Shown here: in pieces, positions 1-64,000 of the stretch
Layout of the letters: the number at the start of each line of letters is the position of its first letter
Position numbering within the stretch: position 1 is the first letter of the stretch
Source of the DNA: Syntrophaceae bacterium
Lineage (GTDB): Bacteria > Desulfobacterota > BSN033 > UBA1163
Length of the DNA: 64,000 nucleotides
Assembly: GCA_013388645.1 (NCBI GenBank)
Contig: JACAEV010000230.1
Span: 1,716-65,715 of the forward strand
Direction of reading: 5' to 3'
Notes under the pieces: model-generated
The model's database searches: none
The model's input: only the letters and a program-made list of their open reading frames with translations
What the model was told of the DNA's origin: nothing
Program-made: the position numbers and the translations under genes

Positions 1-9
1 AAAGGGGCG

Positions 10-1452
10 ATGACGATCTTCGCCTTTACCATTTTTTTCGTCAGTTGTACCCCCGCCATTCCCACTCAACCGACTTCCCTTCTTCCTCCTCCTCCACCCA
101 TTGAACCTCCATCTGAAACGCCAGCTTCACCCATCCCTCCACCTTCTCTTCTCCCTGATCTCACTATCTCTGACATCTCCTTAAGTGAAACCGGAACAGT
201 GGTCGTCAAGATTTCGAATATTGGAAAAGGGCCTGTTCCTTCTCGTGCTGGGAGGTTATCCATTTCTATCGATGGACAGCTTAAATGGTCGACGCCTCTC
301 GAAAACCCTCCGGATCGAGATTTTCTACAACCCGGAGAGTCTGCGACTTACAGCACCCCAGTTGAATTGGAGGGGAAGCAAGAAGTCCGAGCCACCCTCG
401 ATCAGGAAGAGCGATTCGTTGAAGAAAATGATTTGAATAATTCGCTTGCAAAAAGTTTGGGGAAGGAAAAAATAGAGGTAAAACCTCCGTTACTTCCTGA
501 CCTCGCCCTTGCCGATCTTTTTGTCACTCCCCAGAGGAAGTTGGCGGTCATCATTTCCAATATCGGCGAGGCCCCACTTCCTTTAAGCGGAGGAACTTTA
601 AAGGTCAGGGTCGATGGATCCCTTAAGGGGATCTATACATTGGGGAGTCTTTCCAATCAATCGAATCTCGCTATGAAAGGAAGTTTGACATTGACCACCC
701 CTCTCACTCTTATCGGGCGGCATGAGATTGATGCTCAGATCGACTTCATGCAAGGAGTGAAAGAAATCCATGAGGAAAATAACCAACTGAAGAAGGTATT
801 GGAAGGATTACCAGTTGGGCCGGATATGGTGGTGAAGGATGTTGAGCTGACAGAAGATTTAACGTTGATGATCATTCTCGGAAATAAAGGTGAAGTGGAT
901 CTCCGAAGAGGGGTGACCTTTCGGATTCGAATTTACATCAATGACCGAAAGATATCCGATTTTGATCATTTCGTTTCAGAAATAATGAAGGCCCATTTTG
1001 GAAACCGATATGTTATGTCACCCCCTTATCCGATAGGAATCACCGGGATTTCCAAGGTAAAAGTTTTCATTTCGCCCAAATCTCAAATGGATGACACTCG
1101 CCCAGAAAACAATATCCTTGAGAGGACATTCATCATTTTTCCTTTTAAGATGGGTTCACAAGGGAGGGAAGAATTCTCTTTTTCTTTTTCTTCTCCACGA
1201 CTGCAAATTGAGGGCCAATCAGAGAAGATCAGAGTCGAGGCAAGAGGGGAAGGGATCGGTACCCCCCTGATGCTCTCGTTTAAAAAATCAGGAGCCCCAA
1301 AGGGGATTCCTACCCTTTCAGGGAAAAGTCCCCTGAAAGTAGAATTTCCCATCATTTTTGAGGAGGGACAGAAAGAGAACGTGTGGAGTATTGGTGTGAC
1401 GAACCTCGCCGATAAGAAGGTGGAGGGAAATCTCATCATCCAACATCCTTAA
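10..1452 (+). CDS. Putative lipoprotein with Pro-rich linker and repeated CARDB-like (cell-adhesion related) domains
   Basis: The N-terminus is a hydrophobic signal ending FFVSC, which is lipobox-like. A PPPP-rich linker follows. The block LLPDL..ISNIG(K/E)(G/A)P.P..G.L...DG occurs twice, typical of CARDB repeats. ATG at 10 is preceded by a GGGG RBS. Confidence 0.5.
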   Translation: MTIFAFTIFFVSCTPAIPTQPTSLLPPPPPIEPPSETPASPIPPPSLLPDLTISDISLSETGTVVVKISNIGKGPVPSRAGRLSISIDGQLKWSTPLENPPDRDFLQPGESATYSTPVELEGKQEVRATLDQEERFVEENDLNNSLAKSLGKEKIEVKPPLLPDLALADLFVTPQRKLAVIISNIGEAPLPLSGGTLKVRVDGSLKGIYTLGSLSNQSNLAMKGSLTLTTPLTLIGRHEIDAQIDFMQGVKEIHEENNQLKKVLEGLPVGPDMVVKDVELTEDLTLMIILGNKGEVDLRRGVTFRIRIYINDRKISDFDHFVSEIMKAHFGNRYVMSPPYPIGITGISKVKVFISPKSQMDDTRPENNILERTFIIFPFKMGSQGREEFSFSFSSPRLQIEGQSEKIRVEARGEGIGTPLMLSFKKSGAPKGIPTLSGKSPLKVEFPIIFEEGQKENVWSIGVTNLADKKVEGNLIIQHP

Positions 1453-1479
1453 TGGAGAGGTCACGCTGCGGGAGTGAAC

Positions 1480-2619
1480 ATGCAAACCATTTATTGGTTT
1501 TTGGGTGCTACCTTCGTCATCGTTGTAATGTTACTTTGGTTCATGGAGTGGCGTTGGAGGAAGAGGTTTGAAGAGATGAAGGCCGATTCATCGTCGCAAA
1601 TGGTCTGGTCACTCATCCAGCAGCAGATTGAAAAGTTGAGAGAGCAGATGAGTGAAGGATTGGCCAGAAATATTTCACAACTCACCCAGCAACAGGATGC
1701 CATGAACACCCAACTGAGGGGGATTACTGACCAAGTCAATCGCCAGCTCCAGAGTTCGAGCGGAGAAATCAATAAACGGTTGGACAATGCGGCCAGAGTG
1801 ATCGGAGAGGTTCAGCGGAATATTGGAGAGCTCTCGGAGGCCAGCAAAAGAATTTTTGAAATAGGAAAAGACATCTCCTCCCTTCAAGAGATTCTTCAGC
1901 CCCCTAAATTAAGAGGGGGATTGGGAGAACAATTTTTGGGAGAATTGTTATCCCAGATTCTTCCGGTTGAATTCTTCAGCCTTCAGCACGCCTTCTCCAG
2001 CGGGGAGAGAGTGGATGCCGTGGTGCGATTAGGAGACCGTCTCGTCCCCATCGACTCTAAGTTTCCACTCGATAATTTCAAACGGATCATCGAATGTAAA
2101 ACCGAGGAGGAGAAAAAAGCATATCAGAAGGCCTTTTACAGGGACGTGAAGAAACATATTGACGACATCGCTAACAAATATATCCTGCCTCAAGAGGGGA
2201 CTTACGATTTCGCTCTTTTATATATTCCGGCTGAAAATATCTATTATGAGACCATTACCAAAGATGAGGCGGTTGGTGAGGAGAAGGGAATTCTGAATTA
2301 TGCCCTCAAGAGAAAAGTGATTCCGGTTTCGCCCAATTCTTTCTTCGCCTATCTTCAAGTGATCGTTCTCGGGCTGAGGGGGTTGAAAATCGAAAAGGAT
2401 GCTCAACGGATCTTGGACTCATTGGCTGGCCTGAATAAAGAATTGGAGAGTTTTCAAGGAGATTTCCAGCTCATTGGGAAACATATTGTCAATGCCATGA
2501 ATAAATTTGAAGATTCTAAGAGACGGCTCGACAAATTTAGTTTAAAATTAGAACGGATCGAAAGCCAGCCCTCTTTGCCTTTATTGGAAAAAAAGATGAG
2601 GTCGGACGATGAGCCATGA
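1480..2619 (+). CDS. rmuC: DNA recombination protein RmuC
   Basis: N-terminal TM helix, long coiled-coil, then a conserved RmuC C-terminal core (DAVVRLGDRLVPIDSKFPLDNF...). ORF-track start 1474 is GTG; ATG at 1480 has GGGAG 6 nt upstream. Confidence 0.75.
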   Translation: MQTIYWFLGATFVIVVMLLWFMEWRWRKRFEEMKADSSSQMVWSLIQQQIEKLREQMSEGLARNISQLTQQQDAMNTQLRGITDQVNRQLQSSSGEINKRLDNAARVIGEVQRNIGELSEASKRIFEIGKDISSLQEILQPPKLRGGLGEQFLGELLSQILPVEFFSLQHAFSSGERVDAVVRLGDRLVPIDSKFPLDNFKRIIECKTEEEKKAYQKAFYRDVKKHIDDIANKYILPQEGTYDFALLYIPAENIYYETITKDEAVGEEKGILNYALKRKVIPVSPNSFFAYLQVIVLGLRGLKIEKDAQRILDSLAGLNKELESFQGDFQLIGKHIVNAMNKFEDSKRRLDKFSLKLERIESQPSLPLLEKKMRSDDEP

Positions 2620-3124
2620 GAACCCGGTGATTGAAACGATTAAGAGAAGGCGATCCATTCGTCACTTTTCCCGAGAGCCGGTTTCGGAAGAGGTCATCAA
2701 CCAGATTCTCGAATCGGGTGGTTGGGCTCCTTCTGGCCAAAACAACCAACCTTGGAAATTTGCCATCATCCAGGACAAGGGTTTAAAAGAATCATTAGCC
2801 GCTCTCACCCATTCTCGTGCGATTATCCAAGGAGCTCCCGTTTGCATCGCCATTTTTTTAGATCACTCCAAATCATACGACCGGACGAAGGATGTCCAAG
2901 CCATTGGGGCCTCCATTCAAAATATGCTCCTCACGATTCATGCCTTAGGATTAGGAGGCGTATGGTTAGGTGAAATTTTAAAGAATAAAGACAAAGTAGG
3001 AGAACTATTGGAGACCCCTAAAGAATTAGAGTTGATGGCCGTCGTGGCCTTCGGCCATTCAGATCGTCCACCCGAAAGAGGGAAAAGAGACCCCATCGAA
3101 AAAAAAGTTTTCTTAAGAAAATAA
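2609..3124 (+). CDS. Nitroreductase family protein
   Basis: RRSIRHF...GGWAPSGQNNQPWKF is the hallmark nitroreductase N-terminal motif. It overlaps rmuC by 11 nt, suggesting an operon. Confidence 0.75.
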   Translation: MSHENPVIETIKRRRSIRHFSREPVSEEVINQILESGGWAPSGQNNQPWKFAIIQDKGLKESLAALTHSRAIIQGAPVCIAIFLDHSKSYDRTKDVQAIGASIQNMLLTIHALGLGGVWLGEILKNKDKVGELLETPKELELMAVVAFGHSDRPPERGKRDPIEKKVFLRK

Positions 3125-3136
3125 TTGGAGCCTTCA

Positions 3137-3670
3137 ATGATCCCGACCAGGGAGGAATGCTTAAAGCTAATGGGTGATTTTGGAATGTTAGACAACATTG
3201 TCGCCCATAGCCTTGAAGTGGCAAGAGTGGCCCTTTTCCTCTCAAAGGAGTTGAATAAGAGGGGTCAACGGATTTCTCTCGAATTAGTGGAGGCCGCCTC
3301 TTTATTGCACGATCTGACCAAGACGGCATGCCTCAAAACCAAAGAAGATCACGCCAGGACTGGGTCTCAGCTTTTAAAGCAGTTGGGATATGAACGGGTC
3401 GGGGAGGTCGTCGCACAACATATCTGGTTGGGCAAAAAAGAAGATCCTTTGACCCTCTCCGAAGAGGAGATTGTCAATTATGCAGATAAACGTGTGATGC
3501 ATGATCGCATTGTCACATTGGATGAGAGGTTTCACGATCTTAAAGACCGATATGGGAGAGACCAGAAGGCCATTGACTATTTAGATCGAATGGAAAAAGA
3601 GATTTACGGGATTGAACAAAAAATATTTTTTATTTTACAGACTGACCCTGATGAACTTCTGACCCTTTGA
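3137..3670 (+). CDS. HD domain phosphohydrolase
   Basis: H..E...LLHDLTK places the HD-motif histidine and aspartate. Track start 3125 is TTG; ATG at 3137 has a GGAG RBS at -6. Confidence 0.6.
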   Translation: MIPTREECLKLMGDFGMLDNIVAHSLEVARVALFLSKELNKRGQRISLELVEAASLLHDLTKTACLKTKEDHARTGSQLLKQLGYERVGEVVAQHIWLGKKEDPLTLSEEEIVNYADKRVMHDRIVTLDERFHDLKDRYGRDQKAIDYLDRMEKEIYGIEQKIFFILQTDPDELLTL

Positions 3671-3684
3671 CGGAAGATAGAAAT

Positions 3685-4836
3685 ATGGCAGATCTTTCTT
3701 TTGAACAAGGTCCCATCCGTCCGCCCAGTGAAGCTTACAGCCTCCTGTTGCGCGTGACGCGAAACTGCCCCTGGAACCGGTGTGAGTTTTGTCATACCTA
3801 CAAGCATAAGAAATTTAGTCTCAGGCGTGTGGAGGAAATAAAAAAAGATATTGACATCGTCCGAGAGATCGTCTCAGAGATCAAAAGCTTATCATGGAAA
3901 TACGGATTTGGAGGAGGGATCACGGTTCCTCTGGTCAATCTCATTTTACAAGATCCCCAGCATTTTTCTGATGGATTTCGGAGTGTGGCGTTATGGCTTT
4001 ATGAAGGAGGGAAGAATGTCTTTCTTCAGGACGGCGATAACCTGATCCTCAAAACCAGTGAATTGGTCGAGATATTAAGATATTTAAAAGAGACGTTTCC
4101 TTCCATCGAGAGGATCACCACTTACGCTCGGGCTAAAACGGTTTCAAAAAAGAAGGTCGAAGAACTTCAGGACCTCTATCGAGCTGGAATATCCAGAATT
4201 CATATTGGTCTGGAAACAGGATATCATCCGCTCCTTCAATATATCCAAAAAGGAGTGACCCCCCAGGAACATATCGAAGCGGGTAGAAAGGTCAAGGAAT
4301 CTGGGATCTCCCTCTCCGAATATGTGGTGCTGGGCTTGGGAGGAAAGGGAATGTGGCGGGAACACGCACTCCAAACGGCAATGGTTCTGAACCAAATCAA
4401 CCCCGACTTCATCCGGGTTCGAACATTAAAGGTGTTAAAGACCATGCCCCTTTATCAAAAAATTGAATCAAAGGAATTCGTCCTGCTCAATGATGATGAG
4501 ATCATTGAAGAGGAAAGGTTATTGATCCAATCATTGGAGGGGATTACCAGTCGGTTTGTCAGTGATCACATCTTAAACCTGCTCGAAGAGGTGGAAGGGA
4601 AATTTCCGGAAGAGAAGGAGAAGATGCTCAGCATCATCGATCGATATCTCGCTCTTCCGAAAGAAGAAAAAGAGAACTTTCGCTTGGGGAGAAGGGCAGG
4701 AGTCTACCGCTCGCTGGAGGATCTTGATCAACCCGAGCTCAGAGAAAAAGTGGAAGAGGCTCTTTTACAGATCGAAAAGAAGGGGCCAGGGGAGATTGAG
4801 AAGGTCCTCTCCGATTTAATGGAGTCCTTTATATGA
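3685..4836 (+). CDS. Radical SAM-like protein with a variant CX4CX2C cluster motif
   Basis: RNCPWNRCEFCH near the N-terminus, then a TIM-barrel-like IHIGLETG segment. Track start 3667 is TTG; ATG at 3685 has a better RBS. It is translationally adjacent to the HD protein. Confidence 0.5.
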   Translation: MADLSFEQGPIRPPSEAYSLLLRVTRNCPWNRCEFCHTYKHKKFSLRRVEEIKKDIDIVREIVSEIKSLSWKYGFGGGITVPLVNLILQDPQHFSDGFRSVALWLYEGGKNVFLQDGDNLILKTSELVEILRYLKETFPSIERITTYARAKTVSKKKVEELQDLYRAGISRIHIGLETGYHPLLQYIQKGVTPQEHIEAGRKVKESGISLSEYVVLGLGGKGMWREHALQTAMVLNQINPDFIRVRTLKVLKTMPLYQKIESKEFVLLNDDEIIEEERLLIQSLEGITSRFVSDHILNLLEEVEGKFPEEKEKMLSIIDRYLALPKEEKENFRLGRRAGVYRSLEDLDQPELREKVEEALLQIEKKGPGEIEKVLSDLMESFI

Positions 4837-4976
4837 TTATCTCGGAAAGATGGATGACAAAAAAATAAAAGACTTGACTTTTAAAATATCGATGGTTTAT
4901 GATGAGCGACGTTTTAGTGATGCTCTATATGATCCTATCCAAGATAGGAGTTCAAAAAAAGGAGGAGGTGATTTAA

Positions 4977-5249
4977 ATGACCAAGGCGGAATTGATTTCG
5001 GCAGTGGCTAAGGAGACCAAAATCTCAAAAGCGTCCGCTGAGAAAGCGATCAATGCTTTCACCAGTGCTGTGACGAAGGCATTAAAGAAGAGGGATAAAT
5101 TGACCCTCACAGGTTTTGGAACTTTCTCAGCTGCAAAGAGGGGGCAAAGGACAGGAAGAAATCCTCAAACTGGAAAGGAGATTAAAATTCCTGCCAAATA
5201 TGTGGCGAAATTCAAGCCAGGCAATCTGTTAAAAAATGCAGTGAAGTGA
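4977..5249 (+). CDS. hup: DNA-binding protein HU
   Basis: 90 aa. MTKAELI..., GFGTF and RNPQTGKEIKIPA match the HU/IHF family closely. Strong AAAGGAGGAGG RBS. Confidence 0.85.
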   Translation: MTKAELISAVAKETKISKASAEKAINAFTSAVTKALKKRDKLTLTGFGTFSAAKRGQRTGRNPQTGKEIKIPAKYVAKFKPGNLLKNAVK

Positions 5250-5289
5250 CCTTTGATAAACCAGGTTTATTCTGATTAAGTTTTAATAA

Positions 5290-5335
5290 AAGAGGGAAGG
5301 AAGAAAAATCTTTCCCTCTTTTATTATTGGAAATG
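5290..5335 (+). terminator. Rho-independent terminator after hup
   Basis: GAGGGAA...TTCCCTC stem followed by TTTTATTATT, directly downstream of the hup stop. Confidence 0.5.
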
Positions 5336-5952
5336 GTTAATAAAAAACTGATTGTAAAAAAGGCTATAAACAGGTTATGAACATTTTGCTTTTAACCGTA
5401 CCCTTGAGAACCACAATATATTGTGTTTTGGATGTTAAAAAACACAAAAATATAACCCATTGAAATTTATAACTTTTTATTGAAGGGTATTTGGGTACAA
5501 TTTTGTTATTGTTGGGAGTTGAACCTCAAGATGGTCTCAAATTTTTTATTTCCACAGGTTTTAAACATTTGAGATGAATGACTTCTAAGTATTGATATTT
5601 CTCTATTTGAGGAGAACCCCGCCATCTTTCCCTTGATTTTGAATCAAATCCTCTGCTCCTATTGTGGAGATGATGATAGAATCAATCGCAGAAAAGCATA
5701 GGCATGGGAATGATAGAAAATTTCGATTTCAGAGAGAAATAGGGCAATTTTTCCCAATCGCTTTGGCCTTTTTAGAAATATCCTCAATCCCATTGCAGGA
5801 TTTATTTATCTAAAGCAAAGCCATGTTTCTGATTCCATTTGATATAAATCCTTTTTCCGTGACCGCTCGGAATGGGAATCCATTTGAAAGATTCAGGACT
5901 TTTTGTTATCTTGTTAGAAACAAAATAGAGGGAGAGGCTACCCATCCAACCG

Positions 5953-7863
5953 ATGAAACATGTCATTCTTGGAACCGCTGGGCATATTGATCATGGCAAG
6001 ACAGCTCTCATCAAAGCCTTAACTGGAGTCGATACAGACCGATTGAAAGAGGAGAAGGAAAGGGGAATCACCATTGAGCTTGGATTCACTTTTTTAGACC
6101 TTCCTAATGGGATTCGCCTTGGAATCATTGATGTGCCCGGTCATGAAAAATTTGTGAAGCATATGGTGGCTGGCGTTTGGGGAATAGACCTGGTCGCTTT
6201 AATCATTGCCGCCGATGAAGGCGTCATGCCTCAGACAAGGGAGCACTTAGATATCTGTCGGCTTCTGAAAGTGAAAAAGGGATTGGTGGTTTTAACCAAA
6301 ATGGATCTGGTGGATCGTGAATTATTAGAGATGGTCAAAGAAGAAGTGATAGACATTGTCCAAAACACATTCTTAAAAGGAGCGCCCATTCTTGCTGTTT
6401 CCTCTTTAACGGGGGAGGGAATTCCTCAACTCCTTTCCACTCTTGATCACCTTTCAAAGGAAATTGAGGAGAGGTCTTCGGATGGATTATTTCGCTTGCC
6501 CATTGACCGTGTCTTTGTCATGAAAGGGTTTGGAACAGTCGTCACTGGGACCGTGATCTCTGGCACCTTGTCGATGGGCGAAACCCTACAGGTCCTTCCT
6601 TCTGGGTTGGAAGCGAAGGTACGGAATCTCCAAGTCTATAATCAAAAGGTTGAAAAAACAGTGGCAGGAGAAAGGGCGGCAATTAACCTGCAAGGGGTCG
6701 AAACCACTGCCATCGAAAGAGGAGACGTACTTGTCAGACCCAACACCCTTAAACCCACACAACTCATCGATGCTTATTTTGAATACTTATCCACCGCATC
6801 CCGTCCTTTAAAGCACAGAACCAAACAGAGATTTCATATTGGAACGACCCTCACCCATGCTTCGATCTTCCTTCTTGATCAAGAAGAATTAGACCCGGGG
6901 GAGGGCGGCTTTGTTCAATTGAGGCTGGAAAAACCGGTTGTCGCTTTACCTCAAGATCGTTTTGTCATCCGTGGTTCTTCAGTGATTCAGACTATCGGAG
7001 GAGGAGTGATCCTTAATAGTCATCCTGAAAAACATAAAAGATATTCTTCTTCGATCATTGCTGACCTCAAACTCCTCAAAGAGGGGACTAGTGAACAGGC
7101 TCTTCACCAGCATATTCATCATTCTGGAATGATGGGGATATCATTGGAAGACCTATTGAATCGCGTGGAAATGCCCCCGGATGAGGTTCAGCGGATGATC
7201 AGACAGAGTGTTGAAAAGGGCAATTCGCTATGGATTGATCAAGAAAAGTGGAAGGTGATCGAAAGGGGACATTATCAAGGGTTGAGGAAATTGGCATTGG
7301 GTCAATTGGAAGAATTTCATCAACGATTTCCAATAAAATCTGGATTATCCAAGGAGGAACTGCGAACGAAACTTCCCCAGGAGATCGATCTCAAACTCTT
7401 CCAAACCCTCATCCAAGACCTCATTCAATCGAAAGAGGTCGTTTTGGAAAAAGACAAATTGAGACTCTCCAGCCATCATCTTTCAGCGACGGATGAAAAA
7501 GGTCTAATCAAGAGAGTGGAATCGGCTGTTCTGAGGGGAGGGCTTCAACCACCCTCCCCAAAAGAATTATCAGAGGAATGGATTGAGTCGGAAGAAGAGG
7601 TGCGTGCTATTTTTGAACATCTGGTTCATGAGGGAATTTTAATTCGGATTAAAAGTGATTTCTATTTCCATCGGATTCCCTTCGAGAATCTAAAGAACGA
7701 ATTAATTACTTTTTTAAAGACGCATCGAGAGATCACCACTCCTCAATTTAAAGAGATGACCAAGGCCTCAAGAAAATATGTTATCCCCTTGATTGAATAT
7801 TTTGACCAGATAAAATTGACACTTCGATTGGGGGATAAGAGAATCCTGAGAGGGGCCTCTTAA
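5953..7863 (+). CDS. selB: Selenocysteine-specific elongation factor SelB
   Basis: GTPase G1 motif [10 protein letters not shown]-Tu-like domains, and a long C-terminal winged-helix extension that binds SECIS; 636 aa. Confidence 0.85.
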
Positions 7864-7910
7864 CATTAGGAGAAGGAAGCATCAGCCCATCAAAGGAAAG
7901 GTGAGCAGAG

Positions 7911-8618
7911 ATGACAAAGCCCAAAAAAATTATCAAGAAGAAGTTAAAAAAGCCAGATGAATTCATCAGTTTTACTGAAAGGGCCTTCCATTTTATCACC
8001 CATCACTTCAAATCAATCGCAGTAGGAGGGGGGATCGTTTTATTCATCATATTGTCTCTTATTGTTTATCAAAAGTGGGAAACGAAAAATGAAGAAAACG
8101 CCTCGCAGCTCTTTCATTCCATCATGGAGACTTACCAGGGTGTTCGCAGCCCGTATCGAGAGGGATCGATTCAGGAATATAAAAAGGTCATAGAAAAACT
8201 GAATGAGGTGATTGATAAATTTCCAAGAACTCCCTCTGGGAGATTATCCTTATTATATAAGGGAAACCTTCATCTCCGGTTAGGCGAATTCGATGAGGCG
8301 ATCACATCTTATGAAACGTTTCTGCAAAAAGCAGGGGGAGAAAAACTTTACCTTTCTTTTGCCTTAGAGGGTCTTGGGTATTCCTATGAGGGGAAAAAGG
8401 ATTATGAAAAGGCCATTCATGCCTATCAAAAAATTCTCGAATTAGGCGAGAATTTTCGAGTGTCTGATGGACATTTAGCCTTGGGACGTTGTTACGAAAA
8501 ATTGGGGAAGAATAAAGAGGCAGTCGAACAATATAAGTCTTTTGTAAAAATTGCTCCAAAATCTGTAATGGCCAATGCCGTATTGAGAAGTATTTCAAAC
8601 CTTGAGAAATCCCCATGA
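7911..8618 (+). CDS. Membrane-anchored tetratricopeptide-repeat protein
   Basis: Lys-rich N-terminus, one TM helix, then TPR-like repeats (AxxYxxxL periodicity). Confidence 0.55.
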   Translation: MTKPKKIIKKKLKKPDEFISFTERAFHFITHHFKSIAVGGGIVLFIILSLIVYQKWETKNEENASQLFHSIMETYQGVRSPYREGSIQEYKKVIEKLNEVIDKFPRTPSGRLSLLYKGNLHLRLGEFDEAITSYETFLQKAGGEKLYLSFALEGLGYSYEGKKDYEKAIHAYQKILELGENFRVSDGHLALGRCYEKLGKNKEAVEQYKSFVKIAPKSVMANAVLRSISNLEKSP

Positions 8619-8635
8619 ATAAGTTAAATATTTCA

Positions 8636-8665
8636 CTTGACAATGGAGTAGTAAAAATATATTTG
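8636..8665 (+). promoter_or_regulatory. Candidate sigma-70 promoter for iorAB
   Basis: TTGACA at 8636, then a TATATT-like -10 about 15-17 nt downstream. RBS AATGAGGTGA sits before ATG 8708. Confidence 0.25.
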
Positions 8666-8707
8666 TGATATTTAGTACAAATTCATTTTAAATTAATGAG
8701 GTGATCT

Positions 8708-10534
8708 ATGAAAAAAATTTTGAGTGGAAACGAGGCAATTGCACGGGGGGCATTTGAGGCTGGAGTAAAATTTGCCGCTGCCTATCCTGGGACACCCAGC
8801 ACAGAGATATTAGAAACGATAGCACAAGAATATAAGGATATTTATGCCGAGTGGTCACCGAATGAAAAGGTGGCATTGGAAGTCGTTTATGGGGCATCCA
8901 TGGCAGGCGCAAGAGCGATTGCCTGTATGAAACATGTGGGAGTTAATGTGGCTGCTGACCCCTTTATGACCCTTTCCTATGTTGGAGTCAATGGAGGTTT
9001 AGTGCTGGTTACTTGTGATGACCCTGAGCTTTATAGCTCTCAAAATGAACAGGATAATCGAAATTACGCCAAATTTGCTAAGGTACCGATGTTTGAACCG
9101 AGTGATAGCCAGGAGGCAAAGGATTTTATTAAATTGGCTTTTGAGGTCAGTGAGAAGTTTGATACCCCAGTGATGGTAAGAGGAGTCACTCGGATCTCCC
9201 ATGCCAAAGGCATTGTCGAATTGCAGGACCCTATATTACCCCCCGTTCCAATCGAGATCAAAAAAGATACGGCTAAATATACGATGCTTCCCTCCTATGC
9301 ACGCGTCCGGCATGTGGTCATTGAGGAGAGGCTTCTTAAATTGAAAGAATTTGCCGAGCAATTCCAAGGAAATCGAATGGAGATCAATGATCCAACGATG
9401 GGGATTATTACGGCTGGGATTTCCTATCAATATGCCAAGGAGGTTTATCCAAATTATTCCTATCTTAAATTAGGGATGGTTTGGCCCCTCCCCAAAGATC
9501 TGGTCGGAGAGTTCTTTAAAAAAGTGAAGAAGGTTTATATTGTTGAAGAATTGGATCCTTTTTTAGAAGAAAATATTAGAGCAATGGGATTCAAACCGAA
9601 GGGTGGAAAAAATCTATTCTCTCTATGTGGTGAACTGAATCCCTACCTTGTAGAGAAAGGAATGTTGGGAAAAAAATTTAAAGCCCCCAAGCCTTTTTTC
9701 AAAGAAACCCTTCCCCCTCGCCCCCCCAATTTGTGTCCAGGATGTCCGCACCGAGGGGTTTTTCATGTTTTAAGGAAGCTGAAGGTCTTCGCTTCAGGGG
9801 ACATCGGATGTTATACCTTGGGTGCTTATCCCCCTTTAAATGTGATCAACAGCAATATCTGTATGGGATCGAGCATTGGGGGGGCCCACGGGATGGCCAA
9901 GGTTTTGGGAGAAAAGGGGAAAGGAAAGATTGTCGGTGTGATTGGAGATTCAACCTTTCTCCATGCAGGAGTCCATCCCTTGATGGATATGGGTTACAAT
10001 AAAAGCTATGCCACGATCATCCTTCTTGATAATCGAACCACTGGCATGACCGGACAGCAAGAACATCCAGCGACGGGATACACCATCAGGGGAGAAAAAA
10101 CACATCGGATTGATTTCGTAGAGTTGGGAAAAGCCTTGGGGATTGAAAATCCGAGGAAGTTAAACCCATGGAATTTAGAGGAAACAGAAAGAGTCATCAC
10201 GGAAGAGCTTGAAACGGATGAACCTTCTCTCGTCATCAGCGAAGGCCCCTGCACCCTGCTGCGCAGGGCTTTTAAGAAATTTAACAAACCCTTACAGGTG
10301 GATGTGACCAAGTGTATTGGATGTAAAGCCTGTGTCAATCTCGGTTGCCCGGCGATCTCATATCAACCGGTGGATGGGGAGATGGCAGTGACGGCGGATG
10401 GAAAAAAACGCAAAGGAATTTCTCATATTGAAGCAACACTCTGTCCCGGATGTCATCTCTGTTATCAGGTGTGTAAATTTGGGGCCATTCAAACTCAAGA
10501 AGAAAAGCCCATCTTTGGGTTCGAAATCGCATAA
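8708..10534 (+). CDS. iorA: Indolepyruvate:ferredoxin oxidoreductase alpha subunit
   Basis: N-terminus MKKILSGNEAIARGAFEAGV..AAYPGTPSTEI, a TPP-binding region, and two C-terminal 4Fe-4S Cys motifs (CIGCKAC...CP and CPGCHLC). Confidence 0.85.
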   Translation: MKKILSGNEAIARGAFEAGVKFAAAYPGTPSTEILETIAQEYKDIYAEWSPNEKVALEVVYGASMAGARAIACMKHVGVNVAADPFMTLSYVGVNGGLVLVTCDDPELYSSQNEQDNRNYAKFAKVPMFEPSDSQEAKDFIKLAFEVSEKFDTPVMVRGVTRISHAKGIVELQDPILPPVPIEIKKDTAKYTMLPSYARVRHVVIEERLLKLKEFAEQFQGNRMEINDPTMGIITAGISYQYAKEVYPNYSYLKLGMVWPLPKDLVGEFFKKVKKVYIVEELDPFLEENIRAMGFKPKGGKNLFSLCGELNPYLVEKGMLGKKFKAPKPFFKETLPPRPPNLCPGCPHRGVFHVLRKLKVFASGDIGCYTLGAYPPLNVINSNICMGSSIGGAHGMAKVLGEKGKGKIVGVIGDSTFLHAGVHPLMDMGYNKSYATIILLDNRTTGMTGQQEHPATGYTIRGEKTHRIDFVELGKALGIENPRKLNPWNLEETERVITEELETDEPSLVISEGPCTLLRRAFKKFNKPLQVDVTKCIGCKACVNLGCPAISYQPVDGEMAVTADGKKRKGISHIEATLCPGCHLCYQVCKFGAIQTQEEKPIFGFEIA

Positions 10535-10577
10535 AAAATGGAATGATGGAACACTGGAGTAACGAAAGGGGGAGAGC

Positions 10578-11168
10578 ATGGATCAAATAACCACGAATAT
10601 ACTGGTTGCAGGGGTTGGAGGGCAGGGGGTGATTTTAGCCAGCGACATCATGTCCGAAGTTTTTATGGAAGCAGGCTATGATGTGAAAAAAAGTGAAGTT
10701 CATGGTATGGCGATGAGGGGAGGGATTGTTACCTCTCATTTTCGTTTTGGTAAGAAGGTTTATTCTCCTCTGATTAAAGAAGGAGAGGTGGATATACTTT
10801 TTGCATTCGAACAACTGGAGGGGCTTCGGTGGATTAACCATTTGAAGGCCAATGGGAAGGTTCTGATGAATGACCATAAGATTAATCCTCCTGCGGTCAA
10901 TTTAGGAGAGATGGAATATCCCAAGGCCATTCCTGAAAAGATCCAATCCAAGTTTAAAGACTTCTATTTAGTGAAGGGGACGGAATTGGCGCTCCAGTTA
11001 GGGGACGCCCGGGCCGCCAATGTGGTGCTCTTGGGCGCGATCTCTAAATTTTTTGATGTAAACGAAGGCATTTGGCTCAAGACGATCCTGAATTATCTCC
11101 CTCCTAAGGTTCACGAACTGAATCGAAAGGCTTTTTCAATAGGGAGGGATCAGATTTTACAGGCGTAA
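10578..11168 (+). CDS. iorB: Indolepyruvate:ferredoxin oxidoreductase beta subunit
   Basis: ILVAGVGGQGV..AS pyruvate/ketoisovalerate oxidoreductase gamma-type fold, immediately downstream of iorA. Confidence 0.8.
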   Translation: MDQITTNILVAGVGGQGVILASDIMSEVFMEAGYDVKKSEVHGMAMRGGIVTSHFRFGKKVYSPLIKEGEVDILFAFEQLEGLRWINHLKANGKVLMNDHKINPPAVNLGEMEYPKAIPEKIQSKFKDFYLVKGTELALQLGDARAANVVLLGAISKFFDVNEGIWLKTILNYLPPKVHELNRKAFSIGRDQILQA

Positions 11169-11197
11169 TGGAATCATTTGAACGACTTTTTATGGAA

Positions 11198-11237
11198 GGG
11201 CGAACCGAATTTAAGAGGGGTTCGCCCTTTGTGTTTT
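11198..11237 (+). terminator. Rho-independent terminator after iorB
   Basis: GGGCGAACC ... GGTTCGCCC perfect 9-bp stem followed by TTTGTGTTTT. Confidence 0.6.
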
Positions 11238-11268
11238 CGGTCTTCCGGACGATGGGAAAGGTAGAGTA

Positions 11269-12132
11269 ATGGCCAAACTTTGTATTCGCCTTTTTTCACT
11301 AAAGCATACCTTGGAATGCGGTCAGTTTTTTCGATTTACCAAAGCCCTCGATACTTACATGGTTCAATCTTCTGACCGGATTTTTTCCGTCCACCAGAAA
11401 GGGGACTCTCTTTTCTACGAGGGCGTTGAAGAGACGTTCTTGATCCAATTTTTTAGATTGGATGAAAATTTAGATTTTATTTACAAAGAGATCGACCAAG
11501 ATCCGGTGATCCATCAGGCCATCAAAAAATATCAAGGGATGAGATTGATTCGGCAGGATCCTTGGGAATGTTTGCTTTCATTTCTATTTTCCTCTGCCAA
11601 AGCCATTTCTCATATCCGCTCTATGATCGAAGTCCTCTGTAGATCTACTGGGAAAAGGGTCATTTGGGGAAACTATCTGGGTTATGGTTTTCCAGAGCCC
11701 TGTCATATTGAGACTCCCCTTCAATTGCAATCGGTCAAGGCAGGGTTCAGAATAAATTATCTGATCGGAGTAAGCCGTTGTATGGACCGGGGTCAACTCC
11801 TTGCACTAAAAAAGTTACCCTATGGCGAGGCAAGGAAACAACTGATGAGCCTTTCCGGCGTAGGAAAAAAGGTGGCGGATTGCATGCTTCTCTATTCTTT
11901 GGATTTTCTTGAAGCCTTTCCCATGGACACATGGATTAAAAGAGGCTTGCAACAGTTTTATTTTAATGGGAACAAGGTTGGAGAAAAAGCGATGGAGGAG
12001 TTTGTATCCAAACAATTTGGGCCTTATGCCGGATATGCCCAACTCTATCTTTATCATTTCTGGCGACACCACCCCCTCCTGAGAAACAGACAAACTTCAA
12101 TTCCCAAAACCCAAGTGCCAAATAAATTCTAA
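11269..12132 (+). CDS. ogg: 8-oxoguanine DNA glycosylase / HhH-GPD base-excision repair enzyme
   Basis: HhH-GPD motif LMSLSGVGKKVADCMLLYSL with the catalytic Lys and Asp region (PMDTW). Length is Ogg-like. Confidence 0.7.
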   Translation: MAKLCIRLFSLKHTLECGQFFRFTKALDTYMVQSSDRIFSVHQKGDSLFYEGVEETFLIQFFRLDENLDFIYKEIDQDPVIHQAIKKYQGMRLIRQDPWECLLSFLFSSAKAISHIRSMIEVLCRSTGKRVIWGNYLGYGFPEPCHIETPLQLQSVKAGFRINYLIGVSRCMDRGQLLALKKLPYGEARKQLMSLSGVGKKVADCMLLYSLDFLEAFPMDTWIKRGLQQFYFNGNKVGEKAMEEFVSKQFGPYAGYAQLYLYHFWRHHPLLRNRQTSIPKTQVPNKF

Positions 12133-12263
12133 GCATCCATATTCCAATGAATAAGATACTCGCCGACTCATTCCCTCAAGAAACAAAAGAGATAGGGCAA
12201 TAATGATTTTGGACGTGGCGATTTCGATCATTATTGGGTGCTTGGAATTTGGCGGTTGCCAGA

Positions 12264-13595
12264 TTAGGCCTTCACGATTTTTTTCTTCCATTGGTTCATA
12301 TTTTTGGTGACATTTCGGGTGTCGATGACCAGGGGGGCGTGCTTTGCGACCCATGAATAGTCAATACAACTGTGGTCGGTGACCACCACGGCTGCATCGA
12401 CCTTCTGAAGTAATCTCTTTGTGAGAGGCGAGGATTTCAACTTAAAATAATATTTTCTAAAATGAGGAAGGGCAGGGATATAGGGATCATGATAGAGAAG
12501 GACCGCCCCCTTTTTTTGGAGGAGATCCATGATCGCCAGAGCAGGGGATTCTCTGGCATCGTCCACATCCTTTTTATAGGCCACTCCTAAGATCAAGACT
12601 TTTGCTCCCTTGATGCTTTTCCCTCTCCCATTGAGGGCATCTTGTATCTTGGCGACCACATAATAAGGAACATGAACGTTAATTTCCCCAGCTAAAAAGA
12701 TAAACCTTGTTGTGAAATCATATTCCCTGGCTTTCCAAGAAAGATAATAAGGGTCAATGGGGATACAATGACCTCCCAATCCAGGGCCTGGATAAAATGG
12801 TGAGAAACCAAACGGTTTGGTGCTGGCAGCTTCGATGACCTCCCAGATATCAATCCCCATTCGGTCCGCTAACATTTTTAATTCATTGACCAGGGCTATA
12901 TTTACACTGCGATAAATATTTTCAAGGAGCTTGGTTAATTCCGCCACTCGGGGGGAGGATACGGGAACCACCTTTTGAATGATGTGACCATAAAGAGTGG
13001 TAACCATTTTTTGGCAAGAGGACGTCACCCCTGCAACCACCTTGGGTATCTGTTGGGTCGTAAATCGTTTATTGCCGGGGTCCTCCCTTTCCGGAGAAAA
13101 GGCCAAAAAGAAATCTTTTCCAACTTTCAATCCAGTCGATTTTAATCTTGGAAGGATCATTTCTTCAGTCGTTCCAGGATATGTTGTACTTTCCAATACG
13201 ATGAGCTGACCTCGCCTGAGATGGTCTCGGATGGAATCAGTGGTTTTCTCTATATATTGGAGATCTGGTTCCATTTTTTCAGTCAAGGGAGTGGGTACGC
13301 AAATCAAGATACAGTCGGGTTCGCCGAGTTTGGAAAAATCGTCCGTCACATTTAAATGTCCATTTCGGACAAATTGAGAGATGCGTATGGAGGGAATGGA
13401 TTTTAAATAGCTCCTCCCTCTCTCCAGAGCAGTCACTTTTTTAGAGTCTACATCGAATCCCAAGATTCGAAAACCTTCTTCACAGAACCTGAGAACAAGG
13501 GGAAGGCCGACATATCCTAATCCAATGATTCCAATGAGGGCCTCCTTCTTAACGATCTTTTGGATCAATTGATTTGCTATCTTTAAATGCTCCAT
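12264..13595 (-). CDS. UDP-sugar (UDP-N-acetyl-D-mannosamine/glucosamine) 6-dehydrogenase family protein
   Basis: Rossmann motif IGIIGLGYVGLP and catalytic Cys region (GGHCIPID). Track start 13628 is TTG; ATG at 13595 has GGGGAG 6 nt upstream. Confidence 0.8.
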   Translation of the reverse strand: MEHLKIANQLIQKIVKKEALIGIIGLGYVGLPLVLRFCEEGFRILGFDVDSKKVTALERGRSYLKSIPSIRISQFVRNGHLNVTDDFSKLGEPDCILICVPTPLTEKMEPDLQYIEKTTDSIRDHLRRGQLIVLESTTYPGTTEEMILPRLKSTGLKVGKDFFLAFSPEREDPGNKRFTTQQIPKVVAGVTSSCQKMVTTLYGHIIQKVVPVSSPRVAELTKLLENIYRSVNIALVNELKMLADRMGIDIWEVIEAASTKPFGFSPFYPGPGLGGHCIPIDPYYLSWKAREYDFTTRFIFLAGEINVHVPYYVVAKIQDALNGRGKSIKGAKVLILGVAYKKDVDDARESPALAIMDLLQKKGAVLLYHDPYIPALPHFRKYYFKLKSSPLTKRLLQKVDAAVVVTDHSCIDYSWVAKHAPLVIDTRNVTKNMNQWKKKIVKA

Positions 13596-13710
13596 GCCAT
13601 GCTCCCCAATATTTGAAAGAGGGTTCAAGGATTCAAGGGTTATGGATACGAGTTTTTTAAAAACCTTTCATTGGGTCACTCGTGTGTTTTGTTAAGGGTC
13701 CCTTTACTTT

Positions 13711-13776
13711 GATTCCCATTCCGGGCTTGACCCGGAATCCAGTATCTTCGATCTGGATTCCCCCTTTCGCTGGGAT
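13711..13776. repeat. Hairpin-containing intergenic motif, copy A (between degT stop and dehydrogenase start)
   Basis: ATTCC-[GGGCttgaCCCG]-GAATCCAGT..CTGGATTCC..CTTTCGC is homologous to the copy at 15066-15130. It contains two adjacent perfect hairpins. Confidence 0.5.
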
Positions 13777-13836
13777 CATTTCTTCAGAACTTATGGTAAG
13801 AAGTGTTGAGCACACTGCAATAGAACTATAGACTTC

Positions 13837-14997
13837 TTAGTCTCTCATTCCTCTTTTTTTATAAAAAGCTCTCATTCGATCAACCACCACCATTTGTTGT
13901 TCTTCTTTAAGCTCAGGATAAATGGGCAGGGCCAATACCTCTTCGGAAGCTTTCTCAGAAACGGGGAGATCTCCTCGTTGGTATTTTAAGAAGGAAAAAC
14001 ATTCCTGTAGGTGCAAGGGAAGAGGATAATAGATGTCTGTCCCAATTCCCTCCTCAGCGAGAAATTTTTTTAATCGATCTCGTTGTGGAGTTCGAATGAC
14101 ATATTGGTGAAAGATATGGCGGTTTTGATATTGAGTCATCGGGAGGGTTAGACCTTCGATCATCGGTAAATGTTCTTTGAACAACCGATCATAACGCTCG
14201 GCTTTCTTTTGTCTCTCTTGGGTCCATGTTTCGAGATATTTGAATTTCACTAACAGGATTGCGGCTTGCATCGTATCAAGTCGGCTATTAATCCCAATCC
14301 GTTTGTGGAAGTATTTGGGCTGACTTCCATGAATCCTCAGCAAGCGAACTCTCTCTGCCAAAACAGGATCGTCCGTCACCACCATCCCTGCATCTCCAAA
14401 GGCTCCCAAATTTTTTGTAGGATAAAACGAGAAACAACCAAAGTTGCCCATCTGTCCCGCCCGTCGTTCCTTCGAGTCAGCCTTGGGTTGATACTGCGCC
14501 CCCAATGACTGGGCCGCATCTTCGATGACGAAAAGCTTTTTGGTCTTAGCGATTTGAAGCAGAGGGTCCATATCGGCACATTGGCCGAAGAGATGAACTG
14601 GGATGATGGCTTTTGTTCGGGATGTGATTTTTTCTTCAATTTTAGTTGGGTCAATGTTGTAAGTGTCTGGATCGATATCCACAAAAACGGGGATCGCCCC
14701 AAGACGAGAGACGGACCCTGCCGTGGCGAAGAAAGTAAAAGGAGGGAGGAGGACTTCATCTCCACTCTCAATATCTAAAGCCATTAAGGATAACAGAAGT
14801 GCATCCGAACCCGAAGCCACCCCAATGGCATATTGACTCCGACAATATTGGGCGATCTTTTCCTCCAAGGCCTGGACTTGAGCACCCAAAATGAATTGTT
14901 GAGTTTTGAACACTTCATCTAAAGCCGATTTGATCTCGCCTTCGATGAGTTTAAACTGAGTGGTTAAATCAAAAAAAGGAACCTTCAAAGGGGTCAA
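13837..14997 (-). CDS. DegT/DnrJ/EryC1/StrS family PLP-dependent sugar aminotransferase
   Basis: N-terminus VPFFDL..QF, a PLP-lysine region, and family-wide similarity. TTG start at 14997 is preceded by a perfect AAGGAGG RBS. Confidence 0.8.
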   Translation of the reverse strand: MTPLKVPFFDLTTQFKLIEGEIKSALDEVFKTQQFILGAQVQALEEKIAQYCRSQYAIGVASGSDALLLSLMALDIESGDEVLLPPFTFFATAGSVSRLGAIPVFVDIDPDTYNIDPTKIEEKITSRTKAIIPVHLFGQCADMDPLLQIAKTKKLFVIEDAAQSLGAQYQPKADSKERRAGQMGNFGCFSFYPTKNLGAFGDAGMVVTDDPVLAERVRLLRIHGSQPKYFHKRIGINSRLDTMQAAILLVKFKYLETWTQERQKKAERYDRLFKEHLPMIEGLTLPMTQYQNRHIFHQYVIRTPQRDRLKKFLAEEGIGTDIYYPLPLHLQECFSFLKYQRGDLPVSEKASEEVLALPIYPELKEEQQMVVVDRMRAFYKKRGMRD

Positions 14998-15065
14998 CGT
15001 TCTCCTCCTTGAACTGAAATCTACGTAAGATGAACTCGTGAAAAGTCCGATTCAGCTCATTATTG

Positions 15066-15130
15066 TCATTCCCGTGAAAACGGGAATCCAGTGAATTCAA
15101 ATACTTCTGGACTCCTGCTTTCGCAGGAGT
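15066..15130. repeat. Hairpin-containing intergenic motif, copy B (upstream of degT, divergent from trmJ)
   Basis: GTCATTCC-[CGtgaaaaCG]-GGAATCCAGT...CTGGACTCC-TGCTTTCGCAGGAGT, in the same orientation as copy A. Confidence 0.5.
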
Positions 15131-15229
15131 GACGGGTGGGAAGACTTTTTACGAGACCCTCACGTAAGGCTTTAATTAAGATAAAAAAAAATGATAGTCA
15201 AGGTATTTTTTCATCGGTATAATAAGGCC

Positions 15230-15964
15230 ATGAAGAGGAAGATCCACCTCCATTCCATTTCGATTATCCTGGTCCGACCCAAATTTCATGAAAATATTGG
15301 TTCAGTCGCCCGAGCGATGAAGAATATGGGATTCCATCGATTGGTCCTGATCAATGGGTGTTCTCCCCTACATCCCAATGCTTATCAATTAGCCTCGGGA
15401 GCGGAAGACATTTTAGAAAGGGCAGAGGAGTTCCCAACTCTGAGTGATGCGATCTCTGAAATGGGATGTGTTGTCGGTATGACTTCACGAGGAGGAAAGG
15501 GAAGAAATCCATCGCTTTCACCTGCCTCCTTAGCCAAAAAACTGATTCCCATTTCTTTTGAGAATTCCATTGGCCTCGTCTTTGGTTCAGAGAGAGAAGG
15601 GCTGACCAACGATGAATTGTCGCTTTGCCACCTTTGTGTCAAGATCCCGACCACCCCCTCTTTTCCTTCACTCAATCTCGCACAGGCCGTGATGGTCGTT
15701 TGTTATGAATTATATAAATCGTCGGCAGAAATCTTGAAACCAACCCTTCCATTAGCTCGAGTCGAGCAAATAGAAAAAATGTTTGAGCATATGGAGGAAA
15801 CGCTCCTCCGCATTGGATTTCTGGATGTCAACCATCCCAAGAGAATCATGCGAGGGCTCAGGCGTCTATTGGGAAGGAGCCAAATGGATGAGAGAGAAGT
15901 CCGAATTCTCCACGGGATTTGGAGCCAAATGGATCGGATAGTAGAAAGGAAGAAAGTCTCTTAG
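15230..15964 (+). CDS. trmJ: tRNA (cytidine/uridine-2'-O)-methyltransferase, SpoU/TrmJ-like
   Basis: ISIILVRPKFHENIGSVARAMKNMG is the classic SPOUT N-terminus. Start is placed at MKRK (15230), which matches TrmJ family starts. TATAAT at 15218-15223 suggests a short or leaderless 5' end. Confidence 0.65.
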   Translation: MKRKIHLHSISIILVRPKFHENIGSVARAMKNMGFHRLVLINGCSPLHPNAYQLASGAEDILERAEEFPTLSDAISEMGCVVGMTSRGGKGRNPSLSPASLAKKLIPISFENSIGLVFGSEREGLTNDELSLCHLCVKIPTTPSFPSLNLAQAVMVVCYELYKSSAEILKPTLPLARVEQIEKMFEHMEETLLRIGFLDVNHPKRIMRGLRRLLGRSQMDEREVRILHGIWSQMDRIVERKKVS

Positions 15965-16026
15965 CCTAATAGTCCTATAGTTTTTCACTACAGGACTATT
16001 AGACCCAAAAACGATGAGAGGAATCG

Positions 16027-16785
16027 CTATTTCTTTTCAAGAAAGGGCTTCAGCAGGTCGATTGGCACAGGAAAGATGGTTGTAGAATTTTTCTCGGTCG
16101 CCACCTCAGTTAAGGTTTGGAGAAACCTGAGCTGAAGGGCAGCAGGATTCACACTGATGACATTGGCGGCCTGGGCGAGCTTTTCAGCAGCCTGGAATTC
16201 TCCATCCGCATGAATCACTTTTGCCCTTCTCTCCCTCTCCGCCTCAGCCTGTCGGGCAATGGCCCGTCGCATCTCTTCAGGCAGGTCCACTTGTTTGGTT
16301 TCGACGAGAGATACTTTTATCCCCCAAGGCTCTGTGTGTTTATCCAGAATATCTTGCAGTGTGATGTTAATCTTTTCCCTCTGAGAAAGCAATTCGTCCA
16401 GTTCCGCCTGGCCCACGACACTTCGGAGTGTGGTTTGCGCCAGCTGGGATGTCGCATAGAGGTAATTCTCTACTTCGACGACAGCTTTGTTAGGATCCAT
16501 GACACGAAAATAGACCACCGCATTCACTTTGATGGAGACATTATCACGGGTGATCACATCCTGGGGAGGGATATCCATCGTGACCGTTCTCAAACTGATC
16601 CTGAGCAACTTATCCACCCCGGGGATGATAAAAATGAGTCCTGGTCCTTTTGCCCCGATCAGTCTTCCAAGACGGAAGATGACCCCTCGTTCGTATTCCC
16701 TGAGAATCTTGATGGCCGATGCGGCAAGGATGACTAAAAATATGATTAAAAAAAACAAACCTGACGGAAGACCGGTCATACCCAT
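16027..16785 (-). CDS. SPFH/band-7 (stomatin-like) membrane protein
   Basis: N-terminal TM, SPFH core and C-terminal coiled coil ([18 protein letters not shown]). AAGGAGGG RBS. Confidence 0.8.
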
Positions 16786-16797
16786 ATCATACCCTCC

Positions 16798-18102
16798 TTA
16801 ATCGATTTTTTTTACTTTCAGTTTTAGATTTTCTACTCCAGTCACCTGAACCTTTTCCCCCATTTCGATCGGTTGATCGCTCATGACATTCCAAAACTCT
16901 CCGTGGATGGAAACTTTTCCTTCTGGACGAATCGGTGTGGAAGCGATCCCGATTTCCCCTAACAAACCTTCCATCCCCGTAGTCGGTTTTTTCATCCGGG
17001 CATGGATGGCCTTGGTCACCGCAAAAATAAAAAACGCTGCACTCACGAGGACAGCAGGGATGACCACACTTAATGAGACCCTCATGTATTCCACCGGACT
17101 CTGGAATAACATCATGGAACCCAAGAAAAGAGAGATAACTCCTCCTACAGCTAAGAGACCGTGACTCACCACTTTGATTTCGGCGATAAAAAGGATGATG
17201 GCAAAAAGAATCAGTGCTAAGCCGGCGTAATTGACCGGAAGCATTTGAAGTGCATAAAAGGCTAAGATGAGAAAAATTCCACCCACCACTCCAGGAAGAA
17301 TTGCTCCTGGGCTGGAAAGCTCAAAAAAAATGCCATAAATCCCCAACATGAGAAGGATATAAGCGATCGTAGGGTTAGAGATAATATCCAGAAGCCGGTC
17401 ACGCCAGCTCATTTGAATGGGCTTGGATTGAACCCCTTTGGTTTGAAGGGTCCGGGTGATCCCATCGAATTTGACCACTTTCCCATCAAGTTTGGTGAGA
17501 AGGGTTGGAAGATCGGGGCAAATAAAATCAATGACATTCAGTTTAACTGCCTCTTCTTCGGTGATGGAAACGCTTTTCACAACCGCCTTTTCAGCCCACT
17601 CTACATTTCTTCCTCGATTTTTGGCAATGGTTTTAATATAAGAGACCGTATCATTCACGATTTTTTCCGTCATTGTTTTACTTTCTTTTCCTTCACCTCC
17701 CCCTAAGGTGACAGGATGGGCAGCACCGATATGGGTACCAGGGGCCATGACAGCGATGTGGGCCGCCATGGTGACGAACACGCCGGCAGAGGCCGCTCTT
17801 GCCCCACTGGGAGCAACATAAACAATGATGGGAATGGTAGAGGCGAGCTCTTTCTTGACGATCAGTCTCATAGACTCCATCAATCCCCCAGGAGTATCGA
17901 GCTGAATAATCAGGCATTGGGCCCCTTGTTGGGTGGCCTGATCAATGGAGTCGATGATAAATTTTGCTGTGGCAGGATTGATGATTCCCTCGACTTCGAT
18001 GGTATAAATGGGTGGCTTATCCTGACCGAGAAGGGAAAGGGAGGGGATAAAGGTAAATTGGGATAGAATGAAAAGGATGATTAGAATATTCTTTATTTTC
18101 AA
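16798..18102 (-). CDS. NfeD-family membrane-bound ClpP-class serine protease
   Basis: Signal peptide, ClpP-like protease domain (GAR.AASAGVF...GAAHPV), a multi-TM segment and a C-terminal OB-fold. The gene lies upstream of its usual SPFH partner. TTG start with AAGGAG RBS. Confidence 0.75.
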   Translation of the reverse strand: MKIKNILIILFILSQFTFIPSLSLLGQDKPPIYTIEVEGIINPATAKFIIDSIDQATQQGAQCLIIQLDTPGGLMESMRLIVKKELASTIPIIVYVAPSGARAASAGVFVTMAAHIAVMAPGTHIGAAHPVTLGGGEGKESKTMTEKIVNDTVSYIKTIAKNRGRNVEWAEKAVVKSVSITEEEAVKLNVIDFICPDLPTLLTKLDGKVVKFDGITRTLQTKGVQSKPIQMSWRDRLLDIISNPTIAYILLMLGIYGIFFELSSPGAILPGVVGGIFLILAFYALQMLPVNYAGLALILFAIILFIAEIKVVSHGLLAVGGVISLFLGSMMLFQSPVEYMRVSLSVVIPAVLVSAAFFIFAVTKAIHARMKKPTTGMEGLLGEIGIASTPIRPEGKVSIHGEFWNVMSDQPIEMGEKVQVTGVENLKLKVKKID

Positions 18103-18146
18103 GCTGTTTACTCCTTCTAATAAAATATCTTAAAAGAAGGTAAATG

Positions 18147-18995
18147 TCAAATCTTAATCCTCATCAGATCTTCTCCGACCACAATTTCCCCCTGATAGAT
18201 TTGTCCGCACTGATTCAGGATATCAAAGTGGTCACAGATTGGATAGAAATGGGTAAGCAACAATTTTTTACAATGGGATTCCATTGCAATTCTTCCTGCA
18301 AGGGATGGGGTAAGATGGCCTTCCACTTTTTTGCTGTCAGGGAAGGAGGATTCTAAAACCAATAGGTCAACTTCAAAACCGAGATCAATGATATTTTGAC
18401 AATAATCCGTATCCCCTGAAATGGCAATCGATTTGCCATCCATCCATTCAATTCGATAGCCAACGCTTCCAGAAATATGCGCCATGGGTTTTGATTGAAT
18501 TTTGAGGTGTCGATAGAAAAAGGTTTCTTTAGAAACCTCTTGGACTTTCAGATGATAAGACTGGGGTTCAATCCATGGGCCATAAAGTTTTTTCAAAGCT
18601 TCGAAAAAAGATTTGAATCCAGTCCCTCCCATACATAAAAGGTCTTTTTCTCGGGGGAAATCTCCATATTTACAAGCAAAGAGAATCGGAACGAGGTCTG
18701 CGGTATGGTCCGGGTGAAGATGCGTAAAAAGGATGAGATCCGGATCACGGAAAGTGAACCCCACTTCGAGGATCTTTCTCAGCGTTCCAGGGCCAATATC
18801 AATCAATAGGAGGGTGCTATCTGAGACGATGAGAATTCCAGGCGAACCCCTTCTCAAAGAGGGAATGCCTGTTCCAGACCCGAGGAGTATGAGCTCAGCC
18901 AAATTTATTCGCCTTATCCAAATCTTTTTAGATGAGAGGACTGTAGTAAATTTTAACTTCTTTTCAATTTTCTTGCCATGAATATGATTTGACAT
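18147..18995 (-). CDS. MBL-fold metallo-hydrolase
   Basis: Metal-binding HLHPDH motif and LLLIDIGPG. The N-terminal ~35 aa may be over-extended. Confidence 0.6.
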   Translation of the reverse strand: MSNHIHGKKIEKKLKFTTVLSSKKIWIRRINLAELILLGSGTGIPSLRRGSPGILIVSDSTLLLIDIGPGTLRKILEVGFTFRDPDLILFTHLHPDHTADLVPILFACKYGDFPREKDLLCMGGTGFKSFFEALKKLYGPWIEPQSYHLKVQEVSKETFFYRHLKIQSKPMAHISGSVGYRIEWMDGKSIAISGDTDYCQNIIDLGFEVDLLVLESSFPDSKKVEGHLTPSLAGRIAMESHCKKLLLTHFYPICDHFDILNQCGQIYQGEIVVGEDLMRIKI

Positions 18996-19024
18996 TCAAG
19001 TTCCTTTTTAATAGCCTATGAGAA

Positions 19025-20080
19025 ATGGCTGTTCTGGAAGATAACTTAGTCGAATTGGATGGGTCTTATGGGGAAGGAGGAGGGCAAATTCTAAGGACGG
19101 CATTGAGCCTCTCAGCCATTCTTAGGAACCCTTTTACGATCTCCCATCTTCGATCGAAGCGAAAAAATCCGGGCCTCCAAGCACAACATTTGGAAGCTGT
19201 CAAGGCAATGGCTCAGATGACCAATGCCCAAACAGAAGGGGTTGAGTTTGGATCACAGAGAGTTTCTTTCTTTCCCCAAAAAATTCTTCCTGGAAATTAC
19301 CAATTCGAAGTCAAAACCGCCGGTTCAACCCTTCTTCTTTTTCAGGCAATGTTTCTTCCACTCCTCATGGCGAAGTCGCTCTCCCATATTACCCTAATCG
19401 GTGGCACCCATGTTCCATGGAGTCCGCCCTTTCATTATTTCTCGGAGGTGTTATTACCTCACCTTGAACTGATGGGGATTTCTATCGAGCCCGACATAAA
19501 AAAATGGGGTTTCTATCCGAGGGGGGGTGGAAAGATTCAGTTTCGCATTCATCCTATTGATGCATTGAAGCCGATCCATTTGACAGAACGAGGGGCATGT
19601 AAAAGGATTCGGGGGCTATCCGTTATCTCTCATCTTCCAAAGCATGTCGCAGAGAGACAGAGAGATCAAGCCATGAAGAGGATTCGAAAAGAACTAAAAA
19701 TGGAATCTGAGATCCATCTCCTTTATGATGTCCCTTCGAATGGCCCCGGTTCTTTTCTGTTTTTATTGGCTGAATATGAAAAGACGGTTGCGGGGTTCTC
19801 ATCATTGGGCCAGAAGGGAAAACCTGCTGAGAAAGTTTCAGATGAAACAGTAGATGCATTAAAAGAGTATATGGAAGGGGAGGGTTGTATTGATCCTCAC
19901 CTGGCAGACCAACTTGTACTATTCATGGCATTCGCCAAGGGAAATTCTTCGTTGACTACGACCAGAATGACCCAACATCTTCTCACCAACCTATGGGTTA
20001 TTAACCATTTTATGCCGGTTAGGATCGAGCAACAGGGAGAATTAGAAAAACCCGGAAGAATTAAATTTATCAATGAATAG
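19025..20080 (+). CDS. rtcA: RNA 3'-terminal phosphate cyclase
   Basis: LDGSYGEGGGQILRTALSLSAI is the RtcA signature N-terminus. 351 aa. Confidence 0.85.
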   Translation: MAVLEDNLVELDGSYGEGGGQILRTALSLSAILRNPFTISHLRSKRKNPGLQAQHLEAVKAMAQMTNAQTEGVEFGSQRVSFFPQKILPGNYQFEVKTAGSTLLLFQAMFLPLLMAKSLSHITLIGGTHVPWSPPFHYFSEVLLPHLELMGISIEPDIKKWGFYPRGGGKIQFRIHPIDALKPIHLTERGACKRIRGLSVISHLPKHVAERQRDQAMKRIRKELKMESEIHLLYDVPSNGPGSFLFLLAEYEKTVAGFSSLGQKGKPAEKVSDETVDALKEYMEGEGCIDPHLADQLVLFMAFAKGNSSLTTTRMTQHLLTNLWVINHFMPVRIEQQGELEKPGRIKFINE

Positions 20081-20242
20081 AAATACTTGACTTGATCCTA
20101 ACTTCATATTAAGATATTCGAAAAGGAGGAATAAATTAATAAAGTTTACGGAAACCTATTCGGCCTAAAACCGAATCAAATCAGAAGAATTGAGCGTATT
20201 TATCGAAGGAAAATCCCTCCTCAAAAGGTTGTCACGCCTGAA

Positions 20243-21853
20243 ATGGCTCGCCTCCTGAGCGAACTTTCAAATGAAATCCGTCGCCAAATTGGAATCTTAG
20301 TAAACCGTCGGGGGTCCATCGAGTTCGTCATGGTGGGAGACCAGAAGGGAATTACGATTCCGGACCTCTCCCGTTATCGCTCTGGAATTCTTCGATTGAG
20401 AGGGTTACGTCTCATCCATACCCATCTCCAAGGAGAGCCTTTGAATGATGAGGATCTCACTGACCTCGCCCTGTTGAGGCTGGATATGATGGTGGCTCTC
20501 CACATCAATGGAGATCACTCCCGGTTGGCGATCCAATCCGCTCACCTTCTTCCTGATAATCCGGATAAAAAGGTCTGGGAAGTGGACTCTCATTCCTCCA
20601 TAAACCAATATGAAATGGATTTCTTGAAATGGATTCAATCTCTGGAGGATGAATTTCAACGGGGCCAAAGGTCCATTCCTCTTAAAGGGGCCCAAGAAAA
20701 GGCCATCCTGATCAGTGTCGGTAAGGAAAGCCGTGAACGTTTGGAATATTCAATGGAAGAATTGAAAGAATTGGCAGAATCAAGTGGAGTCTTTGTCATG
20801 GATTCCATCATTCAAAGGCCCCAAACCCTTTCTCCCATTACCCTGATGGGAAAAGGGAAACTCAAAGAACTATTGGTCCAATGCCTGCAAAAGGGAGTGG
20901 ACCTCATCATTTTTGATCAAAACCTAACACCTGGTCAGAGCGCGACCATTTCTGATTTAACCGAATTGAGAGTTCTGGATCGGACTCAACTCATTTTAGA
21001 TATTTTTGCACAGCGAGCGCATACCATCGATGGGAAAGTTCAAGTTGAACTGGCCCAATTAAAATATCTCCTCCCTCGATTGGCGAGAAAAACGTTATCC
21101 CTTTCTCGCCTGACCGGAGGAATTGGGGGAAGGGGACCCGGGGAGACGAAGTTGGAGATCGATCGTCGTCGAGTTACAGACCGAATCCACCTCTTGGAAA
21201 AAGAATTAGATAAGCTAAAAAAAAGAAGGGAACAAAGAAGGTCTCGAAGAGCCAAGGCAGGGATCCCGATTTTATCGATCATCGGTTATACCAATGCCGG
21301 GAAATCCACCCTCTTTAACCTTCTCACCCAAAGTCATTTTCATGTGGAGAATAAACTTTTTTCTACGCTCGATACCGCCACCCGCCGATTGAGATACCCA
21401 TCTCCTCATCGCGTCATCATCACGGACACGGTCGGGTTCATCAAAGATTTGCCCAAAGACCTGATGGGCGCTTTTCAACCGACGTTTGATGAATTGAAAG
21501 AATCAGACTTATTAATCCACCTGATCGACGTCAGCCACCCCCATTTTTCGGAGCGGATCGAGTCGGTTGAAAAAACCCTTTCTGAATTAACACTGGATGG
21601 GATTCCGAGATTAAGGGTTTTCAATAAGGAGGATAAGTTGACTCGAGAGGAAGGAGAGGCCATCTCCAAGAAATATGAGGGGGTTTCTATTTCTGCCCTC
21701 CACCCCGAAAGTCTGGAGAAATTTTTTCAGGCGATCGATCGAAAATTATGGGAAATTGATCTGAATCCAAACTGGGGAAGCGATCCGGAGAATGGAAGAG
21801 AGGCTGTTCGGTTGACAAATGGAGATTCGTTTGATATATCAAATCAAAATTGA
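20243..21853 (+). CDS. hflX: GTPase HflX (with C-terminal extension)
   Basis: HflX N-domain, Gly-rich RGPGE..LE, and G-domain (GYTNAGKSTLFN, DTVGF, NKED). Confidence 0.85.
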   Translation: MARLLSELSNEIRRQIGILVNRRGSIEFVMVGDQKGITIPDLSRYRSGILRLRGLRLIHTHLQGEPLNDEDLTDLALLRLDMMVALHINGDHSRLAIQSAHLLPDNPDKKVWEVDSHSSINQYEMDFLKWIQSLEDEFQRGQRSIPLKGAQEKAILISVGKESRERLEYSMEELKELAESSGVFVMDSIIQRPQTLSPITLMGKGKLKELLVQCLQKGVDLIIFDQNLTPGQSATISDLTELRVLDRTQLILDIFAQRAHTIDGKVQVELAQLKYLLPRLARKTLSLSRLTGGIGGRGPGETKLEIDRRRVTDRIHLLEKELDKLKKRREQRRSRRAKAGIPILSIIGYTNAGKSTLFNLLTQSHFHVENKLFSTLDTATRRLRYPSPHRVIITDTVGFIKDLPKDLMGAFQPTFDELKESDLLIHLIDVSHPHFSERIESVEKTLSELTLDGIPRLRVFNKEDKLTREEGEAISKKYEGVSISALHPESLEKFFQAIDRKLWEIDLNPNWGSDPENGREAVRLTNGDSFDISNQN

Positions 21854-21866
21854 ATGAGGGAAGTGA

Positions 21867-23345
<1,479 letters not shown>

Positions 23346-23378
23346 CCCTGACCCAGCGCTCATCAACATAGGCGTCTT

Positions 23379-25307
23379 ATGAAAAAGGCCATTTTTTTAT
23401 TGATCGTGTTAGCTTTTTTCCTTCTCTACTATGCAGGCGTGTTCACGAAAAAAGAAACGCTCCCGTTTTCTAAAGAATTTTTTTCAATTGAAAGCCCGGA
23501 TTCGATCGACCGCCGATGGGATTTTCCAAAAAGCGCCTCCCTGGGTCCAAAAGAGTTAGAACAGCTTTACCAGTTAAAACTGGATAAGGGAATTCGGAAC
23601 GTGCCCATTCTTTCCTATTTCCTAATTCGAGAATCCAAACAAGCGCTGAGAGAAGGGGATGCCGATCGGGCTGTCCGGATGACCCTCTATTCTGTAAAAA
23701 TATCGCCGGACCTACCCCAGCCCTATTTTGAATTAGCCCGCGCCCTTTGGAAACAAAACCCATTCCAGCTCCCGCAAATCCTCTCTGAGGTGGTTAAGGG
23801 GGAAATGGCCCAATTTCGACATTTCCCCAGTTCTCTAAAACTTTTTTATAATCTCTTCTATTTCCTCTCCAACGCGATCCTCATGACGTTTATTGTTTTT
23901 GGGATCGTCATCATGGTAAAATATTTTCCCCTTTATTTTTATGATATCCGAAAAAATTTGACCCAGGAGATGTCAAGACTCCTCATCAATAGCCTTAAGA
24001 TATTAGTCTTATTGATTCCCTTTTTCCTCCGGCTGGACATTCTCTGGGCCTTTTTCTACTGGTCTGTTTTATTGTGGGGATACGTGACGAAAAGGGAAAA
24101 ACAATTGATCATTCTTTTTCTCATTGTTTTAGTTTATTTTCCCTTTTTCCTTCGTTCTTCTTCCGCCTTTTTAGACGGTCCGTCTTCCGATATCCTCTTT
24201 GAAATTCATCAGGTCAACCATGAAGACGGAGCAAAGGGAGAGGCGGACAGATTAAAGGCCTGGTTGACCACCCATCCTGATGATGCCGAGGTGCTCTTCA
24301 GCCTCGGGTTGGCAGAGAAGCGGCAAGGTCGTTATCTTGAGGCAGAAGAATATTATCGGCAGGCCGTTCAACGAGATACTCGCTTCAGCGAAGCTTTCTC
24401 GAATCTGGGAAATGTTTATCTCGCACGGAAACAAACGTCCTCAGCGATTGCTTCCTATCAACAAGCCACGGACATCGATCCCCATCGGGGAGCTTATTAT
24501 TTCAACCTTTATAGGGCCTATTCCCAAGAGACCTTTCTCTCCGGGAAGATTGATAAGACCTTTCAGAGAGCCCGACAATTGGATCCCCAATTGATCGATT
24601 ACTATACCAACATTGATTTACCGAATCGGCCTCCTAATTTCAATCGGCTGGTCATTGATGAGGTATTAACGCCCCGACGATTATGGCAACGATTTTTAGA
24701 ACAATTCATCGGAAAAGAGGGTTTTTTGTTTCGTCTGTTTAAGGCTTGGTTTGAAAAAATCCCATCCCGGTTTCCCTTTTTGGCCCCCATCCTCTTCTTA
24801 GGACTTCTCATGGGATTGGCTCGTTATAGTCGGTCGAAACGCTTTCTAACGCGGTGTCCCATGTGTGGAAGTCCGACCTATCGATTTTATTTAGGGACAT
24901 CGGAGCAGGAATTCATCTGTTTCAACTGCCACCGGATTTTTATTCAAAAAGAAAAACTTCACCCTAAAATTGTCGAAAAGAAATCTCTTCAGGTCAAGCA
25001 ATTCCAAAGGGAAAATCACTTGATCAGCCGGTTTCTCTCTTTCTTTTTGGTTGGATTCGGCTATTTATGGAGGGAGCAGGTTTATCGGGGCTTATTTTTT
25101 CTCTTCATCTTTTTTATTCTTATCTTGAGATTATTCTATTGGGAGGGAGCGATGCCTTCTTCCTTTCCATCCTCGCACTCCAGCTCTTGGAGATGGATCT
25201 TCTGGGGAGGCGTCTTTCTGCTTTTCTACATCCTCTCGGTTCGACACCTTTATCATCTGAAACCAAAATTCGAGACCGAAGTGGAACGAACCAGAGGGCT
25301 GAGATGA
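23379..25307 (+). CDS. Polytopic membrane protein with central TPR repeats and a CxxC...CxxC zinc-ribbon
   Basis: N-terminal TM segments, TPR repeats (EAEEYYRQAVQ...GNVYLARKQ), a zinc ribbon (CPMCGS...CFNCH) and C-terminal TMs. No specific family recognised. Confidence 0.5.
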   Translation: MKKAIFLLIVLAFFLLYYAGVFTKKETLPFSKEFFSIESPDSIDRRWDFPKSASLGPKELEQLYQLKLDKGIRNVPILSYFLIRESKQALREGDADRAVRMTLYSVKISPDLPQPYFELARALWKQNPFQLPQILSEVVKGEMAQFRHFPSSLKLFYNLFYFLSNAILMTFIVFGIVIMVKYFPLYFYDIRKNLTQEMSRLLINSLKILVLLIPFFLRLDILWAFFYWSVLLWGYVTKREKQLIILFLIVLVYFPFFLRSSSAFLDGPSSDILFEIHQVNHEDGAKGEADRLKAWLTTHPDDAEVLFSLGLAEKRQGRYLEAEEYYRQAVQRDTRFSEAFSNLGNVYLARKQTSSAIASYQQATDIDPHRGAYYFNLYRAYSQETFLSGKIDKTFQRARQLDPQLIDYYTNIDLPNRPPNFNRLVIDEVLTPRRLWQRFLEQFIGKEGFLFRLFKAWFEKIPSRFPFLAPILFLGLLMGLARYSRSKRFLTRCPMCGSPTYRFYLGTSEQEFICFNCHRIFIQKEKLHPKIVEKKSLQVKQFQRENHLISRFLSFFLVGFGYLWREQVYRGLFFLFIFFILILRLFYWEGAMPSSFPSSHSSSWRWIFWGGVFLLFYILSVRHLYHLKPKFETEVERTRGLR

Positions 25308-25326
25308 ACGGGAGAGGAACACCACC

Positions 25327-26439
25327 ATGGCCCTGCAGGGAACCTTAAAAGACTTCAGCATTACGGAAATTATTCAGCTTATCGGTCAGCAACTCAAAAC
25401 GGGAGTCTTGAAGATTAAGCGTGGGAAAGATCTGGTCGAGATCCATTTCGTCGATGGGATGATTGTCCATGTCTATTCAAATTATCGGGGGAGGAAAGAC
25501 CTCATCGGTGAAATCCTGGTGAAGGCCCAATTGATCTCTGAGGAACAATTGGATAGGGTTTTAAAAATTCAAAAGGAGTCGCTTAAATACTTGGGGGAGA
25601 TCCTGGTCGAACTTCAACTCCTCACCAAAGAGGATGTGCTCAAGGTGATTTCAACACAGATCTACGAGACGATCTATGATCTTTTTTGGTGGGATGACGG
25701 AAATTTTAATTTTGATTTAAAATTGGTAGAAAGTTATAAGAAGATCCCCTTCGCCCTGAGCACCGAGCAGGTGCTGTTGAATATTCTTCGAATGGTCGAT
25801 GAATGGTCTGAGATTGAAAAAAAGATATTCTCCCCTCATTTGGTTTTTAGAAAGTTGGTCGGAGTGGAAGAAAAGTCGATAGAGGGTCTCTCTCCTCATC
25901 GTTATTTGAAAGAAAAACTGACCTCCGAGCAAGAATTGATTTATCATCTGGTGGATGGAACCCGAACCGTTCAGGATATCATTGACCGAAGCCTGCTGGG
26001 GAAATTCAATACGAGTGAAATTCTGGTGGATCTTTCCGAAATGGGCTTAATCGAAATGGCGGGGGTTCGGACTCCCAGCCTCATCAAGAAAGTCAGCATG
26101 GTCCACTTCAAAAAGGCGCTCGTTTTTGCCTATTACGGTGCCTTCTTAATCTTCCTCATCGCGCTTCTCATCTATGTCAAACCCAACTTTTTGCGTCATT
26201 TACTGGATTCCAAGATTGAACGGGTGGACATTGAAATTCCGACGCATCGGGTTCATAAAGCAAAATTGGAACGGATCAAGAATGCACTTGAAATCTATTA
26301 CTTGGAAAAGGGACAATATCCGGCCCGGCTTGAAGATCTGATTTCAGAAAGACTGATCCAGAGGGGAGATCTCATTTATCACAAGGGAGCTCCTTTTCAA
26401 TATGAATTGAAAGAGGGAAAATATATTTTAAAACATTGA
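25327..26439 (+). CDS. DUF4388-domain protein with a TM helix and a C-terminal T2SS pseudopilin G-like domain
   Basis: The N-terminal GTLKDFSITEIIQLI...G.L is DUF4388-like. One TM helix follows. The C-terminal ...ERIKNALEIYYLEKGQYPARLEDL resembles the GspG periplasmic domain motif. Confidence 0.5.
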   Translation: MALQGTLKDFSITEIIQLIGQQLKTGVLKIKRGKDLVEIHFVDGMIVHVYSNYRGRKDLIGEILVKAQLISEEQLDRVLKIQKESLKYLGEILVELQLLTKEDVLKVISTQIYETIYDLFWWDDGNFNFDLKLVESYKKIPFALSTEQVLLNILRMVDEWSEIEKKIFSPHLVFRKLVGVEEKSIEGLSPHRYLKEKLTSEQELIYHLVDGTRTVQDIIDRSLLGKFNTSEILVDLSEMGLIEMAGVRTPSLIKKVSMVHFKKALVFAYYGAFLIFLIALLIYVKPNFLRHLLDSKIERVDIEIPTHRVHKAKLERIKNALEIYYLEKGQYPARLEDLISERLIQRGDLIYHKGAPFQYELKEGKYILKH

Positions 26440-26499
26440 GACACCCGTTAAATCATCGACCTTCTTTTCCAATCCTCCACTGACCTGGAACTCTTAAAT

Positions 26500-28059
26500 A
26501 TGGAGAAACCGATTTCTTTTGACAAGATTCTCATTCTTGATTTTGGCTCTCAATACACCCAATTGATCGCCAGGCGAGTGAGGGAGTGTCAGATTTATAG
26601 TGAAATTCACCCCTATGATATTTCTGTTGAGAAAGTGAGATCGTTATCCCCCAGGGGCATCATTCTATCCGGAGGACCGGCCAGCGTCTATGAGAAGGAT
26701 GCCCCCCGCTGCCATCCTGCTCTCCTCCGGATGGGGATCCCCCTATTAGGCATTTGTTACGGCATGCAATTGATCGCCCAACTATTGGGGGGAGAAGTGG
26801 CCCATTCAGAAAAAAGAGAGTATGGAAAAGCGAAGTTAACGGTGGATCGAAGTGGGACACTTTTTAAAGGCCTGGGAGGGAAGGGGGACCCACTGACGGT
26901 TTGGATGAGCCATGGGGATCACGTCAAGACATTGCCTCCTGGTTTTCACTCCATCGCCCATTCAAAGAATACCCCTTTCGCTGCCATTGAAGAATCGCAT
27001 CAACGAATTTATGGGCTTCAGTTCCATCCGGAGGTCGTTCATACCCAGAGAGGACTCGATCTCATTCGAAATTTTCTATTTCATATATGTCGATGTTCTC
27101 ACCGATGGACTCTCCGATCTTTTTTGGAGCAGGTCAGCCATGATCTGAAGCAAAAGATCCAAGAGGGAAAGGTCATCTGCGCATTGAGCGGTGGGGTCGA
27201 TTCCACTGTTGTGGCCCTTCTTCTCCATCGGGTCGTCGGTGATCGCCTGCGATGTATCTTTGTCAACAATGGGCTTTTGAGAAAGGAGGAAGCTTCGCAG
27301 GTGGTGAATTTGTTCCGTCATCATTTTAAAATACCATTGACCTATGTGGATGCTGAGCATTCCTTCCTCCAGCGGTTGAAGGGAGTCGTCGACCCGGAAG
27401 ATAAAAGAAAGAAAATTGGTAAGGAGTTTATTTCCGTCTTTGAAAAAGAGGCCCAAAAAATAGGAGGAGTGAAATATTTAGCCCAGGGGACGTTGTATCC
27501 GGATGTCATCGAAAGTGTTTCCTCAAAAGGGCCATCTGCCACCATCAAGAGCCATCACAATGTAGGAGGATTACCAGAGAAGATGAAATTAAAATTAGTC
27601 GAACCCCTGAGAGAATTATTTAAAGATGAGGTGAGACAGTTAGGAAAGGTATTAGGATTGCCGGACTCCATTATAAAACGTCAGCCCTTTCCAGGGCCCG
27701 GGCTGGCCATACGGATTATTGGGGAGGTGAATAGGGAGCGGCTGGAAATTTTGAGAAATGCCGATGAGATTGTCATGGAGGAGATGACGCGAGGACATTT
27801 TTTAACCCGAGTTTGGCAATCTTTTGCGGTATTGCTTCCTGTCAAGACGGTTGGGGTCATGGGGGATGAAAGGACTTATGAAAATGTGATTGCCTTGAGG
27901 GTGGTGGAGAGCCAAGATGGCATGACCGCCGATTGGGTCAGGCTCCCTTATAAAATTTTGGAGCATCTCTCCAATCGCATCATCAATGAGGTCAGAGGGG
28001 TCAACCGGGTGGTTTACGATATTAGTTCCAAACCGCCCAGCACCATCGAGTGGGAATAA
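26500..28059 (+). CDS. guaA: GMP synthase (glutamine-hydrolysing)
   Basis: Class I GATase (GICYGMQ, catalytic Cys), PP-loop SGGVDS, and C-terminal dimerisation domain ending ...PSTIEWE. Confidence 0.9.
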
Positions 28060-28087
28060 GGGAGTTTCCCTCCCAGAATCATGGAAG

Positions 28088-31000
28088 ATGCTTATGCAGA
28101 CATCTCATTTCGTTCATCTTCATCTTCATAGCCAGTATAGTTTATTGGATGGGGCCATTCGATTTGATGAGGTGCTTGATCTGGCGAAGAGATATCGAAT
28201 GAATGCTCTGGCCCTGACCGATCACGGGAATATGTTTGGGGCGATCGAATTTTATCAGACGGCCATCAAACATGGCATTAAGCCCATCATCGGCTGTGAG
28301 ATGTATGTTGCCCCTGGAAGCCGTTTTGAGAAAAAAACTGAAGGGGGTGAAGAGGGAAACTACCATCTCACTCTATTGGTGAAGAATGAGACGGGCTATT
28401 TCAACCTTTTGAAATTAGTCAGTCTCGCCCATCTCGAGGGGTTTTATTACAAACCCAGAGTCGATAAAGAATTGCTCCGGCAATATCATGAGGGGTTGAT
28501 TGCTCTGAGCGGTTGTCTGAAAGGAGAAGTGGCGGTCCTTGCAAGGCGAGGAGAAATGAAGAAAGCACTTCAAACCGCGGAGGAATACAAGGCGATATTC
28601 GATGGCCGCCGATTTTACATCGAGATTCAACGAAATGGGGTGGAGAACCAATCCCAGATCAATGAACGGCTGTTAGAGATCGGGCACCAACTTTCCCTCC
28701 CCGCTGTCGCCACCAATGACTGCCATTATCTCCAGCGAAAGGATGCGAAGGCCCATGAAGTGCTCCTCTGCATCCAGACCGGCAAGACCCTTCAGGATCA
28801 GGACCGGATGAAATTTCCATCGGATGAGTTTTATTTTAAGTCACCCCAAGAGATGTTCGATCTTTTTCAGGATACTCCGGAAGCGATTTTCCATACGAAT
28901 GAAATTGCCGAGCAATGCAACCTTGAAATGCGATTCGACGAAAGGCACATTCCGAGGATCACTGTTCCGGTCGGGGAAACGGCCGAGAGCTACCTCGAAA
29001 AACTGGCCCGGGAGGGTTTAGAACAGCGACTTTCCCAATCTCATGAAGAGAAGTGGTCCAAGGAAAAGGAGACCCTTTATAAGGCGAGGCTGGAGGAGGA
29101 GCTCCGTATCATCAAATCCATGGGCTACCCGGGTTACTTTCTCATCGTTTATGATTTTATCCATTACGCCAAGAGTCATCATATTCCGGTTGGTCCCGGC
29201 AGAGGGTCGGCGGCTGGAAGTCTGGTGGCTTATGCCCTGAATATCACAGACTTGGACCCCATCGAATATGGATTGATCTTTGAGCGTTTTTTAAATCCGG
29301 GTCGAAAGAGCAGTATGCCCGATGTGGATGTTGATTTTTGCATGGAGGGAAGAGAAGAGGTCATTCAATATGTATCCGAGAAATATGGTAAAGAGAATGT
29401 GGCTCAGATTATTACCTTCGGGAAGATGCAAGCCAAAGCGGTGATCCGAGATGTGGGCCGGGTCCTCGGAATTCCCTATTCAGAAGTGGACCGAATTGCC
29501 AAACTCATTCCCAACAAATTGGATATCAACCTGGAGCAAGCCTTACACCAGGAACCGGCCCTTCGAGAGGCGATCGAAAAAGACAGCCGAATCGCCCACC
29601 TGTTTGATATTGCCAAGTCTTTGGAAGGGCTGGCCCGCCATGCTTCGACCCACGCAGCAGGAGTCGTGATTGCCAATAAACCCCTCATGGAATATCTTCC
29701 ACTTCAACGGGGTCCGAATGGAGAAATTATCACTCAATATGCCATGAAACAAGTTGAATCCATCGGTTTGGTCAAGTTTGATTTCCTGGGGCTGAAAACC
29801 CTCACTGTGGTCAACCAAGCGATTCAGCTCATCGAGAAGAACCGAGGGGTGAAAGTCGAACTGTTTGAGATCCCATTGGATGATCCAGACGTCTACGCCT
29901 CGCTTGGTGCTGGCTCAAACTTAGGCATCTTTCAACTGGAGAGTTCTGGGATGCGGGACCTCCTCATCAAACTCAAGCCGCAGAGTTTTAAAGACATCAT
30001 CGCCTTAGTCGCCCTCTATCGTCCAGGCCCCCTGGATAGTGGGATGGTGGGTGAATTTATTAAACGAAAACATGGCCAGGAGACCATCCGCTATGATCTT
30101 CCTTCCTTAGAAGAGATTCTCAAGGATACTTACGGGGTCATCGTCTATCAGGAACAGGTGATGCGCATTGCGAGCACACTGGCCAATTTTAGCCTGGAAG
30201 ATGCAGATAATCTTCGAAGAGCCATGTCCAAGAAAGACAGCCTGGAGATGGAGCGGCAAAAAGAGAAGTTTCTTGAGGGAGCTAAGAAAAACAGAATCCC
30301 AGCTAAAAAGGCAGAAAAGATTTTTGAACAGATGGAGACCTTTGGTCGATATGGTTTTAATAAATCCCACAGCGCGGCCTATGCGTTGCTGGCTTACCAA
30401 ACCGCTTATCTCAAGACTCATTATCCTGTTGAATTTATGGCAGCGTTGCTCACGAGCGAGGCGCCAAACGCAGAAAAAATCGTCAAGTATATTTCCGAAT
30501 GCCGAGAAATGAAGATCGAGATCTTACCACCGGATATCAATGAGAGTTTTAAACAGTTTGCGGTATCCGGAAACCAGATTCGATTCGGCCTGACCGCTGT
30601 GAAAAACGTTGGAGATGCGGCCATTGACATCATCCTGTCGGAGCGGGAAAGAAGAGGGAAATTTAAATCCCTGTACGATTTCTGTCACCGTGTGGATTTA
30701 CGAAAGGTGAATCGACGGGTGATTGAAAGCTTGATCAAATGCGGTGCGTTTGACTTTTCGAAGGTTTACCGATCTCAAATGTTGACTGTCCTCGGGGAAC
30801 TCCTCGAACAATCCCAGTCAGCGCAAAGAAAAAAAGGGGAACCCCAACTCAGCATGTTAATTGATCGGTCCAGTGAACTGAAAGAAGAATACCCAGAAAT
30901 CGATGAATTTCCTGAGAATCAGTTGATCACCTTTGAGAAAGAAACGATCGGATTTTATATTTCACGCCATCCCCTCTCACGATATCAAGAGGAGATTAAA

Positions 31001-31546
31001 AAATATACAGATGCTGATACTTCTCTCCTTCCTAAAATGCAAAGCGGGGCGGAGGTCAAGCTCTGCGGTCTGGTCAGCGCACTGAAGGAGATTGTCACCA
31101 AAAAAGGAGACCGGATGGCTTTTTTGACGTTGGAAGATATGAAGGGATTTGTCGAGGTCATCCTTTTCCCTGAGGTCTTTAAAGCCGCTTTGCCTCATTT
31201 GAGATCAGGGAGCCCACTTCTCGTGAGAGGGACGCTGGATATTTCAGAGGAGACCGTCAAGTTAAAAGCCCTGGAAGTCGATTCTCTTCACGATGGGACC
31301 TCCACAACGGCGAAACCTTTCCATCTAAAAATTCCACTCCCCGGTTTAAGTTCCTCCCACCTCACCCATTTAAAAGAAATTATCGAAGCCCATCGAGGGT
31401 CTACTCAAGTCCTCCTTCATTTTATTGAAGGAAACGATCGAGAGACCATCGTGGCTTTACCTGATCGATATAAGATTGATCCCTCGACCAGTTTCAGAGA
31501 CACGGTTCAAAATCTTTTCAAATCGCTCCCTCTCTCTTTTGACTAA
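28088..31546 (+). CDS. dnaE: DNA polymerase III alpha subunit
   Basis: PHP domain (FVHLHLHSQYSLLDG), polymerase core, and OB/tau-binding C-terminus. The track ORF begins at 27986 inside guaA; the conserved MQTSHFVHLH start is at 28088/28094. Confidence 0.9.
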   Translation: MLMQTSHFVHLHLHSQYSLLDGAIRFDEVLDLAKRYRMNALALTDHGNMFGAIEFYQTAIKHGIKPIIGCEMYVAPGSRFEKKTEGGEEGNYHLTLLVKNETGYFNLLKLVSLAHLEGFYYKPRVDKELLRQYHEGLIALSGCLKGEVAVLARRGEMKKALQTAEEYKAIFDGRRFYIEIQRNGVENQSQINERLLEIGHQLSLPAVATNDCHYLQRKDAKAHEVLLCIQTGKTLQDQDRMKFPSDEFYFKSPQEMFDLFQDTPEAIFHTNEIAEQCNLEMRFDERHIPRITVPVGETAESYLEKLAREGLEQRLSQSHEEKWSKEKETLYKARLEEELRIIKSMGYPGYFLIVYDFIHYAKSHHIPVGPGRGSAAGSLVAYALNITDLDPIEYGLIFERFLNPGRKSSMPDVDVDFCMEGREEVIQYVSEKYGKENVAQIITFGKMQAKAVIRDVGRVLGIPYSEVDRIAKLIPNKLDINLEQALHQEPALREAIEKDSRIAHLFDIAKSLEGLARHASTHAAGVVIANKPLMEYLPLQRGPNGEIITQYAMKQVESIGLVKFDFLGLKTLTVVNQAIQLIEKNRGVKVELFEIPLDDPDVYASLGAGSNLGIFQLESSGMRDLLIKLKPQSFKDIIALVALYRPGPLDSGMVGEFIKRKHGQETIRYDLPSLEEILKDTYGVIVYQEQVMRIASTLANFSLEDADNLRRAMSKKDSLEMERQKEKFLEGAKKNRIPAKKAEKIFEQMETFGRYGFNKSHSAAYALLAYQTAYLKTHYPVEFMAALLTSEAPNAEKIVKYISECREMKIEILPPDINESFKQFAVSGNQIRFGLTAVKNVGDAAIDIILSERERRGKFKSLYDFCHRVDLRKVNRRVIESLIKCGAFDFSKVYRSQMLTVLGELLEQSQSAQRKKGEPQLSMLIDRSSELKEEYPEIDEFPENQLITFEKETIGFYISRHPLSRYQEEIKKYTDADTSLLPKMQSGAEVKLCGLVSALKEIVTKKGDRMAFLTLEDMKGFVEVILFPEVFKAALPHLRSGSPLLVRGTLDISEETVKLKALEVDSLHDGTSTTAKPFHLKIPLPGLSSSHLTHLKEIIEAHRGSTQVLLHFIEGNDRETIVALPDRYKIDPSTSFRDTVQNLFKSLPLSFD

Positions 31547-31558
31547 ACGGGAATCGGA

Positions 31559-32530
31559 ATGGTTAAGCATTATTTAGAATTTGAAAAACCGCTGATCGAG
31601 CTCGAAAGGGAGATTGAAAATCTGAAGAGATTTTCATCTGGGAAGGCCTTTCATTTCCAAGACCAATTAAAACATTTGGAGGAGAAACTTCATCGTTTAG
31701 AGAGAGAAATTTTTTCGAACCTCACGGGTTGGCAAATTACTCAGTTAGCCAGACATATTGATCGTCCCAAGGCCTCTCATTATATTCAGTGGATGTTTGA
31801 AAACTTTATAGAACTTCATGGGGATCGGAACTATGGGGATGATCCTGCGATCATTGGAGGGATCGCCAAGTTCAAGGGGAGGGCCGTAACCCTCATCGCT
31901 CATCAGAAGGGAGTGGATGCGAAGGAGATGGCTTATCGTAATTTCGGGATGCCTCACCCTGAGGGATACCGAAAGGCCTTTCGGTTAATGAAAATGGCAG
32001 AGGTGTTCCGAAAACCCGTCTTAACGATGATCGATACACCTGGGGCGTTTCCTGGAGTGGGGGCTGAAGAGAGAGGGCAGGCCGAAGCGATTGCGAGAAA
32101 TCTAAAAATGATGGTGATGCTCCGCGTTCCGATTCTGACGATGGTGATCGGGGAAGGGGGGAGTGGAGGGGCTTTGGCCATCGGGGTGGGAGATCGCATT
32201 TTGATGTTGGAACACTCGATTTACTCGGTGATCTCACCGGAGGGATGCGCTGCGATTCTCTGGAAAGACGGAGAAAAGGGGAAGGAGATGGCGGCCGAAT
32301 CATTGAAATTGACAGCCCCTGATTTGTATCAGCTGGGTGTGATCGATGAGATTGTTAAAGAACCCTTAGGGGGAGCCCATCGAGACCCCAAAGGAATGGT
32401 CAGAACCCTTGAGGAGGTCATGGAACGTCACTTAAGGGAATTGGAAAAGATGGATCTGGAAGAATTGTTAACCCTCCGATATGAGAAGTTTAGAAGAATG
32501 GGGGCGTTTATTGATCAAGGAAAGGGGTAG
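31559..32530 (+). CDS. accA: Acetyl-CoA carboxylase carboxyltransferase alpha subunit
   Basis: Crotonase-fold oxyanion motifs (IDTPGAFPGVGAEERGQ, GEGGSGGALA). 323 aa. Confidence 0.9.
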   Translation: MVKHYLEFEKPLIELEREIENLKRFSSGKAFHFQDQLKHLEEKLHRLEREIFSNLTGWQITQLARHIDRPKASHYIQWMFENFIELHGDRNYGDDPAIIGGIAKFKGRAVTLIAHQKGVDAKEMAYRNFGMPHPEGYRKAFRLMKMAEVFRKPVLTMIDTPGAFPGVGAEERGQAEAIARNLKMMVMLRVPILTMVIGEGGSGGALAIGVGDRILMLEHSIYSVISPEGCAAILWKDGEKGKEMAAESLKLTAPDLYQLGVIDEIVKEPLGGAHRDPKGMVRTLEEVMERHLRELEKMDLEELLTLRYEKFRRMGAFIDQGKG

Positions 32531-32541
32531 AAATTCAGAAG

Positions 32542-34293
32542 ATGGCAGGTAAGATTCACATTCTGCCGGATCATGTCTCCCAAATCATCGCTGCGGGGGA
32601 GGTCGTGGAGAGACCTGCCTCGGTCGTGAAGGAGCTCATGGAAAATGCCATCGATGCAGGAAGCACAGAAATCCTCGTTGAGCTCAAGGCCGGAGGACTT
32701 CAACTCATTCGCGTGGTGGATAATGGGGAGGGGATGGAGAAAGAAGATGTGCCCCGGGCCTTTCAAAGATATGCCACCAGTAAAATTAGAAATGCCGAGG
32801 ACCTTTATGCGATTCATACCTTAGGGTTTCGAGGGGAGGCCCTCCCCAGTATTTCAGAGGTTTCTAAAATTTCCCTTCAAACGAGGCCTCTTCATTCTCT
32901 TAGCGGAACGGAAGCGATCTGTGAAGGGGGTAAAATAAAAAGGATATCCGAGGTGGGTTGTCCTGTCGGGACAGAGGTGAGTGTCAAAGATATTTTTTAT
33001 AATCTCCCCGTCAAAAGGAAATTTCTGAAATCGATCCGCTCTGAGCTTCGGTATGCCCTGCTTCATTTTCTTCGGTTGAGTCTCTCTCACGCTTCTATTT
33101 CGTTCAAATTCGTCCACGATGGTCGAGTGCTCCATGAACATCCTGAGACCCCATCCGCCTTGGTCCGAATCGAAGCCATTTTAGGAAAGGAAATTTACTC
33201 TCATCTTCGTCCCATCGAGATCGAAGATCGGGAGATCAAGATCGCAGGGTTTGCGAGCCTTCCCTCCTTTTCAAAAAGAAATGCGGAAGGGCTTTATTTC
33301 TATGTCAACCAACGATTCATCAAAGATCGAATGATTTACAAAGCCGTGGTGGATGCCTATCATCATACTCTTCCGAACCACCAATTTCCGATCGTCATTC
33401 TCTTCATTTCAATCCCTCCCTCCACCGTGGACGTCAATATTCACCCAACCAAAGCGGAAGTGAAGTTTAGAGATCCAGAGAGAATCTACCAGACCATTTT
33501 AGCTTGTCTTCGAGGAGTGGTTGAGGAAGGCTCTTTCCGTCCTGCAGAAAGGCTATCTTGGGTAGAGAGAAGAGGGGATCCTTTTCAGAAAGACGTTCAG
33601 CCTTCTTTCTTCATTAGAGAGCCTCCCTCTCCGACCCCATTTTTGTCCTACGAAAAGGGGGAACCGGTTCCGATGGTTCAAGAGGGAGAGCGACCTCCAT
33701 GGAAAGTGGTTCCGTCCGCGTCTTATGCGGTGGTGGGTCAAATTCAAGGAACCTACATTCTCTGTGAAGGGGAGGGAAAGTTGATCTTTATTGATCAACA
33801 TGCCGCCCATGAGAGAATCCTTTTTGAAAAATTTAAAAAAGAATATGAATCCCGATCTGTCGTTTCAGAAAAATTACTATTCCCTATTTTATTAGAGGTG
33901 TCCTCCGAGGAATCCTCCCTCCTCGAATCAGGCGGAGAGGCATTGAGGGCGATGGGGTTTGACATCGAACCGGCGGGTGAAAAGCTCTACGTCATCCGAT
34001 CCGTTCCTTCCTTTATCGAGCCGAAAGATTCTCAAGATGTGGTCAGGGGGATATTGGAGGACCTATCTTTTTTAGAAGGAGTGGGAAGAGGGGAGGAAAC
34101 GCTTCATGCTATTTTAGTCACTTTGGCTTGCCATTCGGCGATCCGAGGGAATTTCCCATTAAAAAAAGAGGAAGCGGATAAATTGATTGAGTTTCTCGCT
34201 CCCTTTTCTCTTTCTACGACTTGCCCTCATGGCCGGCCTATCTTTTTCATCCTCCCCCTGGACGAATTAAAAAAACAGTTTAAGAGGAGATGA
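32542..34293 (+). CDS. mutL: DNA mismatch repair protein MutL
   Basis: GHKL ATPase N-terminus (AAGEVVERPASVVKELMENAIDAG..VDNG.G) and C-terminal dimerisation domain. Confidence 0.85.
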   Translation: MAGKIHILPDHVSQIIAAGEVVERPASVVKELMENAIDAGSTEILVELKAGGLQLIRVVDNGEGMEKEDVPRAFQRYATSKIRNAEDLYAIHTLGFRGEALPSISEVSKISLQTRPLHSLSGTEAICEGGKIKRISEVGCPVGTEVSVKDIFYNLPVKRKFLKSIRSELRYALLHFLRLSLSHASISFKFVHDGRVLHEHPETPSALVRIEAILGKEIYSHLRPIEIEDREIKIAGFASLPSFSKRNAEGLYFYVNQRFIKDRMIYKAVVDAYHHTLPNHQFPIVILFISIPPSTVDVNIHPTKAEVKFRDPERIYQTILACLRGVVEEGSFRPAERLSWVERRGDPFQKDVQPSFFIREPPSPTPFLSYEKGEPVPMVQEGERPPWKVVPSASYAVVGQIQGTYILCEGEGKLIFIDQHAAHERILFEKFKKEYESRSVVSEKLLFPILLEVSSEESSLLESGGEALRAMGFDIEPAGEKLYVIRSVPSFIEPKDSQDVVRGILEDLSFLEGVGRGEETLHAILVTLACHSAIRGNFPLKKEEADKLIEFLAPFSLSTTCPHGRPIFFILPLDELKKQFKRR

Positions 34294-34377
34294 ACAAAGG
34301 TTCTGATCAGGGAGATCGCTGGAAGGATACTGGCGAGCCGAAGTCTCCCGTTTAAAAGAGAAAGAGGCTCCGTCGAT

Positions 34378-35778
34378 TCAATCCCCTTGGGGATCCAGCC
34401 CGTGATTTAATCCATATTTCTCTAATCGATAACGCATGGAACGGAAATTAATGTGGAGGAGCTCTGCGGCTTTCTTTTTTATCCCTCTTGTTCTATCCAA
34501 GGCCTTCAACAGAAGAGTTCTCTCGAGTTCCTCAACAATTTTCTCCAGATCAATGCCCTCATTGGGAAGGTCGATGTCGATCGCTCCTTTTTTCAGCAAA
34601 GGCTGTTCACTCAAGTAAGAATTTAAATTGACCGCCATCAATTCTTGAGTTCCCTCTAATGCGACGGCTCGTTCGATAATATTTTGGAGCTCTCTGACGT
34701 TTCCCGGATACTCATAGCGGAGAAGAAGTTGGAGCGTTTCGGGAGAGATCTTGAGAATATTTTTATTTAATTCTTCTGAGTATTTTTTTAAGAAATGGTG
34801 TGCGAGAAGTGGAATGTCTTCTCGCCGCTCCCGGAGAGGTGGGAGTTTGATCTGGATCACATTGAGACGGTAAAATAAATCTTCGCGGAACAATTTTTCT
34901 CGCACCGCTCCTTCGAGATCCTTATTGGTCGCAGAGATGATTCGGACATCCACACGGATATCTTCTGTCCCCCCCACTCTCTTAAATTCTTTATCTTGTA
35001 ATACCCGCAGTAATTTCACCTGCATGAGGAGAGGAAGCTCGCTGATCTCGTCCAAAAAGATGGTCCCTTCATCGGCCACCTCAAACAATCCCTTTTTCGT
35101 AGCGATGGCATCCGTAAACGCTCCTCGCATGTGTCCAAAGAGTTCACTTTCAATGAGGGATTCAGGAATGGCCCCGCAATTTAATGTGACGAACGGTTTC
35201 TCTTTCCTGGGACTATTATAGTGGATCGCCTTGGCGACCAGCTCTTTCCCTGTCCCGCTTTCTCCGGTGATTAAGATATTGGTTTTCGTCGGGGAAACCT
35301 TCTCCAACAGGTCGTAGAGGGCCACCATTTTGGGACTCTGGCCGATGATGTTTCCGAAATGATATCGGTCTCTGACCACCTGCTTGAGGAGGATATTCTC
35401 CGTCTGTAAGTTTTTCTTTTCTAACGCATTTTTTATAATCAGCTTGATCTCTTCTACTTTGAAAGGTTTCGTGATGTAATCATAGGCCCCCTCCTTCATC
35501 GCTTTGATCGCCGTATCGGCAGAGGCATAAGCGGTGATCATGATGACAATGGTCTCGGGTGTGATCGCTTTAATCTTTTTTAATGTGGCGATGCCATCCA
35601 ATTTCGGCATCCGAATATCCAGGAGGACCAGATCGAAAAGATCATTTTCGATCAACTTGACGACTTCTTCCCCATTTGCAGCCAGAGAAACTTTATACCC
35701 TTCCTTTTTGAGCATGATCTCTAAAAATTCCCTCATGCTCTGTTCATCATCGGCAACTAATATTTTATCTTTCAGCAT
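34378..35778 (-). CDS. pilR: Sigma-54-dependent response regulator (NtrC family), PilR-like
   Basis: REC domain (ILVADDE), AAA+ sigma-54 activator (GESGTGKE, GAFTDA, ESELFGH) and C-terminal Fis-type HTH. It sits next to the pilS-like kinase and pil genes. Track start 35796 overlaps the kinase; ATG at 35778 has an AAAGGA RBS. Confidence 0.75.
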   Translation of the reverse strand: MLKDKILVADDEQSMREFLEIMLKKEGYKVSLAANGEEVVKLIENDLFDLVLLDIRMPKLDGIATLKKIKAITPETIVIMITAYASADTAIKAMKEGAYDYITKPFKVEEIKLIIKNALEKKNLQTENILLKQVVRDRYHFGNIIGQSPKMVALYDLLEKVSPTKTNILITGESGTGKELVAKAIHYNSPRKEKPFVTLNCGAIPESLIESELFGHMRGAFTDAIATKKGLFEVADEGTIFLDEISELPLLMQVKLLRVLQDKEFKRVGGTEDIRVDVRIISATNKDLEGAVREKLFREDLFYRLNVIQIKLPPLRERREDIPLLAHHFLKKYSEELNKNILKISPETLQLLLRYEYPGNVRELQNIIERAVALEGTQELMAVNLNSYLSEQPLLKKGAIDIDLPNEGIDLEKIVEELERTLLLKALDRTRGIKKKAAELLHINFRSMRYRLEKYGLNHGLDPQGD

Positions 35779-35788
35779 GCTCGATCCT

Positions 35789-37513
35789 TTATTCATCCGA
35801 TGGGAGAAAGAGGGTAAAGGTCGATCCCCTCCCTAACTCGCTTTCCACTTTGACGAGGCCATTGTGATTTTCGATGATTTTATGAACGATTGAAAGACCC
35901 AATCCTGTTCCATTTTCTTTGGTCGTGAAAAAGGGTTCGAATATTTTTTCTTTCTCATCAGGGGCGATCCCTTTTCCAGTGTCGGTGATCGATATCTTCA
36001 CCCATTCCTTCCCCTTGGAGGAGAGGGGGATGCGGGGCCCCTCTCCGTCACTTCCTTTTCTTAATTGGACCTGGATGTCTCCTCCCTTGGACATTGCTTG
36101 GGCAGCATTGTTGAAAAGGTTCCAAAAGACCTGCCTCATCTGATCTGGATCGATGGAGACACGGATTTCCGACTGGTGGTTGGGTCGAAGGATACGAATT
36201 CCCTCATGGAAAGAAGGGGAATGGTGGAATAGATCGATGGTCTCATCAATAATTTTTTCAATCGGATAGAAGATCTTATGGGTATGTGGAGGTTGAGCGA
36301 AAAGCAGAAAATCGGTGATCAAGGCATTGAGCCTCTCTGATTCTCGTAAGGTAATATCCATGAGATGCTGCTGGTGATCGTCCAAGGAGAGTTCCGATTT
36401 TAACATTTGAATCGATCCACTCAGGGAGGCCAAGGGGTTTCTAATCTCATGTGCCATGCCTGCCGCCAAAACACCGACTGCAGCCATGGTATCGACTCGT
36501 TTCATCTGTTCTTCCATCTCTTTGAATTGGGTGATGTCCTGGAAGATAAGGGTATGGCCGATCAAAGACCCATCTGGATTGGTGAGAGGGGAGATGGAAA
36601 ACCCAAGATATATTTTTTCCCCTTGAGGATTGGTCAAGAGGGTTTCATAACGTTGATACTCGGAGGAGGGCTGGCTTTCCTTTCTCTTGCTATTTTGGAG
36701 AACCTCATGAAGTTTGGGGAACAGGTCGAAAATAGAAGTCTCCTCTAATTTTTCCCCATTCCGATTCAAGATCTTTTCGGCCGTCCGGTTTAAAAAGTTT
36801 ATTTTTCCAGAGAGATCAATTGTCAAAAGTCCGCTGTCCAGGCTTTGAATAATATTTCGGTTAAAGGTCTCTAATTGGTTGTAATCCACCTGCTTCTGGA
36901 TCAACTCTTTTTTCTTTTTCTTTAATTCCTCTGAAACGATACTGCTTAAAAAGGCAACGATATAGAAAGCGGCCATGTAGATGACCAGGGAATAAAAGAT
37001 TTGGCTCGGATCGTAGGATGGGGATTGGCCGAAGGGATGAATCCAATGATGAAGCTGCAAAAGTAACAAAAGCCCATAAAGCAAGGAGGAGAAGGAGGCC
37101 GAAAAAAAGGCCCCTCGTTTATAGAAAATCATGCTGCTTCCGATAATTGTGAAGATATAAGTGATGGGGAAAAAGCTTTCTTTGCCACCCGTGAAATAAA
37201 TTAAGGCGGTAATGAAAAGATGGTCAGTGGCTATCTGAAAGAAGGCATATCGATCGAGATTTTTTACTTTTTTTATGAAGATCGCATAAACGATGGTGAT
37301 CAAGTAAAAAAAGCTGATGAAATAATAAAAGTAGTTGGTCAAATGGATAAAGAAGTATTTCTTTTCAGAAAGCTGAAATAGAAGGGAAATGGTGAGGAGA
37401 AGGGTGAGGATGATGATTCGCCCTAACATCAATCCTTTTAGATTTTTAAGCATTTTCTGATGTGTCTCTGTTGAAAGGGCGTCGTTCCTGTTCATGGGAA
37501 TCCAACCATTCAT
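35789..37513 (-). CDS. pilS: PAS-domain sensor histidine kinase, PilS-like
   Basis: Multi-TM N-terminus, PAS, HisKA (H-box AHEIRNPL) and HATPase_c (GTGLGLSIV). Start is uncertain: TTG at 37531, ATG at 37513 or ATG at 37495. Confidence 0.6.
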   Translation of the reverse strand: MNGWIPMNRNDALSTETHQKMLKNLKGLMLGRIIILTLLLTISLLFQLSEKKYFFIHLTNYFYYFISFFYLITIVYAIFIKKVKNLDRYAFFQIATDHLFITALIYFTGGKESFFPITYIFTIIGSSMIFYKRGAFFSASFSSLLYGLLLLLQLHHWIHPFGQSPSYDPSQIFYSLVIYMAAFYIVAFLSSIVSEELKKKKKELIQKQVDYNQLETFNRNIIQSLDSGLLTIDLSGKINFLNRTAEKILNRNGEKLEETSIFDLFPKLHEVLQNSKRKESQPSSEYQRYETLLTNPQGEKIYLGFSISPLTNPDGSLIGHTLIFQDITQFKEMEEQMKRVDTMAAVGVLAAGMAHEIRNPLASLSGSIQMLKSELSLDDHQQHLMDITLRESERLNALITDFLLFAQPPHTHKIFYPIEKIIDETIDLFHHSPSFHEGIRILRPNHQSEIRVSIDPDQMRQVFWNLFNNAAQAMSKGGDIQVQLRKGSDGEGPRIPLSSKGKEWVKISITDTGKGIAPDEKEKIFEPFFTTKENGTGLGLSIVHKIIENHNGLVKVESELGRGSTFTLFLPSDE

Positions 37514-37534
37514 ATTTTTGAGAGAGCACAAATT

Positions 37535-38740
37535 CTAACCGATAGCCGATGCCATGTTAAAAATAGGAAGATACATGGCGATGACCACACCTCCAATGAC
37601 GACTCCTAAAAAGACCATGAGGAACGGTTCGAGAAGCGAGGTCAGGTTGGCGACCGCGATGTCCACTTCCTCTTCATAAAAATCCGCAATCTTTGAGAGC
37701 ATGGAATCCAACGCTCCGGTGGATTCCCCCACCGAAATCATCTGGATGACCATGGGGGGGAAGATTCCGCTACGATTGAGGGGTTCCGCAATGGTTTCTC
37801 CTTCCCGAATGCTGGCCCTTGCATTGAGAATGGCTGTTTCGATGGTTCTGTTTCCAGAGGTCCTCGAGACAATGCTGAGCCCATCCAGGATGGGAACGCC
37901 GCTGCTGACCAGGGTTCCCAGAGTCCGTGAGAACCGAGCCACTGCAATCTTTTTAAATAAGGGTCCGAAGACGGGTAATTTTAAAAGAAGCTTGTCGATG
38001 ACCGCCCTTCCGTTAGTGGTTTGATAATATTTTTTAAAAAGGAAAAAGAAAAGGATGACCATGGGGATAAAAATGATCACATATTTCCTGACGAGTTTGC
38101 TGAAGGCTACTACGACGAGAGTGGGGAGGGGTAAATTTTGTCCGGATGATTTGAACATGCTCTCAAACACAGGGATGACAAAGATCATCAAGATCGCCAC
38201 GACGATAATCGCCACTCCCACAATCGTGGAAGGATAGATCAAGGCTGATTTCACCTTCTTCTTCAAGGCCTCCGACTTCTCAATATAATTCGCTAAACGG
38301 TTTAAAATATTATCCAAGATACCGCCTTCCTCGCCGGCCACGACCAGGTTCGTATACAATTCGTTGAAGGTCACCGGATGTTTTTTAAGGGCCCCTGCGA
38401 AGGTGGAGCCGCTTTCGACATCCTCTCTGATTTCACGAATGATGTTTTTAAAAGTTTTATGTTCTTGCTGCTGGGATAGAATCTCCAACGATTGAACCAA
38501 GGGTAATCCCGCATCGATCATGGTGGCGAGCTGCCGGGTAAAGATAGCCACCGATCGCTGTTTGACCTTTTTTTTGAAAGGTAAAGAGAGGGTTAATTCT
38601 TTTCCCTTTGAGACCACCTTGGTTGGGATGATACTTTGTTGTCGGAGATGAATCCGGATAGCAGCCTCATTGGGTGCTTCCATCTCTCCTTTTTTCAGGA
38701 CCCCCTTTGCCGTTTTTCCTTCCCACTTATAGATTGGCAT
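37535..38740 (-). CDS. pilC: Type IV pilus assembly platform protein PilC (GspF family)
   Basis: Two T2SSF repeats with 3 TM helices. 401 aa. Confidence 0.85.
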   Translation of the reverse strand: MPIYKWEGKTAKGVLKKGEMEAPNEAAIRIHLRQQSIIPTKVVSKGKELTLSLPFKKKVKQRSVAIFTRQLATMIDAGLPLVQSLEILSQQQEHKTFKNIIREIREDVESGSTFAGALKKHPVTFNELYTNLVVAGEEGGILDNILNRLANYIEKSEALKKKVKSALIYPSTIVGVAIIVVAILMIFVIPVFESMFKSSGQNLPLPTLVVVAFSKLVRKYVIIFIPMVILFFFLFKKYYQTTNGRAVIDKLLLKLPVFGPLFKKIAVARFSRTLGTLVSSGVPILDGLSIVSRTSGNRTIETAILNARASIREGETIAEPLNRSGIFPPMVIQMISVGESTGALDSMLSKIADFYEEEVDIAVANLTSLLEPFLMVFLGVVIGGVVIAMYLPIFNMASAIG

Positions 38741-38858
38741 AATTCTTTCCTTTCTTTAGTTGGTTTACCCTTTCGTGGTCAGTATTTCCTATCTCCTCTT
38801 TGACGTGTTCACATCCTACCCTCGCCTCTGAGGAAGCTCCCATAAGCGACGAGGGAGT

Positions 38859-39965
38859 TTAAGCAGGCCGAGCGACCCTTTCTTTCTTCCCTGCCGCAAT
38901 ATTGGCGTTTGAAAGCATTTGCCGAAATTCGTCTAAGTTATGGCTTCGATCCATGGCATCCTCCAAGGAGATCATATGGCGCTCGACCAGTGAAAGAAGA
39001 GCTTGGTTCATCGTCTGCATCCCGAATTTTGCTTGTCCCACTTGCATCAACGAATAAATCTGTTGGATTTTATCCTCCCGAATCAAGTTGCGAATAGCAG
39101 GGTTCGGGATCATGACCTCCATGGCCAAGGCGCGCCCTTTCCCACCGATCTTTGGAATCAGCTGCTGGGCCAACACCCCTTCCAAAACGAAGGAGAGTTG
39201 AGTTCGTATTTGGGTTTGTTGGTGAGGTGGAAAGACATCAATGATACGGTTAATGGTCTCGACACAAGAGTTGGTATGCAAGGTCGCAAAGGTCAGATGA
39301 CCCGTTTCTGCGCAGATGAGGGCGGCTTCGATCGTTTCCAAATCCCTCATCTCTCCGATCAAAATGATGTCCGGATCCTGCCGGAGGATATGCCGGAGCG
39401 CAGCCGAGAAGCTCTTGGTGTCCGAATTGACCTCTCTTTGGTTGACCATACAATTTTTATGGCGATGAAGGTACTCAATCGGATCTTCAATGGTGACGAT
39501 ATGGGCATTTTTTTCATTATTGATTTTATCGATCATCGCCGCTAAAGTGGTTGATTTTCCAGTCCCTGTCGGTCCGGTAACGAGGACGAGACCTTTGGGC
39601 TTCTTGAGGAGTTCATTGGCTACCGGAGGGATTCCCAGTTCAGAAAAATTGAGAATATCAAAAGAGATCGCCCGAAAGGCACCCGCGACTGCTCCACGCT
39701 GCATAAAAATGTTACCCCTGAAGCGACTCAGACCTTTAATTCCAAATGAAAAGTCCAGTTCCCAATCTTCTTCAAATTTATGTCTCTGGGCATCCGTCAA
39801 CACGCTATAACAGAGCCGTTTCGTTTCGGGAGCGGTTAAGATGTTGTTATCGAAGGTCATCAATTTCCCGTCAATCCGAAACTGAGGGGGAGATCCAGTG
39901 GTGATATGTAAATCGGACGCCTTTTTTTCAATCACAATTTCAAGCAATTTTTGTAATTCAGCCAT
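38859..39965 (-). CDS. pilT: Twitching motility retraction ATPase PilT
   Basis: Walker A GPTGTGKSTT, Asp box, Walker B, His box and the PilT-specific AIRNLIRE motif. 368 aa. Confidence 0.85.
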   Translation of the reverse strand: MAELQKLLEIVIEKKASDLHITTGSPPQFRIDGKLMTFDNNILTAPETKRLCYSVLTDAQRHKFEEDWELDFSFGIKGLSRFRGNIFMQRGAVAGAFRAISFDILNFSELGIPPVANELLKKPKGLVLVTGPTGTGKSTTLAAMIDKINNEKNAHIVTIEDPIEYLHRHKNCMVNQREVNSDTKSFSAALRHILRQDPDIILIGEMRDLETIEAALICAETGHLTFATLHTNSCVETINRIIDVFPPHQQTQIRTQLSFVLEGVLAQQLIPKIGGKGRALAMEVMIPNPAIRNLIREDKIQQIYSLMQVGQAKFGMQTMNQALLSLVERHMISLEDAMDRSHNLDEFRQMLSNANIAAGKKERVARPA

Positions 39966-39997
39966 CTCTTTTTTCCTCCGTTGGTTTCATCAAGCAA

Positions 39998-41800
39998 TCA
40001 TCGATCCTCGATCGTCGAACGAAAAACTTCTTCAATGGTCGTCACCCCATCTTTAATCTTTAAAATTCCACTTTGCCGTAATGTTTTCATTCCTAATCGA
40101 ATCGCTTCCTTTTTTATTTCAGAAGTGGAAGCTCGCGATAAGACGAGCTCTTTGATCTCTTCCTTCATGGGCATCACTTCATAGAGTCCAATTCTCCCTT
40201 TGTAGCCCGTATTGTTACACATAGGACATCCCTTCCCTTTGTAAACGGGGAACGATTTGACTTCATCCGGGGGGATTCCTAAATCGATTAAAAGTTGAGG
40301 ATGAACTTTGATCGGTTCTCTGCAATCCATACAGATTTTACGAATTAACCTTTGGGCTAAGATGAGGATCACCGCAGAGGAGATCAAGAAGGGTTCGATC
40401 CCCATGTCAATCAGCCGGGTGATCGTTCCAGGAGCATCGTTCGTGTGAACTGTGCTCAAAACCAGATGGCCGGTTAAGGCAGCCTGGACTGCGATTTGAG
40501 CGGTTTCGAAGTCACGAATCTCCCCGACCATGATGATGTCCGGGTCTTGACGGAGAAAAGAACGAAGGGAAGAGGCAAAGGTAAGCCCAATTTCTTCATG
40601 CATTTGAACCTGATTGATTCCCATAAAATTATATTCGATTGGATCTTCCGCTGTAATGATATTCTCGGTCTCTCTGTTTAATTCGGATAAAGCAGAGTAC
40701 AGGGTGGTGGTTTTTCCACTTCCGGTGGGGCCGGTTACGAGGATCATTCCTACCGGCTTATGAATCGCCGCCTTCAAATCTGCAAGCGACGATTCCTCAA
40801 ATCCTAATTTGGTCATATCCAATTGCAAAGCCGATTTATCTAATAAACGGAGGACTACTTTTTCTCCGAAGAGGGTGGGAATCGTCGAGACACGGAAATC
40901 CATTTCTCGCCCTTTCCCGAGCCGTAATTTAATCCGACCGTCTTGAGGAAGCCGTTTTTCAGCAATGTCCAATTTTGCCATAATTTTTAGACGTGAGGTC
41001 ATTGCATTTTTAATTTGAATGGGAAGCGACATGTCCCGTCTCAGGACACCGTCGATCCGATATCTCACTCGGAATGTCCTCTCATAAGGTTCAAAATGGA
41101 TATCACTGGCCCCTAATTTGATCGCTTTAATGAGAATGCCATTGACAATCTTGATGATCGGGCCTTCCATATCCATGACTTCTTCCGACCCGGTCTGTAA
41201 AGCCTCCACGACTTCAACGTTATCTACTGCGCCGTGCACTAATTTATTGAAGTCTTCGACATCGACGACATCGTCATCGATGGAAATGCCATCCAGAGCC
41301 GCATTCAGCTTCGACTCCTCCAGATCGTAATCACTCGCCTCAAAAGAGACACTTCCTAATCCGGCTACATTTCCACCCCCCCCATAATATTTTTTGATCG
41401 CATCAATAATCTCTGTCTCCGAGGCGACGACCGGTTCGACATTGAAGCCCGTCATAAATTTAATTTCGTCGATCACCACAATATTGCTGGGATCCGCCAT
41501 GGCGAGAGTCAATTTAGGACCCACTCGATTGATGGGGAGGATAAAATATTTTTTTGAAACACTGGAAGGAATTAACTTGATCACAGCGGGATTAATTTCC
41601 ATCTTGGATATTTTGACAGAGGGGACCCGATATTGAGCACTAAGAAAGGAGAGCAGCTCATCTTCTTTGATGTAACCTAATCTGACCAGATTTGATTCTA
41701 AGCGGCCCCCTTTTAGTTTTTGTTCATCCAATGCTTTTTTCAGTTGCTCAGGGGTAATAAAATTTCTTTTGATAAGGAGTTCGCCCAAACGCTCTGTCAA
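39998..41800 (-). CDS. pilB: Type IV pilus assembly ATPase PilB (GspE family)
   Basis: GSPII_E N-terminal domain, Walker A GPTGSGKTTT, and a tetracysteine motif (CMDC...CPMC). Track start 41809 is GTG abutting the RBS; TTG at 41800 has AAGAGGG 8 nt upstream. Confidence 0.8.
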   Translation of the reverse strand: MTERLGELLIKRNFITPEQLKKALDEQKLKGGRLESNLVRLGYIKEDELLSFLSAQYRVPSVKISKMEINPAVIKLIPSSVSKKYFILPINRVGPKLTLAMADPSNIVVIDEIKFMTGFNVEPVVASETEIIDAIKKYYGGGGNVAGLGSVSFEASDYDLEESKLNAALDGISIDDDVVDVEDFNKLVHGAVDNVEVVEALQTGSEEVMDMEGPIIKIVNGILIKAIKLGASDIHFEPYERTFRVRYRIDGVLRRDMSLPIQIKNAMTSRLKIMAKLDIAEKRLPQDGRIKLRLGKGREMDFRVSTIPTLFGEKVVLRLLDKSALQLDMTKLGFEESSLADLKAAIHKPVGMILVTGPTGSGKTTTLYSALSELNRETENIITAEDPIEYNFMGINQVQMHEEIGLTFASSLRSFLRQDPDIIMVGEIRDFETAQIAVQAALTGHLVLSTVHTNDAPGTITRLIDMGIEPFLISSAVILILAQRLIRKICMDCREPIKVHPQLLIDLGIPPDEVKSFPVYKGKGCPMCNNTGYKGRIGLYEVMPMKEEIKELVLSRASTSEIKKEAIRLGMKTLRQSGILKIKDGVTTIEEVFRSTIEDR

Positions 41801-42059
41801 ATTTTGCACCCTCTTAAGTTTTCGGAATAATTTAATTTATTAAGAAAGATAAATTTTTGTCAGAAACAGAATAAATATAAGCAAAATAAGTGCCAATTTT
41901 TGCCTGGTTTCAATTATTTGATTTTAATAATTTTTTTGTTTTCCTGATTTTTTATTTTTACAAAATAGTGCGAAACAATGAGGTCACTGGTTAATTATTA
42001 GCCAATATTCATCAAAAAAGGGTGAGGTGGCCTTCTGCGTGGGCGGATAAGGAATTTCT

Positions 42060-43538
42060 TTAAACTTCAATTGATGTTTCAGGAGGGGAGAGGGGTAAGA
42101 TCACGGTGAAGGAGCTTCCTTTTCCCAACTCACTATCTACTTTTATTTCACCTTGATGAGCTTCAACGATCCATTTACAAATGCTCAATCCGAGGCCGCT
42201 TCCTCCTTGTCCTCTTGAGCGAGCTTTATCCACTCGAAAGAATCGGTCAAATATTCTCTCTTGATCCTCTTTCGCAATCCCAATTCCAGTATCGGATACA
42301 ATAATCTGAGCAAATTCCTTCTTCCTCGCTTTGCCTTGGTTCGATAGATTTTCCATTAAGGGATCGATCCCTTTTTGAAGAGAAACATGGATCGAACCCC
42401 CTTCCTCCGTATACTTAATCCCATTTTCAATTAAATTGATAAATAGTTCTCTGATGCGTAACGCATCTCCAAAAATATGGATATCCGGATGGTGGTTCGA
42501 TGTCGAGAGTTGGAGCCCTTTTGATTTGGCGAGCCCCCCCATCTGAACAACCACTTCGTTGACGATCTGTGTCAAACTGATCTCCTCTTTGATCAACCGA
42601 ATCTCACCCGTATCCGCTTTTGAAAGAATCAAGAGATCCTCTACAATCTGTGACATTCGATTAATTTCCTCTAAATTGCTCCTCAACGTTTGCTGATATT
42701 CTTGGGGGGTTCGCTCCTTTCGAAGCATGACCTCGACCTCCCCTTTCAGAATGGTTAAGGGTGTTTTTAATTCATGGGAAGCATCAGAGCTAAATTGTTT
42801 GATTTGCCGGAAAGAACGATCCAATCGTGAAATCATCTCATTGAACGTTTCAATCAATCGTGATATTTCATCCTTCACCTTGGGTGGAGCAATCCGTTGG
42901 TTGAGGTTTTGCGAGGTGATCATCCTTGCGGTTTGGGTGATCTGGTCGACGGGTTTGAGAGCCTTGTGGGCTAAGAATTGACCTCCCAAACTTGCCACCA
43001 TCAGAGCGAGCGGCACTGTGATCATGAGGATGATAAACAAGGTATTGAGGGCATCTTCGACTTCTTCTAAGGAAGAGGCGATTTGGACAATTTTGGTGAC
43101 ATGATTATTTTCAATGACAGGAAAGGTGATGATTCTCAATGGGGTATTTTCAATCGAACGATTGGTTTCAAAGGTCACTAAGCCTTTCGAGGCGTTTTTC
43201 AGAGCGGTTAAACTGATCGGGAGTTGAACATTTTTGAGATTCTCAGATTTTCGCCCAATATTTCCCGATTCATCTAACACCTGAATAAATTTTCCTATTG
43301 GTTTTAGATTCAGGGAGGCCTCCAGGGCTTGGTCGATCGTTCCAAAGCCAAATTTGGATAAAGGGGAAACCGATTCAGAGGCGATCAGTTTAGCCAGTGA
43401 ACTCAATTTGTTATCAATATCTTGGTGGAGGCTTTTTGAAAGGGTGAAATACAAAAAACCGCTGAAGGAAATTAATAGGATTCCTAATATCAAAACATAC
43501 CATAGGGTCAGCTTGAACCTGAGACTTCTAAATTCCAT
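42060..43538 (-). CDS. Sensor histidine kinase (HAMP-HisKA-HATPase)
   Basis: Two TM helices flank a periplasmic domain, followed by HAMP, H-box SHELKTPL and G-boxes. Confidence 0.8.
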   Translation of the reverse strand: MEFRSLRFKLTLWYVLILGILLISFSGFLYFTLSKSLHQDIDNKLSSLAKLIASESVSPLSKFGFGTIDQALEASLNLKPIGKFIQVLDESGNIGRKSENLKNVQLPISLTALKNASKGLVTFETNRSIENTPLRIITFPVIENNHVTKIVQIASSLEEVEDALNTLFIILMITVPLALMVASLGGQFLAHKALKPVDQITQTARMITSQNLNQRIAPPKVKDEISRLIETFNEMISRLDRSFRQIKQFSSDASHELKTPLTILKGEVEVMLRKERTPQEYQQTLRSNLEEINRMSQIVEDLLILSKADTGEIRLIKEEISLTQIVNEVVVQMGGLAKSKGLQLSTSNHHPDIHIFGDALRIRELFINLIENGIKYTEEGGSIHVSLQKGIDPLMENLSNQGKARKKEFAQIIVSDTGIGIAKEDQERIFDRFFRVDKARSRGQGGSGLGLSICKWIVEAHQGEIKVDSELGKGSSFTVILPLSPPETSIEV

Positions 43539-44210
43539 TCAACCCCTTTTCATGATATAACCGACTCCCCGGATCGTATGGATCAGTTTGGGTTCCACTC
43601 CCTTATCAATCTTTTTCCGAAGATAATTCACATAAACATCCACCACATTGGTCATCGAGTCGAAATGGTAATCCCAGACATGTTCTGAAATCATCGTACG
43701 AGTGAGGACTTTATCTGGATTTCTCATAAAATATTCAAGGAGGGCATATTCCTTTCCGGTGAGCTCGATCTCTTTGCCTCCTCTCATGACTTTATGGGTG
43801 ACGAGGGATAAGGTCAAATCAGCGATCTTTAAAACCGGCTCTTTTTCCATTTTCTCTCGACGCAAAAGAGCACGGATTCTGGCCAAAAACTCTAAGAACT
43901 CAAAGGGCTTTGTTAAATAATCGTCACAGCCTGAATCTAACCCCCTTACAATATCTTCCACGGAATCTTTGGCGGTTAAAACCAACACGGGGACATTATT
44001 TCTGTTTCTCCGAATTCTCTTTAACACCTCTAAGCCATCGATCTTGGGGATCATCAGATCGAGAATAATCAAGTCGTATTCATTGACTTCTGACATGTAA
44101 AGTCCTGATTCACCATCATAGGCATTATCCACAGCATAGTGTTCTTCTTCTAAGCCCTTTTTTATAAAATTGGCAACTTTTTTCTCATCTTCGATGAGCA
44201 ATATTCTCAT
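43539..44210 (-). CDS. OmpR-family response regulator
   Basis: REC (ILLIEDE...D...K) plus winged-helix trans_reg_C. It is translationally coupled to the downstream kinase. Confidence 0.85.
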   Translation of the reverse strand: MRILLIEDEKKVANFIKKGLEEEHYAVDNAYDGESGLYMSEVNEYDLIILDLMIPKIDGLEVLKRIRRNRNNVPVLVLTAKDSVEDIVRGLDSGCDDYLTKPFEFLEFLARIRALLRREKMEKEPVLKIADLTLSLVTHKVMRGGKEIELTGKEYALLEYFMRNPDKVLTRTMISEHVWDYHFDSMTNVVDVYVNYLRKKIDKGVEPKLIHTIRGVGYIMKRG

Positions 44211-44333
44211 TTTTCCAATTCACCCCTTTATAAGGAATGATCTCGTTTGGATGACTTGTGAAATGGATAGGGAAATCAATAACATTATAAATTTATTGCG
44301 GAAAAAAGCAATAGAAAATAATCACCACAAATC

Positions 44334-44362
44334 TTGACACTTTAGTTCAACTTTGTTAGCAT
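44334..44362 (+). promoter_or_regulatory. Candidate sigma-70 promoter for the C-N hydrolase gene
   Basis: TTGACA (44334-44339), 17-nt spacer, TAGCAT (44357-44362). GTG start at 44400 has an AAGGGG RBS. Confidence 0.4.
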
Positions 44363-44399
44363 TTTCGAAATTTTTGATTTAGAAAAAAGGGGTGAGCCG

Positions 44400-45251
44400 G
44401 TGATCAAACTGGCAGGAATTCAACTATCTTGTTGCGAGGATAAAGAACGGAATATTGATAAAGCGATCAAATTCGCACACATCGCCATCGAAAAGGGAGC
44501 TCATATCATTTGCTTCCAAGAACTATTCACCACCCATTGGTTTCCGAGAGAAATGAGAAAAGCCTATTTTTCCTTGGCCGAAAGGAAGGATGGGTTGACC
44601 ATTACAAAAATGCAAAAGATCGCTGAAGAAGAAAAGGTCGTTTTAATCTGCCCTATTTTTGAAATGGAAGGAGATTTTTTTTATAATTCTACCATTGTCA
44701 TCAATGCGGGCGGAGAAGTTCTTGGAAGTTATCGAAAGATTCATGTTCCTCAAATTCCCCTTTGGGAAGAAAAATATTATTTTTCCTCAGGAAACCATGG
44801 TTTTCCAGTTTTTAACACAAAGTTTGCCACCGTCGGCATTCAGATTTGTTGGGATAATTTCTTTCCGGAGGGGTCAAGAATATTAGCCCTAAAAGGAGCC
44901 CAAATCATTTTTTCTCCGACGGCGGCTGCTTTCGCTTCCCAAAGAAAGTGGGAGACGGTGATCGCAAGTAATGCGGTGACAAACGGGGTTTATATTTTTA
45001 GGGTGAATCGAGTGGGAAGCGAAGAAAAACAAGATTTTTATGGGAGGTCTTTCTGCGTCTCCCCAGAGGGGGAGCTCGTCGATAAACCGACAGGGATGAA
45101 AGATAGCATTGCGTTGATTGAAATAGATTTGAAAAACATGGATAAGGTGAGAAAGGAATGGCCTTTCTTGAAAGACAGGAAACCTGAATTGTATAAAGAA
45201 ATAGTCGAGGATACTAATAGTCCATTGACAAACCCTAAGGATGGTCTTTAG
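44400..45251 (+). CDS. Carbon-nitrogen hydrolase family protein (nitrilase/amidase superfamily)
   Basis: Catalytic triad context E...K...C (GIQICWD). GTG start. Confidence 0.75.
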   Translation: MIKLAGIQLSCCEDKERNIDKAIKFAHIAIEKGAHIICFQELFTTHWFPREMRKAYFSLAERKDGLTITKMQKIAEEEKVVLICPIFEMEGDFFYNSTIVINAGGEVLGSYRKIHVPQIPLWEEKYYFSSGNHGFPVFNTKFATVGIQICWDNFFPEGSRILALKGAQIIFSPTAAAFASQRKWETVIASNAVTNGVYIFRVNRVGSEEKQDFYGRSFCVSPEGELVDKPTGMKDSIALIEIDLKNMDKVRKEWPFLKDRKPELYKEIVEDTNSPLTNPKDGL

Positions 45252-45342
45252 GTGATGGCAAGGAAGCCCGTTTGGTCAATGGTCAAAAGGCGAAGGGAAA
45301 GCCGTAAAGGCCAACGACCTCACCCTTCTACCAAACAGGCAT

Positions 45343-45357
45343 CTTTACCTTAACCTT
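45343..45357. repeat. Telomere-like CTTTACCTTAACCTT motif, copy upstream of lepB
   Basis: A member of the CCTTAA/CCTAA repeat family seen at five intergenic sites in the window. Confidence 0.5.
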
Positions 45358-45387
45358 GTGGTCGAAGCCTTTTTAAATGAGGAAATC

Positions 45388-46020
45388 ATGGGGAAGAAAA
45401 ATTTTTTTAAAGAATATGTTGAGCCCATAGCGCTTGCGATTTTAATTGCTTTGTTTATTCGAGCCTTCGTGATTCAGGCGTTTAAAATTCCATCGAGTTC
45501 CATGGAACCCACCTTATGGGTGGGAGATCATCTTTTGGTCAATAAATTTATTTATGGGATCAGAATTCCCTATTCAGATAAAATTTTTGGTAAAAGCAAA
45601 AAAATTTGGGAATGGAAAAAACCTCAGCGGGGGGAGGTGATCGTTTTCATCTTCCCGAAAGATCGCTCAAAGGATTTTATTAAACGGGTCATTGCCACCG
45701 AGGGTGAAAAAGTTGAGATCATTCGAAATAAAATTTATATCAATGGGCAATTGATCGATGACCCATGGGGTCACTTCTCGATGCCCAGATCCTCCATTGA
45801 GGACTATGCTCCTGTCAAAGTCCCTCCGAACTGCTTATTTGTTATGGGGGATAATCGTGATAATAGTCAAGATAGCCGGTTTTGGGGCTTTGTGAATGTG
45901 GATGAGGTCAAAGGGAAAGCCTTTATCATCTATTTCTCTGGTCCCAATATGTTGAATATATTACTCCCATGGACATGGGGAGATATTATGTGGACGAGGT
46001 TCGGTAAGCTGATTCATTAA
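45388..46020 (+). CDS. lepB: Signal peptidase I
   Basis: TM helix, catalytic S (PSSSMEPTL), K (KRVIATEGE) and GDNRDNSQDSR box. Track GTG at 45358 is replaced by ATG 45388 with a GAGGAAA RBS. Confidence 0.8.
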   Translation: MGKKNFFKEYVEPIALAILIALFIRAFVIQAFKIPSSSMEPTLWVGDHLLVNKFIYGIRIPYSDKIFGKSKKIWEWKKPQRGEVIVFIFPKDRSKDFIKRVIATEGEKVEIIRNKIYINGQLIDDPWGHFSMPRSSIEDYAPVKVPPNCLFVMGDNRDNSQDSRFWGFVNVDEVKGKAFIIYFSGPNMLNILLPWTWGDIMWTRFGKLIH

Positions 46021-46976
46021 GGGTGGGACTTCTTTTTTCGAAAGACGTTTTCCTTGACCCATTGGATATCTTTTTCAATTTGTTGGATGAGTTGGGCAGG
46101 TGAATCGAAACGGATTTCATCGCGGATTCTCCTTTTAAAACTGACTTGAATCTCTTCCCCATAAAGGTTGTGATGAAAATCCAAAATATAGACCTCAAAG
46201 GAGAGGGGATTCCCTTTCCCTGTTTTTTCAGTTGCAAACGTAGGATTCCAACCGATATTCGCCAGACCGTTTAATTGTTGTTGACGCCACTCCACCTCGA
46301 CAGCATAAACCCCGGCTTTTGGATAGAGTTCATCAGAGATTTCCAAATTGGCTGTGGGAAAACCTAATGTTTTTCCCCTTTGGGCGCCTTCTACCACTTT
46401 TCCAATGATCGGATAATCTCGCCCCAATAAGATCGAAGCTTCTTCAATCTCTCCTGCTTGAATCAGATTTCTTATTTTCGAGCTACTGACGATGGTCGAG
46501 CCAATTTTTAAGGGCTCTATCACTTCCACGTCAAAGTGAAATACCTTTCCTGCCTCTTCGAGGGTCAGAGCGTCTCCCTTTTGACCTTGGCCGAAATGAT
46601 AATTATATCCGATGATCACTTTTTTGACGTTTATCTTGTCCACCAATATCGTTTTGATAAAATCAAGGGGTGTCATTTCTGAGAAGGTCAGTGAAAATTC
46701 TATGCAAAGAACCGTATGAACACCAGATTTTTCGATCAAGATCATCTTTTTCCTGTAAGGGGAAAGGAGAGGCAAGAATTTTTCAGGAGCAAGGACTTTG
46801 AGCGGGTGAGGTTCGAATGTGATGACTACTCCCTCTCCATGACTTTTCAATGCCTCTTCTTTCACCCTCTGGAATATTTTCTGATGCCCTAAATGGACGC
46901 CATCGAAATTCCCTAACGTGACCACAGGGTTTTTGAAGGACCTCTTTAAATTTTCAATCCCATTGATAATTTCCAT
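46017..46976 (-). CDS. ribF: Bifunctional riboflavin kinase / FAD synthetase
   Basis: FMN adenylyltransferase N-terminus (VVTLGNFDGVHLGHQ) and riboflavin kinase C-terminus (GFPTANL...E.Y.LDF). Confidence 0.85.
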   Translation of the reverse strand: MEIINGIENLKRSFKNPVVTLGNFDGVHLGHQKIFQRVKEEALKSHGEGVVITFEPHPLKVLAPEKFLPLLSPYRKKMILIEKSGVHTVLCIEFSLTFSEMTPLDFIKTILVDKINVKKVIIGYNYHFGQGQKGDALTLEEAGKVFHFDVEVIEPLKIGSTIVSSSKIRNLIQAGEIEEASILLGRDYPIIGKVVEGAQRGKTLGFPTANLEISDELYPKAGVYAVEVEWRQQQLNGLANIGWNPTFATEKTGKGNPLSFEVYILDFHHNLYGEEIQVSFKRRIRDEIRFDSPAQLIQQIEKDIQWVKENVFRKKKSHP

Positions 46977-47052
46977 GGTAATTCCTTGACTTTAACCCAA
47001 AAAAATATAAAATAGTATCGTAATATTTTCAATGTGATGAGTCATGAATGAG

Positions 47053-47072
47053 GGTTACCCTAACCTTAACCC
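47053..47072. repeat. Telomere-like GGTTACCCTAACCTTAACCC motif, immediately 5' of tRNA-Leu
   Basis: A CCCTAACCTTAACCC copy of the same repeat family; it ends 10 nt before the tRNA. Confidence 0.5.
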
Positions 47073-47082
47073 AGGTTTAAAA

Positions 47083-47171
47083 GCCGAAGTGGCGGAATTG
47101 GTAGACGCGCTAGATTCAGGGTCTAGTGGGAAGTAGTTCCTGTAGGGGTTCGAGTCCCCTCTTCGGCACCA
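47083..47171 (+). tRNA. tRNA-Leu (anticodon CAG)
   Basis: Acceptor stem GCCGAAG/CTTCGGC, D-arm GCGG..CGCG, anticodon stem CTAGA/TCTAG with loop TTCAGGG, long variable arm, T-arm AGGGG-TTCGAGT-CCCCT, and encoded CCA. Confidence 0.85.
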
Positions 47172-47203
47172 AAGCAAAAATTCCATCATTCCAGTTACAT
47201 ATT

Positions 47204-49258
47204 TTACCTGCTTTTTGTTGAATAATTAAAATCAAATTTGAAGAAATCGGTGGGTATTTTTGAGGGAGGAGACACTTTTTGTGGTGGTCCAGTTCCTTCT
47301 ATAAAACATTCAAGAATCGATTCTCGATCCAATCCGACCTGACCTGTCTTCGGATCAATCTTCATAAACTCCACTCCCTCAGGAATGGAAAAATCCTTTT
47401 TGGGTTTGTCTTTCATTATTTTCGACATATAAGCAACCCAGATGGGGGAAGCAGCGCGAGCTCCGGTCTCATTTTCGCCCAATGACCTTTCCTCATCAAA
47501 ACCCACCCAAACTCCGGTGATCAATTCAGGGGTATAGCCAATAAACCAGGCATCCATGAACTGATCGGTCGTCCCCGTTTTTCCAGCCACTGGCCTCCCA
47601 AGGGATTTTGCCCTCCAACCGGTTCCATGTTGCACAACCCCCTCCATGAGGTAGGTGATGAGATAGGCCGTTTGGGGAGTGATGATCTGTTCCCCTTCAG
47701 GAAATTCTTCAAAATAGAAGAAGGGAAGATTTTCTTCAATAAGATTCCCGTCGCGGTCTAAAATCTTTTTAATGAAGATCGGTTTAAAAGACCTCCCCTG
47801 ATTAGCAAAAACGGCGTAAGCTTTTGTTAATTCAAAAAGAGAAATGCTGGAGGATCCGAGAGACATGGAAAGCTCATGATAAAGAGGAGAGGAGATCCCC
47901 AATTTTTTGGCGTATTCCCGGATATAATCGACCCCAATATCTTGAGCGATTTTCACTGTGACGACATTTATGGATTGGGTCAGGGCATTCCTAAAGGTGG
48001 TGGGTCCCGAAAATTTCCCTTCAAAATTTTTTGGCTTCCATCTTTGATCCCCCCATTCAAAAACAATTGGGGCATCGACGATGATGGAGGCAGGTGTATA
48101 GCCCTTATCTAAGGCAGAGGCGTAGATGATCGGTTTGAAGGCAGAGCCTGTTTGTCTTCTTGCTTGAATAGCCCGATTGAATTGACTTTTTTTATAGTCT
48201 CGCCCCCCGACCAAAGCCTTCACATAACCTGATTCGATATCAAAACAGATCAGAGCTCCTTCCAAATTCAAAGGTTGATCTCCTGGAGGATACTTTTGCC
48301 TCTTTTCAATTTCTTTTAATCCGGACTCCAAAGCCTCTTGAGCGGTCTTTTGGTAGCTCAGATCGATCGTGGTGAACACTTGCAAACCCTTTTTATAAAG
48401 AGAGTCCTTTCCATATTTCTCTTCGAGATAGCGTCTTACATGTTCGACAAAATGAGGCGCCTTTTCGATAAAAGGTTTTTCTTTACTTTTTATAAAATAG
48501 GGGGTTTGAGCAGCTCTGATCGCCTCCTTTGATGAGATAAAACCTTCTTCGACCATCCGGTTGAGGATATAGACTTGTCTTTTTTTTGCTTGTTGTGGGT
48601 TTTGATGGGGCGAGTATTTGCTGGGAGCCTGAGGGAGTCCAGCCAATAGAGCGGCTTCTGCAACAGTCAACTCTTCTATGCTTTTTCCAAAATAATTTTC
48701 CGCTGCCATGGCCACGCCATAGGCCCCATGCCCCAAATAGATTTGATTTAAATATAAAAAAAGAATTTCCTCTTTGGTGAGATACCTTTCGATTTTATAA
48801 GCTAAGATGGCCTCACGAATCTTCCTCGCAAAGCTCTTCTCAGGCGAGAGTAAAAGGGATTTGACCACCTGTTGGGTAATGGTGCTCCCCCCTTGGACAA
48901 TCTCTCCAGAAAAAATATTTCTAAAAAGGGCCCTGAGAATGGCTAAATAATCTAAGCCCTTGTGCTGAAAAAATCTGGCATCTTCGCCTGCAACAAAAGC
49001 GTGGATGAGATAGGGGGGAACTCGATCCAGGGAGACAACCTCTCTTTTTTCATGGAAAAACTCACCGATCACCTCTCCTTCTTCAGAATATATTTGGGTC
49101 ACGGTGGAGGGTTTATAATTCTTTAAGGTTTCGATGCTGGGGAGATCGTGGGTGAAATAAAAATAGGTGGCTACCCCAAACACGGTAAGCGTGGTACTGA
49201 CGATCATTGTCACGGTGATGAAAATTTTGACTGCTTTTTCAAAACGATTTGTTTTCAT
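47204..49258 (-). CDS. mrcA: Class A penicillin-binding protein 1A (bifunctional glycosyltransferase/transpeptidase)
   Basis: Signal anchor, GT51 motifs (EDARFFQHKG, GGSTITQQ), and transpeptidase motifs STGSAFKP, SMS and KTGTT. Confidence 0.85.
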   Translation of the reverse strand: MKTNRFEKAVKIFITVTMIVSTTLTVFGVATYFYFTHDLPSIETLKNYKPSTVTQIYSEEGEVIGEFFHEKREVVSLDRVPPYLIHAFVAGEDARFFQHKGLDYLAILRALFRNIFSGEIVQGGSTITQQVVKSLLLSPEKSFARKIREAILAYKIERYLTKEEILFLYLNQIYLGHGAYGVAMAAENYFGKSIEELTVAEAALLAGLPQAPSKYSPHQNPQQAKKRQVYILNRMVEEGFISSKEAIRAAQTPYFIKSKEKPFIEKAPHFVEHVRRYLEEKYGKDSLYKKGLQVFTTIDLSYQKTAQEALESGLKEIEKRQKYPPGDQPLNLEGALICFDIESGYVKALVGGRDYKKSQFNRAIQARRQTGSAFKPIIYASALDKGYTPASIIVDAPIVFEWGDQRWKPKNFEGKFSGPTTFRNALTQSINVVTVKIAQDIGVDYIREYAKKLGISSPLYHELSMSLGSSSISLFELTKAYAVFANQGRSFKPIFIKKILDRDGNLIEENLPFFYFEEFPEGEQIITPQTAYLITYLMEGVVQHGTGWRAKSLGRPVAGKTGTTDQFMDAWFIGYTPELITGVWVGFDEERSLGENETGARAASPIWVAYMSKIMKDKPKKDFSIPEGVEFMKIDPKTGQVGLDRESILECFIEGTGPPQKVSPPSKIPTDFFKFDFNYSTKSR

Positions 49259-49267
49259 TATAATAAC

Positions 49268-49312
49268 GGAACCGGCACCTCAACCTCAACCTTAACCTTA
49301 ACCTTAACCTTA
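49268..49312. repeat. Tandem hexamer array (CCTCAA)2(CCTTAA)5 in the divergent mrcA/GT2 intergenic region
   Basis: Perfect head-to-tail 6-nt units, 35 nt upstream of the candidate -35 of the GT2 gene. Confidence 0.8.
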
Positions 49313-49346
49313 ACCTTAACCTTTTTACTCTTTTCTGTATAAATTC

Positions 49347-49374
49347 TTGACTTCTCATTGGGAAGGATATAATA
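49347..49374 (+). promoter_or_regulatory. Candidate sigma-70 promoter for the glycosylation gene cluster
   Basis: TTGACT (49347-52) and TATAAT/ATAATA (49368-49375) with a 15-17 nt spacer. GAGGAG RBS before ATG 49431. Confidence 0.45.
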
Positions 49375-49430
49375 ATAAGTCAATTTTTTCAACTTTTCTA
49401 AGGCGCTTGAAAAAAAGAGGAGATAAGTGA

Positions 49431-50387
49431 ATGGAAGGCAGATTAGAAAAGACTCTTTCGATTCTTATCCCAGTTTTTAATGAGGAGGGAAATCTTTCTC
49501 TCCTATATCAAAAGCTCGATGGGGCATTAAAAAAAGTAAAGACAGCCTATGAAATCATTTTTATCGATGATGGGAGTTCTGATGGAACATTGGAAATTTT
49601 GCTTGATCTTAGAGAAAAAAATCCAAACATCAAGGTAATCAGCTTTTCTCGCAATTTTGGACAAACCGCCGCCCTCAGCGCGGGCATTGACTTCTCGAAA
49701 GGAGATATCATCATACCGATGGATGGTGACCTCCAGAATGACCCAGAGGACATTCTCATTCTTCTCCAAAAAATTGATGAAGGATATGATGTGGTCAGTG
49801 GATGGCGAAAAAGCAGAAAGGATCCTTTTTTGACACGTCGGCTACCCTCTATCGTTGCTAATAAAATCATTTCATGGATCGGAGGTGTCCCACTTCATGA
49901 TTATGGGTGTACCATGAAGGCTTATCGAAGAGATATTTTAAAGAATATTCGCCTTTATGGAGAAATGCATCGATTTATCCCAATCTACGCCCAATGGATC
50001 GGGGCACGGGTATCCGAGATTCCAGTCCACCATTTTTCAAGAGGATATGGAGCATCGAAATATGGAATGAGCAGGGTTTTTAAAGTTATTTTGGATCTTC
50101 TGGTGATCAAGTTCCTTCTTAACTATTCTCAGAAACCCATCTATGTTTTTGGAGGGATAGGACTTTTAATGATCTTGGGTGCTTTTTGTGCTGGCTTGTA
50201 TGCACTCTATCTTAAATTTTTTGAGGAAACGTCTTTTATTTTAACTCCTCTTCCATTACTTTGTGCCCTTCTTCTGCTATTGGGCTTTCTTTCAATCCTG
50301 ATGGGTTTCTTAGCTGAAATCTTGACTCGAATTTATTATGAATCGCAAGGGAAACCTACCTATCAAATCAAAGAAACGATTCCATAA
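49431..50387 (+). CDS. GT2 polyprenol-phosphate sugar synthase (DPM1/GtrB/ArnC-like) with two C-terminal TM helices
   Basis: SILIPVFNEE, DDGSSDGT and MDGDLQNDP (DxD) motifs. The C-terminal membrane anchor is typical of Und-P-hexose synthases. Confidence 0.8.
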   Translation: MEGRLEKTLSILIPVFNEEGNLSLLYQKLDGALKKVKTAYEIIFIDDGSSDGTLEILLDLREKNPNIKVISFSRNFGQTAALSAGIDFSKGDIIIPMDGDLQNDPEDILILLQKIDEGYDVVSGWRKSRKDPFLTRRLPSIVANKIISWIGGVPLHDYGCTMKAYRRDILKNIRLYGEMHRFIPIYAQWIGARVSEIPVHHFSRGYGASKYGMSRVFKVILDLLVIKFLLNYSQKPIYVFGGIGLLMILGAFCAGLYALYLKFFEETSFILTPLPLLCALLLLLGFLSILMGFLAEILTRIYYESQGKPTYQIKETIP

Positions 50388-50610
50388 TTACCTATGTTTG
50401 TGGGTCACTCCTGCTTACCAAAGGTGAGCATGGAGGATATGAAATTGATATCATCTATCAACAATAAACGTTCAGCGATGAACAACGAACATTTCATCAT
50501 CCTCTGTGTTCACTGTTCACTGTACCTCGTTTATTGTATGTCACGAGCTCTAAAACGAGTATCGTCACCGTCAGCCTTTTTGATAGTATTGCGGATGCGG
50601 GCACAATAGT

Positions 50611-52524
50611 ATGTGCGGTATTGTCGGACTCCTCACATCAAAAGCAAATGATATTCCAGAAAATAATATTTTGGAAGAAATGCGAGATGTTCTGGTTCAT
50701 CGAGGCCCTGATGATGTGGGGGAATATATCCGCTCTTTAGATGAAAAAGGGCCTTTTGTTTTCTTGGGTCACCGACGCCTGAGTATCATTGATTTAATTG
50801 GCGGCCACCAGCCTCTTTCTAATGAGGATGGAACGGTATGGGTGGTTTTCAATGGAGAGATTTATAATTTCAAAGAATTAAGAGAAACATTGAAGGGGAG
50901 AGGGCACCAATTCCGAACTCAATCCGATACCGAAGTCATTGCCCATGCTTATGAAGAATATGGGGAAGGCTGCTTTCAGTATTTCAATGGAATGTTTGCA
51001 ATTGGAATCTGGGATGAAAAATGGAATCGACTGGTTTTGGCAAGAGATCGCTTGGGGGAAAAACCCCTTTATTATAGTGACATCAATGAGACCTTTCTTT
51101 TCGCCTCTGAATTGAAAACAATGATGCTTTATCCTCTCTTTACCAGAAAGGTCGATTCCCTTTCCTTAATGAAGTATCTCTTCTACGAATTCATCCCCTG
51201 TCCTCATACGATTTTTAATGATGCAAAAAAACTTCCGCCTGCTTCTTATCTCACCTGGCACAGAGGCAAAACGGAAGTTAAGGAATACTGGTCTCCTTTG
51301 GATTTCCTAAAAGGAGAAGAAAATTTTTCAGAGACCGAAGCTATCTTGAGAATAAGGGAGCTTTTGAGGCAATCTGTGAAACGCAGACTTATCAGTGATG
51401 TTCCTCTCGGAATTTTCCTTAGCGGAGGGATTGATTCGAGTACTGTTGCTGCGTTGGCTCAGAAAGAGAATCCAGGGAAAATTGAAACATTTTCAATCGG
51501 TTTCGAAGATGCTTCATTTGACGAGTCAAAATATGCCTCGCTGGCATCCAAACATATTGGGACTAAACATCACGAACAGACCATGACCCCTACTGATTTA
51601 TTAAATATCGTCCCTCAACTTCCAGATATTTTAGATGAACCCATGGCAGACGCTTCTATCCTGCCGACCTATCTCCTTTCTAAATTTACGCGAGAATATG
51701 TGAAGGTGGCACTCGGAGGAGATGGAGGAGATGAACTTTTCGCAGGATATCCCACTTACTTAGCTCATAAAATTGCAAGGCAGTATGAGCAAATTATTTC
51801 TCCCCTCCACCCCATGCTCACTTTCTTAGGTAGCCTTCTTCCCGTTTCGGATAACAATATCAGTTTTGACTTCAAGGTAAAAAAATTCCTTTCCGGCATT
51901 GGTTATTCAGATAGCATTCGTAATTTTATTTGGCTCGGGTCTTTTTCCTTCCCGGATTTCCTTCAAGTTCTATCTCCAAAGATCACTCCTCAGTTTGATC
52001 GAGTCCGATTGGTGGAAGAAATTTTGGCGTATGAAAGGACTTATCCACTGAAAGACCGGACAAGCCTTCTCCAATTTCTTGACCTAAAACTATATCTTCA
52101 GGAAGCTATTTTGGTTAAAGTGGATCGTGCCAGTATGGCATGTTCATTGGAAGTGAGAGCCCCCTTTCTTGATTACGAGTTCGTTGAGTTTATCATGGGA
52201 CTTCCTTCTTCAATGAAGCTAAAAAGATTCACCTCAAAATATATATTGAAAAGGGCTATAGAATCTTACTTACCTAAGGAGGTGGTTTATCGGAAGAAAA
52301 AAGGGTTTGGAGTTCCGATTGCCAAATGGGTGAAGGGCCCCTTGAAAGAACTGTTTGGTGATCTCCTTTCTCCTGACCGAATTGGAAGAGAGGGATTCCT
52401 CAATCCTGAATATGTGACATCTCTTCTCCAAGATCACCTAATGAATAAAAGAGATAATAGAAAGCAACTCTGGACTTTATTGGTTTGGGAACTTTGGGTA
52501 AACCGATATCAACCCTTACTTTGA
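50611..52524 (+). CDS. asnB: Asparagine synthase (glutamine-hydrolysing), AsnB family amidotransferase
   Basis: N-terminal nucleophile MCGIVG, PP-loop SGGIDSS, and a C-terminal synthetase domain. 637 aa. Confidence 0.85.
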   Translation: MCGIVGLLTSKANDIPENNILEEMRDVLVHRGPDDVGEYIRSLDEKGPFVFLGHRRLSIIDLIGGHQPLSNEDGTVWVVFNGEIYNFKELRETLKGRGHQFRTQSDTEVIAHAYEEYGEGCFQYFNGMFAIGIWDEKWNRLVLARDRLGEKPLYYSDINETFLFASELKTMMLYPLFTRKVDSLSLMKYLFYEFIPCPHTIFNDAKKLPPASYLTWHRGKTEVKEYWSPLDFLKGEENFSETEAILRIRELLRQSVKRRLISDVPLGIFLSGGIDSSTVAALAQKENPGKIETFSIGFEDASFDESKYASLASKHIGTKHHEQTMTPTDLLNIVPQLPDILDEPMADASILPTYLLSKFTREYVKVALGGDGGDELFAGYPTYLAHKIARQYEQIISPLHPMLTFLGSLLPVSDNNISFDFKVKKFLSGIGYSDSIRNFIWLGSFSFPDFLQVLSPKITPQFDRVRLVEEILAYERTYPLKDRTSLLQFLDLKLYLQEAILVKVDRASMACSLEVRAPFLDYEFVEFIMGLPSSMKLKRFTSKYILKRAIESYLPKEVVYRKKKGFGVPIAKWVKGPLKELFGDLLSPDRIGREGFLNPEYVTSLLQDHLMNKRDNRKQLWTLLVWELWVNRYQPLL

Positions 52525-52551
52525 TTTTATCTTATCAGTGTCAATGCTCCC

Positions 52552-54495
52552 ATGAATCTCTTCTTGCAATTTGTTTATATGATTGCCTTTGGCGCAATGT
52601 GTTGGTCTGTGGGGGACCTACTCCTCAAGGTTTTCTTGAGAAAAAAAGTTGTTTTGCCCACTCTGGGACGTTATAGCCTTTCTTTTGCTACAGGAAATGT
52701 CGCGCTCTCTTATTTTCTAACGGGACTCGGGTTCTTCGGAGGTTTTGTATCTACAGTACTTTGGACAGTATTTATTGGAGGAATTGGAATAACCCTATGG
52801 CATATCGCTGAAGAGTTCATAAAATACACTCGTTCGAGGTCTTCCAGTCAAGAAAGTCAGGAGAAAATAGAAAATAAAGGGGAAAGGGTTCTATTTATTC
52901 TTTTAATGGTAATCATTGGGTTATTTTTTATCTCCGCGATTCTGCAAGCCGCAGCACCACCTTACCTCCGCGACTCTTTGGTCTACCACCTCTTGTGCCC
53001 AAAAGAATATTTGAAAATAGGCCATCTCATGCATATCGAAGGAAATATTTTTTCAGCCTTTCCCAAAGGGCATGAAGTTCTCATGACCCTCCTTTTGTTT
53101 ATAGGAGGTGACCGCGCTGCCCAGGGATTCTCTATTCTCCAACAACTTGCTGCGATTGGGGAACTCTATGGATTGACATACCTAATGGCTGGGAGTTTGT
53201 CAGCTTCGCTCTGTGTCATCGGATACGCCACCGTCCCTCCTGTCATCTACTATTCAGGGTGTGGCTACGTTGAACCAGCTCTTCTCATGACCCTTGGGGC
53301 AAGTCTTTTGGTCTTATTCCTTTTGTTTGAATTCAGAAAAGAAAATAATCTATCTGATAACGAGGGCTTGGAATATATTTCATTACTTGGATTCCTGGCG
53401 GGTTGGTTGCCTGCACTCAAGTATAATGGATTAATTTACCTTGGGTTGATCGGCTTGACCCTCTTGTGGGGATATAGGAGAGTTGCTTTTAAAAAAGCAC
53501 TGAATGTGATTGGGGTGTTTAGCCTTTCTGCGGCACCTGGTTTTTCTTGGATGTCCTGGAACTGGCTAACCCTGGGAAATCCTGTTTATCCCATGGCCTG
53601 GTTTCTTTTTGGCGGAAAAGGTTGGGATGAAACCAGGGCCGTTGCAATGTCGCAGTATTTTGATATTTACGGCATGGGAAGGAATCTATTAGACTACCTA
53701 TTATTACCCTGGCGTTTGGCCTTCTCAGGAAGATTTGATACGATTCGTTTTGATGGCACCATTGGACCATTTCTCATCATTGTTCTTATTTTAGTGATAG
53801 CTGCGATCATAAAATTGATTCATCAGGGATTGAACAACAAGGTGACGAAAGAGACAGGTTTAATGTTCCTTGTATCAACTCTTTTCTTCATATTTGGAAC
53901 CCAGCAGGTTAGGTTCTGGCTCCCTTCTCAAATGTTAGCATGTGTCTTCGTTGCCCCTATCGTAGGGTTACTTGTGGATTTTACTAAAACAAGAAGGATG
54001 TTAAAAATATCCATCATCTTGATTTTGGCTGCGTCACTCGCTTGGAATATATGGTTTCTCGGTAAGCAATTTCTGACGGTTGGTTATTATAGGCCAGTCT
54101 TAGGTATGGAGAAAGAGAAAGATTTTCTAATTCGAAAAGTTCCAGGTTACCCTGCCATAGAATTTATCAACCAGAATCTACCCGCAAGTTCTCATTTGCT
54201 CTGTGTATGGACAGGCACATATGGTTATTACTTAAACCGCAAATATTACTCCGACACTTTCATAGAAGACTTTACTATAAAAAAATTCTTTCAGGCTTCA
54301 ATGAATGGCGAAGAATTATCTCAGAAGTTGACCCAGGCTGGATATACTCACCTATTTTTGAATTTTTTGATATTTGAAAAAAACATGGGGCAAAACGAAC
54401 GACTTATCTTCGATGACTTTTTATTGAAAGGGACCCGTGAGCTTTTTCGATTCCAGAACTTCAGAGTTTTGGAGATTTTCTCCTCATCCCATTGA
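52552..54495 (+). CDS. Large polytopic membrane protein, possible GT-C-type glycosyltransferase or glycan-processing protein
   Basis: At least 12 predicted TM helices over ~480 aa, then a soluble C-terminal domain. No named family recognised. It sits inside the GT2/GT-C cluster. Confidence 0.45.
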   Translation: MNLFLQFVYMIAFGAMCWSVGDLLLKVFLRKKVVLPTLGRYSLSFATGNVALSYFLTGLGFFGGFVSTVLWTVFIGGIGITLWHIAEEFIKYTRSRSSSQESQEKIENKGERVLFILLMVIIGLFFISAILQAAAPPYLRDSLVYHLLCPKEYLKIGHLMHIEGNIFSAFPKGHEVLMTLLLFIGGDRAAQGFSILQQLAAIGELYGLTYLMAGSLSASLCVIGYATVPPVIYYSGCGYVEPALLMTLGASLLVLFLLFEFRKENNLSDNEGLEYISLLGFLAGWLPALKYNGLIYLGLIGLTLLWGYRRVAFKKALNVIGVFSLSAAPGFSWMSWNWLTLGNPVYPMAWFLFGGKGWDETRAVAMSQYFDIYGMGRNLLDYLLLPWRLAFSGRFDTIRFDGTIGPFLIIVLILVIAAIIKLIHQGLNNKVTKETGLMFLVSTLFFIFGTQQVRFWLPSQMLACVFVAPIVGLLVDFTKTRRMLKISIILILAASLAWNIWFLGKQFLTVGYYRPVLGMEKEKDFLIRKVPGYPAIEFINQNLPASSHLLCVWTGTYGYYLNRKYYSDTFIEDFTIKKFFQASMNGEELSQKLTQAGYTHLFLNFLIFEKNMGQNERLIFDDFLLKGTRELFRFQNFRVLEIFSSSH

Positions 54496-54498
54496 AAT

Positions 54499-56046
54499 TC
54501 ATTCGATCGGTATATCAATCCCTCTTTCTCCTGGGGATTTAGGGTCCCAGAGAAAAAGATACATGGAGGCATCAGTTGGAAATTTATTGAAATTGAGAAA
54601 ACTTCCATCAAAATAACCCTTTAAAACAGCTGGAGAGTTTCCCTTCAATTTTTTCGCAGTCTTTTCTCCTGTAACAATCCATAATCGGCTACCATCTTCA
54701 ATATATCTGGTACAACAGGTTTTGGAATAATATATCGTATATTTCTTATTTTGAAAAATGAACGATTTTCTGAACTCAATCTCATTTTCTGAAATTTTAA
54801 AATAGGGAATCGAATAATGCCGTCCTTCAGGATATACCCCAAAATAATGAAGGATGCCTGGCATATAAGCCATGTCGCTATCAAAAAGTTTATCTCCCTC
54901 TCGAAGCTGATTTTTTAAGTAACTGACAAGGCCCCTGAAATCCTCCTTCTCAGCGTGGTAATAAGGTGGAAGAATCACAAGATTAGATGCGATAAAGAGG
55001 ATAACAAAAAGGAGTCTTAGTCGCATTATTTTTTTTAATTTTTCAAATCTATTTTCAATAGCACTAAGGGACATATATAGGGTAATAAGGAAAAGAGGCA
55101 AAAAACTGATAAGATACCTCGAGGTAATGAAATGGAAAATATTAAATAATCTACAAAACAGAAATAGTCCGCCGATCGGTAAGATGAAAAGACCAAAAAG
55201 AATAAGTGCATTCGTCCAAGGTTTTGAAACGAGAAGCAAAGAAATCGAAAGGACTACCGAAACAACCGTGAGAGGGGCATAGGGTGCCCAATCATTTAAC
55301 ACATTAGATAAAATACTCCAAAGAGGGGTAATAACCTTGAGTTCGTAAGGATGGATCATAGATTGACCATGGTAATTTAGGGCCAAGAAAAGTATCCAGG
55401 GAATACAGAGCAAAAGGAGGATACTATTTAAAATTAAAAAATAATAAAAGCGAGGTTTTTTATTTTGCCCATTCACTTGATAGAACCATAAAATCTGGGA
55501 CAGTATAATAAATAAGATGGTGCTATAACTCGTGTAGAATAATGTCGCAAAGGGAAAAGGGATCATTACCAAATATCGTTTTTTTGAAGTCTTCAAATAT
55601 TTTATAAAAAAATAAAGGCTCAAAATCCCTAAAAACATTGTCAGTGAATAGGCTCGTCCATCTTGGGAAAGGCTGATGTGATAGGCCATGAAGGTTAAGG
55701 AAATTGCACATGGAAGGCCAATAGCTGGAGAAAATAATCTTGCAAGCAGATAGATCATAGGGATGGAAAGGGTTCCGAAAATTAAAGGAATGATACGAAG
55801 ATCTCGTTCAGGCTTTGTAAATGGATGAAATAAATGAGTAAGAATAAAAAAGAGGGGAGGGTGAAGGTAGGTCGGGTTTTCTTTATAATATTTTAGTTGG
55901 TTTTGGATGTCATCTCGCGAGTCATTGAAAGTGTGAATTTCATCAAGCCATAGAGACTTTTGATCATAAGTATAGATCCGCAGGGTAAAACCTATGAGGA
56001 GGCAAAGAATCAGAATAAATATTTCTTTCCGCTTTGGGTTATTCAT
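54499..56046 (-). CDS. GT-C family glycosyltransferase (GT39/ArnT/PMT_2-like), paralog 1
   Basis: First-loop W.DEIHT..DSRDD acidic motif, YLHPPLFF, at least 10 TM helices, and a C-terminal periplasmic domain. Track TTG at 56121 is replaced by ATG 56046, based on alignment to paralog 2 (MNNPKRKEIFILILCLLIGF vs MNKIVKKDILILILCLIIGF). Confidence 0.65.
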   Translation of the reverse strand: MNNPKRKEIFILILCLLIGFTLRIYTYDQKSLWLDEIHTFNDSRDDIQNQLKYYKENPTYLHPPLFFILTHLFHPFTKPERDLRIIPLIFGTLSIPMIYLLARLFSPAIGLPCAISLTFMAYHISLSQDGRAYSLTMFLGILSLYFFIKYLKTSKKRYLVMIPFPFATLFYTSYSTILFIILSQILWFYQVNGQNKKPRFYYFLILNSILLLLCIPWILFLALNYHGQSMIHPYELKVITPLWSILSNVLNDWAPYAPLTVVSVVLSISLLLVSKPWTNALILFGLFILPIGGLFLFCRLFNIFHFITSRYLISFLPLFLITLYMSLSAIENRFEKLKKIMRLRLLFVILFIASNLVILPPYYHAEKEDFRGLVSYLKNQLREGDKLFDSDMAYMPGILHYFGVYPEGRHYSIPYFKISENEIEFRKSFIFQNKKYTIYYSKTCCTRYIEDGSRLWIVTGEKTAKKLKGNSPAVLKGYFDGSFLNFNKFPTDASMYLFLWDPKSPGERGIDIPIE

Positions 56047-56124
56047 AACAAGCTTATTATTACACCCTGAACATAGCCCTTTTACAAAACAGGCCTCTTG
56101 ACCGTCAGGTAAGGTCTGCAATAT

Positions 56125-57684
56125 TCATTCAATCGGAATATCAATTCCTTTCTCTCCGGGTGATTTGGGATCCCAAAGAAAAAGATACATGGAGGCATCG
56201 CTCGGGAATCTCCTAAACATAGCAAAACTTCCATCAAAATATCCTTTCAAAACACAGGATGGATTTTTCTTCAATTCATCTACCCCAGGCCCTTTTCCGA
56301 GAAGAATCCATAACCGGTTTCCATCTTCGACATATTGAGCATAGGGAATATTCGAATGATAGATAGGAAAATTTCTGTTTTGGGCAATGAGAGACACTTT
56401 AAACTCAAACAGCTTCCCTGGTTCTTTCCATGAGAAGGGAATAACATAATGCCGATTTACTGGATCAACATTGAAATAATGGAGAATCCCAGGAATGTAA
56501 GTATATGTTCCAACAACAAGCTTATCTCCATCTCGAAGGTGGTTATTTAAATAATTCACTAAGCTCCTAAAATCCTGCTTCTCAGAATGATAATAAGGGA
56601 AAAGAATTATGAGATTTGACAAAATAAACAGGATGAGAAATAAATGCTTTGGTCCCAGCCGAATAAATCCTTTTAATTTTTCAAATTTTAATTCTATTGT
56701 ATCAAGGGATAGGTACAAAGTTATAAGAAATAAAGGAAGAAAATTGATATAGTATCTGGATGTAATAAACTGGGTCACCTTTAGTAATTTACAGTATAAA
56801 TAAAGTCCTCCGATAGGGAGAATAAAAAGGGCTACGAGGATCAAACTGTTTTTTTTATTTTTAGAAAAAATTGGGAAAAGAATTAATAGAATCAGGGAAA
56901 CAATGCTCAAAGGCGGAAGTGGTGCCCAATCATTAAACATCCCTAACATGATATTTGGAAAAGAGTCAATATCTTGAATAGTAATAGGATCCATAACCGG
57001 TTGACCTTTGTAGTTCAATACAATAAAAAGAATCCACGGAAAACAAAGAGATAGGGTTAATCCGATTAACAGGGAAAGGGAAGAAATAATGGATTTCGTT
57101 TTCTTTTCATTCAATTGATAGAGCCAAACCAATTGGCTAAAAACAATAAATATAATAGTGCTGTAACTCATGTAAAATAAAGTGGCAAAAAAGAAAGCGG
57201 CAGGAATAAGGTATCGCTTTTCTGATGTCTTAAGGTGCCTCATTAATAAATAAAGAGCTGCCATCCCAAAAAACATGATCAAAGAATACATTCGGCCATC
57301 CTGGGAAAAGTAAATATGGTATGTCATGAAAGTCAAAGATAGGGTACATGGAAGGGCGATGGCAGAAGAAAACAATCTTGACAAGAAATAAAACATTGGC
57401 ATTGAAAGGACTCCGAAGATTAAAGGGAGAATGCGAAGGTCTTTTTCTGGCTTTGTAAATGGATAGAATGTGTGAGTGAGAACAAAAAAAAGTGGAGGGT
57501 GAAGATAGGTTGGGTTGTCTTTGTAATATTTCAATTGTCCCTGGATGTCATCTCTTGAATCATTATAAGTATGGATTTCATCAATCCAGAGAGATTTTTG
57601 GTCGAAGGTATAGAATCGCAGGGCGAATCCTATAATGAGACATAGAATAAGAATGAGGATATCTTTCTTCACAATTTTATTCAT
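56125..57684 (-). CDS. GT-C family glycosyltransferase (GT39/ArnT/PMT_2-like), paralog 2
   Basis: Same architecture as paralog 1. The ends are near-identical (...ASMYLFLWDPKSPGEKGIDIPIE). Confidence 0.65.
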   Translation of the reverse strand: MNKIVKKDILILILCLIIGFALRFYTFDQKSLWIDEIHTYNDSRDDIQGQLKYYKDNPTYLHPPLFFVLTHTFYPFTKPEKDLRILPLIFGVLSMPMFYFLSRLFSSAIALPCTLSLTFMTYHIYFSQDGRMYSLIMFFGMAALYLLMRHLKTSEKRYLIPAAFFFATLFYMSYSTIIFIVFSQLVWLYQLNEKKTKSIISSLSLLIGLTLSLCFPWILFIVLNYKGQPVMDPITIQDIDSFPNIMLGMFNDWAPLPPLSIVSLILLILFPIFSKNKKNSLILVALFILPIGGLYLYCKLLKVTQFITSRYYINFLPLFLITLYLSLDTIELKFEKLKGFIRLGPKHLFLILFILSNLIILFPYYHSEKQDFRSLVNYLNNHLRDGDKLVVGTYTYIPGILHYFNVDPVNRHYVIPFSWKEPGKLFEFKVSLIAQNRNFPIYHSNIPYAQYVEDGNRLWILLGKGPGVDELKKNPSCVLKGYFDGSFAMFRRFPSDASMYLFLWDPKSPGEKGIDIPIE

Positions 57685-57804
57685 TCGGGCAGTCCCACTT
57701 TAAGATGCTCCATTTTTTATAGCAATAATTAAGCCAATTGATTTCTTACGGGAGTGGACATTGGGATTTTGAAAGGCCCCTTCAATATCATAAGGCATCG
57801 CTTT

Positions 57805-58596
57805 TTAATTTTTTTTAAGACGAATCACATATCTTAATGGAAACCAAAAAAAAGGAATTCTCTTTACCCGGGTCACCTTGAAAGACTTTGCAAAAAGGCT
57901 ACGCCACATCTTCAATGTGTAAGTATGGAGATGCCATTCATCCTCCATTCTTTCAGGCATTTCTCCATACTCCGCCTTTCTACGGAGCAACCAGTTAAAT
58001 ATTCCAATCTTTATCAAGATCCTTTTGGTTCGATTAATCCAAATTTCATTGGGTATTGAGATGACTGCTACACCATTGAAGTCTAAAGTCCTTTTCATTT
58101 CATGGATCGCAATCAAAGGATCTAAGAGGTGTTCAAGAACCTCCGAACAAATAATATGTGTAAATATTTCATCTTTACAAGGAAGATTCTGAACATCTGC
58201 CTGGAAGAAGTGTACGACCCCTTTAAGTTTCTGGTTTGCTTTGCCCAGGATAAAACTGGAAATATCAACACCAAATAACTTTCCTTCGGTTACATCTTTG
58301 ATTACGTTACCCGCCCCACAGCCGACTTCGATAACACGGTCATCTTTATTAGTTTTCAATAGTTTGATGATAGTTTTAACCCTTTTACGTTCGATAAAAC
58401 GAACAAAGGGATTGGGATGCTTATGAAATGCATCTGGATCATACTTTTTCACCATCAATTCATTCCATTGTCTAAATTCTTCAGGTTTGATTCTGTTCAA
58501 GAAGATCCCTTCTTTTCTAATGAAATCTAATGAAACTGAATATACATAAAGAAATGTTGGAATTAATTTCTTTATGAACTGCTTGGTTTTTATCAT
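57805..58596 (-). CDS. Class I SAM-dependent methyltransferase
   Basis: Motif I VIEVGCGAGNV, motif II (D...VQNLP) and motif III (IICSEVLEHL). ATG at 58596 has an AAAAGGA RBS; the track start is 58671. Confidence 0.65.
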   Translation of the reverse strand: MIKTKQFIKKLIPTFLYVYSVSLDFIRKEGIFLNRIKPEEFRQWNELMVKKYDPDAFHKHPNPFVRFIERKRVKTIIKLLKTNKDDRVIEVGCGAGNVIKDVTEGKLFGVDISSFILGKANQKLKGVVHFFQADVQNLPCKDEIFTHIICSEVLEHLLDPLIAIHEMKRTLDFNGVAVISIPNEIWINRTKRILIKIGIFNWLLRRKAEYGEMPERMEDEWHLHTYTLKMWRSLFAKSFKVTRVKRIPFFWFPLRYVIRLKKN

Positions 58597-58873
58597 AATC
58601 AATCCTTTTAAGTCAAACCTATAAATATTTACAGAGATTTGAACCAGAAAGATTACTTGTATATGAATCATTGGAATCCATCTTTAAGGATTTTGTTTTT
58701 AGAGACTATTGTTAACAAAAATTGTCATTAAAAAGACAAAAAGTGTGAATTATTCTCGAATTTAAAGACTGAAAGAACTCACTTGTTATATTTTCAAAAA
58801 ATAAAGAGTAATAAAAATGAAAGAACATTAAATAGTTATATCTTTTTATCAAATATTCTATAAGCATCAAGTG

Positions 58874-58891
58874 TTGGCACAAAATATGCTA
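58874..58891 (+). promoter_or_regulatory. Candidate sigma-54 (-24/-12) promoter upstream of the pilin genes
   Basis: TTGGCACaaaatATGCT has GG and GC separated by exactly 10 nt, as in the TGGCAC-N5-TTGC consensus. A sigma-54 activator, PilR, is encoded in the window. Confidence 0.5.
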
Positions 58892-59034
58892 AATCATAAA
58901 CATAAAAATTTTAAGAAGGAGGTGAATATAAAAGATAAAAGAGCAGATAGTTTTATAAGATGTTATAGGAGTAGGTGAACACGTTACCAAAAAAAACCAG
59001 ACAAACTAAATAGACCAAAAAGGAGGTTTTAATT

Positions 59035-59466
59035 ATGTTAAGGAGAGAAAAAGGTTTTACATTGATTGAGTTGTTGATCGTTATTGCCATCATCGGTATT
59101 TTGGCCGCTATCGCCATTCCGATGTATAAGACACAGACAATCAAAGCGAAAATGACAGAAGTCACAAATGGGATGAGTAATGTGGCAAGCGCAGTGGCTG
59201 CCTATATGCAGGAAACAGGCGGTTGGCCTACTGCTGGATCTGCAGCACTAATTCAGAGTAGCTTAGGTGTATCAACCGGAGCCCTATCAAGAATTTCCTC
59301 TCTCGCAGTAAATCAAGGTGTAATTACTGCAGTGGTAACAGCTATTGATGCAACCGTTGATGGCAGAAATTTAGTTATGACTCCGACTTCAAATGCAGAT
59401 GGCTCTATAATCTGGAACTGGACCACTACAAACAATATGCCACCTGCGTATATTCCTAAACGGTAA
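59035..59466 (+). CDS. pilA: Type IVa major pilin (PilA-like)
   Basis: Prepilin leader MLRREKG|[22 protein letters not shown] with Glu at +5. AAAGGAGG RBS. The C-terminal segment is Ser/Thr-rich (TPTSNADGS...WTTTNN). Confidence 0.85.
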   Translation: MLRREKGFTLIELLIVIAIIGILAAIAIPMYKTQTIKAKMTEVTNGMSNVASAVAAYMQETGGWPTAGSAALIQSSLGVSTGALSRISSLAVNQGVITAVVTAIDATVDGRNLVMTPTSNADGSIIWNWTTTNNMPPAYIPKR

Positions 59467-59496
59467 TTTAAAAATTCGTGGAGTTTAACTTTCTCT

Positions 59497-59552
59497 TTTG
59501 TTGGTGCTCGAAGACTGTTAATTTCTTCGGGCACCAACAAATCTTTTTTATT
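59497..59552 (+). terminator. Rho-independent terminator between pilin 1 and pilin 2
   Basis: TTGTTGGTGCTCGAAG...CTTCGGGCACCAACAA stem (one G-U) followed by ATCTTTTTTATT. Confidence 0.7.
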
Positions 59553-59589
59553 GTGAAAGTAAATCTTTACTGTGCAGTAAGGATTTAAA

Positions 59590-60033
59590 GTGAAAAAAAA
59601 TAACCCAGGCTTTACTCTGATTGAATTATTAGTGGTTATTGCAATCATAGGCATTTTGGCCGCTGTTGCGCTTCCAATGTACAGAGGCTATACGGTTATG
59701 GCTAAATTGTCTGAAGTGGAGAATGCAATGTCCACTGTTGCAAGTGGCCTTACAGGATATTATCACGAACAAAATTCTTGGCCTGATTGTCCTACGATAA
59801 ATGAGGTCAGAAACAGTTTGGGGGTGTCATTGGGGGCAATCTCACGGGTTTCTGCATTATCTGTTTCAGGTGTGAATGGAATGATTACAGCAACAATACA
59901 AGATATTCATTTTATGGTGGACGGAAAAACATTAACATTGACACCGAGTACAAGTAACGATAGTTCAATAACTTGGAATTGGGGATGGTCCCTTGATTTT
60001 CCTCCTCAGTTTAGACCTAAAAGTGGCAGGTAA
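59590..60033 (+). CDS. Type IVa pilin paralog
   Basis: MKKNNPG|[25 protein letters not shown] start with AAGGA RBS. C-terminal S/T-rich [14 protein letters not shown] parallels pilin 1. Confidence 0.8.
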
Positions 60034-60035
60034 AG

Positions 60036-60425
60036 ATGAAATCAAAAAAAGGAATTACATTGATAGAATTATTGGTCGTGATCGTGATTGTAGGTGTTCT
60101 TGCAGCCATAGCTGTTCCTCTTTATACGAATTATATGCAAAGAGCCCGGAGAGCCGATGCCAAAACAGCATTGGAGCAGTTAAGGGCAGCACAAGAGATG
60201 TTTAGGGCAGAAAGAGGGGTTTATTCCACGGATATCGCCCAGCTGAGAGGAACATGGGGGGTACCTGCTGTATCCGGAGATTATGCTATATTATTAAACT
60301 CAGCAACCGCAACCACTTTTCTTGGGCAAGCTGATCCGAGTGGAAGTCCAAGGCAGGCGAGTGACGGAAGCTTATTTATTAATCAGGATGGGGTTAAAAC
60401 CCCTGCGGACAAATGGGCCAAATGA
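60036..60425 (+). CDS. Minor pilin, PilE/FimT-like
   Basis: MKSKKG|[22 protein letters not shown]; YTNYMQRARRADAKTALEQL resembles the PilE/FimT-type minor-pilin motif. It overlaps the pilin 2 stop. Confidence 0.7.
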   Translation: MKSKKGITLIELLVVIVIVGVLAAIAVPLYTNYMQRARRADAKTALEQLRAAQEMFRAERGVYSTDIAQLRGTWGVPAVSGDYAILLNSATATTFLGQADPSGSPRQASDGSLFINQDGVKTPADKWAK

Positions 60426-60563
60426 AGTATTTTCCATGGATTAAAGGAATGGTGGAAGAATGGAATGATGGGAAAGGAAAGGGCAGGGGGAATAATGGAA
60501 GGGTGGAAGGATGGGTAAAATAACATAAAACATAGGGCATAGAGTATAGAGCTAACTAAATAG

Positions 60564-60598
60564 AAAGCAAGATAATGATTTATCTTGCTTTTTTTATT
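60564..60598 (+). terminator. Rho-independent terminator after the pilin operon
   Basis: AAGCAAGATA...TATCTTGCTT stem followed by TTTTTTTATTT. Confidence 0.6.
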
Positions 60599-60619
60599 TA
60601 ATCGATATAATAAGGAATA

Positions 60620-60974
60620 ATGAAACCAGAAATACAGGAAAAAAGCGGCCATTGGGCAAAGGCGAGGATGCGCAGTCATTCTTCACGGTTATTACAGAAC
60701 AACACACGATATTGATCTCCTTGTGGATTCTTCCATAGAGAATATAAAACGATTAAAGAAAGCCTTTCAGGATTTATTTAAATCTGATGAAATATCTGAA
60801 GTTCGCGATGTCGATATAGATCAGTATGCCGTTGTCAGATTCGCTCCGGAATCCAAAGAGATCGTGATTGACATGATCGGTAAGATAAAGAGGACCTGCT
60901 CTTTCTATTGGGGGAAAAAGAATACCTTGAAAAATAATTATAACTATTTATCATTTAACGTCCATATTTCCTAA
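60620..60974 (+). pseudogene. Nucleotidyltransferase-like gene interrupted by a +1 frameshift at an A6 tract
   Basis: ATG at 60620 (MKPEIQEK) is in frame A. After the A6 run at 60639-60644, frame B encodes AAIGQRRGCAVILHGYYRTTHDIDLLVDSS..., an NTase-like G..R.....DIDLLV motif. Frame B has no ATG before GTG 60723. Confidence 0.4.
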
Positions 60975-60986
60975 AAGGTCATATGC

Positions 60987-61397
60987 ATGGCTGAATTCAA
61001 AACAGAGCAAGTAAAGGACAAGCTGGCGCCAATATTTAAGGAAGAAGGGCTACAGCTCGTTTTGCTTTTTGGATCTGTTGCTTCGGGAAAAGAATACAAA
61101 AAAAGCGATATCGACCTTGGATTCTTATTTGATAGACCTATTGATATATTAGCCCTTACTAATCGAGTGATTCAGCTTTTGAAAACGGATAAAGTTGATG
61201 TGGTTGATTTAAGGCGTGCAAGTCCCCTTTTGAAATTTTCAGCAATCCGACAGGGAAAACTGCTTTTTGAACAGACCTTGGGTCTTTTCAATGTCTTTCA
61301 GTCTTTAACTTTCCGAATATATGTTGATACAAAAAAATTACGTGATGCGCAGGAAAAGGCAATTCAAAATTTTCTTGGAGAAAGAGGACTTATATGA
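60987..61397 (+). CDS. mntA: MntA-type nucleotidyltransferase antitoxin (type VII TA)
   Basis: LFGSVASGKEYKKSDIDLGF gives the GS...DxD Pol-beta NTase motif. 136 aa. Confidence 0.8.
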   Translation: MAEFKTEQVKDKLAPIFKEEGLQLVLLFGSVASGKEYKKSDIDLGFLFDRPIDILALTNRVIQLLKTDKVDVVDLRRASPLLKFSAIRQGKLLFEQTLGLFNVFQSLTFRIYVDTKKLRDAQEKAIQNFLGERGLI

Positions 61398-61822
61398 GTC
61401 CCATCGAAGCCCAAATCATCAAAAGGAAACTTGCTGTTATTATAGAAAATCTTAAGACTCTTGAGCCGATTAAGAGCATGAATGCAGATGAATATTTACA
61501 GGATTTATTCAAAAGGAAAGCAACTGAAAGGCTTTTACAAGAATTGATCGAAGCAGCCGTTGATATAAATATACACATAATTGTTGAGACAGGACATACC
61601 GTTCCTGATGATTATTACGAAAGTTTTATAAAAGTAGGGGAACTTAAAATCATTTCTTTAGACCTTGCCCAGAAACTTGCACCCTCAGCGGGTCTTAGGA
61701 ACAGATTGGTCCATGAATATGATCGGCTTGAACATTCCATGGTACTCAAGGCTGTAAATATGGCTGAAGAACTATACTCGAGATACGTTAAAGAAATCAA
61801 TGATTATATTTCAATTGTGTAG
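61394..61822 (+). CDS. hepT: HepT-type HEPN toxin (DUF86)
   Basis: RNRLVHEYDRLE is the R-x4-H HEPN motif. It has a 4-nt ATGA overlap with mntA. Confidence 0.8.
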   Translation: MSPIEAQIIKRKLAVIIENLKTLEPIKSMNADEYLQDLFKRKATERLLQELIEAAVDINIHIIVETGHTVPDDYYESFIKVGELKIISLDLAQKLAPSAGLRNRLVHEYDRLEHSMVLKAVNMAEELYSRYVKEINDYISIV

Positions 61823-62243
61823 ACCCCTTAGTGCTTGAAAACATAAAAGCAATAGAAAAAGCTGAGGTTCGATAAACCTGTAGAAAGTCCAAGGTTCTAA
61901 TTTTTACCATACCCTCCTGAATTCCTGGCTTCCTTATAAATAAAATCCTGATAAATGGCATAAAGTTTGCTTTTTCAAGTAAATAATTATTTCATTATTC
62001 CTCATTAATTTATTTTTCTTTATAAAATTGAATAGTTAAACGATTTTATTTTTTGCTCGTAAATGTTCGGAATATGAACAGTGATCAGAAATTGTCCTCA
62101 ATTTACAAAAGTTGTTAAAAAAAGTAACAAACCGATAGGAAGTTTGGATTATAGAAATGTTGGAATAATGGATTAATTACTCTTTTATTTCAGCCTTTTC
62201 AACATTTCATAATTCCAATATTCCATTATTCCGGAATTAAGAG

Positions 62244-63218
62244 ATGGATCTTTCCGTCATTATTCCAATGTTTAATGAATCTGAAAATGCAGAGTCTACC
62301 CTGAATCGGGTTAGGGAGGCATTGGCTTCTTTTAAAGGAAGCTATGAGATTATTCCTGTCAATGACGGAAGCCTCGATAATACTCTTGAGATTTTAAATA
62401 GATTGGCTGAAAAGGATGAGAAGTTAAAGATCGTTACTTACCCCAAAAATATTGGACGTGGAATGGCTTTAAGGAAGGGATTCCAGGAATCAAAAGGAGA
62501 GATTGTCGTATCGATTGACGCTGATTTGAGTTATGACCCTCATTATATATTTGATTTTATCAAGACATTTAAAGAAGGCCCTGAGATTGATTTTGTCCTT
62601 GCATCACCTTATATGCCTGGAGGAGGGGTTCAAAACGTCCCCTTTCATCGATTGTGGATCAGTAAATGGGGAAACAAGATACTTCGTTTAACCATGCCAA
62701 ACCGAATTTATACGTCAACCGGAATATTTCGTGCTTACCGTAAAAAAGTACTTGACTCACTTGAACTTGAGTCTGACGGGAAGGAGATCCATCTTGAGAT
62801 CCTTTCAAAAGCCTTAGCCTTAGGATTCCGGGTTAAGGAAATCCCTGCGGTTTTATCCAGCCGTAGAAAAGGAAAATCAAAATTTAAATTTAAAAAAACA
62901 GCCACTTCCCATCTCGTATTCTCTGCCTTTGAAAAGCCAATGATTATATTTGGTTTCCTTGGCCTGCTAACACTTGGGATTGGATTATTGATGGGTATAT
63001 ATGTAGCCTTTCTGAGATTTTCAGGAGGTTTAACGCCGGGAAGACCATTAATAACGTTTGTCATTTTGTTGATTTTAGGAGGAATTCAAATCCTTTCGTT
63101 TGGGTTTATCGCATTGCAAATAGTTTCGCTTAGAAGAGAAATATTGAGAATCCAGAAGGAAAATCTCGAATTGCGATGCGATCTGAAAGACCTGAATAAG
63201 GGTAATGGCCAGGGTTAA
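62244..63218 (+). CDS. GT2 polyprenol-phosphate sugar synthase paralog with C-terminal TM helices
   Basis: VIIPMFNES, NDGSLDNT and IDADLSYDP (DxD) motifs. Two C-terminal TM helices. The C-terminal codons (..GNGQG*) run into the telomere-like repeat. Confidence 0.75.
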   Translation: MDLSVIIPMFNESENAESTLNRVREALASFKGSYEIIPVNDGSLDNTLEILNRLAEKDEKLKIVTYPKNIGRGMALRKGFQESKGEIVVSIDADLSYDPHYIFDFIKTFKEGPEIDFVLASPYMPGGGVQNVPFHRLWISKWGNKILRLTMPNRIYTSTGIFRAYRKKVLDSLELESDGKEIHLEILSKALALGFRVKEIPAVLSSRRKGKSKFKFKKTATSHLVFSAFEKPMIIFGFLGLLTLGIGLLMGIYVAFLRFSGGLTPGRPLITFVILLILGGIQILSFGFIALQIVSLRREILRIQKENLELRCDLKDLNKGNGQG

Positions 63219-63945
63219 GATGCCCGTTTAGGTAAAGGTTTGGGTTAAGTCCAAACATAGAAAATAAATCATGGGTAAAGGTTAAGGTTAAGACGCCGGT
63301 TTAGTAGTTGGGTTAGGTAATTTGGCTTTAAATCTTTGGCCATAACCTTTACCCTTAACCAAACTGTCCTCCAAGCTTTAACCCTTTTAAGGGAAGACAA
63401 ACGGCATATTGGTAAGGGGCAAGATGCAAGTTTGGATAAGTTGTAAGTGAGGGAAAAATGCCGGACAAAGATAAGAAATCAATAACGAGTTTTAAAGGAC
63501 TGGAGGTCTATCAGAACTCTTACAAAACTTGTACTAAAGTCATGACCCCAATTATACCGAACTTACCTGAATCAGAAAAATATGATTTAAAACGTCAGTT
63601 AAGTGAATCCGTGAAGGCTATACCCAGATTAATCGCTGAAGGATACGCGAAAAGACACCAAAGGCAAGGATTTCAAAAATATTTAGATGATGCTATGGCA
63701 GAGTGCAATGAAACGATCGTAGGGATGGAAATGTGCAAGGATTTCTTTGGAAAATATGTTGACACTAAATTGTGTGAGGAGTTGGTTAGTATCTATGACG
63801 TTTGTGGAAGACAGCTTTACAGGTTGCGGGCTGCCTGGGGAAAGTTCCCAAGAGAAAAGAGTCTTCGGTCTAAAGGTTAGTATGCCTTAACCTATTGTCC
63901 TAACCTAAACGGGCCTCCTAACCTTAACCTTTACCTTGGCCAGAG
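63219..63945. mobile_element. Candidate small inserted element: four-helix-bundle gene bracketed by inverted telomere-like repeats
   Basis: Left arm GCCCGTTTAGGTAAAGG (63222-) and right arm CCTAACCTAAACGGGCctcCTAACCTTAACCTTTACC (63901-63936). They share the inverted 12-mer ACCTAAACGGGC/GCCCGTTTAGGT. A nested 90-nt palindromic unit lies at 63273-63360. Confidence 0.35.
63458..63880 (+). CDS. Four-helix-bundle protein (23S rRNA intervening-sequence protein family)
   Basis: 140 aa, all-helical, with GLEVYQNSYK...LIAEGYAKR...ECNET matching the TIGR02436/PF05635 pattern. Good GAGGGAAAA RBS. Confidence 0.75.
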   Translation: MPDKDKKSITSFKGLEVYQNSYKTCTKVMTPIIPNLPESEKYDLKRQLSESVKAIPRLIAEGYAKRHQRQGFQKYLDDAMAECNETIVGMEMCKDFFGKYVDTKLCEELVSIYDVCGRQLYRLRAAWGKFPREKSLRSKG

Positions 63946-64000
63946 TTCCTTGGTTTCCTTATGAATATTCTATTCCTCACAAATGCTTACCCTGACTTTG

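Follow-up and report, generated by a model that had tools for sequence, protein, structure and literature searches.

Two hairpin doublets beside degT in a Syntrophaceae genome: repeats of the NTS/dRS3-SRM family, one of them carried by a 133-bp MITE

Introduction

Within the 64-kb stretch of DNA analysed here (the window), which comes from a Syntrophaceae MAG of the Thermodesulfobacteriota, two similar double hairpins lie in the spacers preceding an aminotransferase gene and a dehydrogenase gene. A sequence-only reading of the window had described them as a conserved motif of about 65 nt in the 5' leaders of both genes and had offered as possible roles a cis-regulatory RNA or attenuator, a pair of protein-binding sites, or a REP-like element family. 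The question raised by this locus is whether the hairpins form a regulatory device of the operon or are repeat DNA that happens to lie there. It is addressed here by the sequence and structure of the hairpin units, by the limits of the elements that carry them, by the same spacers in syntenic relatives and by the gene context of the repeat in other genomes.

The locus and its two copies

The flanking genes are those named before, a degT-family aminotransferase gene (13837..14997, minus strand) with the start codon TTG at 14997 and the ribosome-binding site AGGAGGAG ahead of it, and an NDP-sugar dehydrogenase gene (12264..13628, minus strand), the true start of which is probably ATG at 13595. 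The gene trmJ (15191..15964, plus strand) is divergent from degT; its likely start is ATG at 15231, behind TAGTCA-17-TATAAT.

Copy A, between degT and the dehydrogenase gene, and copy B, between trmJ and degT, are both present where they had been placed and share the architecture described for them. The pattern GGAATCCAGTN{5,25}TCTGGAYTCC has exactly two matches in the window, at 13734-13761 and 15083-15115, and none in 100 dinucleotide shuffles of it. Each copy is composed of two hairpin units of about 28 nt, GTCATTCC-stem-loop-stem-GGAATCCAG, in opposite orientation, and because each copy is itself inverted, the 'same orientation' assigned to the two has little meaning. The unit covariance model finds four units in the 64-kb window; a repeat copy number for the source genome judged from these four is an extrapolation. 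A suspected degenerate third copy at 5862-5905 was rejected, as it gave no match to the unit model at E<=10, fold z-scores of +0.39 and +0.08, and a poor alignment.

Hairpin units and repeat family

The NTS repeat is defined by the consensus CGTCATTCCCGCGMAVGCGGGAATCYRG, next to which a degenerate SRM pattern has been described (Chenal et al., Nat Commun 2025, PMC11893778). Units of Neisseria and Wolbachia are bound and cut, as ssDNA only, by the small GIY-YIG nuclease SsnA, and the unpaired GTC together with the C just after the stem are positions critical for cleavage and binding (PMC11893778). The units found here have the form GTC-ATTCC-NNN-loop-NNN-GGAAT-CCAG, with a length of about 28 nt. 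In the unit alignment 96.5% of the stem cells are paired, 70 cells are changed on both sides, and five of the eight pairs covary, which none of 500 shuffles equals. G5, T6 and C7 are conserved at 90% or more and C28, after the stem, is invariant; this unpaired GTC and C coincide with the positions that Chenal et al. found critical (PMC11893778).

The covariation bears on the proposal that the two copies are paired sites for a dsDNA-binding transcription factor that co-regulates both genes. Two similar palindromic sites about 1.35 kb apart do flank degT, but stem positions that covary with the pairing kept point to selection on the folded single strand and not on the duplex sequence; the sites are also absent in relatives, and the family is spread over many phyla in varied gene contexts. 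Paired factor sites are hardly credible and the least probable of the readings considered here.

Unit B1 of copy B, TGTCATTCCCGTGAAAACGGGAATCCAG (15064..15091, plus strand), has an 8-bp stem, a GAAA loop, a 5' GTC and a 3' CCAG. It matches the SRM pattern exactly, for which shuffles lead to an expectation of 0.16 matches per window, and the NTS consensus with at most 5 mismatches; its DNA fold has -7.8 kcal/mol (z -4.3). Unit B2, CGTCACTCCTGCGAAAGCAGGAGTCCAG (15107..15134, minus strand), is inverted relative to B1 and contains the GCGAAAGC hairpin that had already been picked out in copy B. It is likewise within 5 mismatches of the NTS consensus, with a DNA fold of -8.6 kcal/mol (z -5.1). The covariance-model scores of 47.2 bits for B1 and 50 bits for B2 are those of units which themselves stand in the training set.

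Unit A1 of copy A (13711..13744, plus strand, located by the unit model) is of the CTTGA-loop type and degenerate, its 5' GTC being changed to CCC; it lies outside the training set and scores 19.7 bits (E=0.0018). Unit A2 (13751..13783, minus strand, also by the unit model) is decayed, with three stem pairs broken and the 5' GTC lost, and scores 17.1 bits (E=0.011). Since both fail the SRM pattern as well as the NTS consensus and reach E-values of only 0.002 and 0.011, they are regarded as degenerate family members. The units of copy A and copy B belong to the NTS/dRS3 and SRM repeat family by sequence, through the exact SRM match of B1 and the NTS match of B2, and by structure, as hairpins with oriented single-stranded flanks (5' GTC, 3' C).

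A miniature transposon at copy B

Copy B had been located correctly, but its extent had been taken as 15066-15130; the real element is MITE-like, measures 133 bp (15029..15161, without assigned strand) and is built as TIR - linker - hairpin doublet - linker - TIR. Its limits are given by a DNA profile, by the element size across loci, which has its mode at 133 bp, and by a gap in relatives. The left terminal inverted repeat, GATGAACTCGTGAAAAGTC (15029..15047, plus strand), and the right one, which reads GACTTTTTACGAGACCCTC on the plus strand (15143..15161, minus strand), are 19 bp long, are conserved in 25 aligned elements and were recovered by a TIR scan that gave 101 matches across 45 loci. 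The TIR motif of the family is the pair GATGNNCTCGTAAAAAGTC ... GACTTTTTACGAGNNCATC. The MITE profile matches copy B end to end (102 bits, E=7e-30), a score that is partly circular because the 25 aligned elements comprise 24 from other genomes and the window's own copy. A TIR-like match at window position 29983, inside a coding region, was rejected as due to chance.

On either side of the element the 6-bp target-site duplication ACGTAA can be read directly (left 15023..15028, right 15162..15167, both without strand). Among 35 elements that have a TIR at each end, 15 have identical 6-nt flanks and 22 have flanks with at most one mismatch, as against 0 of 35 in a shifted control; the consensus of the duplication is AANNTT. 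The corresponding site is empty in six aligned syntenic relatives, which show a single clean gap of about 139 nt. Of the features by which a MITE was tested, copy B has three: the TIRs, a target-site duplication that is constant in length but varies in sequence from copy to copy, and the absence of the element from the corresponding site in relatives.

Copy B is a fresh insertion of a miniature transposon that carries the hairpin doublet. The element lies 32 nt ahead of the start codon of degT, and the MITE would have entered the interval that separates the promoter block of trmJ from the ribosome-binding site of degT, duplicating ACGTAA, presumably moved by a transposase that makes 6-bp staggered cuts. 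The MITE is probably transcribed within the degT 5' leader, so that any effect on expression would be a side effect of its position. Elsewhere the same TIRs enclose other cores or none (L186). No TIR pair enclosing a transposase was found among the fetched loci, a small search space of about 1.2 Mb for an autonomous element; the ORFs near solo TIRs encode CDP-alcohol phosphatidyltransferase proteins and proteins with MORN repeats. No match to the MITE was found by BLAST in collections of plasmids and phages. The repeat family is a known one; the 133-bp MITE that carries it is new and previously undescribed.

Copy A and the syntenic relatives

Outer TIRs were looked for around copy A and none were found; the MITE profile matches no more of it than the doublet core, and copy A is therefore a bare doublet. 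For bare doublets the search for a target-site duplication gave no signal above the control. Copy A is orthologous to a better-preserved doublet in one relative (L143), with 79% identity over the whole spacer. It is older and in decay, and its retention in one relative leaves room for some local constraint.

About 41 metagenomic relatives keep the order trmJ<->degT->dehydrogenase, and only three of them contain units. The doublet is present in the degT-dehydrogenase spacer of one of the relatives and in the trmJ-degT spacer of one, there at a position different from that of copy B; from the same spacers of about 39 of the 41 the elements are absent. In L131, L132, L134 and L140 degT and the dehydrogenase gene are 4-5 nt apart, and therefore no leader exists in these relatives.

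Such a distribution is difficult to reconcile with an operon-specific cis-regulatory RNA, that is, with a double hairpin which acts in the 5' leaders as riboswitch, attenuator or leader and controls degT and the dehydrogenase gene. In favour of such an RNA, each copy precedes one of the two genes on the transcribed strand, and the predicted RNA folds are stable (copy A, z -2.0; copy B, z -5.2). Conservation at the orthologous position, which is expected of a leader RNA, is lacking, however; some relatives have no degT-dehydrogenase spacer at all, copy B was inserted, with duplication of its target, at a site that is empty in relatives, and the stems of copy A are broken. Rfam at gathering thresholds returned a single tRNA for the whole window and no family matching either copy, while a permissive scan of 13550-15300 delivered sub-threshold chance matches only (mir-43, Termite-leu, RMST). 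In the window sequence no U-tract follows either hairpin, and a scan for terminator and promoter consensus sequences found none inside copy A or copy B. With the gene contexts reported below also standing against it, a regulatory RNA of this operon is very improbable.

Spread and gene context in other genomes

At least 120 loci contain the doublet. They are spread over many phyla, with Nitrospirota, Thermodesulfobacteriota, Planctomycetota, Aminicenantes, Proteobacteria, Patescibacteria and others among the matches listed. Related genomes contain several copies per 8-kb locus, with up to 8 units. Doublets are mostly extragenic, 29% of them being in long ORFs versus 83% of random positions. Viral contigs contain the doublet pattern in just 9 stretches. 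Two independent assemblies break at or beside the spacers of this locus, and the repeat nature of the spacers accounts for these breaks in metagenome assemblies.

The sequence-only reading had suggested checking whether the copies always precede sugar-modification genes. They do not: a DegT homologue occurs in 1 and an NDP-sugar dehydrogenase in 1 of the 120 listed loci, and unrelated genes lie beside the doublet in 118 of the 120. The consistent link to one gene class that a leader RNA would show is thus not seen. That reading had itself named a spread over random intergenic sites as the result which would point to a generic REP element, and the at least 120 mostly extragenic loci favour this REP-like option; of the other roles it proposed, neither an operon-specific RNA or attenuator nor a pair of protein sites was upheld. 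Both copies are, with high probability, noncoding repetitive or mobile DNA of the NTS/dRS3-SRM family and not a regulatory device of this operon, and any effect of the repeats on the operon is incidental.

REP and Correia elements are known to have effects on mRNA in E. coli and Neisseria, and repeats of mobile origin could by analogy have been exapted here as RNA. Copy A would then be an intercistronic hairpin that shields the upstream degT segment from 3' exonucleases, and copy B would give the 5' UTR a structure that affects translation or serves as a substrate of RNase III. Consistent with such a role, both copies lie inside the likely transcription unit, the folds are strong (-34.5 kcal/mol for the minus strand of copy B), and copy A has been kept in one relative. 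Exaptation is nevertheless unlikely in view of the missing conservation across relatives and of the decay of copy A; it would be a by-product at most and would leave the repeat family unexplained.

Possible link to small GIY-YIG nuclease genes

The doublets may be related to genes for small GIY-YIG nucleases. In other organisms genes of this type (PF01541, about 95 aa, E 1e-8 to 1e-13) have a plus-strand unit just upstream and a minus-strand unit just downstream in three of three contexts. Outside the seed matches, all 10 pairs of neighbouring units have the +/- arrangement with the CCAG ends inward. Two units placed head-to-head with their CCAG ends inward would make up the doublet, the same layout as around the small GIY-YIG genes, and next to these unit(+)-gene-unit(-) arrangements the doublet looks like a gene-less derivative. 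The best reading, by analogy, is that of a REPIN-like doublet derived from a unit-ssn-unit element but lacking the gene. A phmmer search with an approximate consensus query found a GIY-YIG gene neither in the 64 kb of the window nor in any of the 120 listed doublet loci. Compared with solved structures and curated NCBIfam models, the small GIY-YIG proteins gave only a weak UPF0213 match and a sub-threshold match to a group I intron endonuclease. An Ssn homologue of this organism may act on the units as ssDNA.

A wider reading is offered tentatively, as a possibility that we would lean against: head-to-head doublets in general might be non-autonomous unit-ssn-unit derivatives, Ssn nucleases might drive a REPIN/RAYT-like selfish system across phyla, and the module might have been captured as MITE cargo in Thermodesulfobacteriota. 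If so, nuclease target sites would be amplified by a second route, through the MITE, which would also bring sites cleavable as ssDNA into 5' leaders, that of degT being an example.

Implications

For the annotation of the window a false regulatory lead is removed, the hairpins upstream of degT and of the dehydrogenase gene being repeat DNA. The range of the NTS/SRM repeats, which were characterised in 2025 for Neisseria, extends to a Syntrophaceae MAG and to many lineages without cultured members. Their typical form there is a gene-less inverted doublet that mirrors the units flanking ssn genes, and in Thermodesulfobacteriota the doublets ride on a 133-bp MITE with a 6-bp AANNTT duplication. 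These repeats offer concrete cases for asking whether the repeats of Ssn nucleases are mobilised or policed by the nucleases themselves.

Comparison with known systems

With the riboswitches and attenuators of sugar-nucleotide operons the two copies share the upstream position and a stable predicted RNA fold. They differ from them in having no conservation at orthologous sites, no link to a gene class, no Rfam match and no terminator/anti-terminator logic.

The Correia element of Neisseria and other bacterial MITEs are similar to the element at copy B in being noncoding and about 100-150 bp long, with TIRs and a target-site duplication, many copies, insertion into intergenic regions or 5' UTRs and empty sites in relatives. 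Unlike in the Correia element, the TIR here is GATGNNCTCGTAAAAAGTC, the duplication has 6 bp (AANNTT) and is not TA, and the core is an Ssn-type hairpin doublet, with the same TIRs also carrying other cores or none.

The REP/REPIN-RAYT systems (Pseudomonas; BIMEs of E. coli) are alike in architecture only: short extragenic hairpin repeats form inverted doublets that fold into a long hairpin, a single-copy gene of nuclease type lies between copies of the same repeats, which suggests mobilisation in trans, and bare doublets have no target-site duplication. The gene concerned is here a GIY-YIG nuclease instead of a Y1 transposase of the IS200/IS605 type, and the unit shows no sequence relationship to GTAG-type REPs and is shared across phyla, not species-specific.

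With NTS/dRS3/SRM and SsnA (PMC11893778) the likeness extends to the unit itself, GTCATTCC-stem-G(M)A(V) loop-stem-GGAATC(Y)(R)G, to the dRS3 core ATTCCC-N8-GGGAAT, to oriented, non-palindromic flanks, to the extragenic, multi-copy occurrence seen in related genomes, and to units that in other organisms flank small GIY-YIG genes in inverted orientation. The host differs, as the Syntrophaceae MAG belongs to the Thermodesulfobacteriota, is not known as naturally transformable and has no ssn gene in the 64-kb window. Further differences are two subtypes that are common here, one with a CTTGA loop and one with an ACTCC/GGAGT stem, the tight head-to-head doublets without a gene, and the presence of one such doublet as the cargo of a MITE with TIRs and a target-site duplication.

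Hairpin doublets in the window

As the sequence-only reading had described, the region holds two motif copies with a common pattern: copy A, in the degT-dehydrogenase spacer, includes CATTCCGGGCTTGACCCGGAATCCAGTATCTTCGATCTGGATTCCCCCTTTCGCTGGGATCAT, and copy B, in the trmJ-degT spacer, includes GTCATTCCCGTGAAAACGGGAATCCAGTGAATTCAAATACTTCTGGACTCCTGCTTTCGCAGGAGTGAC (both read directly from the window). The pattern GGAATCCAGT-N5-25-TCTGGAYTCC has two matches in the window and none in 100 dinucleotide-preserving shuffles. The gene calls of that reading were also right. The DegT-family aminotransferase gene is located at 13837-14997 on the minus strand (start codon TTG at 14997, preceded by AGGAGGAG), the NDP-sugar dehydrogenase gene at 12264-13628 on the same strand, and the trmJ gene, divergent from degT, at 15191-15964 on the plus strand. 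The third copy tentatively placed at 5862-5905 is not supported: its alignment is poor, it lacks a fold signal, and the covariance model of the hairpin unit, run without filters, gives no hit there at E<=10.

In both copies, two ~28-nt units form an inverted doublet, each unit being built as GTC + ATTCC + 3-nt inner stem + loop + inner stem complement + GGAAT + CCAG with loops of the GAAA or CTTGA type; the CCAG ends of both units face inward across a short variable spacer. The unit model places two intact units in copy B, B1 (15064-15091, plus strand) and B2 (15107-15134, minus strand), and two degenerate ones in copy A, A1 (13711-13744, plus strand) and A2 (13751-13783, minus strand). The copy A units, which have lost the 5' GTC and show three broken pairs in one stem, score 19.7 and 17.1 bits versus 47 and 50 for the copy B units; the latter belonged to the training set, and their independent support is the match to the published consensus. 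Both copies are very probably NTS/SRM-family repeats or mobile DNA, copy B having come on a MITE with TIRs and target-site duplications and copy A being a relic.

Relationship to NTS/SRM repeats and GIY-YIG genes

In Neisseria, the dRS3 repeat (ATTCCC-N8-GGGAAT) lies within the 28-nt NTS, CGTCATTCCCGCGMAVGCGGGAATCYRG, which generalises to Ssn-related motifs (SRM), and in many phyla small single-domain GIY-YIG genes (ssnA, cd10448) are flanked by NTS/SRM repeats (Chenal et al. 2025, PMC11893778). SsnA binds and cuts these repeats as ssDNA but neither as dsDNA nor as RNA; cleavage depends on the three nucleotides 5' of the palindrome, and for binding the C just 3' of it matters most (PMC11893778). 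B1 is an exact SRM-pattern match (expectation 0.16 per shuffled window), and B1 and B2 both lie within five mismatches of NTS, those in the stem being compensating pairs. By sequence and structure, the hairpin unit belongs to the known NTS/SRM family.

A ~95-aa GIY-YIG consensus, used for retrieval only, yielded at least 8000 PF01541 proteins with identities of up to 80%. Three neighbourhoods were fetched, those of P0112 (locus L208), P0100 (L218, Nitrospirae MAG GCA_016212165.1; bona fide GIY-YIG domain, 62.5 bits) and P0060 (L220). All three genes have a (+) unit directly upstream and a (-) unit directly downstream (unit model, E 1e-8 to 1e-13), the layout in L218 being ...GTTATTCCCGCGCAGGCGGGAATCCAG-14 nt-ATG...TAA-10 nt-CTCTGGATTCCCGTTTTCACGGGAATGAC. 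Because the units bracket GIY-YIG genes in +/- orientation, the doublet appears to be this arrangement with 5-25 nt in place of the gene. Neither the 64-kb window nor any of the 120 doublet loci listed holds a GIY-YIG gene, and the fetched GIY-YIG proteins have no close PDB or NCBIfam entry.

Breadth and structure of the family

The central pattern occurs in at least 120 loci in one scan of species-representative genomes; the matches listed include Nitrospirota, Thermodesulfobacteriota, Planctomycetota, Aminicenantes, Alpha- and Gammaproteobacteria, Chloroflexota, Patescibacteria and others. Nearly all of the 120 loci listed carry the full doublet GTCATTCC...GGAATCCAG-spacer-CTGGATTCC...GGAATGAC, and many 8-kb loci hold several units (at most eight). 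Outside the seed matches there are 28 solo units, and all ten neighbouring pairs are +/- with the CCAG ends inward.

Over 74 distinct units, 96.5% of the cells in the 8-bp stem are paired, with at most 50% pairing in slid controls; 70 cells are changed on both sides and five of the eight pairs covary, which none of 500 shuffles equalled. Conservation is at least 90% to 100% for the unpaired GTC and for the C that follows the stem, and these are the experimentally critical positions of PMC11893778. Doublets avoid long ORFs: 29% lie under a stop-free span of 150 aa or more, versus 83% for positions drawn at random from these loci. The doublet pattern is rare in viral contigs (nine stretches), and no Rfam family matches. 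Among the matches listed, a DegT homologue and an NDP-sugar dehydrogenase each occur in one of 120 doublet loci.

In many units a ~28-nt insert, CCCCG-N5-8-CGGGGATAAACTCCAG, follows the outer stem, always at one position within the hairpin (L001, L072, L074, L078, L097 and L143, there at 2127-2181), and a mirrored form is present in L006, L018, L053 and L114. The insert is itself hairpin-like, and thus looks like a second small element nested in the unit.

Copy B as a 133-bp MITE

About a quarter of the doublets in the loci listed lie inside a longer element whose ends, GATGNNCTCGTAAAAAGTC ... GACTTTTTACGAGNNCATC, are conserved and whose named hosts are almost all Thermodesulfobacteriota. Its size is tightly modal at 133 bp, longer variants containing nested inserts. 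The copy B element spans 15029-15161, with TIRs at 15029-15047 and 15143-15161 and a target-site duplication, ACGTAA, at 15023-15028 and 15162-15167. A 25-copy profile, the window's own copy included, matches this element end to end (102 bits, E=7e-30) and copy A in the core only.

The 6-nt flanks of 35 elements with both TIRs are identical in 15 cases and have no more than one mismatch in 22, with 0/35 in the shifted control; the sites vary between copies around a consensus AANNTT. Such matching flanks are target-site duplications, which means that the element transposes by a 6-bp staggered cut. For bare doublets a target-site duplication was looked for and not found. The MITE sequence has no match in plasmid and phage collections, and the searchable literature gave no instance of its TIR sequence.

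In locus L186 the MITE TIRs stand back-to-back without a core in a ~46-bp TIR-TIR mini-palindrome (4101-4146), and with an unrelated core in a 143-bp element (4260-4402), so TIR chassis and hairpin doublet are separable modules.

The two spacers in relatives

A metagenome scan with DegT gave 80 loci, of which ~41 keep the trmJ<->degT->dehydrogenase synteny (DegT 69-83% identical). Fifteen of 19 trmJ-degT spacers inspected are short (extracted regions of 124-171 nt, including ~59 nt of flanking coding sequence); the other four are longer, one with its own repeat insertion. Six aligned relatives are collinear with the window once 15029-15167 is removed, leaving a single clean gap of ~139 nt, with the conserved promoter block of trmJ (TTGACTATCATTTTTTTTTATCTTAATTAAA) to one side and the ribosome-binding site of degT to the other. 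A doublet is present in this spacer in L147 only, at another position and with different outer repeats.

Within the spacer, conservation is highest in the A/T-rich block upstream of the trmJ start. In the window (15195-15233) and in relatives the trmJ start codon follows a conserved TATAAT (TAGTCA-17-TATAAT) by ~7 nt, which suggests a leaderless trmJ mRNA.

The degT and dehydrogenase genes lie 4-5 nt apart in L131, L132, L134 and L140, and spacers of other relatives hold unrelated repeats. Only L143 has a doublet here; this doublet and copy A, together with their flanks, align at 79% identity. Copy A is thus an old insertion common to two lineages and is decaying in the window. A tandem 8-nt motif, GAACCCTT / GAATCCTT (e.g. 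CCCTTGAATCCTTGAACCCTC), is located directly upstream of the dehydrogenase start (13629-13665, minus strand) and in at least five relatives with a spacer (L142, L143, L152, L153, L162). Kept at the orthologous site, whereas the doublet is not, it is the better leader or operator candidate.

A different palindromic family, of the CCCTCTCCC...GGGAGAGGG / GGGGTGAGGGTGA type, occurs in this spacer or upstream of the dehydrogenase gene in some relatives (L122, last 140 nt; L129, 4134-4361; L160, spacer), so the spacer is a recurrent landing site for unrelated repeats. Two independent metagenome assemblies break at or beside these spacers. JGI contig L122 (Ga0494774_0000153), from a relative, stops in the spacer upstream of the dehydrogenase gene, inside such a CCCTCTCCC-type repeat; the degT-carrying Logan contig L121 (SRR10095362) stops within copy B, ~90 nt upstream of degT. 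Repeats usually fragment assemblies, and both breaks are consistent with this.

Other repeats in the window

A direct-repeat scan found an AACCTT hexamer run (ACCTTAACCTTAACCTT...) at 49265-49323, with related AACCTT-rich copies at 45317, 63345 and 63891. Two repeat pairs, 54497/56123 and 55625/57263, ~75-77% identical and ~1.63 kb apart (within 54497-57562), suggest a tandem gene duplication, and a 75-nt segment is present three times, at 59052, 59607 and 60050 (within 59052-60124). These resemble type IV pilin-like N-termini (GFTLIELL...).

Proposed mechanism and comparison with known systems

The units are under selection as folded single strands with flanks that a protein recognises, which would fit an Ssn-type ssDNA nuclease. 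The model would further involve an ssn gene in the source MAG, cleavage of the copy A and B units, a transposase behind the MITE and transcription through the elements. Between the MITE and the degT start codon, which is downstream of it, lie 32 nt; the one promoter-like block of the spacer that is conserved is upstream of the MITE. The MITE is probably transcribed within the degT leader, where a strong fold is predicted (-34.5 kcal/mol for copy B as RNA). In the model, a putative effect on degT expression would be a side effect.

For the operon the finding is ordinary; it is of mild interest as evidence that the hairpins targeted by Ssn occur in many phyla as doublets without a gene and were captured by a MITE in Thermodesulfobacteriota. 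The 133-bp element is typical in form of bacterial MITEs. The doublet resembles a REPIN, the partner gene here being a GIY-YIG nuclease, and its relation to the unit-GIY-YIG-unit arrangement can be likened to that of a REPIN to its RAYT gene or of a MITE to its IS.

Follow-up and report, generated by a model that had tools for sequence, protein, structure and literature searches.

Short tandem units of the CCTTAA type recur between genes in the 64-kb stretch of DNA analysed in this study (the window), and their telomere-like appearance raises the question of what such repeats represent in the interior of a bacterial contig. We find that they are the arms of long hairpins, which either bracket a small gene of the PF05635 family or are free of genes. 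In the reading that we favour and consider probable, these arms belong to a family of elements resembling the intervening sequences (IVSs) of ribosomal RNA. Apart from one complete unit, this family would be represented in the window by hairpins lacking an ORF or by isolated arms, all related in sequence.

The repeat family and its copies in the window

The strings quoted in the initial annotation are all found in the window, with CTTTACCTTAACCTT at 45343-45357, CCCTAACCTTAACCC at 47058-47072 and, as described, 10 nt 5' of a tRNA-Leu(CAG) gene (47083-47171), GGTAAAGGTTAAGGTTAAG at 63274-63292 and CCTAACCTAAACGGGCCTCCTAACCTTAACCTTTACC at 63899-63935. The tandem array (CCTCAA)2(CCTTAA)5 is equally present, at 49278-49319 instead of 49268-49312, about 10 nt from where it had been placed. 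At up to two mismatches, AACCTTAACCTT matches 24 times in the window compared to 6.6 ± 2.6 times in shuffled sequences, a count reached by none of 100 shuffles, and the inner motif CTAAACSGGCNTCYTAACC is found six times at up to three mismatches, with 0.05 matches expected. The motif is thus more common than base composition predicts, and the shuffle tests refute a chance origin. It is also biased towards spacers, as 16 of the 24 matches reside outside long ORFs, a part that makes up 7.9% of the window (binomial 8e-13, where matches inside one array are non-independent). These 16 fall into six of 30 spacers, five of which hold copies of the family. Together, these observations support a genuine dispersed intergenic family.

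The units of the window (CCTTAA, CCTCAA and CCTTTA) are mixed and repeat with a period of 6 nt, as determined with TRF. They constitute the outer parts of arms of about 45 nt with the consensus ACC..TAACC..CYAAACSGGCnTCYTAACCTTAACCTTTACC, which are paired as inverted repeats, an arrangement that the initial annotation had missed. This organization is illustrated in the ORF-less hairpin A (45248-45357, not assigned to a strand) in the spacer between a CN-hydrolase gene and lepB, whose left (45248-45287) and right arms (45317-45357) are both matched by an nhmmer arm profile (E 3e-8 and 1e-8) and both contain the inner motif, forming an inner stem of GCCCGTTTGG and CCAAACAGGC. Its predicted RNA fold amounts to -41.5 kcal/mol on the plus and -48.8 kcal/mol on the minus strand (z -3.3), while for single hairpins the gain over shuffled sequences is generally modest (z about -1.4).

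Two further copies are one-armed remnants or expansions. The first (47053-47075, plus strand), identified by 12-mer matches, is a short remnant or mini-hairpin of the form GGGTTA..TAACCC, which is located in a leader between a promoter-like site (46986-47013) and the tRNA-Leu gene, folds weakly (-9 kcal/mol) and is shorter than the arm profile can detect. The second is the array (CCTCAA)2(CCTTAA)5CCTT (49278-49323, plus strand; TRF 49277-49323, period 6, 7.8 copies), for which a fold test at the site revealed neither a local partner arm nor a fold. It sits in the spacer of the divergent genes for PBP1A and GT2, a short distance upstream of the promoter-like site TTGACT-18-AATAAT (49347-49376) of the GT2 operon, with its 3' end about 25 nt from the -35-like hexamer. 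Where two tandem PMT_2 genes meet, the sequence 56072-56106 (plus strand; nhmmer E 4e-4) may be a further single arm in degenerate form. It carries the inner motif at three mismatches and is 71% identical to an arm of hairpin A, which is weak evidence for another copy.

The PF05635 cassette and its orthologous loci

The complete unit is found at 63201-63936, where G-rich AGGTTA-type hexamers with the motif GCCSGTTTRG precede a PF05635 ORF, which is followed by the motif CYAAACSGGC and C-rich TAACCT-type hexamers. The outer 5' arm D (63201-63246, G-type, unstranded) overlaps the stop codon of a GT2 gene (62244-63218) and forms across the ORF an inverted repeat (I6) of 33 nt and 82% complementarity with arm C, with which it pairs in the minimum free energy fold of 63195-63945 (z -2.5 for the whole cassette). 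Between arm D and the ORF lies the ORF-less hairpin B+G (63272-63385, unstranded; -34.6 kcal/mol, arm profile E 2e-11 for B) with a G-type arm at 63274-63318 and a C-type arm at 63338-63385, followed by a third G-type arm D' (63409-63457, plus strand), which is placed immediately 5' of the start codon and provides a Shine-Dalgarno-like GAGGG motif. The ORF (63458-63880, plus strand) encodes a four-helix-bundle protein of 140 residues that matches PF05635 (E 3.4e-16, profile positions 2-105 of 106) and TIGR02436 (E 3e-13), the family of the '23S rRNA intervening sequence protein', S23p. A profile of the family matches the PDB entries 2gsc, whose protein is XCC0516 of Xanthomonas campestris, and 2rld. 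The 3' element (63868-63936, unstranded) combines a local remnant of a G-type arm, TCTAAAGGTTAG, which overlaps the stop codon, with the C-type arm C (63892-63936; profile E 1e-10), which in turn is 90% complementary to B over 31 nt (I4). All stems of the cassette are imperfect. IVSs of the S23p type are inserted in helix 25 or 45 of 23S rRNA, whereas the cassette resides outside rRNA, with a glycosyltransferase gene on one side and a second protein gene on the other, and the window contains no rRNA match.

The order of GT2 gene, arm, ORF and arm is retained in two orthologous loci, L067 and L026. Arm D is conserved in both, and arm C is invariant at 31 of 32 nt across the three genomes, compared to an identity of 73-78% in the flanking coding DNA. 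In contrast, the segment 63236-63410 containing hairpin B+G is missing from both, so that relative to these loci the window has gained a hairpin of 175-220 nt, as well as the array at 49278, which is absent from the orthologous spacer of L067. The single 5' arm of L067 aligns to both D and D', which are diverged direct repeats at the insertion, where no target-site duplication was recognised. Conversely, the 3' element is a full hairpin in L067, of which the window lacks about 45 nt. The array 49278-49323 and the hairpin 63236-63410 thus coincide with indels, and among the suggestions of the initial annotation 'mobile-element scars' comes closest. Its placement of copies at both edges of the glycosylation/pilin block holds for the left edge, about 70 nt from the array, but not for the right, where the block (49392-58709, missing in L067) carries none.

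The architecture in other bacteria and its possible origin

Across species-representative genomes, the 19-mer CYTAACCTTAACCTTTACC is present in 85 stretches, which come from many phyla, compared to 9-14 expected by chance in our own estimate, and roughly 65 of these are intergenic. PF05635 is the top family among the nearest-neighbour ORFs, although most neighbours are ordinary housekeeping genes. The distances to a partner arm are bimodal, with 23 solo hairpins at 7-152 nt and seven loci at 336-530 nt, five of which are confirmed PF05635 cassettes.

The association is much stronger when viewed from the gene. Among 61 PF05635 genes chosen by their protein alone (the 80-locus sample represents one PF05635 subfamily), 49 show an inverted-repeat score of at least 30, compared to a single one of 102 control intervals displaced by ±800 nt (Fisher 6e-29). 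In these 49, a G-rich tandem array of 6-8-nt units upstream is complemented by a C-rich array downstream. Clear inverted tandem arrays are absent at two loci of the window's own subfamily (L004 1632-2081 and L067 2962-3372). The CCTTAA-type hexamer is one of many units found in this arrangement. In Calothrix, (GGGTGTA)n precedes and (CTACACC)n follows the gene, similar layouts are found in Nostoc, Trichormus and Riemerella, and the cyanobacterial genes are thus flanked by STRR-like heptamers. Neighbouring genes are predominantly co-oriented (58:10 upstream and 56:10 downstream), with surface-polysaccharide and sdhB-like genes being frequent downstream. This repeat-gene-repeat layout in about 80% of the sampled genes from one branch of PF05635 appears to have been overlooked.

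How could such elements function and spread? The cassette is located among co-oriented genes and our scans detected no promoter-like or terminator-like site in it, which suggests that it would be transcribed by read-through from its neighbours. On such a transcript, the two arms could pair as a stem of at least 30 bp around the ORF, with the innermost 5' arm bearing the ribosome-binding site. The long double-stranded stem would be a likely substrate of RNase III, as demonstrated for the Coxiella IVS, and cleavage would either excise the insert or insulate it from the host transcript. Among the transition mismatches in the arms, 150 G.U and 187 A.C pairs reveal no sense-strand G.U bias, and there is thus no positive signature of selection on RNA over DNA. 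ORF-less hairpins and single arms have probably originated by duplication, internal deletion and slippage, and arrays may change through slippage and local duplication. Since a PF05635 gene is enclosed by only about 10% of the hexamer hairpins, either direction of derivation is possible: cassettes may have given rise to solo hairpins, or the gene may have entered hairpins that already existed.

Our results suggest that three puzzles that have been treated separately, the origin of rRNA intervening sequences, the role of the very widely distributed S23p-type four-helix-bundle genes and the dispersed hexamer and heptamer hairpins of many bacteria, such as STRR, are facets of one type of element, as about 80% of the sampled PF05635 genes reside in the loop of a short-tandem-repeat stem, usually within co-oriented gene clusters, with ORF-less copies of the arms scattered nearby. 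For genome annotation, this accounts for repeats of a kind that might interrupt assemblies or pass for microsatellites or G-quadruplex motifs. A bolder generalization, which we offer tentatively and which may well prove too broad, would regard PF05635 cassettes with polar inverted arrays of 6-8-nt units as 'free-living IVSs', a single pan-bacterial class that propagates itself and is self-insulating at the level of RNA. The rRNA IVSs would then be a special case, the ORF-less derivatives would include the cyanobacterial STRR hairpins and the G-rich heptamer pairs of Xanthomonas and Nostoc, and each subunit of the pentameric protein would recognise one unit of its cognate arrays.

Alternative explanations and relation to known systems

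The excess of solo hairpins over cassettes (23 versus seven among loci with a partner, to which one-armed arrays add) could also reflect autonomous intergenic structured repeats similar to STRR, Xanthomonas GGGAATC pairs or REP/BIME, in which PF05635 genes merely land or are retained, and which would act on host transcripts by stabilisation, termination, insulation or translational coupling, or on DNA as cruciforms or G-rich structures. The prevalence of housekeeping neighbours, the T-run following the C-arm in several Nitrospirota loci and the description of STRR (PMC2670836) and of inverted heptamer pairs in Xanthomonas (PMC4692102) as gene-independent intergenic features all point in this direction. 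However, from the side of the gene the association is near-obligate, and three PF05635 genes on one contig (L010) bear three different units, which argues that the arms travel with the gene and not with the host site. Moreover, an intrinsic (Rho-independent) terminator consists of a short G+C-rich stem directly followed by a T-run, a canonical form that in our promoter and terminator scans is fitted by none of the window copies, no hairpin of which was called as terminator. We thus regard hairpins of independent function as unlikely.

In a reading that is compatible with the IVS-like family but by itself improbable, the arrays would be binding sites of a pentameric PF05635 protein with one 6-8-nt unit per subunit, akin to TRAP, which binds spaced triplets, and would serve autoregulation or the packaging of RNA or DNA. 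The period of the arms follows the protein clade, being 6 nt for closely related proteins and 7-8 nt for more distant ones, and arms typically contain 3-7 units. The entries 2gsc and 2rld were deposited with five chains each, the Xanthomonas protein was described as a homopentameric toroid (PMC4990558), and the family scores weakly, below the curated cut-off, against the model of the nucleic-acid-associated DGR protein Avd (E 1e-9 and 5e-5). Yet the correlation of period and clade could be plain co-inheritance, and the window protein shares its hexamer family with L010/L019-type proteins despite an identity of only about 24%.

A role in contingency or recombination, with slippage-prone microsatellites switching genes nearby or promoting the gain and loss of the glycosylation island, is even less probable for these tracts. 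In its favour, the array at 49278-49323 is close to a -35 hexamer and is missing in L067, which also lacks the block 49392-58709, and repeat numbers differ among Coxiella strains (PMC4990558). However, phase-variable simple sequence repeats are placed within an ORF or in the promoter spacer that separates the -35 from the -10 hexamer, and the array is found in neither position. The right edge of the island is devoid of copies, and since most copies are paired as hairpins instead of direct repeats, they cannot mediate deletions by simple recombination. Chance low complexity, a telomere-related role and a function as DNA-uptake sequence have a negligible probability despite the superficial likeness of the unit to CCCTAA and a ComP_DUS-like pilin encoded at 60036-60425, given the shuffle tests, the internal, paired and intergenic sites, the clustering of the 8-mer (16 occurrences in 64 kb) in contrast to the even spread of uptake sequences and the same architecture with unrelated units.

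The telomere analogy of the initial annotation also fails in its details, as eukaryote-type telomeres are homogeneous TTAGGG-type arrays of one orientation at the ends of linear replicons, whereas the window arrays are internal, mixed, inverted and not composed of CCCTAA units. Avd and PF05635 are related four-helix-bundle proteins, but the latter scores far below the Avd cut-off and is accompanied by neither a reverse transcriptase nor template/variable repeats nearby. With REP/BIME and MITEs, the family shares multi-copy imperfect intergenic palindromes whose presence varies between relatives. Its arms are in contrast internally tandem-repetitive, and the associated gene encodes a four-helix-bundle protein instead of a transposase. 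A Pfam scan covering the 20 ORFs from 42060 to 63880 detected no RAYT or other transposase, nor did we recognise a target-site duplication.

The resemblance is closer for STRR and the Nostoc GGGGAYT and Xanthomonas GGGAATC arrays, which are likewise dispersed intergenic arrays of short units and often form convergent, hairpin-capable pairs of a G-rich followed by a C-rich array (PMC2670836; PMC4692102). No connection of the arrays with PF05635 genes was drawn in these studies, but a supplementary table lists a GGGAATC array overlapping the start of XCC0516, the PF05635 member with the structure 2gsc (PMC4692102). The family in the window differs by its 6-nt unit (AGGTTA family), a non-repetitive inner motif and a host that is neither a cyanobacterium nor a xanthomonad.

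Closest are the S23p-type IVSs of Coxiella burnetii and Leptospira (PMC4990558). In Coxiella, an S23p ORF is enclosed by a stem of 28-bp terminal inverted repeats, which is cleaved by RNase III and whose 5' arm contains GACAGAT heptamers in tandem, with a copy number that varies (PMC4990558). Cleavage has been shown experimentally for rRNA IVSs with the same ORF family and would be predicted for the cassette, which differs from them by its location outside rRNA, by its extra nested arms (D, B+G and D') and by the ORF-less arm copies dispersed elsewhere. In both, however, a PF05635 ORF is located in the loop of an inverted-repeat stem within a total of about 430-740 nt, short tandem repeats of varying number make up the 5' arm, and the ribosome-binding region lies inside or adjoining the stem.

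Organization of the repeat family

Telomere-like CCTTAA/CCTAA repeats had been described in the initial annotation as dispersed between genes, and every one of the listed strings is found in the window sequence, including the tandem array (CCTCAA)2(CCTTAA)5, which is real but located at 49278-49319, about 10 nt away from its assigned position (49277-49323 in TRF, with a period of 6 and 7.8 copies). With up to two mismatches, AACCTTAACCTT occurs 24 times in the window compared to 6.6 ± 2.6 times in dinucleotide shuffles, where none of 100 reached this number. This over-representation is not a product of chance. Long ORFs leave 7.9% of the window uncovered, and this fraction holds 16 of the 24 matches, distributed over 6 of 30 spacers, five of which contain copies of the family.

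Repeat finding and alignment have shown that the hexamers constitute just the outer portion of arms of about 45 nt, present in both orientations, with the consensus ACC..TAACC..CYAAACSGGCnTCYTAACCTTAACCTTTACC. Their inner, non-repetitive motif CTAAACSGGCNTCYTAACC is found six times in the window with up to three mismatches, at an expectation of 0.05. An nhmmer profile of the arm detects five strong copies with E ≤ 3e-8 (45248-45287, 45317-45357, 63201-63244, 63274-63317 and 63892-63935), a weak copy at 56072-56106 and also the array at 49.3 kb. Two pairs of arms form complete hairpins, one directly following the stop codon of the CN-hydrolase gene (45248-45357) and a second at 63272-63385. The folding of individual hairpins shows a modest gain over shuffled sequences (z about -1.4), and the differences between copies in the inner stem are not cleanly compensatory. 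No Rfam family matches any copy in the window and a scan for intrinsic terminators calls none at the repeats. Interpretation of the repeats as telomeric is rejected. At about 1900-2100 of a contig labelled bacterial (Gammaproteobacteria MAG contig CBDALO010000139), we encountered an extended array of true CCCTAA/TTAGGG type (CCCTAACCCTAACCC...), which is unrelated to the repeat family of the window and which may either stem from eukaryotic DNA contaminating the bin or be genuinely telomere-like.

The surrounding genes, as assigned by Pfam and ARAGORN, encode in this order a CN-hydrolase, lepB, ribF, tRNA-Leu(CAG), PBP1A, a glycosylation block, pilins, an MNT/HepT pair and a second GT2. The pilin genes (59035-60425) are three type IV paralogues with N-termini in common, the third of which matches ComP_DUS, the receptor fold for DNA uptake sequences; a role of the repeats as an uptake sequence tied to this pilin was rejected on account of their density and distribution. 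Between the pilin genes and GT2, a nucleotidyltransferase (Polbeta/MNT) and a HepT-like RNase (60987-61822) make up a type VII toxin-antitoxin module. A stretch of about 700 nt (5250-5952), which has no relation to the repeats, holds neither an ORF of at least 80 residues nor an Rfam match and is preceded by a terminator-like hairpin at about 5288-5318.

The PF05635 cassette and its orthologous loci

The arms near the end of the window bracket, over a long range, an ORF at 63458-63880 that belongs to PF05635, the '23S rRNA intervening sequence protein' family (Pfam E 3.4e-16) and counterpart of TIGR02436 ('four helix bundle protein'). A profile of the family matches the PDB entries 2gsc (Xanthomonas XCC0516) and 2rld, and a search for the identical protein returned no record. 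The segment 63903-63935 of the 3' arm shows 82% complementarity to the 5' arm at 63201-63244 and 90% to 63274-63304. In the minimum free energy fold of 63195-63945 (-208.5 kcal/mol, z -2.5), the ORF is enclosed by a stem between the outer 5' arm and the 3' arm. The 3' end of the upstream GT2 gene falls within the 5' arm, and our scan detects neither a promoter-like nor a terminator-like site in the cassette.

An orthologous locus of about 75% nucleotide identity is contained in L067 and L026, MAG contigs that carry the label Thermodesulfobacteriota and that both preserve the order GT2, 5' arm, PF05635 ORF, 3' arm and next gene, with ORFs sharing 86% and 76% of their amino acids with the window, respectively. 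In the 3' arm, 31 of 32 positions are invariant across the three genomes compared to 73-78% identity in adjoining coding DNA. The window carries an extra 175-220 nt (63236-63410), absent in both relatives, which contains the second complete hairpin and a duplicated 5' arm; at the 3' end it lacks about 45 nt of what is a complete local hairpin in L067. The (CCTTAA)n array is absent from the orthologous PBP1A-promoter spacer of L067. These insertions and deletions imply that copies have been gained, lost and resized over a short evolutionary scale.

Likewise missing in L067 is the 9.3-kb glycosylation block (49392-58709), which looks like an accessory glycosylation island. It encodes a GT2, an asparagine synthase, a 647-residue protein without a Pfam match, two tandem PMT_2 paralogues and a methyltransferase; from 54 kb on the G+C content drops to about 0.36, and in the syntenic region of L067 about 700 nt separate PBP1A from the pilin genes. 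Copies had been proposed to sit at both edges of an accessory glycosylation/pilin block; with the block delimited by comparison with L067, a copy is located near its left edge but not near its right edge.

Distribution of arms and of inverted arrays around PF05635 genes

In species-representative genomes, the 19-mer CYTAACCTTAACCTTTACC was found in 85 stretches, compared to 9-14 expected by chance according to our own composition-based estimate. The hosts include Nitrospirota, Bacteroidota, Geobacteraceae, Omnitrophota, Scalindua, Ignavibacteriota, Chloroflexota and Firmicutes. About 18 matches lie within long ORFs (such as that coding for the UvrD motif LTLTFTNKAA) and about 65 are intergenic. 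Of 66 intergenic loci, 31 have a G-type partner upstream and 6 have one downstream, with opposite polarity. The partner distances are bimodal, with 23 solo hairpins at 7-152 nt and seven loci at 336-530 nt, five of which are confirmed PF05635 cassettes. PF05635 is also the commonest Pfam family in the nearest-neighbour ORFs, all others being unrelated housekeeping families. Phages as vectors of the repeat were ruled out, as viral contigs show no enrichment of the 19-mer (two matches compared to three for the reversed control).

Since inverted arrays of different units, such as GCGGTTA, TGCATGRT and GGTTGTAC, bracket other PF05635 genes in the loci examined, we sampled such genes from metagenome contigs by protein similarity alone, with a six-sequence alignment as query, which provided 80 loci (70 analysed) confined to one PF05635 subfamily. 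The 150-nt flanks reach an inverted-repeat alignment score of at least 30 in 54 of 70 genes, compared to 17 of 70 in a reversed-flank control. In a stricter test, this was the case for 49 of 61 genes compared to 1 of 102 intervals of the same length on the same contigs shifted by ±800 nt (Fisher 6e-29). The arms are tandem-repetitive, with a period of 6 nt in all close relatives (the AGGTTA/AGGTTG/AGGCTA family, as in the window) and of 7 or sometimes 8 nt around more distant PF05635 genes. Usually 2-40 nt separate the 5' arm from the start codon, and the beginning of the 3' arm lies at or just past the stop codon. Clear inverted tandem arrays are not seen around two genes of the subfamily to which the window ORF itself belongs (L004 1632-2081 and L067 2962-3372).

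The layout recurs in named genomes, with (GGGTGTA)n upstream and (CTACACC)n downstream in Calothrix brevissima, (GGAGTCA)n upstream of a Nostoc punctiforme gene, and AAGGTTY upstream and AACCTTR downstream in Riemerella. One metagenomic cassette has the unit GGGACTG, which we take to be the reverse complement of the cyanobacterial STRR1 unit CCCCAGT. Two contigs (L010 4000-7312 and L019 617-3422) each contain three PF05635 genes with sugar-metabolism genes in between, and those of L010 each have their own flanking unit (TGCATGRT, GGTTGTAC-type and AGGTYG hexamers).

Genes adjacent to the cassettes are co-oriented in a ratio of 58:10 upstream and 56:10 downstream, and the downstream genes include nucleotide-sugar enzymes (about 15 of 65; epimerase/dehydratase, DegT and UDP-glucose dehydrogenase) and an sdhB-like Fe-S subunit (6 of 65), the latter suggesting recurrent insertion within sdh operons. 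The co-orientation and the recurrence of gene types thus place the cassettes inside operon-like arrays.

The order of a G-rich followed by a C-rich arm is near-universal, with ratios of 48:5 for the upstream arm in sampled cassettes and 31:6 among loci of the 19-mer. Since reverse complementation leaves this polarity as it is, ORF orientation cannot account for it; it could reflect either the generating mechanism or a requirement for purine-rich sequence in the ribosome-binding region ahead of the ORF. A sense-strand G.U bias, hinted at by the early contexts GGTTGAGG opposite CCTTAACC, was not upheld in a wobble test for RNA-level selection over 54 stems (150 G.U compared to 187 A.C).

Proposed mechanism and relation to known systems

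We infer that read-through combined with the formation of a duplex acting as RNase III substrate is the best supported mechanism. The cassette would be transcribed by read-through and its arms would pair into a long duplex, turning the insert into a substrate of RNase III and insulating the host transcripts. Because the ribosome-binding site lies within the innermost 5' arm (63409-63457), translation of the ORF may be gated. Slippage would make the arrays drift and arms would duplicate locally, and the ORF-less hairpins may be derivatives, comparable to MITEs in their relation to autonomous elements. Of the roles offered by the initial annotation, the mobile-element scar comes nearest to the evidence.

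PF05635 was founded on ORFs within intervening sequences (IVS) of 23S rRNA. In Coxiella, such an IVS of 428 nt contains a 28-bp stem of terminal inverted repeats around the S23p ORF, is cut by RNase III in the stem, which takes away a Shine-Dalgarno-like region, and carries in its 5' region tandem GACAGAT heptamers of strain-dependent copy number (PMC4990558). STRR are intergenic tandem-heptamer hairpins of heterocystous cyanobacteria with unknown function (PMC2670836). In Xanthomonas, about 186 GGGAATC arrays were described, 70-75 of them as inverted pairs that are convergent, like the arms observed here, and potential G-quadruplexes were discussed; a supplementary table lists an array overlapping the start codon (-17) of XCC0516 (PMC4692102), which is the PF05635 protein of PDB 2gsc. 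Neither of the latter two papers mentions S23p or four-helix-bundle genes, and our search of open-access papers and preprints returned none tying STRR or heptamers to such genes and nothing relevant on the repeat strings themselves. The wider regularity, that most sampled PF05635 genes reside within inverted arrays of short repeats, appears undescribed so far and is directly testable. The window cassette shares the architecture of the Coxiella-type IVS, although it is not located in rRNA, the defining location of that element. The feature is a variant of the S23p-type IVS outside rRNA, accompanied by STRR-like, ORF-less hairpins.

Follow-up and report, generated by a model that had tools for sequence, protein, structure and literature searches.

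A lipid-linked-sugar glycosylation kit beside a sigma-54-controlled type IV pilin operon in a Syntrophaceae genome

Results

The window analysed here, a 64,000-nt stretch of Syntrophaceae contig JACAEV010000230.1, carries a lipid-linked-sugar glycosylation kit directly beside a sigma-54-controlled type IV pilin operon. The kit comprises two sugar-carrier synthases, three membrane GT-C transferases, an amidotransferase and a methyltransferase. Every ORF of the initial annotation is present at its coordinates; what had been described as one block of ~11 kb (49268-60598), however, resolves into three transcription units when ORF order, strands and the terminator are considered. GT2a-AsnB-TM647 (+) converges on a GT-C/GT-C/MTase unit (-), and the latter diverges from the pilin operon (+), so that the pilins do not lie immediately downstream as had been stated. 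PBP1A is divergently adjacent to GT2a. The window also encodes a nucleotide-sugar dehydrogenase, a DegT aminotransferase and, ~7.6 kb from the glycosylation block, type IV pilus machinery with a sigma-54 two-component regulator (pilB-pilT-pilC-pilS-pilR, 34378..41809 (-); T2SSE, T2SSF, 6TM_PilS plus HisKA, and Sigma54_activat plus Response_reg matches); pilB is preceded by a perfect sigma-54 site (41880-41895). Related MAG loci compared with the window carry L numbers (for example L003 or L100).

GT2a (49431..50387 (+)) is a membrane-anchored, ArnC/GtrB/PgfS-like GT2 (PF00535, E 1e-34) with a cytoplasmic GT-A domain followed by two C-terminal TM helices. It matches the ArnC model over its full length at 204.6 bits, below the cutoff of 529, and the PgfS model at 170 bits. 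Family, likeness and TM helices agree with the earlier assignment and suggest that GT2a is a polyprenyl-phosphate sugar synthase. Its orthologues, 73-89% identical, occur in all related loci, always with AsnB next and in several with a gap of only ~10 bp. The AsnB-type amidotransferase (50611..52524 (+)) is confirmed by its Asn_synthase (E 2.7e-106) and GATase_7 domains; its best NCBIfam match, TIGR03108, scores 623.6 bits, below the 816.9 cutoff. WbpS and PGN_1234, which are tied to TIGR03108, provide an AsnB-family precedent for uronamide formation (PMC7468200), and by analogy this WbpS-like enzyme may amidate a uronic-acid sugar to a uronamide. The third gene, TM647 (52552..54495 (+)), had been left as a 647-aa protein of unknown family; its fold match is GT-C, making it a third, divergent glycosyltransferase of this fold. 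It is accessory: about half of the related loci lack or replace it, and some carry a probable GT-C-TPR protein of TfpW-like architecture.

The opposing unit starts with a class I SAM-dependent methyltransferase, as expected from the annotation (57805..58671 (-), start possibly Met at 58596; Methyltransf_11/31/23 matches), in which no TM segments are predicted. In related loci this slot holds one to three different MTases, which overlap the GT-C genes in L004. Next come GT-C_A (56125..57684 (-)) and GT-C_B (54499..56046 (-)), both of which exceed the PMT_2 (PF13231) gathering score of 26.1 (27.6 and 29.2 bits, respectively). The GT-C_B frame could also begin at a TTG (56121); gene call and alignment make the ATG at 56046 (515 aa) the most likely start. 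Both proteins carry SLW[IL]DEIHT and YLHPPLFF, as reported earlier; D35/E36 and HPPL are invariant in the GT-C_B alignment, and loop-1 D35/E36 is invariant across a broad alignment of 59 GT-C sequences. The paralogues represent old types, one to three per genome, with GT-C_B belonging to a B-type clade common to L002, L003 and L005, and alignment shows the C-terminal periplasmic domain to be strongly conserved among types. The AF2 model of GT-C_A is unreliable (pLDDT 42.6).

The label 'GT39/ArnT/PMT type' holds as far as the PMT_2 match goes, but GT39/PMT is too specific: a Pfam scan found no PF02366 match in the GT-Cs, and a broad GT-C profile retrieves STT3, AglB and ArnT without retrieving Pmt1/2. 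The pair therefore appears to be of generic PMT_2 type and is not demonstrably GT39. NCBIfam models rejected both proteins as ArnT equivalogs; GT-C_A scores 55.5 bits against the Agl23-like TIGR03663, below cutoff. GT-C_A has >120 homologues at 61-82% identity, from Thermodesulfobacteriota wherever the source names the organism. The subfamily is sharply delimited, with no relatives between ~50% and 33% identity, and the nearest proteins outside it (24-33% identical) lack its C-terminal domain; judged from these searches, it seems confined to this lineage only. The closest outgroup consists of 'GT39' proteins, largely from Chloroflexota and Actinomycetota, with a pilin-like ORF in only 2/84 loci and PilD adjacency in only 2/68. 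In line with the annotation, the window ORFs that were scanned include no PglL/TfpO (Wzy_C) enzyme. Families, topology and the invariant Asp-Glu make the GT2 plus GT-C enzymology well supported, and TM647 makes the kit richer than originally proposed.

The pilin operon encodes two PilA-like type IVa pilins with N_methyl and Pilin matches, pilin1 (59035..59466 (+), no cysteines, orthologues 50-85% identical) and pilin2 (59590..60033 (+), orthologues in all loci), and the ComP_DUS/PilE-like pilin3 (60036..60425 (+); PF16732, E 1e-13, plus N_methyl). The Ser/Thr-rich segments noted earlier in the PilA-like pilins, among them TPTSNADGS..WTTTNN, are present, but not as C-terminal tails: they lie between blocks conserved across pilin orthologues, L-T-L-T-P on the N-terminal side and I-x-W-x-W and PP-x-[YF]-x-P-K on the C-terminal side, which marks them as a variable internal loop rather than an appended tail, by alignment. 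In ordinary type IVa pilins, this region would be the beta-strand and D-region.

Upstream, in the intergenic region shared with the GT-C unit, lies a palindrome, TTGTC-N8-GACAA (58722..58739), a candidate site for an enhancer-binding protein, perhaps PilR. It has one perfect match in the whole window and recurs once, letter for letter, in each of the ten related loci holding the region, L006 having a one-base variant; its columns are invariant in an 11-locus alignment, ~155 bp upstream of the -24/-12 element. Between palindrome and promoter sits a block of conserved columns in the same alignment (58822..58839 (+), consensus AATATCA-A-N-TAGTTA), which we take to be IHF-like from its resemblance to WATCAA-N4-TTR. 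The sigma-54 promoter, TGGCACAAAATATGCT (58875..58890 (+), one mismatch to consensus), lies ~150 bp upstream of pilin1, a position kept in 11/11 loci. A strong intrinsic terminator (60562..60593 (+), 14-bp stem then T-run) closes the operon, and a homologous hairpin separates pilin3 from GT2b in L003. With palindrome, IHF-like site, sigma-54 promoter, three pilins and terminator, the operon is transcriptionally self-contained.

Sigma-54-like sites facing the GT-C unit are only patchy. A weak one, TGGCTTAATTATTGCT (57721..57736 (-), two mismatches), lies 37 bp upstream of GT-C_A, and the same 15-mer recurs in L011, there inside an MTase ORF. Such sites occur in 6/11 loci (6 observed vs ~1.5 expected), representing only ~4 independent versions, so that the apparent enrichment is marginal. 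The site in front of the MTase is shared by L003 and L004 alone, and the window lacks it.

Across related MAG loci, the GT-C/MTase unit diverges from pilin1 over one regulatory region in 13/13 cases, although MTases, toxin-antitoxin pairs and GT-C copies have come and gone repeatedly. No locus has less than GT2a-AsnB convergent with one or more GT-Cs. GC content is 0.35 for GT-C_A, GT-C_B and the MTase vs 0.40-0.45 for the pilins. The locus is always beside pilins, rather than beside LPS genes instead of pilins; polysaccharide genes, too, are always beside it. The housekeeping neighbours RibF, LepB and PBP1A are equally syntenic, and the 13/13 gene order is for this reason no proof of function.

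The second GT2 paralogue, GT2b (62244..63218 (+); PF00535, E 1.5e-29), is present as annotated and membrane-anchored, with PgfS, ArnC and AglJ-like NCBIfam matches all below cutoff. In L003, L005, L011, L100 and L101 it is followed by GT4, HTH_24, GT4 and Polysacc_synt/MurJ-like genes, and in L100 it overlaps a GT4 gene. GT2b is the first gene of this separate downstream GT4-HTH-GT4-Wzx polysaccharide cluster, not a member of the pilin operon.

Discussion

Gene content, folds and families, promoter and terminator anatomy and the conserved arrangement are observed; the identity of the donor sugar, the sequence of reactions and, most of all, the acceptor are inferred. We propose that several enzymes of the block together carry out periplasmic glycosylation by the 'polyprenyl-phosphate-sugar plus GT-C' scheme, with the adjacent type IV pilins as the single most likely acceptor, a tentative reading to which we assign a probability of about 0.4. 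GT2a, judging by family and architecture, would act at the cytoplasmic face and load undecaprenyl phosphate with a sugar (probably derived from a uronic acid) taken from a nucleotide-sugar donor; by analogy, AsnB may turn the sugar on this lipid route into a uronamide, and methylation by the cytoplasmic methyltransferase(s) may occur as well. A flippase encoded outside the block, which itself encodes none, would turn the lipid-linked sugar over, and the PMT_2-type GT-Cs would pass it to a periplasmic-face acceptor via the invariant loop-1 Asp-Glu, with TM647 or the GT-C-TPR protein perhaps also taking part in some genomes. On the pilins, the attachment site might be the alpha-beta loop or the variable Ser/Thr-rich loop that precedes I-x-W-x-W. 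If this is true, it would be a third pilin O-glycosylation route beside TfpO/PglL and TfpW; our literature search found no published description of the arrangement, in keeping with its earlier presentation as not a described pilin glycosylation locus.

The pilin reading is favoured by the divergence of the GT-C/MTase unit from pilin1 over a conserved palindrome in 13/13 loci, by the sigma-54-like sites toward that unit in 6/11 and by pilBTC-pilSR nearby. The probable TfpW-like GT-C-TPR protein of some loci also favours it, as do two precedents: TfpW, a GT-C that glycosylates pilin from a polyprenyl-P sugar (bioRxiv 10.1101/2020.04.19.049825), and streptococcal GtrB/PgtC2, which O-glycosylates proteins by the same GT2/GT-C logic (PMC12041528). 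It is weakened by several observations. Nothing but adjacency ties the sugar to the pilins instead of to a surface polysaccharide, and this adjacency comes from one lineage in which housekeeping genes are as syntenic; because the GT-C subfamily is confined to that lineage, GT-C/pilin synteny is not independent evidence. The pilin operon is self-contained and has a Wzx-type cluster on its other side, the MTase-upstream site is limited to two loci and the enrichment is marginal. Likewise, outgroup GT-Cs show hardly any pilin or PilD linkage, the GC content differs, the pair does not show the defining features of TfpW and the block holds no flippase. Of the pilin O-glycosylation system first envisaged, the enzymology is well supported, whereas the pilins are only its candidate acceptor.

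The same enzymology could instead serve an envelope glycan, either LPS core/O-antigen or the exopolysaccharide of the GT2b-GT4-GT4-Wzx cluster, a possibility only slightly less probable than the pilin reading. GT2a, AsnB and the GT-Cs would then add side-branch or terminal sugars, possibly amidated or methylated, in the periplasm, and the pilin operon would merely sit inside a large surface-glycan region. Its self-contained organisation fits this, and pilin-polysaccharide adjacency without pilin glycosylation has a precedent in Geobacter, where pilA adjoins the xap polysaccharide genes. The position of GT2b at the head of the cluster just past the pilins, its overlap with a GT4 gene, the place of WbpS-type amidation in LPS-type sugar pathways and the nucleotide-sugar dehydrogenase and DegT aminotransferase in the window all point the same way, as do the variable GT-C types and MTase numbers and low GC, reminiscent of serotype-modifying cassettes. 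Moreover, characterised three-component systems of diderm bacteria mostly modify LPS/O-antigen, and their genes can sit within a polysaccharide locus (PMC11127046). Against an envelope glycan speak the lack of ArnT equivalogs and of Arn, Lgm or Rgt partner genes, of a Wzy or initiating transferase in the flanks at hand, and the whole pilin operon and terminator that separate the GT-C unit from the Wzx cluster. A C-terminal periplasmic domain conserved among GT-C types better fits a constant acceptor than a variable polysaccharide. The closest outgroup, largely from Chloroflexota and Actinomycetota, phyla not known to have LPS, likewise disfavours a lipid A origin.

General protein O-glycosylation, in which the GT-Cs would have several protein substrates, periplasmic or anchored in the membrane and perhaps including pilins or the adjacent PBP1A, likens the block to actinobacterial Ppm1/Pmt and streptococcal GtrB/PgtC2 or Pgf. 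Streptococcal GtrB/PgtC2 and PgfS-dependent systems modify Ser/Thr-rich regions of PrsA, PBP1a, LytR and PknB (PMC12041528), PgfS is among the best NCBIfam matches of both GT2s, outgroup proteins in Actinomycetota are annotated 'GT39' and PBP1A adjoins GT2a. We nevertheless consider it unlikely: the GT-Cs belong to the PMT_2 type rather than to YfhO or PF02366, PBP1A does not end in a disordered, Ser/Thr-rich tail, its adjacency is as likely inherited synteny as that of the pilins, and the window offers no pointer to other substrates. It is similarly improbable that no single system exists and that GT2a-AsnB(-TM647), the MTase/GT-C cassette, the pilin operon and the GT2b cluster each serve the envelope on their own, as chance neighbours in this lineage, even though three or four separate transcription units, the distinct GC content of the GT-C/MTase unit and the synteny of the entire region, housekeeping genes included, would allow it. 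A GT-C depends on a polyprenyl-phosphate sugar as donor, for which GT2a is the obvious supplier, and the GT2a-AsnB/GT-C convergence is kept in every locus, even in L006, L007 and L010, where everything between has been lost.

Gene organisation and promoters

All the ORFs of the initial annotation are present in the window, which derives from a Syntrophaceae (Thermodesulfobacteriota) MAG, with the domain content it described, and the motifs that it quoted for the GT-C glycosyltransferases and the pilins were confirmed. Its picture of one block with the pilins following downstream did not hold: the genes are organised in several transcription units, not in one operon. GT2a (a membrane-anchored GT2, 49431–50387), AsnB (an AsnB-type amidotransferase, 50611–52524) and TM647 (a 647-aa membrane protein, 52552–54495) on the forward strand converge with GT-C_B (54499–56046), GT-C_A (56125–57684) and the class I SAM methyltransferase MTase (57805–58671) on the reverse strand, the stop codons of the two units being 3 bp apart. 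The MTase/GT-C unit is, in turn, divergent from the three pilin genes (pilin1-2-3, 59035–60425, forward strand), with an AT-rich 363-bp intergenic region in between, and the pilins have their own promoter as well as their own terminator (a 14-bp stem 3′ of pilin3 at 60562–60593, conserved in the related locus L003).

Footprinting over 11 orthologous regions upstream of pilin1 predicts a textbook sigma-54 promoter, TGGCAC-N5-ATGCT (58875–58890, forward strand), the −24/−12 elements of which are conserved in 11 loci. Further upstream lies a palindrome, TTGTC-N8-GACAA (58722–58739), that is unique in the window and has one exact match in each of ten related loci and a one-base variant in L006; an IHF-like block, conserved in 11 loci, separates the palindrome from the −24/−12 elements. 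The pilins carry N_methyl with either Pilin or ComP_DUS domains (two PilA-like proteins and one of the ComP_DUS type), and the arrangement is that of type IVa pilin genes under a sigma-54 promoter with an upstream activator-like site. Genes for PilS and PilR are found in the window, where pilB, pilT, pilC, pilS and pilR lie at 34.4–41.8 kb. The operon for the pilus motor looks sigma-54 dependent as well, with a perfect consensus site, TGGCACTTATTTTGCT (41880–41895, reverse strand), approximately 70 bp 5′ of pilB. Given the presence of pilB/T/C/S/R and of sigma-54 sites in the window, the pilins are genuine subunits of a type IV pilus and, by analogy with Pseudomonas, Myxococcus and Geobacter, are probably under PilSR/sigma-54 control. 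The palindrome was considered as a shared PilR site and rejected: it is missing upstream of pilB and therefore is not attributable to PilR.

The pilin1 5′ UTR contains a conserved Shine-Dalgarno-like element followed by the true ribosome-binding site. This element, AAAAGGAGGTGA (58913–58925, and at the same position in L002–L015), lies about 35 nt 3′ of the sigma-54 promoter and about 110 nt 5′ of the real ribosome-binding site and ATG, with no evident start codon or ORF after it; it could act in 5′-UTR stabilisation, as a standby site for the ribosome or in regulation.

Sigma-54-like sites facing the GT-C unit were detected in six of the 11 loci, amounting to only about four independent versions: one identical in L003 and L004, one in L010, one in L013 and one in the window and L011, which have a common 15-mer that is intragenic in L011. 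Upstream of the window MTase there is no sigma-54-like site. A sigma-54 promoter for the GT-C unit is suggestive, the enrichment being marginal and not significant.

The second GT2 of the initial annotation, GT2b (62244–63218, forward strand), does exist but belongs to a polysaccharide cluster. It was tested as a member of the pilin operon and rejected, given the conserved strong terminator between the two and its overlap with a GT4 gene in L100. GT2b heads a GT4-HTH-GT4-Wzx cluster (the last gene Polysacc_synt or MurJ-like), which, together with the GT4 overlap, places it in a polysaccharide pathway. Upstream of the HTH_24 gene of this cluster we observed a conserved sigma-54-like site, TGGYATAGAAGTTGCT (reverse strand in locus orientation; L003 4600, L006 4115, L010 3415, L015 3734 and L012 532), suggesting that the polysaccharide cluster might likewise be sigma-54 controlled.

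The tandem GT-Cs are generic PMT_2-type enzymes

GT-C_A (519 aa) and GT-C_B (515 aa, with the start probably at 56046) are 61% identical multi-TM proteins that end in a tail of about 155 aa. Both match PF13231 (PMT_2) above the gathering cutoff of 26.1 bits, at 27.6 bits for GT-C_A and 29.2 bits for GT-C_B, which bears out their initial description as GT-C enzymes; the GT39/PMT label was too specific. Neither PF02366 (PMT) nor the NCBIfam ArnT equivalog model matches either protein at E < 0.01, so that the pair are not ArnT equivalogs, the alternative raised with the glycosylation proposal, and ArnA, ArnD and ArnE/F are absent from the block. The loop-1 motif W-[IL]-D-E-I-H-T is present in both GT-Cs, and its residues D35 and E36 do not vary within the subfamily or in a 59-sequence alignment, in which the relatives are 19–25% identical over the full alignment and 24–33% over the matched stretches. 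R84 and Q128 likewise stay invariant after this widening. As the DE motif is common to the wider PMT_2 family, it is not diagnostic of GT39.

Searches of PDB sequences with GT-C_A, the subfamily profile and TM647 gave no matches. The widened GT-C profile reached STT3A and AglB (E approximately 6e-6) and ArnT (5ezm, E = 4.6e-5), and Pmt1, Pmt2 and Pmt4 were matched by neither the subfamily nor the broad profile. Modelling of GT-C_A with AF2 on 12 aligned sequences gave a pLDDT of 42.6, too low for use. With no ArnT or PF02366 match and a broad profile that does not reach Pmt1/2, the pair is, as judged by profile searches, of the generic PMT_2 type and assignable to neither GT39 nor GT83.

Donor-side enzymes and TM647

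In GT2a as in GT2b, a cytoplasmic GT-A domain (PF00535) at the N terminus is followed by two TM helices at the C terminus. Both proteins match the ArnC and PgfS models from end to end, and their architecture is predicted to be that of an ArnC/GtrB/DPM1-type polyprenyl-phosphate glycosyltransferase. The match of GT2a to the ArnC model (204.6 bits, cutoff 529) is sub-threshold, as is that to PgfS. The best model for AsnB is TIGR03108, to which residues 1–631 align over positions 1–626 of 628, with 623.6 bits against a cutoff of 816.9. The generic asparagine synthase model, TIGR01536, is matched above its cutoff, and AsnB may therefore have a housekeeping role. WbpS (PGN_1234), an AsnB-family enzyme of the TIGR03108 type, has been shown to turn a glucuronic-acid sugar into the uronamide (PMC7468200).

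TM647, initially listed as a protein of unknown family, has a GT-C fold. Its homology to the GT-C pair is not significant by hhalign, and the assignment is made by fold instead. In two related loci, L011 and L101, we found a TM+TPR protein whose membrane domain scores 25.4 bits against PMT_2 (cutoff 26.1), a probable GT-C-TPR variant. No dedicated flippase (GtrA, ArnE/F or MATE) was found among the ORFs of at least 80 aa at 49–64 kb; the one place where a Wzx or MurJ-like gene is present is the GT2b cluster further downstream in related loci.

The locus order is conserved around a variable GT-C stretch

We compared the window with related loci. In all 13 of those with enough flank the order is RibF and PBP1A, then GT2a-AsnB followed by TM647, the TM+TPR protein or nothing, then GT-Cs and MTases, pilin1-2-3 and GT2b. 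The synteny check proposed with the pilin glycosylation reading thus finds the GT-Cs next to the pilins in 13/13 loci, with housekeeping genes equally syntenic. The relatives are close (PBP1A is mostly 74–89% identical), and the order of RibF, LepB and nitrilase is kept too. Because the MAGs are close kin and unrelated housekeeping genes are just as well ordered, the pilin adjacency is no more than expected from inherited synteny.

Within this frame, the stretch from AsnB to pilin1 is a hotspot in which GT-C copy number (one to three per locus) and the number (zero to three) and orientation of MTases vary. The minimal conserved set is GT2a-AsnB convergent on a single GT-C (L006, L007 and L010). 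The GT-C paralogues are not recent duplicates: they fall into old types (an A clade, a B clade and others) that are common to several genomes. Two GT-C remnants, in L011 (11671–12117) and L015 (9359–9826), consist of the N-terminal ~110 residues fused to the C-terminal ~40, and such internal deletions point to recent recombination or deletion within the GT-C array. GC content is 0.35 in GT-C_A, GT-C_B and MTase, 0.40–0.45 in the pilins and 0.40–0.41 in GT2a, AsnB and TM647; a low GC common to pilins and GT-Cs, considered as a link between them, is wrong at gene level, being confined to the GT-Cs and MTase.

Toxin-antitoxin pairs of the MNT/HepT type (nucleotidyltransferase plus HEPN) are inserted at differing points around the pilin operon: between pilin3 and GT2b in the window (60987–61822), at 7108–7970 and ~3810–4064 in L005 and at 8–747 in L102. 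Genes for 23S rRNA intervening sequence proteins (PF05635, bAvd-like) are found at 63458–63880 in the window, ~1700–2434 in L011 and 11633–12019 in L102, the last between the final GT-C and AsnB, and their recurrence at varying positions marks the region as an insertion hotspot.

Several contigs of Microflora Danica MAGs carry many frameshifts in genes that are otherwise conserved (L015 5458–15322, concentrated from GT2b to TM647; L014 1–6490; L013 17934–19989). Co-decay of pilins, GT-Cs and GT2b in L015 and of GT-Cs in L014 was considered and rejected: as PBP1A is also frameshifted in L013, the probable cause is consensus error in long-read assembly, where GC is low or strains vary, and not pseudogene formation.

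The GT-C subfamily is sharply delimited

An exhaustive search of 1.84 billion cluster representatives returned just 39 members of the GT-C_A/B subfamily at E ≤ 1e-30, nearly all of them fragments. There are no members between ~50% and 33% identity among these 1.84 billion representatives; identity falls straight to 24–33%, and at that level the alignments are confined to residues 10 to ~405, which leaves the ~115-aa C-terminal domain to this clade alone. The close homologues with a named source are all Thermodesulfobacteriota or ‘delta’ MAGs. The nearest outgroup consists of PMT_2 proteins annotated as ‘GT39’, mainly from Chloroflexota, Actinomycetota and Myxococcota.

No pilus association was seen in three of the four outgroup GT-C contexts examined, and pilin-like ORFs lie near outgroup GT-Cs in just two of 84 loci. 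In the fourth, L019 (7189–9449, GCA_034437455.1), and in L020, a prepilin peptidase gene (A24_N_bact plus Peptidase_A24), itself preceded by a TPR protein gene, is followed after 60 bp by a co-oriented PMT_2 GT-C. This PilD–GT-C adjacency in the P0401 family was considered as a pilus link and rejected as anecdotal: PilD is directly upstream in two of 68 eligible loci of the family, with one more at 1 kb, in very close relatives only.

Proposed pathway and comparison with known systems

We consider it quite likely that the enzymes act in one pathway, in which GT2a would load a sugar onto polyprenyl phosphate, AsnB and possibly the MTase(s) would modify the sugar, and, after flipping, the GT-Cs would pass it to an acceptor beyond the cytoplasmic membrane. 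That there are several GT-Cs suggests that they serve different sites or linkages, or that a short chain is built up stepwise in the periplasm. Stepwise chain assembly is known from mycobacterial Emb/Aft and luminal ALG enzymes.

The pathway follows the logic of three-component systems (GtrA/GtrB/Gtr, ArnC/ArnEF/ArnT and GT136 pentofuranose), in which a membrane GT2 or synthase makes a polyprenyl-phosphate sugar that is flipped and used by a periplasmic GT-C. In the Arn pathway, too, a sugar is modified on its carrier, by ArnD. The block differs from these systems in lacking a GtrA, ArnE/F or MATE flippase, in having up to four GT-Cs where they have one, and in that its GT-Cs are not ArnT equivalogs. 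We found no description in the literature of an AsnB amidotransferase as the donor-modifying step of a three-component system. AsnB resembles WbpS and the XrtA/PEP-CTERM-associated amidotransferases of TIGR03108 in its family architecture and in lying among glycosylation genes; however, no Wbp, Vim, exosortase or PEP-CTERM genes adjoin it here, and the score is below cutoff.

TfpW of Pseudomonas aeruginosa group IV strains (Pa5196/PA7; bioRxiv 10.1101/2020.04.19.049825) is likewise an ArnT-like GT-C, encoded beside pilA, that glycosylates pilin Ser/Thr residues in the periplasm from a polyprenyl-phosphate monosaccharide, and the L011/L101 GT-C-TPR protein probably has the same architecture. 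While the tfpW gene is directly downstream of pilA and co-transcribed with it, the GT-Cs here are on the opposite strand, divergent, in a unit of their own. TfpW is marked by a DDX motif, by YX6PFX7P and by a TPR domain at its C terminus; the window GT-Cs have the invariant DE and a private non-TPR C-terminal domain with no TPR matches, and YX6PFX7P is missing from GT-C_A, GT-C_B, TM647 and the L011/L101 TPR proteins. The TfpW donor depends on DprE1/DprE2-made D-Araf and a GtrA-like protein, in contrast to the ArnC-like GT2, AsnB and MTase found here with no flippase; neither DprE1/DprE2 nor polyprenyl-phosphoribose synthase or GtrA-like genes are among the block proteins. The comparison with TfpW made in the initial annotation thus survives as a GT2 plus GT-C scheme and fails for position, Pro-rich motif, TPR and D-Araf pathway: the system is not a member of the TfpW family and is TfpW-like in its working if the acceptor is a pilin.

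Protein O-glycosylation by a GT2 and a GT-C is also known from actinobacterial Ppm1/Pmt and from streptococcal GtrB/PgtC2 and PgfS/Pgf, where a GT2-made polyprenyl-phosphate sugar is transferred by a GT-C to Ser/Thr of extracytoplasmic proteins (PMC12041528, PMC8698208). The loop-1 DE motif is a further common feature. Pmt belongs to PF02366/GT39 and PgtC2 to the YfhO family, whereas the GT-Cs here match PMT_2 (PF13231) only; in contrast to both systems, the host here belongs to the diderm Thermodesulfobacteriota, and its GT-Cs are divergent paralogues in tandem. By the streptococcal analogy PBP1A, divergent from GT2a, was considered as an acceptor and rejected: it has no Ser/Thr-rich tail.

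What is the acceptor?

Of the initial proposal of pilin glycosylation the enzymology stands; the pilins are a candidate acceptor, which we tentatively favour, at somewhat less than even odds. The regulatory region common to the GT-C unit and pilin1, the TfpW precedent, the probable GT-C-TPR variant in L011 and L101 and the highly conserved GT-C C-terminal domain, suggesting a constant acceptor, all argue in this direction. So does the origin of the outgroup GT-Cs, which come largely from phyla without LPS; these same GT-Cs, however, have no pilus association, and the adjacency is explicable by inherited synteny. An LPS or EPS glycan is a serious competitor that we rank next, consistent with the adjacent Wzx cluster and the cassette-like variability of the GT-C/MTase stretch. 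It also has on its side the base rate of known three-component systems, most of which, in diderm bacteria, modify LPS or O-antigen, and the genes of which can sit inside surface-glycan loci (PMC11127046). To general protein O-glycosylation as in streptococci (PMC12041528), or to mere juxtaposition, we leave the remaining probability.

In the most far-reaching reading, a lineage-specific PMT_2-type GT-C array, made up of TM647 or GT-C-TPR and one to three paralogues of old types, would O-glycosylate the type IV pilins. The sugar would be a uronic acid in amidated and possibly also methylated form, the donor being provided by an ArnC-like GT2 and a WbpS-like AsnB, and the array would have a regulatory region in common with a sigma-54 (possibly PilR-dependent) pilin promoter. 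We put the probability of this full reading at roughly 35%. Because the finding as a whole is based on genomic context in uncultured MAGs, its present value is that of a well-defined hypothesis and not of a discovery.

We found no publication on this gene arrangement, in agreement with the initial view that it is undescribed. Were the pilins the acceptor, GT-C-mediated pilin glycosylation would extend beyond the single Pseudomonas TfpW example to environmentally abundant anaerobes (Syntrophaceae/Thermodesulfobacteriota; peat, soil and sediment metagenomes). It would constitute a third, mechanistically distinct pilin glycosylation route that differs from TfpW in enzyme subfamily, donor chemistry (uronamide) and combinatorial multi-GT-C design. 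Pilus surface chemistry bears on adhesion, aggregation, phage susceptibility and cell-cell contact in syntrophs, and the GT-C repertoire would then diversify the pilus surface, e.g. against phages. Even with a polysaccharide acceptor, three results would stand: TM647 represents a divergent GT-C family that is new, the subfamily of the tandem GT-Cs has sharp limits and a C-terminal domain of its own, and the coupling of AsnB to a GT2/GT-C module extends the three-component scheme in a concrete, testable way.

Elsewhere in the window, the selenocysteine-specific elongation factor SelB (5953–7863) and a CARDB-domain protein (10–1452) bear no relation to the glycosylation block. About 35 kb from the block, at 12264–14997 (reverse strand), a nucleotide-sugar dehydrogenase (TIGR03026), closest to UDP-ManNAc and TviB-type dehydrogenases, adjoins a DegT/DnrJ/EryC1 sugar aminotransferase, and this pair is a possible source of an amino-uronic sugar for amidation by AsnB.

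Follow-up and report, generated by a model that had tools for sequence, protein, structure and literature searches.

A small gene of the kind normally found inside the excised inserts of ribosomal RNA sits between two sugar-transferase genes in a Syntrophaceae contig, enclosed by a long hairpin; the same hairpin, usually without the gene, is scattered through MAGs labelled as many bacterial phyla, which suggests a family of selfish elements of which we found no earlier description in an incomplete literature. The contig segment analysed (64,000 nucleotides, GCA_013388645.1 JACAEV010000230.1:1716-65715, hereafter the window) belongs to a Syntrophaceae MAG whose 4HB, CN-hydrolase, and GT2 proteins match NCBI entries at 100%; an exact-sequence look-up of the window protein found nothing on record. 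The gene in question (63458-63880, plus strand) encodes a 140-aa four-helix-bundle (4HB) protein of the 23S-rRNA-IVS-protein/Avd-like family (PF05635, E 3.4e-16, 59.8 bits against a cut-off of 33.8; TIGR02436, E 3.1e-13, 49.9 bits against a cut-off of 24), and is enclosed by inverted arms of 31-33 nt which are hexamer-periodic, (GGTNAN)n, around a conserved core, GAWGCCNGTTT / AAACNGGCYTC.

Upstream lies a GT2 glycosyltransferase gene (62244-63218, plus strand; PF00535, E 1.5e-29) with its TAA stop at 63216-63218. The distal left arm (63201-63249, plus strand) consists of in-phase hexamers GGTAAT GGCCAG GGTTAA, core GATGCCCGTTTAG (63219-63231), and then GGTAAA GGTTTG GGTTAA, so that the last ~6 GT2 codons (GNGQG + TAA) are encoded by the arm. 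The right arm (63883-63945, plus strand) reads ...CCTAACC, core TAAACGGGCCTC, and then CTAACC TTAACC TTTACC TTGGCC; its boundary with the conserved GT4 leader lies at ~63941-63945, the leader TTCCTTGGTTTCCTTATG being shared with loci that lack the element, and the downstream GT4-family glycosyltransferase gene (MNILFLTNAYPDF..., 63961-64000, plus strand) runs off the window. A repeat search pairs 63274-63304 with 63905-63935 (31 nt, 90% complementary) and 63201-63233 with 63903-63935 (33 nt, 82%), and the shared 12-mer GCCCGTTTAGGT (63223-63234) and its complement ACCTAAACGGGC (63903-63914) are exact. This is not chance: the 19-mer GGTAAAGGTTAAGGTTAAG with up to 3 mismatches occurs 10 times in the window against 0.02 expected, and the minimum-free-energy RNA fold of 63195-63950 pairs the arms with z = -3.2.

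These results confirm the features described in an earlier note, which proposed a free-standing, repeat-bracketed 23S-IVS-family module that may have remodelled the GT2 C-terminus and is consistent with mobility or with an RNA-processing hairpin, but two corrections are required. The repeat does not begin 3 nt after the GT2 stop, as the note had it, but at about 63201, inside the last six GT2 codons, and the stop codon is part of the arm. Moreover, the left arm is present three times (from 63200, 63273, and 63404). The middle copy belongs to a nested ORF-less hairpin unit in flipped orientation (63273-63383, minus strand; -34.6 kcal/mol), comprising the arm copy 63273-63304, a loop ...GGCTTTAAATCTTTGGCC..., and a degenerate partner arm at 63340-63376, with a nested palindrome pairing 63272-63290 with 63343-63361; an nhmmer search with the hairpin profile hits 63280-63383 with a score of 47.5 on the minus strand against 34.1 on the plus strand. 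The proximal copy (63404-63445, plus strand; 69% identical to the distal arm) has a degenerate core GATGCAAGTTTGG, is followed by a purine-rich Shine-Dalgarno-like GAGGG (63449-63453), and is positionally equivalent to the single arm of loci L001 and L005 (L numbers denote the individual loci compared).

At this locus the cassette is an old, vertically inherited feature rather than a recent insertion. Proteins 71-88% identical to the query lie in the same order in many metagenome contigs (type IV pilins, ComP-like pilin, GT2, 4HB, GT4, GT4, HTH_24), and the arms are conserved there. In the window itself, a PilS/PilR two-component pair and three type IV pilin genes, one ComP-like, lie around the glycosyltransferase genes (34378-37531 and 59035-60425), placing the cassette in a pilin/glycosylation neighborhood. 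In 28 of about 38 distinct junctions GT2 ends (G-x)n-G-stop, with TAA or TAG exactly 3 nt before the GATGCC core; where that stop is lost, GT2 reads through the core to give ...QDASLGKV-stop, and the arm is therefore translated as the GT2 tail. GT2 orthologs without the element have unrelated tails, supporting remodelling of the GT2 C-terminus.

The arms belong to the gene family and not to the locus. Paralogs at 64-70% identity with the same core lie between a PilS-like kinase and a PilR-like regulator, after a gene ending ...WYLYLNR-stop, or upstream of the same GT2 or on both sides of it (L065), and share the architecture (GGTNAN)n-GAWGCCNGTTTNG ... ATG-ORF-stop ... NAAACNGGCYTC-(NTNACC)n. 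Of 67 distinct loci, 57 gave a clean pair of cores; five loci (L041, L062, L063, L064, and L078) were dropped from the arm alignment by eye because their core picks were spurious, and a few (L061, L067) have no arms. Because duplex folding of long flanks over-extended, arms were aligned in core-anchored registers; a 50-nt ungapped register was too long for the paralogs. In the resulting alignment of 57 loci, 71.8% of cells are paired against 67.5 +/- 0.6 in shuffles (0 of 500 as high), the covariation score is 0.181 against 0.128 (0 of 500), and slid registers fall to 30-46%; within-locus complementarity also exceeds all 2000 between-locus permutations. The covariation signal may, however, partly reflect two sequence dialects, that is, relatedness rather than structure; some positions are conserved mismatches (for example column 24/75), and the core (GCC.GT.T / A.AC.GGC) is nearly invariant. 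Folding each whole element (500-650 nt) closes it with at least 15 arm-arm pairs, mostly 25-32, in 52 of 57 cases.

The protein is strongly constrained, with 49 invariant columns among 24 homologs at 61-87% identity, and is basic (pI 9.1). An AlphaFold2 model of moderate confidence (pLDDT 71.8) predicts four helices (16-35, 38-64, 71-97, and 103-129); the best Foldseek matches are XCC0516 (2GSC; E 3.7e-3, TM 0.63/0.77), BT_0352 (2RLD), and Avd (4DWL), with a further match to Avd inside the RT-RNA complex 8UB8, and the sequence profile matches 2GSC at E 3.5e-5. The gene can nonetheless decay in place: in L036, L046, and L074, copies at the GT2 locus are interrupted by in-frame stops (68-74 aa remaining) while the arms persist.

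The hairpin exists mostly without the gene. The window has a second, ORF-less copy at 45252-45357 (nhmmer score 58.8 on the plus strand), filling the spacer between a CN-hydrolase gene and the signal peptidase I gene, and a solo right-arm-like core (GAACCGGCACCTC) at 49265-49323 (plus strand) followed by (AACCTT) x ~8 (period 6, 7.8 copies), with no partner arm and no fold. Weaker traces include an arm-like segment at 56056-56106 (AAAACAGGCCTCTTGACC), 15-65 nt inside the 5′ end of the minus-strand PMT_2-family ORF 54499-56121, where either an arm contributes N-terminal codons or the true start is further downstream, and a hexamer fragment at 47040-47075 (GGGTTACCCTAACCTTAACCC) immediately upstream of the only tRNA gene in the window (47083-47168). 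CN-hydrolase homologs fall into two length groups, 275-288 aa and 294-310 aa, and the longer forms may read into downstream repeat sequence as GT2 does. A genome scan found the arm pattern in at least 118 loci, giving 101 distinct hairpins, and 133 of 136 partnered arms have loops under 250 nt; only four loci have a 4HB gene within the stretch examined (at most 8 kb), and several MAGs have 3-7 contigs with hits. Of the long-loop cases, L095 and L112 were a different repeat and two separate hairpins around an ordinary gene. The MAGs are labelled Syntrophaceae/Thermodesulfobacteriota, Omnitrophota, Nitrospirota, Planctomycetota, Bacteroidota, Patescibacteria, and others, although these labels may include mis-binned contigs. 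Rfam finds only a tRNA in the window and no rRNA in 36 related loci, and no Rfam family matches the element at the gathering threshold or at E <= 1. Using a crude gene caller, hairpins with neighbors on both sides within 300 nt lie between co-directional genes in 36 cases, divergent genes in 4, and convergent genes in 3.

Five lines of evidence support movement of the family. Specifically, i) eight ORF-less hairpins align collinearly with the joined ends of ORF-bearing elements, the left arm plus the first ~3 codons being followed directly by the last ~11 codons (TTTAAGAGAGACGATAAACGTAACC...TAA) plus the right arm; all eight share one deletion junction, their flanks are unrelated to one another (0 tblastx pairs), and they come from six MAGs, two of which hold two copies each, a MITE-like pattern demonstrated for this subgroup only, the other hairpins having similar loop motifs; ii) at the CN-hydrolase/LepB junction the window has a hairpin, L211 an internally deleted remnant, L213 a hairpin of the other dialect, and L214 and L216 none; iii) of the 120 best GT2 orthologs, 41 end GxGxG-stop and 79 have other tails, and where the cassette is lacking the slot holds a GxxExxY/PDDEXK_3 gene (TIGR04256, E 9e-41) overlapping the GT2 stop (ATGA) in L081, L084, and L089 (~3440-3830), L220 (3533-3916), and L223 (2622-2780, truncated), or only a 70-nt spacer in L222, with no arm core near the GT2 3′ end in any of these; iv) the window has an extra ~135-nt hairpin unit between arm and ATG, the nested unit, that the closest ortholog L010 lacks; and v) the window's PilS and PilR genes overlap by 8 nt with no element between them, whereas L087, L091, and L092 have the element between such a pair, although identity is only 33-52% and orthology is uncertain. 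In addition, ORF-less hairpins lie in tandem directly next to ORF-bearing elements, upstream or downstream of the 4HB ORF, in L064, L068, L071, L075, L076, L079, L086, L087, L088, and L091, suggesting either insertion into or beside existing arms, or unequal recombination between arms.

We consider it more likely than not that the region is an IVS-like hairpin cassette, a ~740-bp module (about 63201-63945) in which a functional 4HB gene occupies the loop of a long imperfect palindrome, and that it belongs to a dispersed repeat family which is, or was, mobile, and whose commonest form is a ~100-nt ORF-less hairpin that, for the subgroup examined, derives from the ORF-bearing form by internal deletion. 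No plus-strand promoter-like or terminator-like site lies between GT2, 4HB, and GT4, and co-transcription is therefore assumed. The arms would then form a stem, mostly 25-32 bp, around the ORF, which should be long enough for cleavage by RNase III; cleavage, which is inferred and for which, as for transcription, there is no direct evidence, would release the 4HB message and uncouple the flanking cistrons. In the paralog type, the inner stem (GGTTACGT / ACGTAACC) abuts the start and stop codons, and so may also gate translation. The precedent is the Coxiella IVS, which has a 28-bp terminal stem with an S23p ORF in the loop, is excised by RNase III in vitro, and has tandem short repeats upstream of the ATG (PMC4990558).

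Several results leave a role in the host RNA plausible but unproven. The core of the stem is conserved in sequence and hardly covaries, which fits protein or enzyme recognition better than a purely structural RNA, and consensus folding of 40 ORF-less hairpins (RNAalifold) kept only the invariant core pairs; G.U (181) and A.C (189) mismatches are equally frequent on the sense strand; ORF-less hairpins show no significant orientation bias relative to their flanking genes (23 sense, 13 antisense, p = 0.13); and they fold no better on the mRNA strand than on the opposite strand (p = 0.47), a mild asymmetry following the element's own orientation instead. Selection on pairing in the host mRNA is therefore not demonstrated, and a DNA-level or protein-recognition role for the core is equally compatible with the data.

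The element could instead be an ordinary DNA transposon derivative (MITE), with arms that are terminal inverted repeats recognized by a transposase encoded elsewhere, a passenger 4HB gene, and an incidental RNA hairpin. The near-invariant core in copies labelled as different phyla, the lack of a significant orientation bias and of an mRNA-strand folding preference, the many dispersed copies, and the deletion derivatives would all fit, but we regard this as a less likely alternative: the outer hexamers vary in number and the element ends are fuzzy, no target-site duplication was visible (although fold-based end calling was unreliable), no transposase-bearing full-length element with these arms was found among the 118 genome loci, and the only cargo ever seen is the same strongly conserved 4HB gene, whose first and last codons are retained in the ORF-less derivatives examined. 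Nor was there any sign of a phage vector, since viral contigs gave 3 arm hits and no close 4HB relative. Alternatively, and more doubtfully, the element may depend on 4HB, the Avd-like, perhaps ring-forming protein binding the hexamer-periodic arms (RNA or single-stranded DNA) as the element's own maintenance or mobility factor, or as a trans-acting regulator of every operon that carries an ORF-less hairpin. Constraint on this basic protein, its fold match to the pentameric XCC0516 and to Avd, conservation of the arm core in sequence rather than only in pairing, and a parent/derivative relation mirroring that of autonomous and non-autonomous elements are consistent with such a role; however, there are no binding data and no catalytic motif, some copies of the gene are decaying, and most hairpin loci in the genome scan have no 4HB gene within 8 kb, although genome-wide co-occurrence could not be tested.

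Two other explanations are very unlikely. Evolution in place, as an operon-internal regulatory or stabilizing RNA structure for this glycosylation cluster and not part of any repeat family, would account for the conserved position and the integration with the GT2 stop codon, but is contradicted by the same core and hexamers at unrelated loci in the window, at paralog sites, and in more than 100 MAG loci. The gene could also be the Avd accessory gene, or a remnant, of a diversity-generating retroelement (DGR), since PF05635 is the Avd-like family (PMC10053308) and the fold matches 4DWL and 8UB8; but no reverse transcriptase is called within about 3 kb on either side in any of the 12 orthologous loci with gene calls, where the neighbors are pilins, GT2, GT4, and HTH_24, and hairpin embedding is not a DGR feature. 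An integron attC reading was also dropped on inspection, as the arms flank the ORF in inverted orientation, no integrase was seen, and the core does not fit GTTRRRY.

Among known systems, the ORF-bearing IVSs of 23S rRNA (Coxiella burnetii, Leptospira) likewise carry a PF05635-family ORF in the loop of a ~0.4-0.7-kb insert closed by a ~28-33-bp stem of terminal inverted repeats, lie inside a transcribed unit (for the present element this is inferred), and exist in short ORF-less versions (PMC4990558; CPR rRNA insertions), but the present element lies between protein-coding genes and not in helix 25 or 45 of 23S rRNA, and its arm supplies codons and the stop codon to the upstream gene. The Neisseria Correia/NEMIS and enterobacterial ERIC elements are probably comparable as multi-copy, ~100-150-nt imperfect palindromes in short operon spacers, whose transcripts form long hairpins that in NEMIS may be RNase III targets; Correia elements appear to have sharp 26-bp terminal repeats and a TA target duplication not seen here at our unreliably called ends, while the present family has a protein-coding parent form and hexamer-periodic arms and spans MAGs labelled as many phyla. 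REP/REPIN elements with their RAYT gene seem to resemble it only in layout, since here the flanked gene is a 140-aa helical bundle and not an HUH Y1 transposase, the repeats lack the REP GTAG signature, and the ORF-less units examined are deletion derivatives of the gene-bearing unit. Literature searches by family name found no description of free-standing hairpin-embedded PF05635 genes, and searches by core sequence gave only chance 10-mer hits, but the literature searched was incomplete and prior description cannot be excluded.

The origin and function of rRNA IVSs and of the PF05635 proteins they encode have been open since the early 1990s, and are still called unclear (PMC4990558); a free-living, multi-copy version of the same architecture, with gene-bearing parents, deletion derivatives, and lineage-specific gains and losses, would make the idea that IVSs are mobile elements directly testable. 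It remains possible, though we think it improbable, that these hairpins are a previously unrecognized class of selfish element whose only gene is an Avd-like 4HB protein; that the protein binds the periodic arms and is needed for spread or retention, for example through an RNA or single-stranded hairpin intermediate with a host polymerase or RT; that the ~100-nt ORF-less hairpins are its non-autonomous derivatives; and that the IVSs of 23S rRNA are the same elements that happened to land in rRNA. Whatever their origin, the hairpins represent about 100 nt of conserved structured sequence, absent from Rfam, inside operons of many uncultivated phyla, and could affect operon expression.

A second periodic-repeat family, of GGAATRAT-type octamers, lies nearby at 60438-62232, where a left block (60438-60514) and an inverted right block (62197-62232; 25 nt, 80% complementary, 1694 nt apart) bracket an 83-aa ORF plus an MNT/HepT (HEPN) toxin-antitoxin pair. 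Orthologous loci have a DUF433/PIN pair or nothing at this site, and the same repeats fill spacers in L214, L216, L220, and L223.
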